Shown here: one piece after another, positions 1-27,931 of the stretch
Layout: every line of letters starts with the position of its first letter
How positions within the stretch are numbered: position 1 is the first letter of the stretch
Origin: K189A clade bacterium
GTDB taxonomy: Bacteria; Pseudomonadota; Gammaproteobacteria; Pseudomonadales; Azotimanducaceae
Direction of reading: 5' to 3'
Assembly: GCA_007571095.1 (NCBI GenBank)
Contig: RKSB01000122.1
Location: forward strand, 1 to 27,931
Length of the DNA: 27,931 nt
Position numbers and translations under genes: made by a program
The notes under the pieces: generated by a model
Told to the model about the DNA's origin: nothing
The model's database searches: none
What the model saw: the letters and a program-made list of their open reading frames with translations, nothing else

Positions 1-11
1 ATGATGGAATC

Positions 12-584
12 ATGCGAAGTCCTTCTCCGCCACTTTCAATCCAGCATGTTGCGCACACAAGGGCGGGCGGATATGGCCGCTTTTCACGACAAGCCTGCCT
101 TAAAGGTGGCGTTGAAACAAGGCGAGCGGCGGCCGACTTCATCGGGCAGGGTAGGACTCTGGTAAATCTGCGCAGTTGGGCCGAAAGCCATCGCGATCGA
201 ATGATTGTTGCCGTCTTATTGACAGGAAGGCTCTATTTTGAAAGACTCAGCCCGGCCAGGGAGCAAGTTCATGAACTCAGACAAAAACACGGCAAAGACT
301 TCGAGCAATGGCGGGAAGGATTCTTCGCTCACACCTTCGATTGCCTTACTCAATCGAAAACTCGGTACCTCGCCCGCTCCCCGAATGTTGACACCATCCG
401 AAATCGTCCTGCTGAAGCAATGCGCAAAGGAGGCATGCGAGCCACTCGAAGAAGTCGCAGGGAACAGAAGAGATACGTAAAGGAACGGGAAGAATATTTC
501 AGCGAGTTGTTCCTTAACGGCTTCAACGGCTTCCGAGACCGTCTCAAATCTGCCACTTCGACCGAGCTCGACCAGCCCGCTTGA
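12..584 (+). CDS. Hypothetical protein; start uncertain (frame is open from the window edge; ATG at 12 or 201)
   Basis: 190-codon ORF. The 3' part (~240-584) reads as a plausible charged helical protein. No recognisable motif; the N-terminal third looks less protein-like. Confidence 0.35.
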   Translation: MRSPSPPLSIQHVAHTRAGGYGRFSRQACLKGGVETRRAAADFIGQGRTLVNLRSWAESHRDRMIVAVLLTGRLYFERLSPAREQVHELRQKHGKDFEQWREGFFAHTFDCLTQSKTRYLARSPNVDTIRNRPAEAMRKGGMRATRRSRREQKRYVKEREEYFSELFLNGFNGFRDRLKSATSTELDQPA

Positions 585-909
585 CCACCTGCTTGCGGAG
601 AGGCCTTTGCCTGACTGCCCGTTGGGGCTGTAGATCACCCAGAGCCCGCCCTGGTGGCGTACCAGGTCGGCCTTTTCGTCGCCTCCACTTCCGAAAGCCG
701 GGTACCGGCTGGCATGCAGGATTCGCTTCCGTAGTGACTTCGGCAGTGTCGAAGGCTGGCACTGAAGCGAGGTATCGCAGGGATCGCGCTGATGACGTTC
801 GATGGCATGGTGCGTCTTCCGGCAGTCGTTCGGCTATACTCCAGAGCAGGCTTCTGGCCTGGAACCGATGCAAATTTGGTGGCTTGCGAGATTTGCGGAG
901 GAACATCAA

Positions 910-2460
910 ATGATTGAAAAGCGTCTCAAGTCGCTGTGGGGACAACTACAGGGCAAGAAGCCGCATATGCGGCACTTTCTGGCGGAAGTTCGCCTGGCCG
1001 GAATTCGGGGAATAGACGATCTTCGGGTTTTGTTCGATTACCCGGTCAGCGTCATTGCGGGTGGTAATGCAAGCGGCAAGTCCACAGTGTTGTTTGCGGC
1101 GGCGTGTGCGTACAAGGTTCCAGGTGCCGGCGTAAAGGATTTCGTGCCATCAACCCTGTTTCCCGATCACAGGCCGAAAACGGGACAGCGAGAGGACGAG
1201 AAACGAGACACCCTGCTGGACTTCGACTATTCGACTCCAACCGGTCGGCAATCCATGCTCTGGAAAAGGGGCAAGAGTTGGAGCCGCAGCTTTCATGGAA
1301 GACGCAATGCGGTGCAACCGGAACGGCCATTGTATTTGCGCACCTTGAGTAACTTGAGCAATCCATCCGAAGTTCGCAGCCATCTGAAGATGGCTCGTCG
1401 CGGTTCGCCTTTGCAGGAATCGCCGTTAACCGCATCCCAGATCGAGTTCGCACAACAGATGTTGCCGTTCAGATACGCTGAAGTTGTCGGGCTATCCGGC
1501 GGCAGCAGGAAAGATTTGTTATTAGCCAGGCAAGAAGGTGGTGCCGCCTATTCCGAGTTCCATATGGCGGCAGGCGAGCGATCCATATTGCGACTCGCGC
1601 GAGAAATTGCCCAACTGCAAGACGCCCTCGTGCTGATCGATGAGGTCGAGGCTGGCCTGCACCCCTGGGTGCAACAATTGTTGATGCTGCAATTGCAACA
1701 ACTGGCATTGCGTAATGACTTGCAGGTCATTGTGACTTCGCATAGCCCCGTTGTGCTCGACTCCGTCCCTGAGAATGCCCGAATTTTTCTTGATCGAGAC
1801 AGCCATGGCAAAGTGACGGTACAACCGCCCTATCACGACATAGTGCAAAACGCCTTGTACGGACGCTCTGGAGAAGCACTGAATCTGCTTTGCGAGGACG
1901 AATCGGCTGAGGCGATGTTGCGGGGCATTTTTGATGTGTTGCTGCCTCGAAGAAGCATGGCAAGCGAATCGGTCCGCATTGGTCGGGACACTGGTGCCGA
2001 TGAATTCCCGACTCACGCCAGTGCATTTTCAAAATTCGGACAGATTCGGAATTTTGTCTTCGTGCTCGACGGTGACAAGCGCGATGGTCAGTCCGAACAG
2101 AAGATACACGAAGCCGCCGGATTTGAAGTTCCAGTGCTTTTTCTACCCGGTCACGAAGCCCCTGAAGCATGGATATGGAATCAACTGGGCAACAATCCCG
2201 ATGTAGCAGCAGGGCTGCATATTCGTACAGAAGAACTCACGGCACTCATGGACAGGCAAAACGCCATCTACGATTCATCATCCGACAGCACCGCACAAAA
2301 GGCAAAGTCGAAACTCCATGACCTGGCCGAGGATATGAACCACAGCACAGAGGAAATTTGCCGGATCATCGCAAGGCTGGAAGCGAGCCGTGTAGAAAGC
2401 GACATTCAGCCGCTGATGGAACAACTCGACACTGAATTGCAGCGATGGCGTGCCGGATAG
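910..2460 (+). CDS. ABC-type ATPase fused to a C-terminal TOPRIM domain (OLD-family-like ATP-dependent nuclease), 516 aa
   Basis: Walker A GGNASGKST, signature-like HMAAGE, Walker B/D-loop LIDEVEAGLHP, H-loop VTSHSP, TOPRIM acidic motifs LLCEDES and FVLDGD. SD-like GGAGGA just upstream of ATG 910 favours this start over 802. Confidence 0.85.
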   Translation: MIEKRLKSLWGQLQGKKPHMRHFLAEVRLAGIRGIDDLRVLFDYPVSVIAGGNASGKSTVLFAAACAYKVPGAGVKDFVPSTLFPDHRPKTGQREDEKRDTLLDFDYSTPTGRQSMLWKRGKSWSRSFHGRRNAVQPERPLYLRTLSNLSNPSEVRSHLKMARRGSPLQESPLTASQIEFAQQMLPFRYAEVVGLSGGSRKDLLLARQEGGAAYSEFHMAAGERSILRLAREIAQLQDALVLIDEVEAGLHPWVQQLLMLQLQQLALRNDLQVIVTSHSPVVLDSVPENARIFLDRDSHGKVTVQPPYHDIVQNALYGRSGEALNLLCEDESAEAMLRGIFDVLLPRRSMASESVRIGRDTGADEFPTHASAFSKFGQIRNFVFVLDGDKRDGQSEQKIHEAAGFEVPVLFLPGHEAPEAWIWNQLGNNPDVAAGLHIRTEELTALMDRQNAIYDSSSDSTAQKAKSKLHDLAEDMNHSTEEICRIIARLEASRVESDIQPLMEQLDTELQRWRAG

Positions 2461-2715
2461 CGGATTTTCGTGAGTGGGAACAAAGGCAAAGTGGCTGCGA
2501 TGAGTCTGTCCGAAAACGACTTTCCCGAGACACTAGTCCATTCACTGCTGGTCGAAGGCGGCCATGCGGCAGGCTTAAGCGACGGAATTCTGCGGAGTTC
2601 CTCTCCACCGACTTCTCCGCCGCCCAACACTCTGTCCAGAATCGCTCAAACTGATCCAGACCCTGGCTCAAACAGGGTGATCCCTCAAAGAACAGACAGG
2701 GACGGTCTTTGGTTG

Positions 2716-4461
2716 TCAGGTGCTTTCGGAAAGGATGCCGGCTGGCATCTGACTGCTTGGGGGCGCATCGACTCTCACCGGAGTGGCCGCTTTTTTCTCC
2801 ACTCGATAGGCTCGGTCGGCTATCTGAATAAGCTTGTCGTGATGTGATACGGCCAGTATGGCCATGTTGTCTCGCTGCTTGAGATATTCAAAAATTCTCT
2901 GCTCGCTCTGGGCATCCAGTGCATTGGTGGCTTCATCCAGAATCAGCAGTCTTGGTGAGTGCAGCAGGGCTCTGGCAATCATGATTCGCTGCCTTTGGCC
3001 GCCGCTGAGCTTCAGGCCTCTTTCTCCTGCCACCGTGTGCACGCCGTTTTCCAGTTCGGCTATGAAGTCTGTCGCACCAACGGACTCCAGTGCTTCGGCA
3101 ACGTCTCTGTCGCTGAACCGAGATTCACCCAGCAGGATATTGTTGAGAATTGTGTCATGCAGCAGGATTCCTTCCTGCGATACATAGCCAATGTGTTGCC
3201 TGTAGAAGTCCTGTCGAACCTCTTTCATGTTGACGCCATCCACTCTGACCGCGCCTGCAGTGGGCTGTCGAAGCCCGATGATGAGATCAACAATGGTGCT
3301 TTTACCGGCACCGGAAGGCCCGAACAGAAAAGTCAGCTGGCCGAACTCAAGCACCATCGAGAGGTTTTCCAGCACAGAGTCCCGGTCGTCGTAACTGAAA
3401 AAGACTTCAGCCAGTTCAACGCCCCTGGAAAGCCTGATTTTCGATCTTCCCGAAGACCTTTCCGACTCGGCGCGAGCCTTGGCGATGCTCGACAAAACCG
3501 CAGAATAGGCGTTCTTGTCGACGAGTGCCTGTTGATACTGTTTTTGTGCTTTTCCGCCGCAGCTGAGAATGCGGTAGAGCAGTACAGCCAAAGTGACGAT
3601 GGAGGCCAGAGTGATGCTGAAGTAGCTGGTGGTCAGATAAATCCCTCCCAGTACGGTGAATACAAAAATGGTCTGTTGCAGGGCGTTCATGGCGGCGGCA
3701 CTGAGGCCCTCCAGTTTGAGTGCCGATTCAAGCTGCCGGGCATTGTTGCTGGTTGTCTCGATTACCAGACGTTCTCTCGCCATCGCCTTGAAGATCTTGA
3801 TCGAGTGAATCGCATTGGCCAGGTCTGCAACCAGAGATCTGTAGGCTCTTACCTGCCTTTTGCCGGCTTTGCGGGCAAGCCGGGTCAAGCCACTTAAAGC
3901 TATCCAGATGCCGGCAAACATGGCACTGACCAGCAGGGTTGCCTGCCAGGCGACTGCCAGTGCAGCCAGCATGTAGATAAGGGTGGTGATAAGCAGGGAT
4001 ATGGTCGTCATAAGGCGCAGGTAGCAACTGGATGAACGGCTGATTTCAATGGACATGGCATTGAGCAGTTCGCCACTGGACTGGCCTGCAAAATAGGCCC
4101 ACCGAGCATTGGCCAGAACGCCCAGCAACTCAAGCCGAAGGTGAGTCTCTATGCGGGCAGCCACATAAAAAATCTTCTTTTGTGCGAACAGTAAAAGCAC
4201 GCTTTTGAACATAAAGCCGGCCGCTATGACCAGAGTGATGTTACCCATCGTGGGCTCGACTCCGAACGTCCGAAAGGAGTCGAAAATCCATTCCGCCAGA
4301 CCCTCTTCTTCGCCTGTCACCTGGCTGTCATTGGCTCGCTCGGCGAGCGTCAGCAGCGGCAGAATGGAGGCCACACTCAAGCCTTCACTTACGTTGCCAA
4401 GCAAAAGCAACAGTAGCACCAACAGGCTCTGTCTTGGATAGGACAATAAAAAACCGGACAT
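2716..4461 (-). CDS. ABC exporter, fused TMD+NBD (MsbA-like lipid/glycolipid flippase family)
   Basis: Hydrophobic N-terminal half; GPSGAGKST, LSGGQRQRIMIARAL, LLILDEATNALD and SHH motifs. Confidence 0.9.
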   Translation of the reverse strand: MSGFLLSYPRQSLLVLLLLLLGNVSEGLSVASILPLLTLAERANDSQVTGEEEGLAEWIFDSFRTFGVEPTMGNITLVIAAGFMFKSVLLLFAQKKIFYVAARIETHLRLELLGVLANARWAYFAGQSSGELLNAMSIEISRSSSCYLRLMTTISLLITTLIYMLAALAVAWQATLLVSAMFAGIWIALSGLTRLARKAGKRQVRAYRSLVADLANAIHSIKIFKAMARERLVIETTSNNARQLESALKLEGLSAAAMNALQQTIFVFTVLGGIYLTTSYFSITLASIVTLAVLLYRILSCGGKAQKQYQQALVDKNAYSAVLSSIAKARAESERSSGRSKIRLSRGVELAEVFFSYDDRDSVLENLSMVLEFGQLTFLFGPSGAGKSTIVDLIIGLRQPTAGAVRVDGVNMKEVRQDFYRQHIGYVSQEGILLHDTILNNILLGESRFSDRDVAEALESVGATDFIAELENGVHTVAGERGLKLSGGQRQRIMIARALLHSPRLLILDEATNALDAQSEQRIFEYLKQRDNMAILAVSHHDKLIQIADRAYRVEKKAATPVRVDAPPSSQMPAGILSEST

Positions 4462-4487
4462 TTTTTCAGGCTGCTCTTTTCAGGCTA

Positions 4488-5573
4488 CTAATAAGAAAAC
4501 ATGCTCTTTGAGCGGGCGAGGTAGTACCGAAGAAGCCCCAGTACCGCCAGCATGCCACACGGAATCAAGCTGCTGACAAGAGGGTTGAGTTGCCAAAGCA
4601 GGCTGAATCCGGCGACAAGATGTGCTGTCAGAGCGCAGAATACACCAGTGCCTGCGCAGATCAAAAGCACTCCGCCCAGGTGCTCTCTTTGCGGTGTCGT
4701 CAGGACAAAAGCGGCACTCAGAAATATCATTCCGGCAATGGTCAGGGGAGAAAGGGCGCGCTGCCAGAACAGCAGGTGCGCCTGCCGATCCTCGGTATCT
4801 CTCTGAACGGCACTCCTGTGTCTGTTCCACAGTTCGCCGAGAGACAGGGTATGAACAGGCATCTCATATATTCTGCTTTCCAGATCGCTCACAGGTGGCT
4901 CCATTGTCTGGCTTTCCAGATAAAGGCTTTCGGCTTCATCCGATTCCAGCTGCTGTTTCATGACCTGTTCCAGCCGCCATTGTCCGTCCTCTTCAAAGGT
5001 CACCGAATTTGCTCTGGTCCATTTGCTCAGAGTGCCCTTGTCGCCCAGTTCGTAAATCACAAGATCGCCGGATCCGCCGCCTCGTTGAAGATCCGATATT
5101 CGAACAATCCTGTTTTTGTGTCGAAGCCAGAAGGCATCCTGATTGAGCAAACCGGCATGCAGGGTACGTTGTGCCTTGTAGAGTTCAGCATTCTGGTGCA
5201 AAGCGGGTGCTATCCACTGTTGAAGCAGAAAGACCATCAGGATCAGAGGCAGACTGCCGATGCCCACGGTGCCTGCAATATAGCCCAATCCTCTGCCGGA
5301 GGACATGATGCCGATAAGTTCGCTGTGCCGAACAAGCGAGCCGAGAGTCCAGAGAATTCCGAAGAGAGCAACGAAGGGAGCAACGCTTAAGAACTGGCGA
5401 GGCGTGGTCATCACGACGTACCAGACGGCATCCATGGTCTGGTAGGTGCCGACTCCTGTGTTGTTTAACTGTTCAATGAAGGTAAAGACATTGAAAAGCA
5501 GGCTGAAAGCGACCAGACAGAGTAGCTGCCCCTTGATGACTTCGCTGATTATGTAACCCGCCAGTACAGGCAT
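4488..5573 (-). CDS. lptG: LptG-family permease (YjgP/YjgQ family), probably a second, specialised paralogue
   Basis: Three N-terminal TM segments, LGSLVRHSELIGIMSSG motif, beta-rich periplasmic region (FWLRHKNRIVRI), three C-terminal TM segments; tandem with an lptF-like gene. Confidence 0.85.
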   Translation of the reverse strand: MPVLAGYIISEVIKGQLLCLVAFSLLFNVFTFIEQLNNTGVGTYQTMDAVWYVVMTTPRQFLSVAPFVALFGILWTLGSLVRHSELIGIMSSGRGLGYIAGTVGIGSLPLILMVFLLQQWIAPALHQNAELYKAQRTLHAGLLNQDAFWLRHKNRIVRISDLQRGGGSGDLVIYELGDKGTLSKWTRANSVTFEEDGQWRLEQVMKQQLESDEAESLYLESQTMEPPVSDLESRIYEMPVHTLSLGELWNRHRSAVQRDTEDRQAHLLFWQRALSPLTIAGMIFLSAAFVLTTPQREHLGGVLLICAGTGVFCALTAHLVAGFSLLWQLNPLVSSLIPCGMLAVLGLLRYYLARSKSMFSY

Positions 5574-5574
5574 A

Positions 5575-6666
5575 TCATCGACTCCTTAACCGACCGACCA
5601 GCAGCGGTCGCAGGTAGAGAAAGCCGGTTATTACTGCGAGCAGACAGGAGACCAGCCAGAGGCCGGGAAACCGGTTCAGATTACCCTGTTCGATCGAGTT
5701 CTGAGTAACGGATATCAGATAAAAGGTCACCGCATAGAGTGCGAGCCCGGAAAGTATTCTTATATTGGTACTTGAGCCTGGTTGGGCGCGACTCAGGGGA
5801 ACTGCCAGAACACACAGCAGAAAGCTGACAAGCGGCCAATTGAGTCGACTTTGCAACTCGGCGGCTTCCTTGTTGGACTCCCTGTTCAACAGGCTTGCGG
5901 TTGGAAGCGTCTTGCGTTTGTTGATGTTCAGCTGTCTGCGCAGGCCGTCTGTAGAGAAGTTCAGCTGATCGAAAACGCTCTCCCGATAAAACTGGCCATT
6001 CTCCCTGAGCCAGTAAATGGCCCCTGAATAAAGCTTGACATGGCTCTGCTCAATTGAACTCAAGGTCAGAATAGCTCTTTTTGCGGTAATAATTCTGGCT
6101 TCCTGAGGATCATCCATATAGAGAAAAATATCGGACATTTCCTTGGTTTCCTGATCAACGATACTCATTTCCTGAGTGCTGAGAACCCAGGAGTCTTCGC
6201 CGAGGGGCACAAAGGCACCCGAGTCCGACGGTGCAAACTCTATGCTCTGCAACAACCGCTCTTCAAGCTGATAAATCTTCTGGTAGGCCCAGGGCCTGAC
6301 CCACAAGGTCAAAGAGGCGGTCAACAGCATCAACACACTCGCCGCAAGTACGACCGGCTTGGCCAGCCGCCATTCGCTCCAGCCGAGGCACAGCATGACC
6401 GGAAGCTCGGAGTCGCGATACAGTCGATTGAGGCTCAGGACCACTCCAGAGTAAAAGGCACTCGCCAGCAGAATAGGGGCTGCAACCAGAAGGTTGTAAG
6501 CCAGTAGCTGCAACAGGGTAAAGGCCGAAGAATGACCCAGGGCGTTGGAGATTTCGTTGCCAAGAATGGCGGCCAGTGTGTAGCATAAGAAGATGACAAA
6601 CAGTATGGTCAGTGCTACTCCTGACGGCTTGATGGCCTGGCTCCATATATACTGGTCAACAACCAT
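5575..6666 (-). CDS. lptF: LptF-family permease (YjgP/YjgQ family), probably a second, specialised paralogue
   Basis: N-terminal MVVDQYI, LNRLYRDSELPVMLCLG motif, WVRPWA, AELQSRLNWPL..LAVPLS; 1-bp gap to lptG. Confidence 0.85.
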   Translation of the reverse strand: MVVDQYIWSQAIKPSGVALTILFVIFLCYTLAAILGNEISNALGHSSAFTLLQLLAYNLLVAAPILLASAFYSGVVLSLNRLYRDSELPVMLCLGWSEWRLAKPVVLAASVLMLLTASLTLWVRPWAYQKIYQLEERLLQSIEFAPSDSGAFVPLGEDSWVLSTQEMSIVDQETKEMSDIFLYMDDPQEARIITAKRAILTLSSIEQSHVKLYSGAIYWLRENGQFYRESVFDQLNFSTDGLRRQLNINKRKTLPTASLLNRESNKEAAELQSRLNWPLVSFLLCVLAVPLSRAQPGSSTNIRILSGLALYAVTFYLISVTQNSIEQGNLNRFPGLWLVSCLLAVITGFLYLRPLLVGRLRSR

Positions 6667-6765
6667 TTAGTAGAGGGTCGGTTACAGACACAACGACCCT
6701 TATTCTAGCCTTTGACCGAGAAGCTTGTGTCGGCATGGCGGTTTCTCTCTTTATGGTTTCTCTCT

Positions 6766-7872
6766 ATGGATTCCAGGTCTCCTGTTGTTTGGGTACTGCT
6801 CGGTGAAAAGCCGGGCGACAACAATCAGCTTGCCGTGCTGGCGGAAGATTTGGCCTGGCCTTACACAGCAGTGTCCCTGCGCTACAGAAGTTACGAACTC
6901 CTCACCAACCTGCTGCTTCGAAAAACCCTGCTTGGGCTGGCGGCCGGATCAGAACTTCAGATTCAGCCTCCCTGGCCTGACCTGATCCTGACTGCCGGCA
7001 GACGGAATGAACCCGTTGCGCGGTGGATCCAACAGCAGTCTCGACAGAGGACGAAGATAGTTCATCTGGGGCGTCCGTGGACACACCCCAGGCATCTTGA
7101 TCTGGTGGTGGTGTCTGGCCAATACCCTCGAGTACCCGCGTTACCCAATGTCATTCGCAACAGGCTTCCGCTCACTCGGTTTCCAGACGGCAAGCTGGCG
7201 GCGGCAAAAAAACGCTGGAAAAGACTGGAAGCCCTGCCATCCCCTCGCTATGCTCTGCTCATCGGCGGGCGCGACGGCGGTGCTCTGCTCGATAACAGGC
7301 GGGCGAAGGCTCTGCTGAAGGCAGCCAACAGCCTGGCTGAAGAGACAGCCGGCAGTTTGCTGATTACCACCAGTGCTCGAACACCCGCCGGCATCCAGAC
7401 ACTGTTTCCAGAGTGTATCAAGGTGCAGCATTCCACATTTTTCTGGGGTACTGAGGCACCCAACCCCTATTTCGCCTATCTCGCCTATGCAGATGAACTG
7501 ATCGTGACCGGAGACAGCATCTCCATGCTGGCTGATGCCTGTTTTACCGGCCGACCGGTGCATATTTTCAGTCTGCGCTCTGCGTTGCCAGAGGGCGAAG
7601 GAGAGCCTTGGTTCGCAAGATGTCAGCGCGGTGTTTTGTCGAGTCGGGCGATTCAGGATCGGATTGCCCGGCTGATCACACCCGCCCGTATGCACCGTGA
7701 TCTGGAGTCACTCCACCGCCACCTGATAAAAAGCGGTTCGGCGGTCTGGCTGGGCCAGAAGGCAGAGAAAAGCCACCGCCCTCTGTCGATGAGGCAAGAC
7801 CTGAAAAGGACATCGTCGGCGGTCAAGTCCCTGATGAGCCTGAACGACCAGGCACCTCCCCTGTTCGACTAG
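6766..7872 (+). CDS. ELM1-like (DUF1022) protein, predicted GT-B fold nucleotide-sugar-binding enzyme
   Basis: VWVLLGEKPGDNNQ, PWPDLILTAGRR, LLIGG, ITTSARTP, NPYFAYLAYADELIVTGDSISMLADA match the ELM1 family pattern. Alternative TTG start at 6712. Confidence 0.75.
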   Translation: MDSRSPVVWVLLGEKPGDNNQLAVLAEDLAWPYTAVSLRYRSYELLTNLLLRKTLLGLAAGSELQIQPPWPDLILTAGRRNEPVARWIQQQSRQRTKIVHLGRPWTHPRHLDLVVVSGQYPRVPALPNVIRNRLPLTRFPDGKLAAAKKRWKRLEALPSPRYALLIGGRDGGALLDNRRAKALLKAANSLAEETAGSLLITTSARTPAGIQTLFPECIKVQHSTFFWGTEAPNPYFAYLAYADELIVTGDSISMLADACFTGRPVHIFSLRSALPEGEGEPWFARCQRGVLSSRAIQDRIARLITPARMHRDLESLHRHLIKSGSAVWLGQKAEKSHRPLSMRQDLKRTSSAVKSLMSLNDQAPPLFD

Positions 7873-8819
7873 GCACTTCCCCTGCTGATAGACTTGAGCG
7901 GAAAACGAGGCCAGGCTTCCAGCGACTGAACGCTGGTCAGCAGTTTCGGAGCATCGTGGCGAATGTGATTGGCTGCCATTTCGGCTTCCAGTTCTTCGGC
8001 AGTGATGATGTTTCGCTCCATACATTCCTTGAGTAAGCCGAAGAAGAGTTGCTCCTGATTGGTATCGGGATGCTTTCTGTAGTGACCCAGAAAAGCGTAT
8101 TCGCCAAACAGCTTTCTCTTGAGAATCAACATCCAGCGAAGAGGCGGAAAGTAGCGGGAACGTTCCGCCAGACGCCAGTCTACCGGTAATCCGGTTTTCC
8201 ACGGCTGGGTGGCTCTTTTGGTGTTGTGCAGCATCTTGGTTGTGCTGCTCAGCCGGTCAAAATCATTCCACTCGTTTTCAAAGTGCCCAATGCTGTCTTC
8301 GTCTTCTTTCAGCAGGCAGATCCAGTCGTGGTAGTCGAGTTCACCCTTGAACATTGATTTGAAAGAGTCTTCGGCGTTCCAGTGCCGAAGCCGACTGTTG
8401 TCCAGCAGCATCACCGAGGTGGCTTTGCACCTGTGCTTCGAACTCAGAATGCTTCGAGAGCGCATTCGGCACAGAATGGCCTTGCCCTGCATATCCCTGT
8501 TCAGTAGCTGCCATATGTCATCGACGGCGAAAATATCCGGATCGATCACCACCGACCGGCCTTCGTAACCCATCAACTGGGGCGGCAGAAAGCGCAATGG
8601 AGTAAAGGATTGCAGGTCGTCGTACAGCCAGGTCCGCCAGACTCCATCACGCAGATAGTCTTTTCCGTCATGACTTTTGACCCAGTCATAGTCCTGAGTG
8701 CTGATGATTTTTACGGCAAAGCGGTCGGCGTGATTTGAATTCCTCTTCAGGGCATAGGCAGCTACTTTGGCACCCAGCATTTGCTTGGGATTGGTGTGTA
8801 TGAAGACGCAGTGATCCAT
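7869..8819 (-). CDS. GT-A-fold glycosyltransferase-like protein (GT8-like)
   Basis: SFTPLRFLPP followed by a DxD motif (VIDPDIF), TSVMLLDN and LHNT..TQPWK; GGAGG SD upstream of ATG 8819. Confidence 0.6.
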   Translation of the reverse strand: MDHCVFIHTNPKQMLGAKVAAYALKRNSNHADRFAVKIISTQDYDWVKSHDGKDYLRDGVWRTWLYDDLQSFTPLRFLPPQLMGYEGRSVVIDPDIFAVDDIWQLLNRDMQGKAILCRMRSRSILSSKHRCKATSVMLLDNSRLRHWNAEDSFKSMFKGELDYHDWICLLKEDEDSIGHFENEWNDFDRLSSTTKMLHNTKRATQPWKTGLPVDWRLAERSRYFPPLRWMLILKRKLFGEYAFLGHYRKHPDTNQEQLFFGLLKECMERNIITAEELEAEMAANHIRHDAPKLLTSVQSLEAWPRFPLKSISRGSA

Positions 8820-8935
8820 GAGGCCTCCAGAATAAGGGGAGTGTGGCAGCAGACAGACTTCAAAAAAGAATAGCACCTGCCTGCCTGTTCACCAAGTTTA
8901 CCCTGTTGCTGTACCTCTCTTTCTTTCAGCCTGCT

Positions 8936-9880
8936 TCAGCGGATAAGCTTCTTGCGCCAGAGTTTGAACAGAAAGCCCCACAGAAAAAGCCATGGCCATT
9001 TGTACACTCGACGGGGAATTTCAATCGGTTCACCACTGTGTCGCCCGATCTTGTAAGCCATATAGTCAAGGGCGTTATCGAAGGTAAAGACAGCCTTACC
9101 CAGCCTCAACAGGGAGAGCCACTTGCCGAGAAAGGCTCGAAGGCTCCATCGAACTTGCGATCTGATTCTGCTTGCAGGCTTCAGCATGCGATACCGGTCA
9201 GCGGACACTTTCTCCACTTTCTCGGGAATACTTTCAAGAAAGCTTTGGCCGGCAGCTGAAAAGTAGCTTTCGGATTGTCCGATCAGTTGGGTTACTCGTG
9301 CCTCCTTCTCAGGCCTCAGTTCGGCTCTGTAGCTGTATAACAGGGACTTGTGCCAGAGGTCGAGCGGGCTGAAAGTGGCTTCCATCAGCCCGAGCCCTTC
9401 GTTCAGCAGCCGACTGGTGGCGTCTGCCAGCATTTGATGAATACGGGCCATGTCTTCGGGTTTTTTGAGCCTTGCCAAAGCAACCGGCTGGGCCATTCGG
9501 CCGAAGATATGGCTGTGAAACCATTGGCGAGAACCGGCTTCCAGCTGCTGCATTGAAATGACAGCATACTTGCACCGAAACAGCCCGTCCGGTAGCTCCA
9601 GCTGACGAAAAAAGACATTCGGCGGCAACAGCCGCCCGACCAGCCTCAGGAGCTTTTTGTTGCTCCAGATACGGTCATAGCTTGAGACTATGACAAAAAA
9701 GTCCGCTATTCCGTCAACGACTTCCTCTTGCCACAGGCAGGAGCCATAAAACAAAACGGCTACCAGATCGTCTTCATAGTCTTTACAGACATCTTCCGCC
9801 AGTGCTCGAAGAGGCGCGACTATTCGGCCACTGGCTTCGAGCAAAGCCTGCTGTCGGAATTGGAACAGGTTGCGAGCCAT
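8936..9880 (-). CDS. Tam41/Mmp37-like phosphatidate cytidylyltransferase-fold nucleotidyltransferase
   Basis: Pol-beta-type NTase signature LFYGS...ADFFVIV, plus KYAV and GRMAQPV, which resemble Tam41 KYGV and GRLQKPV. Confidence 0.65.
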   Translation of the reverse strand: MARNLFQFRQQALLEASGRIVAPLRALAEDVCKDYEDDLVAVLFYGSCLWQEEVVDGIADFFVIVSSYDRIWSNKKLLRLVGRLLPPNVFFRQLELPDGLFRCKYAVISMQQLEAGSRQWFHSHIFGRMAQPVALARLKKPEDMARIHQMLADATSRLLNEGLGLMEATFSPLDLWHKSLLYSYRAELRPEKEARVTQLIGQSESYFSAAGQSFLESIPEKVEKVSADRYRMLKPASRIRSQVRWSLRAFLGKWLSLLRLGKAVFTFDNALDYMAYKIGRHSGEPIEIPRRVYKWPWLFLWGFLFKLWRKKLIR

Positions 9881-9886
9881 TCTGTG

Positions 9887-10828
9887 TCAAGTCAGCTTGA
9901 GAAACCCCAGAGGGCGGCTGCTGGATACCCTGACACCCTTTTCGGTGGTGCCAATCTCGCCGTCTATCACAAAATCTCCTGAAAACCCGAAGTGTGCATT
10001 TACAAAGGAGGTACTGTGGTAGTGCTCGGAGTTGGCCATCCATTTCGGTATTCGGTTGACCAGAATGGCCGTCAGGGCGGCCAACAGCTTTGGCGGCTGT
10101 TCGCCTATTTCTGTGTAGTAGATGGCTCCTCCTTCGGACCAGTGGTAGCGAAGACGAAAAAGCATTCTGTCCAGCGTGCTGGCTGCTATCACGCTACAGT
10201 TCAGCTGACGGGCGGGTCGGCCGTCCAGAATGACCTCGACAGGCAGGCCGCCGCCGGCGGTTCCTCTCAACATTCGGCCCAACAGCTTGAGGCCGCTCAG
10301 CATGCCGGCCCATTCCTGCCCGAGCCGAATAGCCTTGTCCTTGTTTTCGAAGTTGCGGACGGCTTCAGTGGTTACGCCTATGGCGAATACAAAACCAAAA
10401 CGGTCAGGCATACCGGTTGCCTCAATGCGCAACAGGCTGCGCCGTCGAACGGGCCAGGTGTTCGCTGGTCGAGCCGTTATCGCCTGAAGTCGGAAAAGAG
10501 ATCGCTCGGCACTCAGAAAGCCGTGCAGGTCGAGTGCCGACAGGTTGGTTGAACCAAAAGGCAGCAGGGCGATCATCGGCAAAGGGGAGTCCTCCTGCTG
10601 TTGAGACAACAGGGCGGTCAACACCGTGTGAACAGTGCCGTCACCGCCCGCAATGACCAGCAGTCGGTCGGCATCTGTGCTCAGTTTCGGCAACAGGCTG
10701 GTGAGTTCCTCTGCATGCGTGGTTTCGTGGTAGCCACTCGTCGCCAGCTTTTGCAGTGCCTTCCTGTGTCTGTTTCGGTATTTCCGCCCCTTTCCGCTGG
10801 CCGGGTTGACGATGCATTGAATCTTCAA
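9887..10828 (-). CDS. Diacylglycerol/sphingosine kinase family lipid kinase (candidate ceramide kinase)
   Basis: IVNPASG, IAGGDGT, LLPFGSTN and C-terminal IDGE motifs. Probable TTG start at 10828; the ORF-track extension to 11032 overlaps the divergent gene. Confidence 0.85.
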   Translation of the reverse strand: MKIQCIVNPASGKGRKYRNRHRKALQKLATSGYHETTHAEELTSLLPKLSTDADRLLVIAGGDGTVHTVLTALLSQQQEDSPLPMIALLPFGSTNLSALDLHGFLSAERSLFRLQAITARPANTWPVRRRSLLRIEATGMPDRFGFVFAIGVTTEAVRNFENKDKAIRLGQEWAGMLSGLKLLGRMLRGTAGGGLPVEVILDGRPARQLNCSVIAASTLDRMLFRLRYHWSEGGAIYYTEIGEQPPKLLAALTAILVNRIPKWMANSEHYHSTSFVNAHFGFSGDFVIDGEIGTTEKGVRVSSSRPLGFLKLT

Positions 10829-10861
10829 TGTGCTGAAATGTTTTCGCCGATCACCGCTTTC

Positions 10862-10867
10862 ATTATA
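10862..10867 (-). promoter_or_regulatory. Possible sigma70 -10 box for the kinase operon
   Basis: Perfect TATAAT on the minus strand ~35 bp upstream of the kinase start; no properly spaced -35 box seen. Confidence 0.3.
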
Positions 10868-10994
10868 TGCCCGCCCGGCATGAACAAGAGCTTTCGACGG
10901 TATTCTGGCGGTATCATTGATGCTTGTTCGGCCAGCATATAGACTCAAGTACCTCAGCGTCGAATGAAGCATGCCGAATGGAGAAAGAGTCCGA

Positions 10995-12002
10995 ATGAAC
11001 ACCGGCACAGCAAACCAGCCATTTCGGTTCACACATATTTCTGATCTTCATCTGACGAATCCGAAGGCTGCCCTGAAAAGCCTCTGGATGATTTGCAACA
11101 AGAGAGTGCTGGGCTATCTTTCCTGGCAATACAGACGTCGATTTCTTCATAGCCCCAGCGTCCTTGAAACGGTTGCCCGAGCAGCCTGTTCGGACGGCGA
11201 TCATCTGGTAATTACGGGTGATTTGACTCAAATAGGCCTGCCGGAAGAGTATCGACAGACTTGTCAGTGGCTGTCCCGACTGGGTTCGCCGGCCAACATT
11301 TCGGTTATTCCCGGCAATCACGATGCCTACGCCGGTTCATCCTGGCGAGAGTGCATTCAGTCGTGGAAACCGCACATGTCGGATCGAATGCCTGAGCAGC
11401 AAGACCAGCCTTTGTGGCCCTTTGTCAGGCTTCGAGGTCCGGTTGCATTCATCGGCGTGTCGAGTGCCGTGCCGTCTCCTCCTTTTTTTGCTTCCGGTCG
11501 AGTAGGGCAGGACCAACTGCAAAGACTCGAACAAATGCTCGCCGACCATCAGTCTCGGTTTCGCGTTCTGCTGATTCACCATTCGCCTGTTGCCGGCCAT
11601 GATTCTTTCAGAAAAAGGCTCTTTCAGCGGTCGTCTCTGGTCAGGATTTTGCAGGCCAGAGGCGTCGAGATGGTGTTGCACGGCCACAACCACAGGCCCT
11701 GCTGGAACGAATTGAAAACCGCTTCCGGCTACATTCCGGTGATAGGTGTGCCGGCTGCTTCGGCTGCGGAGTCAGGTCCCGACGAGGCTTCGTTGAGCCG
11801 GCGAGGGAGCTACTATGCCTACCAGGTCGCCCAAACCGACGAAGGCTGGTGTCTGGAAGTGACTGCACACCGGCTGAATGCCGAAGGGACGGCGATGGAT
11901 CTTGTCTGGTGCAGACGTTACGGTCGCCTGCCGGCCTTGTCGATTAACTCCTGGATCATCTCCCAGTCGGCCAGGCTGTCTACATCGACGGCCGCCAGTT
12001 GA
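10995..12002 (+). CDS. Calcineurin-like metallophosphoesterase (CpdA/Icc-like)
   Basis: All five motifs present: ISDLH, TGDLT, PGNHD, LIHH, LHGHNH. Confidence 0.9.
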   Translation: MNTGTANQPFRFTHISDLHLTNPKAALKSLWMICNKRVLGYLSWQYRRRFLHSPSVLETVARAACSDGDHLVITGDLTQIGLPEEYRQTCQWLSRLGSPANISVIPGNHDAYAGSSWRECIQSWKPHMSDRMPEQQDQPLWPFVRLRGPVAFIGVSSAVPSPPFFASGRVGQDQLQRLEQMLADHQSRFRVLLIHHSPVAGHDSFRKRLFQRSSLVRILQARGVEMVLHGHNHRPCWNELKTASGYIPVIGVPAASAAESGPDEASLSRRGSYYAYQVAQTDEGWCLEVTAHRLNAEGTAMDLVWCRRYGRLPALSINSWIISQSARLSTSTAAS

Positions 12003-12700
12003 TCGGGAATCAGGATCGGCTTGACTCGACAGCCTGTATAGCGGGATGCTCCCGTAAAAATATCCTGTAGCGAAGACCGGCCCATAGCAAACTTCAGCAA
12101 CGGCCACCAGCCTATGGCCGAGACGATTCGTAATGGCCTTTTTCGGTGCTGCTGAATTTCCCCCCATTTGTTTACCGCCTGAAGTGCCTCCGGTGTCATC
12201 AGGGCGAACAGGTTGCAGCTGCTGTAATCGCCATCGGTGCAACGATAGGAGGTTCGATTGCAGGCGATAGACGGATTTGCCTTTTTGTCGAGCCTGACCA
12301 TTCCGACGGTGCAATCGGCATCGCTTGCCAGAGACGAATTGCGAAAAGTGTCTACCCAGTCTCTCTGCAACAACGCAGAGTCGCCGGTGGTCACCAGTAG
12401 CGGCGACTCCAGCCCCAGCCTGTCAATGCCTTTGGCGACACTTGACGGCAGGGATTTTTCACCCTCTATCCAGATTGAATCGGGCAGCTGCTCAAAGTCC
12501 TTGTGTCGTCTGAGCAGGTGAATATTGCCGATGATCCTGATTCGAGACAACCACGGCAGGCTTTCCAGTGTGTCATACACTCTTCGCAGCATGGATTTGT
12601 CGCCGATCTGTGCAAGGGCTTTGGTGGCCACCTGAGCCCGCACGGCAACCGCATCCTGAGCCGTTCTCCTGCCGGCGAGTATCAGTGCGTTCCAGGTCAT
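11918..12700 (-). CDS. MobA-like NTP transferase (nucleotidyltransferase), 260 aa
   Basis: ALILAGRR at the N-terminus, KAL..IGDKSML, LLVTTGD, C-terminal DVDSLAD. ATG 12700 overlaps the upstream TGA (ATGA), indicating translational coupling. Confidence 0.8.
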   Translation of the reverse strand: MTWNALILAGRRTAQDAVAVRAQVATKALAQIGDKSMLRRVYDTLESLPWLSRIRIIGNIHLLRRHKDFEQLPDSIWIEGEKSLPSSVAKGIDRLGLESPLLVTTGDSALLQRDWVDTFRNSSLASDADCTVGMVRLDKKANPSIACNRTSYRCTDGDYSSCNLFALMTPEALQAVNKWGEIQQHRKRPLRIVSAIGWWPLLKFAMGRSSLQDIFTGASRYTGCRVKPILIPDQLAAVDVDSLADWEMIQELIDKAGRRP

Positions 12701-13890
12701 TGGCGAGACTCGGGTTGCAGTAGTTTTCGATACATTCGATAAGTCTTGTGTACTCTGCCGTTCGTCATCTTTACAGCGGACGAGCCTGCCTGGCGATTGC
12801 TCTTCAGTATCCAGGACATTTCGACACTGTGCATACGTCTTTGTCGGGCGTGCATGAAGATCGCCGAAAGCAACGCCTGAATTGCATGGGTACCGAGTGG
12901 AGTTTTGTGAAACTTTTTTCTGATACCCATCAGCGGCAGGCGACCCGTTTGAATAGCATTGGTGCCGAGGCACCAGAGCAGTTTCAGCCACCCCAGCGGC
13001 AACAGCCGACTCTTCAATTTATGCAGGACCTCGTTGAGATTGGGAACCAGCATCGCAAAGCCGACCGCTTCGGATTCGTATTCGGCGATTTGAATCAACT
13101 CCGCCTTGCCCAGCAGACGTACCTTTTGAAGGTTTTCCCTGAGTTCTTTTTCGCCGAAGGGTACAAATCCCCAGTTTTCGCTCCATGCATCGTCAAAGAT
13201 GCCCTTTATTGTTCGATTTTCGTCGGCCAGCCGGCTGTAGTTGATTGGGCGTACAACCAGATTCTCGTGCCTGTATCCAGACCTTCTGTTGAATACTGCG
13301 AGCATTCGTTTTTTGGACTCTTCCAGCCTTTTCAGGGCGAGTTCGGTTTCAGCGATAAAGGCCAGTGCTTCGGCGGCGGTTTCGTAGCCACAGGCCTCAA
13401 CTCTGGGAGCAAACCAGGGAGCTGTGTGTGGAGTCATCAGGTAAGGAGGAGACTCAAAACCTTCCACCAGCAGTCCGATCTCCTGATTGATATTCAGGTT
13501 CATGGGCCCGACAATCTCCTTTATGCCTCGCTCTGCCAGCCAGGACTCAGCCGTTTTCAGCAAAACCCTGAAGGTTTCCTGATTGTCTTCGGCTTCAAGT
13601 AGCCCGAAGTAGCCGCGATTTCTGTTTTGGCTCTTTTCCAGGTCGTCAATCTGTGCAGAAATTCTGCCGACCGGACATCCGCCCCTGTAAGCGATCCAGG
13701 CCTGCCATCGACCGTGTTCGAAAAAGGGATTTCGTCTGGAAAAAGCCAGCCACCTTTCCCAGTAGAGCCTGGGTACCCAGTGAGGATCGTTAAGGTAGAA
13801 CTGACCTGCAAGCTGAATGAAAACCTTGCGATGTGCCGAGTTTGATACCGCCTGAATGGCAACTTCTGACTCCGGTATCGGATGAATCAT
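12697..13890 (-). CDS. bcerS: GNAT-fold N-acyltransferase, bacterial ceramide synthase (bCerS)/YghO family
   Basis: Y..DPHWVP, NPFF, GRISAQID, GYFG, GPMNLNINQEIGLLVEGF, FDDAWSENWGFVP, EMSWIL and KTYRMY are typical of this family; genomic context agrees. Confidence 0.75.
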   Translation of the reverse strand: MIHPIPESEVAIQAVSNSAHRKVFIQLAGQFYLNDPHWVPRLYWERWLAFSRRNPFFEHGRWQAWIAYRGGCPVGRISAQIDDLEKSQNRNRGYFGLLEAEDNQETFRVLLKTAESWLAERGIKEIVGPMNLNINQEIGLLVEGFESPPYLMTPHTAPWFAPRVEACGYETAAEALAFIAETELALKRLEESKKRMLAVFNRRSGYRHENLVVRPINYSRLADENRTIKGIFDDAWSENWGFVPFGEKELRENLQKVRLLGKAELIQIAEYESEAVGFAMLVPNLNEVLHKLKSRLLPLGWLKLLWCLGTNAIQTGRLPLMGIRKKFHKTPLGTHAIQALLSAIFMHARQRRMHSVEMSWILKSNRQAGSSAVKMTNGRVHKTYRMYRKLLQPESRQ

Positions 13891-14386
13891 GCTCAAGGTT
13901 TTTTTGCATAAGGCACCAGGAAGGGCCTACTCCGGCCATTTATAACAGTTTTTGCCTGTTTCCGCCTGAAAAAAACCTGCCCGAACCGACAATAGCCCGC
14001 TTTTGCTTCTCAAGAATTCTGATTGGATCCTTGCCACAGTTTGTTTGATGACTCAGGGCAAAGGGTTTCCGAAGAATCTGTTTGTCGAGTCGCTGGCGGA
14101 ACCTTCCACTCAAAAAATTCGCAGAACAGACTCGCTCCTGAGCAAATACCTAACAAAATATGGAATATTTAAGAAACTATTGAGAAATTATTTTGATGTG
14201 CTAAAATATCTGCTGAAATTCGCACCCTCCTGCCGAAGAAATTCTCTGAAAATACAGGGATAATTGAAAGTTAGCAGAAGCAGGTTATAGGAAGGCTGCA
14301 GGAGGAAGGTCCTGCGGAAATAAAGAATCAGGAAGCAAGAGATTACAGAAAGCAACGGAGAAGTTTTGAGTTTTGGAGGTGAAGCT

Positions 14387-14449
14387 ATGCCCGGCCAATT
14401 CGGCGACACTTCAGTGTTTTTTTGTGGCAGGTCTTGCTTCTCCTGTTAA
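14387..14449 (+). CDS. Possible 20-aa small ORF (MPGQFGDTSVFFCGRSCFSC)
   Basis: Strong SD GGAGGTG at 14375-14381, 5 nt before ATG; no homology evidence. Confidence 0.25.
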   Translation: MPGQFGDTSVFFCGRSCFSC

Positions 14450-14463
14450 TTAACGGCTATAAT
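14434..14463 (+). promoter_or_regulatory. Putative sigma70 promoter for the acyl-AMP ligase/reductase operon
   Basis: TTGCTT (14434-14439)-N18-TATAAT (14458-14463), ~140 bp upstream of ATG 14604. Confidence 0.55.
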
Positions 14464-14603
14464 TGCAGGATTAATCTCTTGAATGGGGGATTGACCTGAG
14501 GAAATCCTCGGTGAAGGCCGCCTCAACGAAAGTGGGCTGAGGGGTCTTGACCGGAGTATTCTGACTGCTACGCCGAGTGGCAGCAGTTCGGGGGCAAAGA
14601 ACA

Positions 14604-16433
14604 ATGACAAGTCGAACGAGTATAGACGACGACGGATTGAACAATTCCGAAGGGCTGGCCCCCTTGCATCTCGATGATGCGAGTACAAAGCCAGAATTGC
14701 TGGTTCCAACACCCACTCTGAGTGGCATACCTCTTCGTCTCGGCGGCTTCAAAACCCTGTCCGAAGCACTCGACTATGCGGCCGAAGGCGAGGCCGGTTT
14801 CAACTTCTACAATGGTCGGCACGGTGCACTCAGCGACGTGCTCAGCTACAAGAAGATCAGGACCGAAGCCCTGTCAGTAGCCCGCAAGATGAGAGCCTTT
14901 GACCTGCCTCGCGGAAGCAGGGTCGCCATCATCGCCGACACCAAGCCCGAATTTGTCATCTTCTTTATGGCCTGCCAGTACGTGGGGCTGATACCCGTCC
15001 CGTTGCCTGCCGCCGTCAACTTTAACGGACGAGAAGCCTTCATCTATCAGACGAGGCTGTTTGTGCAGGATTGTGAAGCCAAAATCTGCCTCGCCTCAGA
15101 CGAATTCGTCAAGTATCTGGCCGAGGCCTGCGTCGGCCTCAAGCTGGCCTTTCAAGGTGCCTGCCGAGACTTCTATGACCTGCCTGAAGACCCGAGGCCA
15201 CTGGAACCCACCAGTCCAAAGGAAAACGCTTATATCCAGTACACCTCAGGTAGCACAAATTTTCCAAGGGGAGTGATTATAGAGTCGGGTTCTGCGATGT
15301 CCAATCTGTCCAGAATTCTACAAGACGGAATTCAGGTGAGGGTTCCGGATCGTTGTTTTTCCTGGTTGCCTTTCTATCACGACATGGGCTTGGTGGGCAA
15401 AATGATGTCAACGCTGGTCGGGCAGGGCAGCATTGACTGCCTCGACAATCGGAAATTTGCCATTCGTCCAAACATCTGGCTCAAGCTGATGAGCGAAAAC
15501 AAATCGACCATCTCTTTCAGCCCGCCTTTTGGCTACGAGCTTTGTCTGCGCCGACTGCACCCGGAACAGGCTGAACAGTACGATCTGTCGCACTGGCGTA
15601 TAGCGGGTGTAGGTGCTGAGATGATTCGAAGCTCGATACTGAATCGCTTTGCCGAAGCTCTGGAGCCGGCAGGCTTTAGAAAGGAAGCCTTCACACCCTG
15701 TTATGGCATGGCCGAAAGTTCGGTTGCGGTGACCTTCTCGAAGCTTGGCAAGGTGTTTGATACCGACAGCATAGACCGTGAAAAGAGTGCTACCGAGGGA
15801 ATGGCTGTTCAGGGCCCTGCCGAGGATGCAGGTACTCGAACTTTTGTTGCCTGCGGATACCCGCTGCCCGATCACGAGATTCAAATTCGGGACGCCGACC
15901 ATCGCCCCTTGTCGGCCCGCCACATAGGCAGGGTTTTTGTTCGAGGTCCCAGCATTATGTCGGGGTACCTCAACAAGCCTGAATTGACCAGTGAGGTTTT
16001 GGTCGACGGTTGGCTGGATACGGGTGATCTTGGTTACTGTACCGAGGATGGTCAGCTGTTCATAGTCGGTCGTGGCAAGGACATGATCATCATCAACGGT
16101 CGCAACATCTGGCCACAGGATCTGGAGTATACCGCCGAGGCTCAGCCGAGTGTCCGCTCAGGGGACGCTCTGGCCTTTGGCTTGTCTGACAACGGCGAAG
16201 ATTCGGAAAAGGCGGTTATTGTTATCCAGACTCGAGAGAAGGATGCAGAAAAACGTCAGAACCTGATCCGGTCGATCAAGCAAACAATCTTTGAGCACTC
16301 GGGTATTCAGTGTCACGTCAAGCTTGTACCCGCTCACACTCTGCCTCGAACCTCTTCCGGCAAGCTGTCTCGCTCAAAGGCTCGCTTCAATTTCATTCAG
16401 TCTAACGACGGTGCCGAAGTAGCAAACGGCTAA
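14604..16433 (+). CDS. Fatty acyl-AMP ligase / acyl-ACP synthetase (FAAL)
   Basis: YIQYTSGST, SWLPFYHDMGL, CYGMAE followed by a FAAL-type insertion, DTGDLG, GRGKDMIIINGRNIWPQDLE, PRTSSGK. Alternative GTG start at 14577. Confidence 0.9.
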   Translation: MTSRTSIDDDGLNNSEGLAPLHLDDASTKPELLVPTPTLSGIPLRLGGFKTLSEALDYAAEGEAGFNFYNGRHGALSDVLSYKKIRTEALSVARKMRAFDLPRGSRVAIIADTKPEFVIFFMACQYVGLIPVPLPAAVNFNGREAFIYQTRLFVQDCEAKICLASDEFVKYLAEACVGLKLAFQGACRDFYDLPEDPRPLEPTSPKENAYIQYTSGSTNFPRGVIIESGSAMSNLSRILQDGIQVRVPDRCFSWLPFYHDMGLVGKMMSTLVGQGSIDCLDNRKFAIRPNIWLKLMSENKSTISFSPPFGYELCLRRLHPEQAEQYDLSHWRIAGVGAEMIRSSILNRFAEALEPAGFRKEAFTPCYGMAESSVAVTFSKLGKVFDTDSIDREKSATEGMAVQGPAEDAGTRTFVACGYPLPDHEIQIRDADHRPLSARHIGRVFVRGPSIMSGYLNKPELTSEVLVDGWLDTGDLGYCTEDGQLFIVGRGKDMIIINGRNIWPQDLEYTAEAQPSVRSGDALAFGLSDNGEDSEKAVIVIQTREKDAEKRQNLIRSIKQTIFEHSGIQCHVKLVPAHTLPRTSSGKLSRSKARFNFIQSNDGAEVANG

Positions 16434-16538
16434 AGGCTGTCCGCCGCTTCCTGACAACGGCGTGAGCCTTCGCAAGCTCCTTTTTCGAGACGACTTCCTG
16501 CTTGTTGTCCGAAGTTCTTTTCTGTTTGCGGTTTTTTC

Positions 16539-17462
16539 GTGCAGCCTCGCCTGACGGTTGCCGTTACCGGTGCTACGGGATTCATAGGTCGCCACCTGAT
16601 TGCGGCACTTTCGGCGGCTGAATATCGAGTCAAGGCTCTGACTCGTCATCGCCGTCCGCCTGATTTACCAGTAGAGTGGGTTCGGGGCGACCTTGGCCAG
16701 CCGACCAGCCTGATGCAACTGGTTGAGGGCACCGATTACGTGATCCATTGCGCAGGCCAGGTTCGAGGCCTGCTTTACCGGCATTTTGCCGAGACCAATG
16801 TCGCCGGTTGCCGAAATCTGGTGCAGGCTGTCTCTCAATGCTCTTTCCGGCCTTGCCTGCTGATGATCTCCAGTCTGGCCGCCCGGTCTCCGGAATTGTC
16901 TGCCTATGCCGCCAGCAAGCGCGACGGAGAAGTTTTTTTGCAGAAGGCGACCGATCTGAACTGGACGATTTTTCGGCCAACCGCAGTCTATGGCTCCGGT
17001 GACTCCGAGCTAATGCCTCTGTTTAACGCCGTTGCCCGAGGTCTGATTCCCCGAATTCGACACGATGGCAGGCTCTCTCTGCTTTATGTTGAGGATCTGG
17101 TGGCTGCAATCACGGCCTGGTTGTGTTCTCCACAACAGGCTTTCGGTAAAATTTACGAGCTTTCTGATGGCCGATGCAATGGCTATAGCCTGGATGAAAT
17201 CATTGCCCTCATTCTGCGACTCAAGCAACCTGTTCGAGTGCCTGTTCCTCTGCCCAAAAACCTGTTGCTGGGAGTGGCCAGAGTAAACGCTGCTCTGGCC
17301 TCTGTTGTCGGTTACTCGCCCATGCTGACACCGGGCAAGCTTCGGGAAATGTGGCATCCAGACTGGACTTGTTCTTCCGATGGCGGTTCGGATTTTGGCT
17401 GGTCGCCCGAGTATCAGCTTGAGAAGGGCCTGAGTGCCGCCTGGTCGAACGAGTCGTCCTGA
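16539..17462 (+). CDS. NAD(P)-dependent epimerase/reductase (extended SDR); ceramide reductase CerR-like by context
   Basis: TGATGFIG Rossmann motif, ISSLAA, YAASK (YxxxK), RPTAVYG. The family call is strong; the CerR assignment is contextual. Confidence 0.8.
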   Translation: MQPRLTVAVTGATGFIGRHLIAALSAAEYRVKALTRHRRPPDLPVEWVRGDLGQPTSLMQLVEGTDYVIHCAGQVRGLLYRHFAETNVAGCRNLVQAVSQCSFRPCLLMISSLAARSPELSAYAASKRDGEVFLQKATDLNWTIFRPTAVYGSGDSELMPLFNAVARGLIPRIRHDGRLSLLYVEDLVAAITAWLCSPQQAFGKIYELSDGRCNGYSLDEIIALILRLKQPVRVPVPLPKNLLLGVARVNAALASVVGYSPMLTPGKLREMWHPDWTCSSDGGSDFGWSPEYQLEKGLSAAWSNESS

Positions 17463-17550
17463 TTTAAGGCCTTGAAAAGCTCAAGGATATCTTTTTCAAA
17501 AGGCAACTGCCGCAAAAAACGGCGAGACTGTGTGCAGGAGAGGGGCAGTT

Positions 17551-17973
17551 TCAGTCGTCGATCAGGGCGGTCGCAGTGCCTCTGAGCACTTCCTGGTCTT
17601 TCTGGTTGACGGTGACCACGGAAAGGTTGACCAGCAGTTCACCCTCTTCCTGAAGTATTTCCTCCACGGTAGCGGTCGCGGTGAGCGTGTCGCCCGGCCA
17701 TACCTGGCTGGTAAAGCGAACTCCGTACTTTCTCAGTCGTCCGTCTCCTACGTAATCGGTCAGCATTTTCGCAGTCATACCCATGGTCAGCATGCCGTGT
17801 GCGAAGACCGAAGGGTATCGGGCCACCTGTGTGGCGAAAACCTCATCCGTGTGGATTGGGTTGTAATCGCCCGAAGCCCCTGCGTACTGCACGAGCTGAG
17901 TACGTTTCAGGTCTTTGACCAGCTCCTGCGTGCAGGTGTCGCCTGTTTTTAATTCGCTTGCTTTTAATGCCAT
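17551..17973 (-). CDS. MaoC-family (R)-enoyl-CoA hydratase/dehydratase
   Basis: YAGASGDYNPIHTD hydratase motif, AHGMLT, VRFTSQVWPGDTL. Confidence 0.9.
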   Translation of the reverse strand: MALKASELKTGDTCTQELVKDLKRTQLVQYAGASGDYNPIHTDEVFATQVARYPSVFAHGMLTMGMTAKMLTDYVGDGRLRKYGVRFTSQVWPGDTLTATATVEEILQEEGELLVNLSVVTVNQKDQEVLRGTATALIDD

Positions 17974-17979
17974 GGTTGC

Positions 17980-18486
17980 CTACTTCTGTTCAATGGTTTT
18001 TTCGGTGACTACTCCGACCATGCGAGCGGTTACCACCAGTTCGCCCTTCTGGTCTCTGTATTCGGTAATGCTTTCGCTGAACCTTAACGTACCTGCCCGC
18101 CTGGATTCCTTGGACCATTTTTTGCCGGGTCGATTGGTTGCGGTCAGCACATCACCCGCTTGAGGGTGTCGGTGATATTCAAAATGCTGCTCGGCATGCA
18201 ACATTCCACTGCTCGCTCCACCGCCTGCTCCGCCCGATCCTTTTTTTCGCTCGATACCGCTGGGTTTTCCGCCGGAACCAAACCAGGGTTCGCCGATTTT
18301 TGGGCGCAGGGGATAGTTGGGGTCGAATTGCGCACTCGCCTGGACGAATGTTGGTGGTGCAATCACAGCCTGAGGCTCGGTGTCGGCGGCATAGTCTGCG
18401 TCAGAGTAAATCCGGTTGGGATCCCCCACCGCTCTTGCAAAGGTCATGATGTGTCCCGCTTCAACGGGGAATTTTATATTCGACAT
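17980..18486 (-). CDS. MaoC-like hot-dog dehydratase partner subunit (MaoC_dehydrat_N/FAS1-like)
   Basis: FARAVGDPN, APPTF, LHAEQHFEYHR..AGDVL. Confidence 0.8.
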   Translation of the reverse strand: MSNIKFPVEAGHIMTFARAVGDPNRIYSDADYAADTEPQAVIAPPTFVQASAQFDPNYPLRPKIGEPWFGSGGKPSGIERKKGSGGAGGGASSGMLHAEQHFEYHRHPQAGDVLTATNRPGKKWSKESRRAGTLRFSESITEYRDQKGELVVTARMVGVVTEKTIEQK

Positions 18487-18579
18487 GAACAAACATTCCT
18501 GTAATTTTCATTCACTTGATGGCCCGATCTTTTTCAAAGTCAGCACTTAAACCCTGTGTACTCTATCAAAACCGGAAGA

Positions 18580-19344
18580 CTAGCGAGGAGCAAATCTCTG
18601 CCCACTGTCAACTCTTACGGTTGAGCCGTTCATCATGGCACACTCAAAGATGGCGATTGCCATCACGGCGAACTCGTGTGGCCTGCCCATGCGGCGCGGA
18701 AAAGCCGCATCTTTGGTCAGCTGAGTCGAAAAGCTGTCGGGTATGCCGGCGGTCAGCCCGGTATCAAACAGGCTGGGGGCGATGGTCATTGCCCGAATGC
18801 CGGCGGCACCCAGATCTCTTGCCAATACCAGCGTCATTCCGGCGATGCCGGCTTTGGCGGCGGCGTAGGCAACCTGACCTATCTGGCCTTCAAAGGCGGC
18901 AATGGATGCCGTGTTGATCATGACACCGCGTTCACCTTCGGCATTCGGCTCGTTGGCACTCATGTGCCGTGCACAGACTCTGTTGACGTTGAAAGAGGAG
19001 ATCAGATTGAGATCGACAATTCTCTGGAATTCCTCCAGGGGATGCATTTTACCGGTTTTGTCCAGAGTCCTGATGGCCAGCCCGCCACCTGCCGTATTGA
19101 CACAGAAGTGTAATCCGCCAAGGTCTTTCACCGCCGAGTCTATGACTCGTTCCGTCGCTTCATAATCCATCACGTTGCAGGCATGGAATTTGCCGCCCAA
19201 AGCGTCGGCAACAGCCTGACCGTCAGAGCTTTCGAGGTCGAGAATGGCCACCTCGCCGCCCTTTTCAACAAACATTTCGGCGGTTGCCCTGCACATTCCG
19301 GAAGCGCCGCCGACCATGATGCCTTTACTACCCTTTATCTGCAT
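18580..19344 (-). CDS. SDR, 3-hydroxyacyl-CoA dehydrogenase type II (HSD17B10-like)
   Basis: GGASGMC, NTAGGG, GERGVMINTASIAAFEGQIGQVAYAAAKAG, RMGRPHEF. Confidence 0.9.
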   Translation of the reverse strand: MQIKGSKGIMVGGASGMCRATAEMFVEKGGEVAILDLESSDGQAVADALGGKFHACNVMDYEATERVIDSAVKDLGGLHFCVNTAGGGLAIRTLDKTGKMHPLEEFQRIVDLNLISSFNVNRVCARHMSANEPNAEGERGVMINTASIAAFEGQIGQVAYAAAKAGIAGMTLVLARDLGAAGIRAMTIAPSLFDTGLTAGIPDSFSTQLTKDAAFPRRMGRPHEFAVMAIAIFECAMMNGSTVRVDSGQRFAPR

Positions 19345-19423
19345 TAACAAGCCCTCAGGAAGGAGATTATTTGTTCCGCCTTAGTGTACATCATTAGCAA
19401 CTGCCATTAATAACCGCCAATAA

Positions 19424-20302
19424 CTAACGGGCTTCTGCCGACACTTGATGGTTCGAGTAAACGGCCAGACGGGTACCCTCCTCCAGGTAGAAGTCCCGGG
19501 TTTGAGTCTTTACGACAGCCAGTAGCAGACTCTTGCCGTCATCAACAGACGAGTTTATGATCCGGCCGATGAGTTTTTCCGTTTGGTCAAGAATCGGGGC
19601 CCCTTCCGGTACTTTCGTCGAGTTGCAGGTCAGGACAATCGAGTGACTTTTCAGTTTGCCCTGAGAGTGGGTTCTGGCAATGATTTCCTGACCGAGATAA
19701 CAACCCTTGTCATAATCAATTGCACCCAGTGCTTCGAATCCGAGCACCTGAGGCAGAAACTTTCCGCTGTTTGCTTCGATGATTCGACTCCGTTGTCGAA
19801 CAATCTCCAGTGCCTGAAAGCTTCGGTCGCCATCCTCGCCCAGGCCCGACTCGGCGGATTCAACAGTCCAGCAGACCACAACTTCCGGCAGGTAGCTGTA
19901 GCGAAGCCATAAGCTGTTCTCGCCCAGGCAGCCACCGCCAATCTTCGGCAAGGCTGTCGAGGGGATTTGGTCGAATCGCAGCCAATAGCTCTTCACGAAA
20001 GCATCCGCTTCGAGGGTCAGCCTTGCCAGCCGCAAAAAAATATTCAGATGCCGCTGAAGAGAGGACAGGGCATTCCGGTGCAGAACAAGACGATAACCCC
20101 TTTCCTCCTTGAAAATATCCAGATCTGCGACGACTCGGCCCTGACGATTGCAGCAGCTGGTCGTTTGAAGCGCGTTGACCTCCAGAGCCTGTATGTTGCT
20201 GGTCGTGTAGTTGTGCAGAAAGTCTTCGGCACCTTCTCCCGAAAGCCTGAGCATCACCAGGTGGTCAAGAGTCCGGGAAGGGTGAGCAGCAGGTTGAGTC
20301 AT
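19424..20302 (-). CDS. ygfZ: Folate-binding Fe-S/tRNA-modification protein YgfZ
   Basis: Signature KGCYLGQEIIAR; N-terminal LSGEGAEDFLH; divergent from sdhE as in other Gammaproteobacteria. Confidence 0.92.
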   Translation of the reverse strand: MTQPAAHPSRTLDHLVMLRLSGEGAEDFLHNYTTSNIQALEVNALQTTSCCNRQGRVVADLDIFKEERGYRLVLHRNALSSLQRHLNIFLRLARLTLEADAFVKSYWLRFDQIPSTALPKIGGGCLGENSLWLRYSYLPEVVVCWTVESAESGLGEDGDRSFQALEIVRQRSRIIEANSGKFLPQVLGFEALGAIDYDKGCYLGQEIIARTHSQGKLKSHSIVLTCNSTKVPEGAPILDQTEKLIGRIINSSVDDGKSLLLAVVKTQTRDFYLEEGTRLAVYSNHQVSAEAR

Positions 20303-20438
20303 TCCGTCAAGTTTATTCTGAGCCAGAACTCCTGATTATAGAACCGAACCATCCTCCGCACGCCGGTTTTTTCGCCGGCCTGCGCTACACTTAAAGTCTT
20401 ACAGTCAGGGTCCTCTTTGTAGCTATATCTTTTGGTCT

Positions 20439-20705
20439 ATGGTTGACAAGATTGAACGAGCACGCATTCTGTGGCGCAGTCGCCGCGGGCTGCTGGAACT
20501 TGATCTGTTCCTGATCCCCTTTGCTGACCACTGCTACAGTAAGCTTTCGGCGAGCGACCGGGCAGCCTATCGGCAAATGCTTCTGGTTGACGATGTCGAT
20601 CTGATTGACTGGCTGAAACGCGTATCGGAGCCGGAAACGCTTGAGTTCAAACGTGTAGTTGAGCAAATAATTCACCATGCCGAAACCCATTCCACTGAAA
20701 CCTAG
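20439..20705 (+). CDS. sdhE: FAD assembly factor SdhE (YgfY)
   Basis: RILWRSRRGLLELDLFL; 88 aa; conserved position. Confidence 0.92.
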   Translation: MVDKIERARILWRSRRGLLELDLFLIPFADHCYSKLSASDRAAYRQMLLVDDVDLIDWLKRVSEPETLEFKRVVEQIIHHAETHSTET

Positions 20706-21099
20706 TTTCGTCTGCCTTGTCCTGTCCTGTCTTTGCCTGGTTGCACTTCTGGCAACCATCCTTCTGTCCGCTGAAGCCTATGGTCTGCTCCTGCTGATTC
20801 CGGCTCTGTATCTGGCTATTCAATGCTGGCGGCTCAATCGACAGTTTGTCTGGGTAGCCCCACCAGCGGAGAGCCTTCCGCAGGGCAGGCCTTCAGGATG
20901 GCGTCTTGGCTGCAGGGATGGCTCAGTCGTCAACGCCCATCTGGCGGACGCCCTGATCTATCCGCTGGAGTTTACGGTGATCAGGTTCGAAGGCGTTCTC
21001 GGGCGACACTCTCTTTTCTTGTGGCCGGACTCGGCTTCGAAACCGCACTTGCGACGGCTGCGTTTTTTGTGTTCGTCGTATTTGCCTCCAAAGGCCTGA
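20677..21099 (+). CDS. ygfX: YgfX-like membrane protein
   Basis: Two N-terminal TM segments, C-terminal WPDS...LRRLR; overlaps sdhE as ygfX usually does. Confidence 0.55.
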   Translation: MPKPIPLKPSFVCLVLSCLCLVALLATILLSAEAYGLLLLIPALYLAIQCWRLNRQFVWVAPPAESLPQGRPSGWRLGCRDGSVVNAHLADALIYPLEFTVIRFEGVLGRHSLFLWPDSASKPHLRRLRFLCSSYLPPKA

Positions 21100-21355
21100 A
21101 TAATGGGCCAAAAAGCTTGTTATAGCTAGCCTGAGCGAGTAACATGACAGTCTTCGACTGGCGAGTTGGAAAAACCGGAAAAAAAGAGAGAGCGGTAGTG
21201 GCAAAACCCAGCGTGCCGGTTTTTTTCGGCAGGGTGCCAGCTTCGATGCTTAAATTGCAGGATTCCCTCTTTTTGAATGCTTCCTACAGACGAATTCCTT
21301 AATTTGTGAGCATTGCTCAGTCTTTCTCAGGTTTTCTTGGGGTTAGTTGCACAAC

Positions 21356-21394
21356 TTTTTTTGTAATTATAAGTCTTATTTTTTTTGTAATTAT
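21356..21394. repeat. 15-bp direct repeat TTTTTTTGTAATTAT, two copies, period 24 bp
   Basis: Exact copies at 21356-21370 and 21380-21394, abutting the sigmaE -35 element. Confidence 0.85.
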
Positions 21395-21422
21395 GAACCT
21401 TTCGGCAAGAAAAGGCGTCTAC
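21395..21422 (+). promoter_or_regulatory. Putative sigmaE (RpoE/AlgU)-dependent autoregulatory promoter
   Basis: GAACCT (21395-21400)-N17-TCTAC (21418-21422) matches the GAACTT-N16/17-TCTRA-type consensus, ~130 bp upstream of rpoE. Confidence 0.65.
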
Positions 21423-21553
21423 ATGGCAAGCACCAAAAGCTTTTTGGTGACCTTTGTTGGCAAAAACCTTGGCAGAAACCGGAATCTACAGAGGCGGAAT
21501 TCACAGAAGTTTGACCGAACCTTCTGTTTGTGTTCCTGCGCATTTCACGCAGT

Positions 21554-22129
21554 ATGAAGAACTCCGCCGATCACCTTCTGGTTCAGGAAACCGCTCGCGG
21601 CAACACCAAGGCATTCGACGCGCTGGTGTTGAAATACCAGCACAGGATTATCGGAGCGATCAGCAGATATATCGGAAATCCCAGTGAGGCTCAGGATGCC
21701 GCTCAGGACGCATTTATCAAGGCCTATGAAGCACTGCCCAAATTTCGGGGAGAAAGTGAGTTTTACACCTGGCTCTATCGGATCGCCATCAATACCGCCA
21801 AGAATTACCTTGTTCGGTCGGGCAGATCTCCCAAGCTGGTTGACTATGATGTCCATGATGCCGAGCATTATGTCCCCGAGCGTTTGCAGAGCGACAGCCT
21901 GGCTCCTGATGCGGAACTCCTGCAGGAAGATCTGCACAGGAGGATTTTTTCGGCCATCGCCAAATTGCCCGAGGATTTGAGAGTGGCTATTACTTTGCGT
22001 GAACTCGAGGGTTTCAACTATCAACAAATTGCAGATGCTACCGATTGTCCGATTGGTACGGTTCGATCCAGAATTTTTCGTGCCCGAGAGATTCTGAACG
22101 AAGTTATCCATCCTTTGTCTGAGCAGTGA
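21554..22129 (+). CDS. rpoE: ECF sigma factor RpoE (sigma24/AlgU)
   Basis: AFDALVLKYQHRI, FRGESEFYTWLYRIAINTAKNYL, CPIGTVRSRIFRARE. Confidence 0.96.
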   Translation: MKNSADHLLVQETARGNTKAFDALVLKYQHRIIGAISRYIGNPSEAQDAAQDAFIKAYEALPKFRGESEFYTWLYRIAINTAKNYLVRSGRSPKLVDYDVHDAEHYVPERLQSDSLAPDAELLQEDLHRRIFSAIAKLPEDLRVAITLRELEGFNYQQIADATDCPIGTVRSRIFRAREILNEVIHPLSEQ

Positions 22130-22207
22130 TGAAGGACGAGAGCATCACAACTTGAGCATTTGTCGTCAAGAAGCGCGCGTTCAGTAAACAGGAAATTGGA
22201 GGAAACA

Positions 22208-22921
22208 GTGAACAGGGAAACAGGGAAAAACAGGGAATTAGAGAAGTTAAAGCAGACAGCGTCGGCTGTTCTCGACGACGAAGCGACCGAGAAAGAGATA
22301 CTTGCTCTGGTAGCGAAAACGGATTCGGAACAGGACTCGCTCGCTCTTGAGCAGTGCTGGTATCGGTACAATCTTGTCAGCCAGGCACTGAGATCGAATG
22401 CAGAAACCCGCCTGTCCAACAGTCTCAATGCGAATTCACTCAGTTCTGGAGCGGATTTTCTGGCGGGTGTTCGCGCCGGAATCGCTCGGCTTCCCGATCA
22501 TAAAACCGTCAGTCGCCCCGCCGCCGTCACTCGGCCCGTGCGGGCCCTTGACCGGATCTGGCAATGGGGCATGAAGCCGCTGACAATTGCTGCATCCCTT
22601 TGTTTGCTGGTGGTTCTGGGATTCAACCTGTCTGTCGACCCTGATCTGGGCGGATCGAGCAACTATGCCCAGAATACAGGCGATACCCTGAATCCGGATG
22701 TGATCACCCAGGCCGATGTCGTACAGGCCGATCTGGTAGATGTCGCGAACGATTCTTTCGCCAACCCTTCGGAGAAAGAGGTTTCGGCTCTCAGACGTCA
22801 ATTTCTGCAGTCACGTGCAGATGCCTACAAGTTTGAGCATGTCAGCAAAAACGCCACCGGCATCGGACTGGCCCCTCTTTTCAGGGTAGCAGCTGACAAT
22901 GCCGGCGATGACGAGCAGTAA
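22208..22921 (+). CDS. rseA: Anti-sigmaE factor RseA/MucA
   Basis: SAVLDDE, WYRYNLVSQALR, a single TM segment (LTIAASLCLLVVLGF); GGAGG SD before GTG 22208; follows rpoE. Confidence 0.8.
   Translation: MNRETGKNRELEKLKQTASAVLDDEATEKEILALVAKTDSEQDSLALEQCWYRYNLVSQALRSNAETRLSNSLNANSLSSGADFLAGVRAGIARLPDHKTVSRPAAVTRPVRALDRIWQWGMKPLTIAASLCLLVVLGFNLSVDPDLGGSSNYAQNTGDTLNPDVITQADVVQADLVDVANDSFANPSEKEVSALRRQFLQSRADAYKFEHVSKNATGIGLAPLFRVAADNAGDDEQ
22211..22236. repeat. Short tandem repeat AACAGGGA x3 at the 5' end of rseA
   Basis: Copies at 22211-22218, 22219-22226 and 22229-22236. Confidence 0.7.
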
Positions 22922-24005
22922 CCAATCGGGTCTCATACGACCGAGAGCAGGGAGAAGCGTTTTTGCTCTGCTGACTTTCGTTCTGACGGTCTTTTGCATC
23001 AATGCTGGCTATGGAGCCAGTTCGACAGATGAGCAAAAGGTCCTTCTGGAACGTCTGCAATCCATGTCGAGGGCTGTTGATTCAATCAACTACAAGGGGT
23101 TGCTTGTCTATCATTCGGGCGATGAGGTACCGGCACGTTTTCAGATTCAACACGGGCGAGTTGGCGGCAAGATCTTTGAACGTCTTGTTCACATGGGCGA
23201 TCTGTACCGAGAGACGGTGAGACACGGGAATGAACTGACCCTGATTGCTCGAATCGGCGACGATTTTCTCCGCAGAACGCTCGACAGCGACCAGGCCAGT
23301 CTGTTCAATCGTTCGTTCGTCAAGATGTTTGGCACTATTCCGGCTCAGTATCGCCTGGTCGCTGGCCCAACAACCAGACTGGCTGATCGAAACGCCGATC
23401 TGGTCAAGGTGATGCCTCGGGACAATCATCGTTATGGCTATCGAATGTGGCTGGATACGTCTTCCGATCTGCTGTTGCGTTTTGAGGTCATAAACACTCA
23501 GAGAAATATTCTGGAGTTCTTCTCTTTTGAAGAGGTTGTCATAGGCGAACAGATAGAACCGGACGATACGGCCGTCAAGACTCGCCCAAATCAGGCCAGA
23601 GTGAGAATTCTGTTGCACGAAACAGAGTCTCCAACTACCCAGGAGCCTGTATTCCAGAGGGATGATGTCCGTTGGCGACCCGAGTGGCTGCCGGCGGGAT
23701 TCGAGAAGGTTTCCTACGGCACGCACCAGCCTCCTCGAAAAGACATCGGAAGCTTTCACAGCTTTGTCTATTCTGACGGACTGGCAGCCTTTTCTCTGTA
23801 CATTGAGAGCATTAGCGAGGGGGCAGCCGAGTCCTTTACTCGACATACGGGGAGTACAGCCACCGTGATCAAAGAGGTTGAAGACGCTCCGAAGCCTGCC
23901 TATATGGTCACGGTGGTAGGTGAAATACCTATGGCCACTGCCCATCGCATCGTCCAATCGGTGAGTTACCAGGAAAAGCCTGGTTCAGAACCAGCCACTC
24001 TTTGA
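22899..24005 (+). CDS. rseB: Periplasmic sigmaE regulator RseB/MucB
   Basis: Signal-peptide-like N-terminus, NYKGLLVY, PRDNHRYGYRMWLD, WLPAGF, YSDGLAAFSLYIE, TVVGEIPMATA. Exact start uncertain. Confidence 0.88.
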   Translation: MPAMTSSNQSGLIRPRAGRSVFALLTFVLTVFCINAGYGASSTDEQKVLLERLQSMSRAVDSINYKGLLVYHSGDEVPARFQIQHGRVGGKIFERLVHMGDLYRETVRHGNELTLIARIGDDFLRRTLDSDQASLFNRSFVKMFGTIPAQYRLVAGPTTRLADRNADLVKVMPRDNHRYGYRMWLDTSSDLLLRFEVINTQRNILEFFSFEEVVIGEQIEPDDTAVKTRPNQARVRILLHETESPTTQEPVFQRDDVRWRPEWLPAGFEKVSYGTHQPPRKDIGSFHSFVYSDGLAAFSLYIESISEGAAESFTRHTGSTATVIKEVEDAPKPAYMVTVVGEIPMATAHRIVQSVSYQEKPGSEPATL

Positions 24006-24041
24006 CGATTGCCTCCGCTTCAGAATCTTTCGCAGCAGACC

Positions 24042-24497
24042 ATGGATATTGAAGTCGAAGTTCTCGATCAGGACGAGGACTCTGCCTCTATGCAGCCAAA
24101 CTCTCTGTGTGCCCATTGCACAAAGAGAGGCACCTGCAGCATCGGGCTTTTTGAGCCCCGGCGCGTTTTTGGTTTGCCCAGGCATCTCCTGGACGAAACT
24201 CTGGCCATGAAAATTGGCGGAACCTACACGCTTCATCTGCCGGAAATCCTTGCCAGAAAGGTGCTTCTGGTTTACAGTTTGCCGCTGGTAGTACTGGTTG
24301 CTTCAGTTCTGGCAACTTCTCTGATGGAAGAGGGAATGTCCGCCGGTCTGCAATTGACGGTCGTTCTGTTGGCGATGTTGCTGGGTTACGGTTCTGCCTG
24401 GTGCCTGATGACCAGAATGAAGTTTTTTTCCACCTGGCCGGCTGTGCGAGTAACAGTGAAGGATAGAGCCTCCGGTTCGTCGCCGGTCTCGACCTGA
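24042..24497 (+). CDS. rseC: RseC/MucC family protein
   Basis: CxxC-x5-C (CAHCTKRGTC), LLVYSLPL, two TM segments; operon position. Confidence 0.72.
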   Translation: MDIEVEVLDQDEDSASMQPNSLCAHCTKRGTCSIGLFEPRRVFGLPRHLLDETLAMKIGGTYTLHLPEILARKVLLVYSLPLVVLVASVLATSLMEEGMSAGLQLTVVLLAMLLGYGSAWCLMTRMKFFSTWPAVRVTVKDRASGSSPVST

Positions 24498-24527
24498 CCT
24501 GGACTCGATCTGTAAAAGGAGTTTTTT

Positions 24528-25976
24528 GTGCTAGTCCGTACTCGTGGTTTGCTTTTTTTCATCTGTCGGCTGGCGGTTTTTTGTCTGATAGCAACCGGCC
24601 TGACGTCGTCGCTGAGCAGGGCTCAAAATCTGCCCGATTTCACTGGTCTGGTCAAGCGCTGGGAGGGTTCCGTGGTCAATATATCGGCCATTCATCAGGC
24701 ACCCTCTGCACCTGTTGATCCGATCAGAGAGTATTTCAGGCAGTTTGCTCCGCCGAATACTCCGCCCCGTCTTGTCCCCCCCGGCTCTCTGGGCTCAGGA
24801 TTCATTATCTCTTCGGACGGCTTTGTGCTCACCAACGCTCACGTCATTACAGGTGCCGATCAAATACTGGTTCGGTTGTCGGACAGGCGAGAACTGGTAG
24901 CCGAGGTGGTCGGCACAGACGAGATTTCGGATATCGCCCTGTTGAAGATAGATGCTCGGGGTCTGCCGGCGGTGCAGATTGGTCGTTCGGATGAAATCAG
25001 CGTTGGTGAATGGGTTCTGGCAATTGGCAGCCCCTTTGACTTTGATTATTCGGTAACGGCGGGCATCGTCAGCGCGTTGCAGCGCAGTCTTCCAACGAGA
25101 AACAACGCCAATTATGTGCCGTTTATTCAGACAGACGTAGCCATCAACCCCGGCAATTCAGGCGGTCCTCTGTTCAACCTCAAGGGTGAGGTTATAGGTA
25201 TCAACTCCCAGATATACACGCGAACGGGTAGTTATGCCGGGCTCTCTTTTGCGATTCCGATAGCTGTGGCAATGGAGATTGTCGAGCAGCTCAAGACCGA
25301 CGGGCAGGTCGCTCGCGGCTGGCTCGGAGTGGTTATTCAGGAAGTGAGCTTCGAATTGGCTGAATCCTTTGGCTTAAGCAGGCCGCAGGGTGCTCTTGTC
25401 AGCCAGGTGTTACCGGACAGCCCCGCCGAAAAAGCCGGTCTTCAGCAGGGCGACATAGTCACCAAAATCGACGGCAAGCCGATTAATTTATCCAGTGACC
25501 TGCCTCACATCGTTGGCCGAATTAAGCCTGATACTCTTGTTTCAGCATCCATTGTTCGAGGCCGCCGAGTGATGGAGGTACAGATTCGCCTCGGCGAACT
25601 TCTCAGCGACCAGTCACCTCCCCGAATCGCCGGCTCGAGTCCAAGGCCTGGCCAGCGAGGCAGCCTGGACAATGCAGCCGGTATTCAGGTCAGATCACTG
25701 ACAGACAGGGAGATTCAGCAGTTGAGACGTGCAGGCTGGGATGCGAGCATCAAAGGCCTGCTGGTGGAGAAGACTCGCCAGGGTCCTGCAACTCGGGCAG
25801 GCATCCTGACAGGGGACATACTGGTATCCATCAATGGCGTCCAGCTGACTTCGCCTCGACAGATGAATTCTCTTGTAAACAGGTTGCCGTCGGGACAAAA
25901 AGTGCCAGTTTATTTGATCAGAGGGCGTACGGCTCTGTTTGTACCCTTGCAGATATTTGATTCTGATCGGAATTAA
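24528..25976 (+). CDS. degP: HtrA/DegP-family periplasmic serine protease (MucD-like) with two PDZ domains
   Basis: LTNAHV, SDIAL, GNSGGPL catalytic triad; RGWLGV PDZ1; GDIL in PDZ2. Confidence 0.93.
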   Translation: MLVRTRGLLFFICRLAVFCLIATGLTSSLSRAQNLPDFTGLVKRWEGSVVNISAIHQAPSAPVDPIREYFRQFAPPNTPPRLVPPGSLGSGFIISSDGFVLTNAHVITGADQILVRLSDRRELVAEVVGTDEISDIALLKIDARGLPAVQIGRSDEISVGEWVLAIGSPFDFDYSVTAGIVSALQRSLPTRNNANYVPFIQTDVAINPGNSGGPLFNLKGEVIGINSQIYTRTGSYAGLSFAIPIAVAMEIVEQLKTDGQVARGWLGVVIQEVSFELAESFGLSRPQGALVSQVLPDSPAEKAGLQQGDIVTKIDGKPINLSSDLPHIVGRIKPDTLVSASIVRGRRVMEVQIRLGELLSDQSPPRIAGSSPRPGQRGSLDNAAGIQVRSLTDREIQQLRRAGWDASIKGLLVEKTRQGPATRAGILTGDILVSINGVQLTSPRQMNSLVNRLPSGQKVPVYLIRGRTALFVPLQIFDSDRN

Positions 25977-26057
25977 TGGCGCGTTTTCTTTCGGCCTTAA
26001 TGGTCTGCTCCCCTTTCGGCTCGCCGTTTTCTGAATTCGAGTGGCGAGGCCGTAGCC

Positions 26058-27857
26058 GTGACGCCGCTTGACAAGATCCGCAATTTTTCCATCATCGCCC
26101 ACATCGATCATGGTAAATCTACTCTGGCGGATCGCTTTATCCAGATTTGTAACGCCCTGTCTGAACGGGAAATGCTGGACCAGGTGCTTGATTCCATGGA
26201 TATCGAAAGGGAGCGTGGAATTACCATCAAGGCCCAGAGCGTCGCACTCAGTTACCGATCCGAGAACGGAGAGATATACCACCTCAACCTGATTGATACG
26301 CCGGGGCATGTTGACTTTTCCTATGAAGTATCCCGGTCGCTTGCCGCCTGCGAAGGTGCACTTCTCGTGGTCGATGCCGCTCAGGGTATTGAGGCCCAGA
26401 CCGTGGCCAATTGTCTGGCCGCCATGGAGCAGGGCCTGGAAGTCATACCTGTCATCAACAAGGTTGATCTTCAGCAGGCCGACCCGAAAGCCGTCAAGCT
26501 GGATATTGAGGAGGTCATTGGGCTGGACGCTGCCTCGGCGATTGAAGTGAGTGCCAAAACCGGGTTTGGTGTTCAGCGAGTACTGGAGCAGCTCATTGAT
26601 CGTGTGCAGCCGCCGACTGGCAGCAATAGCTCTGCCCTGAGAGCCCTGATTATTGACTCCTGGTTTGATCGCTATCTGGGAGTGGTTTCTCTGGTGCGAG
26701 TGATGGATGGAATGCTCAAGGTGGGTGACCCTGTCATACCTGTCAGTACCGGAGAAACCCATCGAGTCGATCTGCTCGGCATCTGCACTCCTGAGCGCAA
26801 GCCGAAAGAATATCTGGGTACAGGCGAGGTTGGCTTTGTGGTCGCCGGCGTCAAGAACATTAATGGCGCGCCAGTCGGAGACACCCTGATCCACGCCCAA
26901 CACCCGAATACACTTGCACTGGCGGGTTTTGAGAAGATCAAACCGCAGGTTTACGCCGGACTTTTTCCGACTGACTCGGATTCGTTCAAAAGCTTTCGGG
27001 AGGCTCTGGGCAAACTGGCGTTGAATGACCCCGCTCTGGTATTCGAGCCGGAAACCTCAACAGCCCTTGGTTTCGGCTTCCGGTGCGGCTTTCTTGGATT
27101 GCTGCACATGGAAATTGTTCAGCAGAGGCTGGAGCGAGAATACGCCCTTGAGTTGATTACCACCTCTCCGACCGTCGTTTATCAGGTGCTGAAACGCAAT
27201 GGTGAACTGGTGAAGGAGAGCAATCCGGCCCTGTTACCTCCGCCCGAACAGATTCAGGAAATGCGCGAGCCGATGGCTCTGGTGACTATTCTGACACCCA
27301 AAGAATATGTCGGCGGCATCATGACCTTCTGTCTCGACCGCAGAGGCGAACAACGCAGCATGGACTACCTGGGCAGTCAGGTTTCAATGGTCTTTGTACT
27401 GCCCATGGCCGAGGTGATTTCGGAGTTGTTCAGCCGGTTAAAGGGCATCAGTCACGGCTATGCCAGTATGGACTATCATTTTTTATGCTTTCAGCAAGCC
27501 CCTCTGGTTCGCCTCAATATATTGATTAACGGCGAGAAAGTGGATGCATTGGCTCTGGTGGTGCACAAGGATCAGGCTCAAAGTCGTGGTCGGGCATTGG
27601 TTGAGAGAATGCAGGAAGTCATTCCTCGTCAGATGTTTGATGTTGCCATTCAGGCTGCTATCGGCAACCATGTCATTGCCAGAACCACGGTCAAGGCACT
27701 GAGAAAAAATGTTACTGCCAAGTGTTACGGCGGCGACATCACCAGAAAGAAGAAGCTGTTGGCCAAGCAGGCCGCCGGCAAAAAACGAATGAAGCAACTC
27801 GGCAGAGTCTCCATTCCCCAGGACGCATTTCTTGCCGTCCTGAGAATAGACGACTAG
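26058..27857 (+). CDS. lepA: Translation elongation factor 4 (LepA)
   Basis: [44 protein letters not shown]. Confidence 0.98.
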
Positions 27858-27862
27858 TCGGC

Positions 27863-27931
27863 ATGGACGTGGATTTTTCTTTTTGGCTGACGCTGGCGAC
27901 GCTGGTCGTTTTCGTCCTCTGGTTGCTGGAT
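27863..27931 (+). CDS. lepB: Signal peptidase I, N-terminal fragment (cut by window end)
   Basis: ATG 5 bp after the lepA stop; MDVDFSFWLTLATLVVFVLWLLD fits the LepB first TM segment; lepA-lepB synteny. Confidence 0.7.
   Translation, partial: MDVDFSFWLTLATLVVFVLWLLD

Follow-up and report, generated by a model that had tools for sequence, protein, structure and literature searches.

A gene island for a predicted ceramide-anchored outer-membrane lipid in a sponge-associated gammaproteobacterium that appears to have lost lipid A synthesis

What lipid would be made by a bacterial gene island that joins ceramide synthesis genes to a lipid kinase, glycosyltransferase-like genes and Lpt-type permeases, and where in the cell would it go? 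The island lies in a window of 27,931 nucleotides (the whole stretch of DNA analysed, contig RKSB01000122.1) from K189A clade bacterium, a sponge-associated gammaproteobacterium whose genome, a metagenome-assembled genome (MAG) from sponge metagenomes that is 92% complete in 224 contigs, measures 1.68 Mb compared with 2-6 Mb in relatives. On sequence comparisons, we consider it likely that the island encodes the bulk of a pathway for an outer-membrane lipid with a ceramide anchor, a phosphate and sugars, which is passed to the Lpt machine in a host without lipid A. This ceramide-based lipid probably takes the place of LPS in the outer membrane.

Clusters of this kind are already known from Caulobacter crescentus, where the locus CC_1152-CC_1168 accounts for ceramide, ceramide phosphoglycerate (CPG), CPG2 and LptF2/G2/C2 (Olea-Ozuna 2024, PMC11324152; Uchendu 2026 preprint; both cite the earlier Caulobacter sphingolipid work of Stankeviciute 2022 and Zik 2022), and from gammaproteobacterial examples (PMC11324152); LptF2G2-dependent sphingolipid transport is likewise known. 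What differs here is a head-group module with ELM1-like and GT8-like genes, a sulfotransferase gene on contig C10 and an ABC exporter joined to the lptF2G2 operon, a host that has no lipid A genes and only a sphingolipid-type LptFG pair, and a loss of LPS that tracks this cluster variant in the family.

Gene content and conservation of the island

The original prediction of twelve contiguous lipid-related genes was borne out in position (2716-17462) and in family, the latter confirmed by profile searches (Pfam, NCBIfam), and the proposed five or six short units resolve into six alternating transcription units. Several gene starts were reset by comparison with the closest relative (ELM1 6766, GT8-like 8819, kinase 10828, MobA-like 12700, GNAT 13890 and FAAL 14604), with the result that apparent large ORF overlaps vanish. 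The features are:

2716..4461, minus strand: ABC exporter, half-size (transmembrane domain plus ATPase; PF00664 and PF00005)
4488..5573, minus strand: LptG2-type permease (PF03739, E 8e-50; TIGR04408, 224 bits, cut-off 240)
5575..6666, minus strand: LptF2-type permease (PF03739, E 3e-45; TIGR04407, 228 bits, cut-off 230)
6766..7872, plus strand: ELM1-like GT-B transferase (PF06258, E 2e-54)
7869..8819, minus strand: GT8-like GT-A glycosyltransferase, 316 aa (AF2 fold and Foldseek)
8936..9880, minus strand: Tam41-like nucleotidyltransferase (PF09139, E 8e-6, 25.9 bits, cut-off 24)
9887..10828, minus strand: DAGK-type lipid kinase (PF00781, DAGK_cat, E 4e-16)
10971..12002, plus strand: calcineurin-like metallophosphoesterase (PF00149, E 2e-14)
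11918..12700, minus strand: MobA/CofC-like nucleotidyltransferase (PF12804, NTP_transf_3, E 3e-9)
12697..13890, minus strand: YghO/bCerS-type GNAT N-acyltransferase (reciprocal best match, E. coli BL21 YghO)
13891..14603, no strand: gap separating the divergently transcribed bCerS and aasR-cerR units, without a credible ORF
14604..16433, plus strand: fatty acyl-AMP ligase (FAAL), AasR-type acyl-ACP synthetase (NF006624, 731 bits, cut-off 600)
16539..17462, plus strand: extended SDR, CerR-type 3-keto reductase (PF01370, E 5e-23)

Contrary to the original proposal, the island is not self-contained, because Spt and ACP are encoded elsewhere (contig C155); a third ELM1 and the sulfotransferase are on C10, and lptC-lptA-lptB and lptD map to C220 and C36. 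The synteny survey suggested with the prediction found the cluster to be widely conserved in Gammaproteobacteria. The full 12-gene order recurs on Logan contig L014, where the proteins are just 48-70% identical, and core parts of the arrangement recur in 80 of 80 loci sampled from other Gammaproteobacteria by way of their GT8-like gene. Among these loci, 72 hold an ELM1 homologue, 44 Tam41, 43 LptF and 40 the ABC exporter, and Spt and ACP follow on the far side of the ABC gene. Judged by gene order, the arrangement is not a matter of chance.

Ceramide synthesis

Reciprocal BLAST of the ceramide genes was positive in both directions: the window's GNAT, FAAL and SDR, like the Spt and ACP encoded on C155, are reciprocal best matches to YghO, AasR, an epimerase-type reductase, Spt and AcpR of E. 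coli BL21(DE3) (identities of 36-49%; the four long proteins reach E 1e-63 to 1e-160). Previous work paired E. coli yghO, aasR, cerR, acpR and spt with CC_1154, CC_1165, CC_1164, CC_1163 and CC_1162 as ceramide genes, YghO being tabulated beside CC_1154 as an acyl-CoA N-acyltransferase gene (Padilla-Gomez 2022, PMC9386255). The GNAT, a bCerS-type protein with 6294 homologues found, matches YghO at 36.5% identity over 386 aa (E 3e-91), the FAAL matches AasR at 43% (E 2e-160), and the SDR matches the counterpart of CC_1164 at 45% (E 2e-70), the next-best match in the genome reaching only E 9e-13. On C155, Spt scores 563 with NF047599 (curated cut-off 500) and the ACP gene is immediately upstream. 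An ORF scan of 13891..14603 returned only short overlapping ORFs of at most 86 aa, and the divergent layout of bCerS and aasR is common to E. coli BL21 (yghO and aasR) and L014. By homology, AasR would load a fatty acid onto the dedicated ACP, Spt would condense the loaded acyl group with serine, and the GNAT would N-acylate the product, which the CerR-type SDR would then reduce to dihydroceramide.

Head-group genes

The DAGK-type kinase, whose position is conserved among relatives and variant loci, appears to be the counterpart of the Caulobacter ceramide kinase CC_1160 (CpgB), and by homology would form ceramide-1-phosphate. The Tam41-like protein, with a profile score barely above its cut-off, appears to be the counterpart of CC_1161 (CpgC), which has the same domain and is needed for ceramide phosphoglycerate (PMC11324152). 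Its gene directly follows the kinase here, in L014 and in three further genomes (G011, G007 and G003), as it does in most of the 32 variant loci holding both. The metallophosphoesterase, of the same family as CC_1158, is present in both cluster variants of relatives and is 62% identical in L014, where its gene again overlaps the convergent MobA-like gene by 85 bp. This latter gene belongs to the family of CC_1153 and comes after bCerS in every relative examined. As in L014, its start codon, an ATG at 12700, has a 4-bp overlap with the GNAT stop. In family, the island's kinase, Tam41, MobA-like, phosphoesterase and LptF/G genes correspond to CC_1160, 1161, 1153, 1158 and 1155/1156, genes that Caulobacter requires for its ceramide phosphoglycerates (PMC11324152).

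This family overlap would also fit a cluster that yields only Caulobacter-type ceramide phosphoglycerates, with the ELM1-like, GT8-like and sulfotransferase enzymes serving capsule, exopolysaccharide or protein glycosylation. Kdo and sulfate occur in capsules too, and the GT8-like and ELM1-like enzymes could decorate some other molecule. In Caulobacter, the kinase together with CC_1161 is enough to yield ceramide phosphoglycerate (PMC11324152). We nevertheless regard this reading as unlikely: the glycosyltransferase genes lie between Tam41 and lptF2 and are held inside the cluster across hundreds of genomes, the island showed neither export nor polymerase genes for polysaccharides, the CpgA-type transferase that the second phosphoglycerate requires is absent, and the variant has its own exporter within the lptF2G2 operon. 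Neither the Caulobacter-specific CpgA-type CDP-alcohol transferase nor the MOP flippase was found in the host genome or any of the 80 variant loci; together with the consistent linkage of GT-A and GT-B genes, this supports the earlier suggestion of a head group different from that of Caulobacter.

Three ELM1-like paralogues are present in the genome (island, C155 and C10). The AF2 model of the island protein (pLDDT 90) has GT-B proteins as its top Foldseek matches (BshA, MGD1, MurG and UDP-GlcNAc 2-epimerases; E 4e-8 to 1e-6), and 35 of 36 aligned homologues retain an S-x-R-T motif (SART here), its S and R being present in all 36. The only characterised bacterial member of this family, A. baumannii KdoT (A1S_2903), adds a third Kdo to Kdo2-lipid A and needs the second arginine of its S-R/x-R-T motif for activity (PMC12856342). 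The likeness to KdoT is at the level of family (PF06258), GT-B fold and motif, whereas its Kdo2-lipid A acceptor could not exist in the present host. We treat the island protein as a candidate head-group glycosyltransferase, possibly for Kdo. KdsA is kept in the host, and both KdsA and KdsB in the closed LPS-less genomes G011 and G062; KdsB was not found in the host genome, but contig C181 ends just where synteny would place it.

The GT8-like protein, the "GT-A protein" of the original prediction (335 aa as first called), gave no Pfam or NCBIfam match in profile searches. It has conserved D-P-D and H..T.R.TQPWK motifs, and its AF2 model (pLDDT 79, pTM 0.83) matches GlyE, a GT8 protein, LgtC, XXYLT1, LARGE1 and glycogenin in Foldseek (E 5e-8 to 1e-4, with modest TM-scores of 0.35-0.55). 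Homologues, and with them this variant of the cluster, occur in at least 580 gammaproteobacterial genomes. For the steps after ceramide-1-phosphate we infer that the two nucleotidyltransferases and the metallophosphoesterase would build or activate a phosphodiester-linked head group, that the GT8-like and ELM1-like enzymes (island, C155 and C10) would add sugars, possibly Kdo, and that the C10 sulfotransferase may add sulfate.

Transport genes

The ABC exporter gene is 27 bp downstream of lptG2 in the same direction, and the NCBIfam models that it matches best, those of the HepA family and MsbA, all score far under their cut-offs. It directly follows LptF2-LptG2 in L014, G011 and G007 as well; the variant-A clusters of G015, G012 and G013 showed no homologue and have a MOP flippase in its place. 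We propose it as a candidate inner-membrane flippase for the sphingolipid.

LptF and LptG are not extra paralogues: the island pair is the sole LptFG pair of the genome. LptG belongs to a supported clade (98/94) made up of LptG proteins from sphingolipid clusters, with E. coli K-12 LptG and the unlinked second pairs found in relatives lying outside it. LptF groups with cluster-linked LptF (98/96), matching E. coli BL21 LptF2 at 28% identity (E 1e-29) and K-12 LptF at 22% (E 2e-12). LptF2G2 is required for sphingolipid transport and binds LptB (Uchendu 2026 preprint, 10.64898/2026.04.12.717747). LptD, LptC, LptA and LptB are kept, as is BamA. In the proposed route the exporter would flip the lipid across the inner membrane, and LptF2G2 and the retained Lpt proteins would carry it to the cell surface, where it would stand in for LPS. 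The overall reading of a phosphorylated, head-group-modified and exported ceramide-like lipid is supported by homology and linkage, its structure being a prediction.

Loss of lipid A synthesis

The absence of lipid A synthesis from the host genome was a point that the original prediction had missed. Profile searches of this genome found no LpxC, LpxB or WaaA family member, and tblastn with a relative's LpxA/B/C/D and WaaA gave one LpxD match at E 4e-4 as its best, with all others at E > 0.1. The intact contig C213 has rnhB, fabZ and skp side by side, their ORFs 23 and 11 bp apart, where a relative has lpxD-fabZ-lpxA-lpxB-rnhB. The host genome thus appears to have cleanly lost lpxA/B/C/D and waaA while retaining lptBCAD, bamA and kdsA.

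The lipid A genes might simply be missing from an incomplete bin, with an ordinary LPS-exporting LptFG and a host that makes both LPS and sphingolipid like Caulobacter. The state of the MAG, LptF and LptG scores just below the NCBIfam equivalog cut-offs, and the presence of lptBCAD and kdsA would be in keeping with this. However, we find it highly improbable, given that five dispersed genes are missing, three of them with flanks adjacent on one contig, that LptFG is in the sphingolipid-type clade, and that closed sister-genus genomes show the same absences: G011, G062 and G093 have no LpxC, and G011 also has no LpxB or WaaA.

Within the family, 15 of 16 LpxC-less members carry the GT8-like marker compared with 22 of 135 that have LpxC, an association that overstates the number of independent events because related genomes are not independent. 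One LpxC-less genome (G091) is without both Spt and the GT8-like gene, and the LPS-less genus g17 has both, with no bCerS match to the island query. LPS loss could instead reflect symbiont genome reduction, as in insect endosymbionts, leaving the sphingolipid cluster as an ancestral leftover without a replacing role, and the small genome and sponge metagenome origin are compatible with that. We judge this improbable, since LpxC-less relatives of genus g12 have genomes of 2.8-3.5 Mb, the reduced genome still devotes about 15 kb to the pathway, the Lpt bridge and LptD are kept with no known substrate besides LPS or sphingolipid, and LPS loss tracks the cluster across the family.

Relation to known systems

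Caulobacter shares the five ceramide genes (aasR, cerR, acpR, spt and bCerS), the kinase, Tam41-like, MobA/CofC-like and phosphoesterase families, and LptF/G homologues in the locus. It makes both LPS and sphingolipid, whereas the present host is without LPS, lacks CpgA (CDP-alcohol transferase, CC_1159), CC_1152, the HIT protein, TagF-like CC_1167, the MOP flippase and LptC2, and has added three ELM1-like GT-B enzymes, the GT8-like GT-A enzyme, the sulfotransferase and the ABC exporter. Azotobacter vinelandii, Pseudomonas luteola and E. coli BL21 are standard LPS producers. Their loci, also in gammaproteobacterial hosts, have bCerS divergent from aasR-cerR and an LptFG pair, in their case a second one. 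The clusters of A. vinelandii and P. luteola follow the Caulobacter type, with orthologues of 13 of 17 genes including CC_1159 and CC_1152 (PMC11324152), while the E. coli BL21 locus (yghO-spt-lptG-lptF; PMC9386255; L170) contains a gene of MOP type that is annotated 'lipopolysaccharide biosynthesis protein' and lacks ELM1, GT8 and ABC genes.

Sphingomonas (e.g. S. wittichii) is naturally LPS-less, with no LpxC, LpxB or WaaA, links its only LptFG pair to sphingolipid genes and, like the present host, keeps LptA and LptD (Uchendu 2026 preprint, 10.64898/2026.04.12.717747). It belongs to another class, the Alphaproteobacteria, so the loss of LPS was probably independent. Sphingomonas glycosphingolipids carry their sugars directly on ceramide, whereas the kinase and nucleotidyltransferases here predict a phosphate-linked head group.

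Gene content and conservation of the island

Contig C26, which the window spans in full, belongs to a 1.68-Mb metagenome-assembled genome (MAG) of the K189A clade (G000; 224 contigs, 92% complete), and DNA near-identical to the window is present in sponge-metagenome runs. The original prediction of twelve contiguous lipid-related genes of named families was borne out by ORF calls and family searches, which place them at 2716-17462 in six alternating transcription units; when true gene starts were set by homology to the nearest relative, the apparent long overlaps vanished. Among the twelve products, the GT8-like protein has no match in Pfam or NCBIfam.

Genes of the island (window 2716-17462) by family searches
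First half: ABC exporter; LptG; LptF; ELM1-family protein (PF06258); GT8-like protein (7869..8819, -, 316 aa); Tam41-like nucleotidyltransferase
Second half: DAGK-type lipid kinase; calcineurin-like phosphoesterase; MobA-like nucleotidyltransferase; GNAT; fatty acyl-AMP ligase (FAAL); extended SDR

The nearest known relative of the GNAT, at 52% identity, is encoded on the 25-kb Logan contig L014. All twelve genes recur there in identical order and orientation, their proteins being 48-70% identical, and so do the flanking genes on the rpoE side. The synteny survey across Gammaproteobacteria that had been proposed as a check found the cluster conserved well beyond this pair. In a scan limited to a single genome of each species, an alignment of the GT8-like protein found a homologue in at least 580 genomes, whose titles include Halieaceae, Haliea, Halioglobus, Mangrovimicrobium sediminis, Thiogranum, Thiohalobacter and many 'Pseudomonadales' MAGs. 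Across 80 loci compared, the usual order is cerR< aasR< bCerS> mobA-like> phosphoesterase< kinase> tam41> (ELM1>) GT8-like> ELM1< lptF> lptG> ABC> ELM1< acp> spt>. Within the bounds set by 10-kb flanks and contig ends, ELM1 was counted in 72 of the 80 loci, a sulfotransferase in 59, Tam41 in 44, LptF in 43, the ABC exporter in 40 and Spt in 27.

Ceramide genes

The island had been described as self-contained, which did not hold, because Spt and its ACP are encoded outside the window on a 2.7-kb contig of the same genome (C155). This Spt scores 563 bits against the NF047599 cut-off of 500; the ACP ORF ends 3 bp upstream of it, and a second ELM1-like gene adjoins. Orthology to Caulobacter was judged via the counterparts in E. 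coli BL21(DE3), for which Padilla-Gomez et al. 2022 (PMC9386255) list yghO, aasR, epi, acpR and spt beside CC_1154 (bCerS), CC_1165, CC_1164 (CerR), CC_1163 and CC_1162. All five ceramide proteins of the K189A genome were best matches to their BL21 counterparts in both directions (table), and the island and BL21 share a layout in which bCerS is divergent from adjacent aasR-cerR. Judged through these counterparts, the GNAT and SDR fall within the bCerS and CerR groups, as predicted. For the GNAT, the ESM Atlas gave nothing more specific than clusters labelled 'N-acetyltransferase' and 'YghO-type regulator'.

Matches to E. coli BL21(DE3) proteins, best in both directions
GNAT to YghO: 36.5% over 386 aa, E 3e-91
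FAAL to AasR: 43%, E 2e-160
SDR to reductase (epi): 45%, E 2e-70
Spt (C155) to Spt: 49%, E 1e-132
ACP (C155) to AcpR: 40%

These results support the ceramide-type interpretation first proposed for the island, and the kind of cluster is already known from two studies. Olea-Ozuna et al. 2024 (PMC11324152) described a 17-gene Caulobacter region (CC_1152-CC_1168) that includes the five ceramide genes, second copies of LptF, LptG and LptC and a MOP flippase; they also reported orthologues grouped side by side in two Gammaproteobacteria, Azotobacter vinelandii and Pseudomonas luteola. According to a 2026 preprint (10.64898/2026.04.12.717747), sphingolipid transport depends on LptF2G2, which bind LptB.

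Two versions of the head-group module

The PF00781 kinase and PF09139 Tam41-like genes lie 6 bp apart in the island and are adjacent in the relatives examined; by family and synteny they are counterparts of Caulobacter CC_1160 (ceramide kinase) and CC_1161, both required for ceramide phosphoglycerate, CPG (PMC11324152). At family level, the PF12804 and PF00149 genes of the island and of relatives' clusters correspond to CC_1153 (MobA/CofC-like) and CC_1158 (phosphoesterase), which with CC_1159 (CDP-alcohol transferase) and CC_1152 are required for or contribute to CPG2 (PMC11324152).

Beyond these shared genes, the cluster takes one of two forms in relatives from the same family. Variant A, found in the relatives G015, G012 and G013, matches Caulobacter: it encodes a MOP flippase and a CpgA-like protein of 398 aa that carries PF01066. 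Variant B comprises the clusters of the window, L014, the relatives G003, G007 and G011, and all 80 sampled loci. Neither the CpgA-like protein nor the MOP flippase of G015 has a match in the K189A genome or in the 80 variant loci, and the island contains no MOP flippase. Caulobacter CPG2 needs CpgA (CC_1159, a CDP-alcohol phosphatidyltransferase with an N-terminal extension). None was found in the K189A genome: its three PF01066 matches were PgsA, a second PgsA/Cls-like fragment and PssA, all of them phospholipid synthases, and were rejected as CpgA-type enzymes.

In variant B the GT8-like protein occurs in one to three copies, and ELM1-like genes number two or three (the K189A genome has three, on C26, C155 and C10); a sulfotransferase is usual, and in this genome it lies on C10 beside the third ELM1. 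In G007, the C10-type sulfotransferase gene is immediately upstream of the GT8-like gene.

Head-group genes outside the window
Contig C10:1703-3970 (locus L154): third ELM1-like gene (motif SRRT), then PF00685 sulfotransferase

Profile searches with alignments of the GT8-like and ELM1-like proteins against PDB sequences returned only noise, and their folds were assessed by Foldseek matching of AlphaFold2 models, for which natural homologues had been aligned. For the GT8-like protein (pLDDT 79, pTM 0.83; no Pfam GT8 match), the best matches were all GT8-type GT-A enzymes, with E values of 5e-8 to 1e-4 and TM scores of only 0.35-0.55; they were GlyE, a GT8 protein, LgtC, XXYLT1, LARGE1 and glycogenin. 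Its D-P-D and H..T.R.TQPWK motifs are invariant. The island ELM1-like protein (PF06258, E 2e-54; pLDDT 90) matched GT-B enzymes, and an S-x-R-T motif is present in 35 of 36 aligned homologues, every one of which has the S and R. Among bacterial ELM1-like proteins only A. baumannii KdoT has been characterised; it is a CMP-Kdo transferase, and the second arginine of its SRRT motif is required for activity (PMC12856342). Among 14 control genomes, PF06258 was found in Caulobacter vibrioides only. Together, the folds and gene content of variant B support the expectation that two glycosyltransferase-like genes build a head group different from that of Caulobacter, and place the barely studied ELM1/KdoT family in a second biological context. 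The head-group module occurs in hundreds of marine genomes and is absent from the published clusters compared; neither the head-group and export module of this variant nor its wide distribution was found in the literature examined.

Absence of lipid A synthesis

LPS is regarded as nearly indispensable in Gammaproteobacteria. The LpxC, LpxB and WaaA families (PF03331, PF02684 and PF04413) are each present in 17 to 19 of 20 relatives, and a family search found none of them in the K189A genome. When LpxA, LpxB, LpxC, LpxD and WaaA of G007 were searched against it by tblastn, the sole match below E 0.1 was to LpxD (E 4e-4, contig C210). Gene order in G007 is skp-lpxD-fabZ-lpxA-lpxB-rnhB-dnaE; in the K189A genome, rnhB, fabZ and skp abut on contig C213 with gaps of 23 and 11 bp, so the absence of lpxD, lpxA and lpxB is not an assembly gap.

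Genes abutting on contig C213
3589-4188: rnhB
4212-4658: fabZ
4670-5263: skp

On contig C217, which carries ftsZ and secA, the expected lpxC site, bounded by ftsZ and by the gene found after lpxC in relatives, holds 0.9 kb without a long ORF (5373-6292). A decayed lpxC was sought in this interval and rejected: a 1-kb search gave two short collinear matches that were not significant (E about 0.09), and these weak matches could be an eroded remnant.

The LpxC, LpxB and WaaA families are also all absent from the closed 3.0-Mb genome of G011. In G003 (contigs C10, C24 and C46 of that genome), the LpxC match lacks the first 64 model positions, no LpxB was found, the WaaA-like match is weak, and the second LptFG pair is fragmented with the cluster-linked pair intact; this genome looks midway through LPS loss.

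Kdo synthesis is retained. KdsA is present in the K189A genome (399 bits, cut-off 314), a KdsC-like phosphatase gene precedes lptC, and G011 and G062, closed genomes that also lack LPS, keep both KdsA and KdsB. KdsB was not found in the K189A genome, where it is not scored as lost because its syntenic site is a contig end: contig C181 stops 72 bp past the gene that precedes kdsB in G011. The acceptor of KdoT is Kdo2-lipid A, which cannot exist in the K189A bacterium because lpxA/B/C/D and waaA are absent. The persistence of Kdo synthesis without lipid A or WaaA, together with KdoT-family enzymes inside the cluster, suggests that Kdo may be placed on the sphingolipid; a link of such a cluster to KdoT-type enzymes and retained Kdo synthesis was not found in the literature examined.

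Exporter and LptFG retention

In each locus examined (the window, L014, G011 and G007), the ABC exporter gene comes directly after lptF-lptG, and an ELM1 gene is transcribed divergently from lptF. The exporter gene sits where the Caulobacter-type locus has the MOP flippase. The island protein, which had been described as MsbA-like, fails the MsbA equivalog model (TIGR02203, 208 bits against 602), and its best model match is the HepA family (265 against 725). In the Caulobacter publications, the MOP-type CC_1166 is a putative sphingolipid flippase; the ABC exporter is a candidate flippase for bacterial sphingolipids. A second ABC exporter of the K189A genome, on C168 (locus L030), is 'MsbA-related' (TIGR02204, 654 bits against 780; gene cut by the contig end) and adjoins a 161-aa ORF; in relatives a homologue is located beside kdsB.

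Two LptFG pairs are present in the LPS-producing relatives G015 and G007, and one in each of the K189A genome and G011. In the LptF/LptG tree, the window proteins and the sole G011 pair fall in the clades of cluster-linked LptF2 (support 98/96) and LptG2 (98/94); the E. coli K-12 proteins and the unlinked second pairs of the relatives lie outside these clades. Because the sole pair falls in the cluster-linked clades, it is the LPS-type pair that is gone and the sphingolipid-type pair that is kept. The rest of the Lpt machine is retained as LptD-SurA (C36) and LptC-LptA-LptB (C220, with an LptB-like ATPase encoded after lptC-lptA), and BamA is encoded on C213. The sole LptFG pair of Sphingomonas is likewise sphingolipid-type: that genus is without LpxC, LpxB and WaaA, has a single LptFG pair in the sphingolipid region, and keeps LptA, LptD and LptE (10.64898/2026.04.12.717747).

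Family-wide association of variant B with LPS loss

LpxC is absent from 16 of 151 genomes of the family, namely the six g12 genomes (three closed) and the five of g17, in both cases the entire genus, plus the K189A genome, two of g44, one of g54 and one of g10. Counting related genomes as separate, although relatives are not independent, the GT8-like gene of variant B is present in 15 of the 16 LpxC-less genomes versus 22 of 135 with LpxC, and a bCerS matching the window's protein in 10 of 16 versus 45 of 135. With the window's GNAT as query, no bCerS match was obtained in g17 (G016, G065, G096, G120 and G142), genomes in which Spt lies a few kb from the GT8-like gene; their N-acyltransferase may be different or divergent. 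Spt and the GT8-like gene are both missing from one LpxC-less genome, G091. The direction of the association agrees with the Caulobacter result (PMC9393093) that anionic sphingolipids make lipid A dispensable.

The closed genomes bear witness to the loss of LPS, and its genomic correlate, the head-group module of variant B, is clear. The sphingolipid-for-LPS solution has probably arisen in a second class, independently of Sphingomonas. To our knowledge, that genus is the only textbook case of natural LPS replacement by sphingolipids, and in Caulobacter such replacement requires mutations. Literature searches on sphingolipids in Halieaceae or LPS-less sponge Gammaproteobacteria returned nothing relevant, which is no proof of novelty; neither a natural lack of lipid A synthesis in the K189A genome and related Gammaproteobacteria nor their exclusive LptF2G2 retention was found in the literature examined.

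Proposed pathway

By homology, AasR would charge AcpR, Spt would form 3-oxosphinganine, bCerS would N-acylate it before reduction by CerR to a predicted ceramide, and the kinase would yield ceramide-1-phosphate. The Tam41-like, CofC/MobA-like and phosphoesterase proteins may then build a phosphodiester-linked first head-group unit, the putative role of the Tam41-like protein following an analogy with CDP-diacylglycerol synthase. For the later steps, which draw on folds, synteny and gene content, GT8-like and ELM1-like transferases would lengthen the head group by adding sugars, Kdo possibly among them; the sulfotransferase may make the lipid more charged; the ABC exporter would flip it; and LptB2F2G2 with LptC, LptA and LptD would deliver it to the outer leaflet.

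On a tentative reading, which we hold to be possible and short of probable, several marine lineages of Gammaproteobacteria (the sponge-associated K189A bacterium, two entire genera with closed genomes, and further lineages) are without lipid A, their outer membrane being covered by an undescribed LPS surrogate of ceramide phosphate, acidic sugars (Kdo via the KdoT-like ELM1) and sulfate. On this reading a dedicated ABC exporter would flip the lipid, LptB2F2G2-C-A-D would move it, and possession of variant B would be what permits LPS loss. Such a lipid would offer a reason for the survival of Kdo synthesis and the Lpt bridge without lipid A. For a sponge associate, having an outer membrane free of endotoxin would be a testable route to escaping host recognition, and cultured relatives such as Mangrovimicrobium sediminis SAOS 164 and Halieaceae WMMBA7 (loci L098 and L138) carry the cluster, making the lipid determinable.

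Genes flanking the island

Flanking features of the window
802-2460 (+): solitary AAA_21/AAA_15 (OLD/AbiEii-like) ATPase
17551-19350 (-): MaoC dehydratase, FAS1-type dehydratase subunit, FabG-like reductase
21530-27857 (+): rpoE-rseA-rseB-rseC-degP-lepA block

The ATPase gene lies directly past the ABC exporter, at the place where relatives have ELM1-ACP-Spt, and could be the trace of an insertion that broke the cluster apart. To the right of cerR, the MaoC, FAS1-type and FabG-like genes are 75-87% identical in L014, far above the conservation of the island itself; they were rejected as island members because they lie beside the cluster only in this closest relative and not near it in others. 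A FabG-like homologue adjoins kdsB in G011 and G003. The rpoE block, 4 kb from the island, is ordinary and typical of Gammaproteobacteria, and rpoE in L014 has the same position as in the window.

Follow-up and report, generated by a model that had tools for sequence, protein, structure and literature searches.

The window, by which we mean the whole stretch of 27,931 nucleotides analysed here, carries a lipid kinase gene followed on the same strand by a gene whose product, as modelled, clearly has the fold of Tam41, and the two very probably correspond, as orthologues, to cpgB and cpgC of Caulobacter. The explanation towards which we lean, on balance, is that the pair would act on ceramide, with the Tam41-fold enzyme giving a nucleotide-activated (NDP-) ceramide from the product of the kinase. 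In the bacterial phosphosphingolipid pathway, the chemistry that follows the kinase is what most needs explaining. Its bearing is wider, as anionic sphingolipids enable Caulobacter to survive without lipopolysaccharide and are targeted there by polymyxin-type peptides. The locus holds nothing decisive on this chemistry; what it provides is strong structural support for the Tam41 fold of the family. The kinase/CpgC pair itself was known, and the mildly new element is a cluster that lacks CpgA and CpgD and carries two glycosyltransferase-like genes, one GT8-like and one ELM1/GtrOC1-like.

A Lipid Kinase Gene and a Tam41-like Gene Separated by 6 bp

The pair and the joint between its members are laid out as follows:

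8936..9880, minus strand: Tam41-like (CpgC-type) gene, 314 aa, ATG start, product without a transmembrane helix and with an aromatic/basic C-terminal tail
9881..9886, minus strand: spacer of 6 bp, flanked by the stop of the kinase gene (TGA 9889-9887) and the start of the Tam41-like gene (ATG 9880-9878)
9887..10828, minus strand: putative CpgB-type lipid (ceramide) kinase gene, TTG start favoured, DAGK_cat domain, GGDGT motif

That the two genes share a strand and are 6 bp apart had been stated in the initial annotation, and the sequence of the joint (...CTG ACT TGA cacaga ATG GCT...) gives exactly this distance. The start of the kinase gene is uncertain. Its longest reading frame runs from 9887 to 11032, with a GTG start at 11032, and a TTG start yields 9887-10828. 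Since this GTG and an in-frame ATG at 10972 would both overlap the divergent phosphoesterase gene, and homologues begin at the position of the TTG, we favour the start at 10828. Promoter and terminator scans of positions 6500-14600 returned sites that were no more frequent than in shuffled sequence. The host of the window is a gammaproteobacterium associated with a sponge.

The kinase matches the Pfam family DAGK_cat with 59 bits (cut-off 23.6), and a GGDGT nucleotide-binding motif is visible in its translation. When the CpgB orthologue of P. luteola was used as the query in tblastn, it aligned with positions 10825-9899 at 27% identity (E = 3e-19). Ceramide kinase activity has been described for Caulobacter CpgB (CC_1160 / CCNA_01218; bioRxiv 10.1101/2023.05.01.538943), with which the window kinase shares the DAGK_cat/LCB5-type domain, the GGDGT motif and the location of the gene immediately upstream of a CpgC-type gene; identity is low, as it is among all the published orthologues (25-30%). 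Homology and context together suggest that the window kinase is a ceramide kinase.

Fold and Motifs of the Tam41-like Protein

A single-sequence search of the PDB with the product of the second gene gave nothing relevant, and Tam41 was found only by means of a profile: the one built from 37 homologues (A1) matches SpTam41 (6ig2, E = 2e-7) and a bacterial Tam41 (7ecd, E = 7e-3). The Pfam match to Tam41_Mmp37 (PF09139; E = 8e-6) scores 25.9 bits, barely over the cut-off of 24, and spans only positions 94-216 of the 322 in the profile. The same domain was detected in about half of the homologues listed for the protein, and NCBIfam offers no model for it. The AF2 model (pLDDT 92.4) was compared with solved structures using VIA-align. 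It superimposes on 7ecd with a Z of 19.4 and an rmsd of 3.1 Å over 231 residues (model residues 18-267) and on 6ig4 and 6ig2 with Z of 16.9 and 16.6, respectively, while the next nucleotidyltransferase (NTase) class, ANT(4'), reaches a Z of 7.3 with only the NTase domain covered. Foldseek likewise ranks the Tam41 structures at the top (E = 3e-9 to 6e-8). Despite a distant identity of 16-18% to the solved Tam41 proteins, the model clearly has the Tam41 fold, with its NTase and winged-helix domains. The match to Tam41 that had been proposed for this gene is therefore upheld by profile, Foldseek and VIA-align alike, and other NTase classes do not fit.

Several invariant motifs of the family align with Tam41, namely YGS, D60, KY(A/G)V, W..Y..GR...P and SY...R. 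The YGS (residues 45-47) and D60 are conserved throughout the family alignment and the second acidic position varies (S/D/E/G/R); of the three acidic residues that are canonical in NTases, only one is thus invariant, and Tam41 is likewise reported to have a single one (PMC11646218). Residues K104, R128 and R189, also invariant in the family, fall in the sequence alignment on lysines or arginines of both solved Tam41s. The protein has no transmembrane segment (its maximum Kyte-Doolittle mean over 19 residues is 1.05), and its C-terminal 22 residues are rich in W, F and L and bear K and R, for a net charge of +5 at the sequence level; the C-terminal membrane anchor of Tam41 is basic and amphipathic (PMC7018664). 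In all, the window protein resembles Tam41/TAMM41 (PDB 6ig2, 6ig4 and 7ecd) in its two-domain fold and, as judged from sequence, in its GS motif, apparently single acidic residue, KYGV / GRxxKP / SYxxxR-type motifs, probably non-integral relation to the membrane and basic hydrophobic C-terminal tail. Tam41 converts phosphatidate and CTP to CDP-diacylglycerol and pyrophosphate. However, whereas Tam41 is the CDP-diacylglycerol synthase of mitochondria and Firmicutes, the window protein sits in a sphingolipid cluster and its presumed substrate is ceramide-1-phosphate. Its branch in the family is long (1.85 substitutions per site), as expected of a fast-evolving member, so some functional drift is possible.

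Relation to the Caulobacter cpg Genes

The Tam41-like protein is 36-37% identical to P. luteola CpgC (E = 7e-50 to 1.5e-49). In the P. luteola locus (L066) the genes run in the order cerS, CC_1153-like, cpgD, lptF2, lptG2, cpgA, cpgB, cpgC, in agreement, gene for gene, with Table S2F of PMC11324152. Orthology to Caulobacter CC_1161 was read indirectly, through this P. luteola intermediate and through synteny. The Pfam Tam41 model found no match in any of the 14 control genomes, that of Caulobacter included, so Pfam gives no direct link between the window protein and CC_1161, a protein that is reported to carry a Tam41 domain (PMC11324152). CpgC (CC_1161 / CCNA_01219) resembles the window protein in its InterPro Tam41 domain, its length of about 310 aa and the position of its gene directly after that of a CpgB-type kinase. 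We therefore hold with high confidence that the window pair corresponds to cpgB and cpgC, which come first among the head-group genes of the pathway. In Caulobacter, deletion of cpgC leads to the accumulation of ceramide-1-phosphate and to the loss of ceramide phosphoglycerate and all later species (PMC9393093).

The Pair Lies Among Ceramide Synthesis and Export Genes

The genes around the pair are the following:

2716-4461, minus strand: MsbA-like ABC exporter (Pfam and NCBIfam)
5575-6666 and 4488-5573, minus strand: LptF2/LptG2-type permeases (Pfam and NCBIfam)
6712..7872, plus strand: putative glycosyltransferase, ELM1/GtrOC1-like, GT-B fold, convergent with the GT8-like gene
7869..8876, minus strand: putative glycosyltransferase, GT8-like, GT-A fold, directly 3' of the Tam41-like gene
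10971..12002, plus strand: calcineurin-like metallophosphoesterase, counterpart of CC_1158 (Pfam Metallophos, 55 bits), divergent from the kinase
11918..12697, minus strand: MobA/CofC-like nucleotidyltransferase, counterpart of CC_1153 (Pfam NTP_transf_3), its start overlapping the stop of the bCerS-like gene
12697..13896, minus strand: bCerS-type GNAT N-acyltransferase (ceramide synthase), weak Pfam GNAT match
14577-16433, plus strand: AasR-type acyl-ACP synthetase (Pfam AMP-binding; 47% identity to P. luteola AasR, E = 3e-165)
16539-17462, plus strand: CerR-type epimerase/reductase (Pfam Epimerase)

Over 383 aa, the bCerS-like protein is 39% identical to the CC_1154 orthologue of P. luteola (E = 7e-76), and the CC_1153 orthologue of the same species matches positions 12694-11927 (tblastn, E = 9e-38). 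CC_1158, the counterpart of the metallophosphoesterase, is described in the S1 Text of PMC11324152. The permeases and the MsbA-like exporter (2716..6666) presumably form a sphingolipid export unit; a role of LptF2/G2 in sphingolipid transport has been reported in Caulobacter (bioRxiv 10.64898/2026.04.12.717747). Outside the window, an acpR-spt pair was found on another contig (C155), with Spt matching NF047599 at 563 bits and an ACP gene on the same contig.

The Caulobacter cluster similarly has bCerS, the CC_1153-like NTase, the CC_1158-like phosphoesterase, LptF2/G2, AasR and CerR near cpgC. The window cluster differs from it in that CpgA (PF01066) and CpgD are missing and the GT8-like and ELM1/GtrOC1-like genes are present instead, which suggests that the head group of the lipid made here differs from that of Caulobacter. 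CpgA and CpgD are absent from the window, and the P. luteola queries matched nothing in the whole genome assembly (92% complete, 224 contigs) at E = 1e-6 in tblastn. Domain searches also agree with the initial annotation that the window contains no CDP-alcohol phosphotransferase; across the same assembly, PF01066 identifies pgsA, a pgsA-like fragment and pssA only. The pgsA-like gene (contig C100) was considered as a hidden CpgA and rejected: only the CDP-alcohol signature motif is common to both, and a semialdehyde dehydrogenase gene lies beside it.

The GT8-like gene probably begins with the ATG at 8819 (residue 20), and its product, which has an IDPD (DxD-type) motif and no match in Pfam or NCBIfam, resembles a cluster of ESM Atlas structures labelled 'Glycosyl transferase family 8' (TM 0.89/0.94). 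The ELM1-like protein matches Pfam Mito_fiss_Elm1 with 185 bits, and its AF2 model (pLDDT 87) was matched by Foldseek to generic GT-B enzymes (BshA, MshA, MurG, MGD1 and LpxB; TM 0.4-0.5), among which no specific relative, such as TagF, stands out.

Conservation of the Pair

To follow the pair in other genomes, we used the 43 related loci that had enough flanking DNA. A homologous kinase gene lies directly upstream of the Tam41-like gene, on the same strand and about 1 kb away, in 38 of them. There is also a database protein (P0164) in which a kinase is fused to a CpgC-like domain, and its kinase half aligns end to end with the window kinase (E = 1e-24). Given the 38 loci and this fusion, the adjacency of the two genes is not due to chance. 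A second fusion (P0199) joins a CC_1153-like NTase to a CpgC-like domain, and the CC_1153-like protein of the window is 35% identical to its N-terminal half. The two fusions are single representatives from an exhaustive search and may be artefacts of assembly or gene calling; a word-based search for longer, fused relatives returned none. An open reading frame of 917 aa in two loci (L050 and L019), which looked like a CpgC-ELM1 fusion, proved to be no fusion but an open frame that overlaps in a different reading frame.

The neighbourhood is conserved as well. Genes for bCerS, the CC_1153-like NTase, LptF2/G2, AasR and CerR recur in the related loci, and the metallophosphoesterase gene adjoins the kinase in 23/43. 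The place directly downstream of the CpgC-like gene is taken by an ELM1-like gene in eight related loci and by a GT8-like gene in the Roseovarius loci and in L078. Conservation of the kinase-CpgC pair extends over Pseudomonadota, Thermodesulfobacteriota and Nitrospirota, and in the sample searched the pair occurs only where Spt is encoded as well. That sample comprised 300 genomes of the class, of which just 17 have an Spt-like match; nine have a CpgC-like gene, and all nine belong to the Spt-bearing set.

This distribution bears on the idea that the pair serves glycerolipid salvage, with a diacylglycerol kinase producing phosphatidate and a Tam41-type enzyme turning it into CDP-diacylglycerol. 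Such a function would be in line with the best structural match, 7ecd, a Firmicute Tam41 reported to make CDP-diacylglycerol (PMC11646218), and with the observation that CpgB phosphorylates diacylglycerol besides ceramide (PMC11324152 S1 Text). Nevertheless, the genome encodes a normal CdsA of its own and does not need the Tam41-like protein for CDP-diacylglycerol, nearly all the related loci have the pair embedded among genes for the synthesis and export of ceramide, the Tam41-like protein was found only in the Spt-bearing genomes of the sample, and the phenotype of the Caulobacter cpgC deletion is specific to sphingolipids (PMC9393093). We consider salvage very unlikely: the presence of the ceramide cluster and of Spt in this genome makes ceramide-1-phosphate a likelier substrate than phosphatidate.

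A Possible Route Through Nucleotide-Activated Ceramide

In the route that we propose, the kinase would phosphorylate the (dihydro)ceramide formed by bCerS, CerR and AasR together with Spt and AcpR, yielding ceramide-1-phosphate. The Tam41-fold enzyme, probably bound peripherally to the inner membrane through its aromatic/basic C-terminal tail, would most likely attach an NMP (probably CMP) to the phosphate group of ceramide-1-phosphate to give NDP- (CDP-) ceramide, from which a further enzyme would pass phosphoceramide to a hydroxyl acceptor. What we infer from the genes is the nucleotidyl transfer to ceramide-1-phosphate, the identity of the nucleotide and the step to the acceptor. The logic would be that of CdsA followed by PgsA or PssA, where CMP activates a lipid phosphate and is then displaced by an alcohol, although CdsA has no homology to the Tam41-like protein and no CDP-alcohol phosphotransferase is linked to it in the window. 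In Caulobacter, cpgC is genetically required for the conversion of ceramide-1-phosphate to ceramide phosphoglycerate, a step that papers of 2025-2026 still refer to as an 'unidentified mechanism' (PMC12275187, PMC13228409). The Tam41 fold makes a CDP-ceramide intermediate plausible, and we put the chances that the Tam41-like enzyme carries out this step at about even. An NDP-activated ceramide was already proposed by Olea-Ozuna et al. (2024), with CC_1161 as the enzyme that makes it (PMC11324152), so the CDP-ceramide route suggested in the initial annotation is reasonable but not new. No paper reporting CDP-ceramide as a detected molecule was found in the literature searched; if made, nucleotide-activated ceramide would be new as a lipid intermediate, none having been observed so far in any organism.

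A CDP-ceramide route requires a second enzyme that consumes the intermediate. Work on Caulobacter has yielded none, the first phosphoglycerate being added there without CpgA (PMC11324152, PMC12275187), and no CpgA orthologue was found in the present genome. The requirement would disappear if the Tam41-like protein itself joined the head-group alcohol (glycerate, another acid or a sugar) to ceramide-1-phosphate with no free CDP-ceramide, as in the original model of Zik et al., 'CpgC adds glycerate'; such a reaction could run through an enzyme-bound nucleotidylated intermediate. For the first phosphoglycerate of Caulobacter, only cpgB and cpgC were found to be required, screens there yielded no separate transferase (PMC9393093, PMC11324152), and no CDP-alcohol phosphotransferase accompanies the Tam41-like gene in the window. 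The missing transferase could, however, be essential or redundant and thus invisible to screens. In energetic terms, it is unfavourable to esterify a phosphomonoester directly, a point made in PMC11324152 by its own authors, and the fold and conserved motifs belong to an enzyme that transfers NMP. We consider direct joining improbable.

An NTase could also act on a different phosphate, such as that of a phosphorylated head-group intermediate, or take another nucleotide in place of CTP. The cluster has a second NTase, the CC_1153-like one, whose counterpart in P0199 forms a single protein with a CpgC-like domain. It is therefore not obvious how the two would share the work, and several NDP-activated intermediates have been proposed (PMC11324152). 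Against this, the cpgC deletion accumulates ceramide-1-phosphate and no later species (PMC9393093), so that CpgC would follow directly on the kinase in the pathway. Moreover, both the conserved adjacency and the P0164 fusion involve the kinase, and the substrate of Tam41 is a lipid phosphomonoester. Another substrate or nucleotide is, in our judgement, unlikely.

Returning to ceramide-1-phosphate activation, candidates for the consuming enzyme may be sought in the window itself. Its locus points to a cluster type in which glycosyltransferases replace CpgA and CpgD, and in such clusters one could look for the enzyme that acts next and for the lipid finally made. We tentatively raise, as an outside chance, that in this second, hitherto undescribed type of cluster the GT-B (ELM1/GtrOC1-like) or the GT-A (GT8-like) enzyme would consume the activated ceramide phosphate. 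If true, the product would be a phosphosphingolipid whose head group is new and probably glycosylated, and one of these proteins would possibly be the 'condensing' enzyme that the pathway has long been missing.

The kinase and Tam41-like genes lie in a sphingolipid island

The window is a sphingolipid island, in which the kinase and the Tam41-like gene are accompanied by the following genes.

Genes of the sphingolipid island
2716-4461, MsbA-like exporter
4488-6666, LptF/LptG paralogues
8936-9880, minus strand, Tam41-like ORF (314 aa)
11032 to 9887, minus strand, kinase ORF (open over this range), directly upstream of the 8936-9880 ORF
10971-12002, metallophosphoesterase, divergent from the kinase
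11918-12697, MobA/CofC-like (CC_1153-like) nucleotidyltransferase (NTase)
12697-13896, bCerS-type (ceramide synthase) GNAT
14577-16433, AasR-type acyl-ACP synthetase
16539-17462, CerR-type reductase

The junction of the pair reads CTG ACT TGA, six bases (cacaga) and ATG, so the 6-bp spacing on one strand described in the initial annotation is exact. In Pfam, the upstream protein matches DAGK_cat (59 bits) and the downstream protein matches Tam41_Mmp37, scoring 25.9 bits where the gathering score is 24 and aligning with the central third of the profile only; no NCBIfam model was found for the latter. The TTG at 10828, originally chosen as the kinase start, agrees with the onset of the homologue alignment. 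The in-frame ATG at 10972 or GTG at 11032 are possible alternatives, and both would overlap the divergent phosphoesterase gene, which starts at 10971. The CC_1153-like gene begins on the bCerS-like stop codon and, as called, its 3′ end overlaps that of the convergent phosphoesterase gene by 85 bp (11918-12002). Beyond CerR, two MaoC/FAS1-type dehydratase genes and an SDR reductase gene (17551-19350) may serve sphingolipid acyl-chain tailoring or be unrelated, and the lipid island has an AAA_21/AAA_15 ATPase (OLD/AbiEii-like) gene at its edge (802-2460).

Relation to cpgB-cpgC

In Caulobacter crescentus, ceramide kinase activity has been proven biochemically for CpgB (CC_1160/CCNA_01218; bioRxiv 10.1101/2023.05.01.538943), and deletion of the adjacent CC_1161/CCNA_01219 (CpgC) keeps ceramide-1-phosphate and loses ceramide phosphoglycerate and diphosphoglycerate (PMC9393093). 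Olea-Ozuna et al. noted the InterPro Tam41 domain in CC_1161 homologues (PMC11324152 S1 Text) and tabulated the Pseudomonas luteola orthologues cerS, CC_1153-like, cpgD, lptF2, lptG2, cpgA, cpgB, and cpgC (PMC11324152). The P. luteola locus that we recovered (L066) has exactly this gene order, and the window CpgC-like protein is 36-37% identical to P. luteola CpgC; therefore, the window pair is very probably orthologous to cpgB-cpgC. Downstream of cpgC, the P. luteola locus (11001-15108) carries an Asp/Asn beta-hydroxylase-like (LpxO-type) gene and encodes an 819-aa protein that ends in an ELM1 domain.

The CpgC-like protein has a Tam41-like structure

As a single query, the 8936-9880 protein gave no PDB match by sequence. 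We retrieved same-length relatives from metagenomes and genomes (555 in a word-based search; an exhaustive search gave 933 cluster representatives), and a profile of 37 relatives matched the Tam41 chains of S. pombe, 6ig2/6ig4 (E 2e-7), and the Firmicute Tam41 7ecd (E 7e-3). The invariant residues of the family, namely YGS, one acidic residue (D60), KY(A/G)V, W..Y..GR...P, and SY...R, are identical in both solved Tam41s. An AlphaFold model built on the same alignment (mean pLDDT 92.4) had Tam41 entries as its top three Foldseek hits (E 3e-9 to 6e-8, TM 0.50-0.58), with aminoglycoside nucleotidyltransferases ranking below them (TM ~0.3). Consistently, VIA-align superposed residues 18-267 of the model on 7ecd with Z 19.4 and an rmsd of 3.1 A over 231 residues, and gave Z 16.9/16.6 for 6ig4/6ig2, against 7.3 for the next class, which aligned over the NTase half only. 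As both programs rank Tam41 first, the structure does not fall in another NTase class, and the assignment of this product as Tam41-like holds.

Of the three acidic residues canonical for NTases, the CpgC-like family keeps just one invariant, and a single-acidic-residue site has also been reported for Tam41 (PMC11646218). The protein has no transmembrane helix; its C-terminal tail, rich in W/F/L and K/R and with a net charge of +5, appears from its composition to resemble the basic, amphipathic membrane anchor of Tam41 (PMC7018664). Position 66, usually D, is S in the window protein and in its closest metagenomic relatives.

Related loci and the proposed chemistry

A scan of species-representative genomes yielded 80 loci encoding relatives of the CpgC-like protein, in Gamma-, Beta-, and Alphaproteobacteria, Thermodesulfobacteriota, Myxococcota, and Nitrospirota. 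In 38 of the 43 loci with enough flank, the same strand carries a homologous kinase gene ~1 kb upstream, and the neighbors in this set also include the CC_1153-like NTase (34/43), LptG2 (28/43), and the phosphoesterase (23/43). Moreover, one database protein (P0164) fuses a full-length kinase to the Tam41-like domain, and in one metagenomic protein (P0199) the CC_1153-like NTase is joined to such a domain. Among 300 genomes drawn evenly from the window's class, nine encode a CpgC-like protein and all nine also have a strong match to serine palmitoyltransferase (Spt), which is found in only 17 of the 300; as related genomes are not independent, we take this co-occurrence as an indication rather than as a statistical test. 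The genome under study (1.68 Mb in 224 contigs, 92% complete) encodes Spt on the short contig C155, with an NCBIfam score (563 bits) that exceeds the curated cut-off, and an acyl carrier protein gene precedes it. That the pair constitutes a glycerolipid salvage route is unlikely, considering that the genome has an ordinary CdsA gene, that the pair sits in a ceramide context, and that the CpgC-like protein is restricted to Spt genomes in the class sample.

Under the ceramide reading, the kinase would make ceramide-1-phosphate, as shown for its Caulobacter orthologue, and the Tam41-fold enzyme would move CMP from CTP to it, giving CDP-ceramide and pyrophosphate; a hydroxyl acceptor would then displace CMP via a further transferase. 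We infer the CMP transfer from the fold with its conserved Tam41-type motifs, from the genetics, and from the kinase fusion and adjacency, and we rate a CDP-/NDP-ceramide step by this enzyme as an even call. The CDP-ceramide interpretation of the initial annotation is thus partly supported, in its structure, with the chemistry inferred. Competing possibilities are that the Tam41-like enzyme attaches the head group directly by itself, or that it acts on another phosphorylated intermediate or with another nucleotide. The CpgC mechanism was called 'unidentified' in a 2025 JBC paper and a May 2026 preprint, both by one group (PMC12275187, PMC13228409). CDP-/NDP-ceramide chemistry is not new, an NDP-activated ceramide having already been proposed in print by Olea-Ozuna et al. 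(PMC11324152); our literature search returned no paper mentioning CDP-ceramide as a molecule.

A cluster variant with glycosyltransferases

Queries with P. luteola CpgA and CpgD had no match in this genome (92% complete, 224 contigs), whose only PF01066 (CDP-alcohol phosphotransferase) genes are pgsA, pssA, and a pgsA-like fragment. The latter (C100, 1432-1941, minus strand) is truncated by the contig end and lies beside a semialdehyde dehydrogenase gene; its TIGR00560 score of 79.6 bits falls short of the cut-off, and it was rejected as a CpgA orthologue. In place of CpgA/CpgD, the Tam41-like gene is followed by GT8-like and convergent ELM1/GtrOC1-like genes (6712-8876). The GT8-like (GT-A) product, with a likely start at 8819, has no Pfam match; it carries a DxD-type motif and its ESM Atlas model resembles glycosyltransferase family 8 clusters (TM 0.89). 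The model of the ELM1/GtrOC1-like product predicts a generic GT-B fold. Since the CC_1153-like NTase is present in the window without CpgA and CpgD, its role is not limited to making the second phosphoglycerate.

The two neighborhood types of CpgC are nearly mutually exclusive, with CpgA only in 21 of the 43 loci, glycosyltransferases only in 11, and both in a single locus; 10 loci have neither. In a quick CpgC-like tree, most glycosyltransferase-type loci fall in one 22-row group with zero CpgA-type members (SH-aLRT 93); the window's CpgC-like protein has a very long terminal branch (1.85 substitutions per site; median 0.34), and its position is unsure. Together, the near-exclusive neighborhoods and the tree grouping suggest a second type of cluster, whose head group would differ and would probably be glycosylated; we regard this as a lead rather than a result. 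This variant is the only mildly new element. The genome holds four ELM1-like paralogues (also on contigs C20 and C10), two of which adjoin sphingolipid genes; the second of these (C155, 2-997, minus strand; Pfam 120 bits) is divergent and lies beside acpR-spt.

Follow-up and report, generated by a model that had tools for sequence, protein, structure and literature searches.

Can a bacterial gene cluster of the ceramide type work without its own serine palmitoyltransferase (Spt) and acyl carrier protein (ACP)? The question is raised by an entire 27.9-kb contig, C26, taken from a fragmented sponge-metagenome MAG (224 contigs, 92% complete, contamination estimate 0.08%) and referred to here, at its full length, as the window. 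A first-pass annotation described a ceramide-type cluster at 12697-17550, an identification that proved correct, and offered three accounts of the missing genes: a split of spt and acp to another place in the genome, scavenging of sphingoid bases, or synthesis of an amide lipid not derived from serine. Here, we report that acpR-spt and aasR-cerR were, with a probability of roughly 85%, parted by an ordinary rearrangement typical of this lineage, with the pathway complete and acpR and spt supplied by a second contig of the assembly, C155. We base this reading on gene identities, orthology, and gene layouts, from which we infer the enzyme activities and the lipid.

Ceramide genes of the window

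The GNAT-like, FAAL, reductase, and MaoC genes of the first-pass annotation were all recovered with Pfam and NCBIfam, and the segment 12697-17550 probably carries three of the five genes of a Caulobacter-type dihydroceramide pathway, namely cerS (bCerS), aasR, and cerR. The product of cerS (12697..13896, minus strand; a 399-aa ORF with a likely ATG start at 13890) matches the GNAT family weakly (Acetyltransf_1, E 1.5e-4; no single stretch passes alone). Over its full length it is 38-43% identical to the gene adjoining aasR-cerR in family relatives, where it lies beside aasR or a MobA-like gene, and its residues 11-394 align at 38% identity (E 3e-79) with the product of a Caulobacter sp. BE264 gene located ~7 kb downstream of spt, at the position of CC_1154. 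Similarity and cluster position together point to a bCerS-type ceramide synthase orthologous to CC_1154. An AT-rich divergent intergenic region (13897..14604) separates it from aasR (14577..16433, plus strand; likely ATG start 14605). The aasR product has an AMP-binding Pfam match, exceeds the cut-off of the NCBIfam FAAL model NF006624 (731 bits against 600), and is 44% identical (E 1e-152) to the Caulobacter gene upstream of cerR-acpR-spt; as a FAAL-type enzyme orthologous to the gene that heads aasR-cerR-acpR-spt, it is a predicted AasR-type fatty acyl-AMP ligase/acyl-ACP synthetase (CC_1165 ortholog).

The reductase gene cerR (16539..17462, plus strand) begins 105 bp further on, a gap that our re-measurement left unchanged. 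Its product, which has Epimerase (E 5e-23) and NAD_binding Pfam matches, shares 36-37% identity (E 1e-37) with the gene that separates aasR from acpR in Caulobacter and 40-49% with orthologs in the family, so that by epimerase/SDR type and position it would be a CerR-type NAD(P)-dependent reductase (CC_1164 ortholog). It does converge, as annotated, on a HadB-like and HadA-like MaoC dehydratase pair (17551..18492, minus strand; Pfam MaoC_dehydratas and FAS1_DH_region), the stop-to-stop distance being 88 bp; the NCBIfam HadB-like match of the MaoC/HadB-like gene (17551-17973, minus strand) falls below cut-off. This MaoC/HadAB-like pair and a FabG-like SDR were considered as cluster members and rejected: in the regions of relatives that were examined, no homolog of either adjoins cerR, and both are therefore treated as neighbours.

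The remainder of the cluster lies to the left. An MsbA/PglK-like ABC exporter (2716..4461, minus strand; Pfam ABC_membrane and ABC_tran, all NCBIfam matches under their equivalog cut-offs) is conserved in relatives beside lptFG and Elm1-acpR-spt. Next to it is an LptF/LptG-type pair (4488..6666, minus strand; CC_1155/1156 type, Pfam LptF_LptG), the only one that a PF03739 search found in this genome, followed by an Elm1-like gene (PF06258; 6712..7872, plus strand; Mito_fiss_Elm1, E 2e-54), paralogous to the Elm1 gene of C155, with 36% identity between the products. A conserved 335-aa protein of no assigned family (7869..8876, minus strand; no Pfam or NCBIfam match) reaches 59-60% identity within the clusters of relatives G007 and G016, the highest of all cluster genes. 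Candidate head-group genes complete the set: a Tam41-like nucleotidyltransferase (8936..9880, minus strand; Pfam Tam41_Mmp37) with 31% identity to a Caulobacter gene downstream of spt, placed in the CC_1161 family as assigned in PMC11324152, S1 Text; a DAGK_cat lipid kinase of the CC_1160 ceramide-kinase type (9887..11032, minus strand), 26-29% identical to the Caulobacter gene at that position; a calcineurin-like phosphoesterase of the CC_1158 type (10971..12002, plus strand; Pfam Metallophos), 41% identical to a Caulobacter cluster gene; and a MobA-like NTP transferase of the CC_1153 type (11918..12991, minus strand; Pfam NTP_transf_3), which adjoins cerS in relatives. The longest ORF of the last overlaps cerS, so its true start is probably further downstream.

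Neither Spt nor ACP is encoded here, as had been claimed. Six-frame HMM searches of the whole genome returned no alpha-oxoamine synthase or other Aminotran_1_2 match (PF00155, E<=0.001) and zero PP-binding matches (PF00550, E<=0.1) in the window, and a sensitive tblastn search of it with the ACP and Spt of this genome as queries gave nothing better than E 0.25. Relics of ACP or Spt were likewise not found anywhere in the window. The 700-bp spacer between cerS and aasR, read directly, is free of gene relics; it has a single promoter-like site (14180-14207) and an 86-aa ORF with no Pfam match and no ACP or Spt similarity. Rfam families across the window numbered zero. The annotated Caulobacter order of synthetase, cerR, acp, and spt as consecutive genes was recovered in the two loci fetched (FAAL, CerR, ACP, Spt).

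An acpR-spt pair on a second contig

A whole-genome search for Spt, set apart from BioF and Kbl by phylogeny as the first-pass annotation had proposed, found both missing genes side by side on C155, a 2.7-kb contig on which an Elm1-like gene is divergent from acpR-spt. The first is a 79-aa ACP (C155 1231-1470; PP-binding PF00550, 30.4 bits against a cut-off of 20.8). It shares a conserved serine and an ED.FDI motif with Caulobacter AcpR; its small size, PP-binding domain, conserved serine, and location directly upstream of spt identify it as a predicted AcpR-type ACP. The second, starting 2 bp after the ACP, encodes a 400-aa Aminotran_1_2 protein (C155 1473-2675) that passes the NCBIfam serine palmitoyltransferase equivalog NF047599 (563.4 bits, cut-off 500) and stays below the cut-offs for BioF (321/426), Kbl (314/460), and ALAS (247/339). 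Its best PDB matches are bacterial Spt (397 bits), ahead of Kbl (232), ALAS (193), and BioF (186). In a maximum-likelihood tree of alpha-oxoamine synthases covering Spt, Kbl, and BioF, it falls inside a clade of 15 Spt that includes Caulobacter, and a 100/100 branch parts this clade from six Kbl and four BioF paralogs of relatives. K246 (in the PLP lysine motif GTFSKS), H139, D212, H215, and R369 are invariant among 11 orthologs and align with the solved Spt 2x8u; these positions are presumably the catalytic residues of S. paucimobilis Spt. Taken together, these sequence features identify a predicted bacterial serine palmitoyltransferase. The genome search turned up no other alpha-oxoamine synthase, the remaining PF00155 matches being two HisC, an alanine aminotransferase, PatB, GlyA, and AspAT.

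Thus, the genome as assembled does hold an Spt and a dedicated ACP, on a contig assigned to it by binning only. Of the accounts proposed earlier, the split to another site is the one borne out, the pair sitting together on C155 of the same assembly; scavenging and a non-serine lipid lose ground to the same finding, since a genuine spt-acp pair elsewhere had been named as what would refute them. With a known-type ceramide pathway complete and its first two genes on another contig, neither is needed. By analogy with Caulobacter work, AasR would put a fatty acid on AcpR, Spt would condense acyl-AcpR with serine to 3-oxosphinganine, bCerS would N-acylate this product, and CerR would reduce the 3-oxo group. 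The neighbouring kinase, Tam41-like and MobA-like enzymes, and phosphoesterase may then add a phospho head group, and the ABC exporter and LptF/G pair may export the lipid.

Layouts in relatives and the origin of the separation

Of the 35 family genomes in which a cerR ortholog was found, 34 also carry one of Spt. Among these 34 Spt-carrying genomes, cerR is adjacent in 16, lies 8 kb to 1.44 Mb from spt on the same contig in nine, is on another contig in eight, and was not found at the cut-off in one; the distance of 1.44 Mb comes from a complete genome, and complete genomes of the family include examples of a relocated Elm1-acpR-spt module. An ACP is directly upstream of Spt in all ten relatives' loci examined, six of which have the divergent Elm1/acpR-spt layout without aasR-cerR beside it. 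The same arrangement without adjoining aasR-cerR was seen in ~13 of 80 named loci, including that of the best match (58% identity), and the closest Spt relatives share this module, usually beside an ABC exporter. In this gammaproteobacterial family acpR-spt is thus commonly an Elm1-linked module apart from aasR-cerR, and searches for sphingolipid producers that need four consecutive genes would mislabel such genomes.

The window retains a trace of such a module. Placing Logan unitigs from three sponge runs on C155 (all short, one extending ~1 kb past its left end) brought to light an exact 35-mer common to the window and C155 141-175, and with it a 190-bp relic of a C155-type Elm1-like gene (2514..2700, plus strand). 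The relic preserves ~47 terminal codons and the 3' spacer and is located 3' of the gene for the ABC exporter. A blastn alignment of 193 nt pairs it with the reverse complement of C155 12-201 at 81% identity (E 8e-45); by tblastn, 30 of 40 residues are identical to C155 Elm1 residues 314-353 (E 9e-8). Relatives have at this position an Elm1 gene that converges on the ABC gene and is itself followed by acpR-spt. The breakpoint is immediately preceded, on its upstream side, by an AAA_21/OLD-like ATPase gene (802..2460, plus strand; Pfam AAA_21 and AAA_15), a candidate anti-phage gene that matches PADLOC HEC-04 over its full length (E 7e-44). The decayed Elm1 3' end suggests that the module was duplicated or relocated and its original copy destroyed. 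Because the relic is just 81% identical to C155, the resident copy at the ancestral site is gone; either this genome has another copy, on C155, or, with lower probability, C155 comes from a close relative that retains the ancestral layout.

The remaining doubt concerns the correct binning of this short contig, tied to the genome by binning alone. Were C155 mis-binned from a related organism of the same sponge that kept the ancestral ABC-Elm1-acpR-spt order, the window organism would lack Spt and AcpR and only acylate, decorate, and export sphingoid bases taken from the host or neighbours. Such a reading fits the small size of C155 (2.7 kb), for which no end overlap of at least 15 nt was found with C26 or any other contig, and the deletion of the ancestral-site copy that the relic records; in addition, the 51 bp past the C155 Elm1 stop are homologous to the spacer before the window's ABC gene, as would be expected of a sister's orthologous locus, and unitig depths in run X1 are somewhat unequal (~5.5-6.8 for C155 against 8.8 for the single window-derived unitig seen). 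However, the bin's contamination estimate is 0.08% with no other cluster gene duplicated, both contigs are present in the same sponge-metagenome runs with a similar strain-level divergence in run X2 (~98% for each), and composition agrees (GC3 0.56-0.58 for both, tetranucleotide profile of C155 typical). Retention of a full-length, intact aasR also argues against scavenging, and equally against a non-serine lipid, as the sole described role of AasR is loading AcpR for Spt (PMC11324152, S1 Text). Together with the near-universal Spt of cerR-bearing relatives (34/35) and the relocated modules of complete genomes, this makes mis-binning improbable. Exact-protein look-ups of the C155 Spt and the window ATPase in public assemblies gave no record.

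A somewhat better case, though still an unlikely one, can be made for no true separation at all, with C155 just past the left end of the window, the break a mere assembly gap, and the cluster contiguous. The nearest relatives have Elm1-acpR-spt adjoining the ABC exporter, the window's ABC gene is 2.7 kb from the left end, and the assembly graph branches at the shared 35-mer. Window positions 3-37 weakly resemble an Elm1 tail (aligned locally, they score 26 with the relic and 22 with the C155 tail; shuffling, applied only to the latter pair, peaked at 23); being at or slightly above the shuffle range, the similarity of these first 37 bases was not relied on. A third Elm1 paralog, on C10, was rejected as the left neighbour, as it is a complete gene internal to its own contig. 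Against a gap stand the missing end overlap and the relic, ATPase gene, and 193-aa ORF on the contig-end side of the ABC gene, which place the module away from its ancestral position; even with C155 nearby, acpR-spt would be >14 kb from aasR-cerR, leaving both the observation and its ordinary explanation intact. It is very improbable that the C155 enzyme uses another amino acid for a sulfonolipid-type or glycine-derived amide lipid. Homologous cysteate acyltransferases and Kbl do appear among its PDB matches, but it exceeds the Spt equivalog cut-off only, groups with Caulobacter Spt, scores 397 bits with solved Spt against 225 with cysteate-C-fatty acyltransferase, and lies behind AcpR as in characterised systems. 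Relocation of a lineage-typical module within a complete pathway accounts best for these data.

Envelope genes and comparison with known systems

A separate observation concerns lipopolysaccharide. LpxA, LpxB, LpxC, LpxK, and WaaA were not found in this genome, while LptD is present. Two related genera, one represented by two complete genomes, are also without LpxA, LpxB, LpxC, and WaaA, and their only LptF/G is the cluster's own pair. LpxC is present in 73 of 81 family genomes, which implies a loss independent of, and more recent than, that in Sphingomonas. We lean slightly towards the view that this reduced-genome sponge organism and the two genera lost lipid A/LPS and that the cluster's sphingolipid, exported via the ABC transporter, LptF/G, and LptD, forms the outer leaflet of the outer membrane, as an independent Sphingomonas-like replacement of LPS within Gammaproteobacteria. 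In the literature available to us, no account was found of Gammaproteobacteria or sponge symbionts that have sphingolipids and lack LPS. If true, the loss would mean that the Sphingomonas-type envelope also occurs in a second proteobacterial class and in an animal symbiont, and it could outweigh the spt finding in importance.

In Sphingomonas (e.g., S. wittichii), LPS is likewise absent and the sole LptFG pair lies in the sphingolipid locus (preprint 10.64898/2026.04.12.717747), matching the arrangement here of LptF/G only in the cluster, missing LPS genes, and LptD present; Sphingomonas is an alphaproteobacterium, whereas the lineage described here comes from a sponge and is probably gammaproteobacterial. 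The ceramide phosphoglycerate cluster of Caulobacter crescentus (CC_1152-CC_1168) follows the same pathway logic, with window orthologs of aasR, cerR, cerS, CC_1160, CC_1161, CC_1158, CC_1153, and LptF/G and C155 orthologs of acpR and spt. There, acpR-spt is located between cerR and CC_1161, whereas here it is set apart and grouped with an Elm1-like gene; the place of the Wzx-like CC_1166 is taken by an MsbA-like ABC exporter, several Elm1-like genes and the conserved 335-aa protein are added, and no PF01066-type CC_1159, CC_1152, or lptC2 was recognised in the window. Scattering of ceramide genes has been described before, over three regions in Nitrosomonas eutropha and 6-10 in Sphingomonadales (PMC11324152), where ceramide and head-group genes are likewise spread over more than one region and the pathway is complete. 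N. eutropha keeps aasR-cerR-acpR-spt together (Neut_0458-0461); here, in contrast, the series is interrupted between cerR and acpR, and an Elm1-like gene accompanies acpR-spt.

Gene content of the window and an acpR-spt pair on contig C155

The window is the longest contig (C26) of a metagenome-assembled genome (MAG) of 224 contigs and 1.68 Mb, with an estimated completeness of 92% and contamination of 0.08%, whose DNA is present in sponge-metagenome runs. Mapped with Pfam and NCBIfam, it carries first an AAA_21/OLD-like ATPase (802-2460, + strand; Pfam), an MsbA-like ABC exporter (2716-4461, -), two LptF/LptG genes (4488-6666, -) and an Elm1-like gene (PF06258; 6712-7872, +). These are followed by a conserved 335-aa protein matching neither database (7869-8876, -), a Tam41-like nucleotidyltransferase (8936-9880, -), a DAGK_cat lipid kinase (9887-11032, -), a calcineurin-like phosphoesterase (10971-12002, +), a MobA-like NTP transferase (11918-12991, -) and a GNAT-like 399-aa protein (12697-13896, -). 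Further along are a fatty acyl-AMP ligase (FAAL; 14577-16433, +), a reductase of the NAD-epimerase type (16539-17462, +) and a HadAB-like MaoC pair with a FabG-like SDR (17551-19350, -), with ygfZ and then rpoE-rseABC-degP-lepA in the right part, beyond 19350. Among the cluster genes, that for the 335-aa protein, which usually adjoins an Elm1-like gene, has the highest identity to relatives (59-60% in G007 and G016). At its right end the window shares 43 identical bases with the beginning of contig C121 (3,090 bp), which probably follows it in the genome, downstream of lepA.

The first-pass annotation had found no alpha-oxoamine synthase and no acyl carrier protein (ACP) in the window, and this was borne out: six-frame HMM searches of the whole genome gave no Aminotran_1_2 or PP-binding match on C26, and a sensitive tblastn search of the window with the ACP and Spt (serine palmitoyltransferase) of this genome found nothing. 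The 105-bp spacing between FAAL and reductase that the annotation described was likewise confirmed, as was the convergence of the reductase on MaoC, across an 88-bp junction. The annotation had offered three explanations: spt and acp lying elsewhere in the genome, scavenging of sphingoid bases, or synthesis of an amide lipid not derived from serine.

A contig of the same MAG, C155 (2,701 bp), bears three genes: an Elm1-like gene (52-1119, -), an ACP of 79 aa (1231-1470, +) and, directly behind it, an alpha-oxoamine synthase of 400 aa (1473-2675, +). The synthase scores 563 bits on the NCBIfam serine palmitoyltransferase equivalog NF047599 (cut-off 500) and falls under the BioF, Kbl and ALAS cut-offs; among solved structures it matches bacterial Spt best (397 bits), ahead of Kbl (232), ALAS (193) and BioF (186). 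The lysine of its GTFSKS motif is conserved in all 11 orthologs aligned, as are other residues. In a maximum-likelihood tree with Kbl and BioF paralogs of relatives, labelled by NCBIfam, it lies inside an Spt clade that includes Caulobacter and is parted from Kbl and BioF by a branch supported at 100/100. By every sequence test applied, it is thus classed as a serine palmitoyltransferase. The remaining PF00155 matches in the whole genome are two HisC proteins, an alanine aminotransferase, PatB, GlyA and AspAT, none of them alpha-oxoamine synthases, and the C155 enzyme is therefore the only alpha-oxoamine synthase found in the genome. Like Caulobacter AcpR, the ACP of Spt, the C155 ACP has the conserved serine and an ED.FDI motif; the sole other ACP match, on contig C140, is a stronger PP-binding hit and is probably the housekeeping AcpP. 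An acpR-spt pair elsewhere in the genome supports the first of the three explanations and speaks against both scavenging and a non-serine amide lipid.

No BioF, Kbl or ALAS was found in this 92%-complete genome, which at 1.68 Mb is smaller than those of the other family members (2.1-5.6 Mb). These two features fit a reduced, host-associated genome, and the organism is possibly a biotin auxotroph.

Provenance of C155 and an Elm1 relic beside the ABC exporter

It is conceivable that C155 was mis-binned and comes from a related organism, a reading we consider improbable. The contig is small and its ends overlap no other contig; in sponge run X1, probably the source sample, its unitigs have a depth of 5.5-6.8, compared with 8.8 for the one unitig derived from the window. 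Bin contamination, however, is near zero, no other cluster gene has a second copy in the bin, and C155 and a segment of the window occur in the same runs of one study, both appearing in run X2 as ~98%-identical variants. In GC3, the C155 genes (0.56-0.58) match aasR (the FAAL, or acyl-ACP synthetase, gene), cerR (reductase) and cerS (the GNAT-like ceramide synthase); the tetranucleotide profile of C155 is typical of the bin's small contigs, a likeness to be read with the caveat that binning itself uses such features. The window also keeps an intact aasR, and the only described role of AasR is to acylate AcpR for Spt (PMC11324152). Exact-protein look-ups of the C155 Spt and the window ATPase in public assemblies found nothing.

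When sponge-run unitigs were aligned on C155, the assembly graph branched at a 35-nt word also present in the window. Window positions 2514-2700 (+) match the reverse complement of C155 12-201 with 81% identity over 193 nt (E 8e-45), the C155 stretch comprising the last ~47 codons of the Elm1 gene and the adjoining 3' spacer; the translated sequences are identical at 30 of 40 residues. Homology between the 3' flank of the C155 Elm1 gene and this window spacer is what an orthologous locus in a sister organism would show, a point in favour of mis-binning. The relic converges on the ABC exporter gene, from whose stop it is ~50 bp away, and sits at the very place where the nearest relatives have an intact Elm1 gene and then acpR-spt. 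Homology to C155 ends at ~2514, 53 bp past the stop of the AAA_21 ATPase (802-2460), for which PADLOC gave a full-length match to its candidate defence family HEC-04 (E 7e-44).

Taking C155 as part of this genome, we propose that an Elm1-acpR-spt module once adjoined the ABC gene and that a copy of it, Elm1 tail and spacer included, ended up at another site. Loss of the first copy, of which only the terminal 190 bp survive, would have come afterwards and been linked to the segment with the defence gene. The ATPase and a 193-aa ORF upstream of it (3-2460) occupy the place of the sphingolipid module in relatives and may have been inserted there. This 193-aa ORF has no family match and runs off the contig start. 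The relic is still in frame inside a 125-aa ORF (2470-2847) that overlaps the opposite-strand ABC gene.

Gene order in relatives

Separation of acpR-spt from aasR-cerR is typical of the lineage, and such gene order is widespread in the family. In each of the ten relatives with an Spt ortholog (48-57% identity), drawn from the family or the order, the gene immediately upstream of spt encodes an ACP; four of them have aasR-cerR-acpR-spt, and six have Elm1 divergent from acpR-spt with no adjoining aasR-cerR. As in the window, cerS adjoins aasR-cerR in G007 and G011. The distance from spt to aasR-cerR is 15-27 kb in G016 and G007, and reaches 1.44 Mb in the complete 3.0-Mb genome of G011. Of the 34 family genomes in which Spt was found, 16 have cerR next to spt; in 9 it lies 8 kb to 1.44 Mb away on the same contig, in 8 it is on another contig, and in one it was not found at the cut-off. 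The nearest Spt relatives (56-58% identity) all have a non-adjacent cerR.

Related clusters do not, as a rule, lack spt, a question the first-pass annotation had raised: 34 of 35 genomes with a cerR ortholog carry an Spt ortholog. The one exception, G087, is a 360-contig assembly whose best alpha-oxoamine synthase match is 26% identical to Spt, and the absence is probably an assembly gap; it is the single candidate for a truly spt-less cluster in the family sample.

The canonical four-gene order prevails among 80 named loci compared from GTDB species representatives; ~13 of them, the best match (58%) and MAGs with the labels Thiohalobacter and Thiogranum included, show lptF-lptG-ABC, an opposite-strand Elm1 and then acpR-spt. 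Scattered sphingolipid genes have already been reported in N. eutropha and Sphingomonadales (PMC11324152), and the window cluster together with C155 is a known kind of system. The genome holds three Elm1-like (PF06258) paralogs (window 6712-7872, C155 52-1119 and contig C10 1700-2971), and up to five occur in one sphingolipid cluster among relatives (G007); one paralog is consistently paired with acpR-spt. As a guess, Elm1-like proteins might act in head-group tailoring.

Likeness to the Caulobacter and Sphingomonas systems

Protein matches place the window cluster in the Caulobacter type, and its initial description as ceramide-type was correct. Two Caulobacter loci have the order FAAL, CerR, ACP, Spt, Tam41-like protein, kinase and phosphoesterase, which agrees with the consecutive arrangement of the first four that the first-pass annotation gave for that genus. 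Identity to the Caulobacter counterparts is 44% for the FAAL (E 1e-152), 36% for the reductase (E 1e-37), 31% for the Tam41-like protein, 26-29% for the kinase and 41% for the phosphoesterase. In Caulobacter sp. BE264, the GNAT-like protein matches a gene located ~7 kb downstream from spt (38%, E 3e-79), where cerS (CC_1154) would stand. Genes described by Olea-Ozuna et al. (PMC11324152) are aasR (CC_1165), cerR (CC_1164), acpR (CC_1163), spt (CC_1162), cerS (CC_1154), the ceramide kinase CC_1160, head-group genes CC_1161, CC_1158 and CC_1153, and lptF2/lptG2.

The cluster pair (4488-6666) comprises the only LptF/LptG genes found in the genome. LptD is present; LpxC, LpxB, LpxK, the LpxA C-terminal domain and WaaA gave no match there (one 21-bit WaaA hit fell below the cut-off), nor did tblastn with a relative's LpxC find anything. 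LpxA, LpxB, LpxC and WaaA were also not found in G011 and G063, complete single-contig genomes of one genus, or in G016, of another; in all three, the LptF/G genes number just two, and in G016 these form part of the sphingolipid cluster. In G066, from the genus of G016 and searched for LpxB, LpxC and LptF/G, LpxB and LpxC are missing and there are again only two LptF/G genes. G007 has Lpx genes and four LptF/G genes, a canonical pair and a cluster pair. LpxC occurs in 73 of 81 family genomes and in all five named genomes with the Elm1-acpR-spt layout.

The same pattern has been described for Sphingomonas (2026 preprint, 10.64898/2026.04.12.717747); no report of LPS loss of this type in Gammaproteobacteria or sponge symbionts was found in the literature searched. 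That the organism belongs to the Gammaproteobacteria is inferred from its rpoE-rseABC-degP-lepA gene context and from how the nearest loci are labelled. The gene inventories suggest that this probably gammaproteobacterial lineage has lost LPS in the manner of Sphingomonas: as far as its genes tell, this organism resembles Sphingomonas both in lacking LPS genes and in having LptF/G only in the sphingolipid locus.
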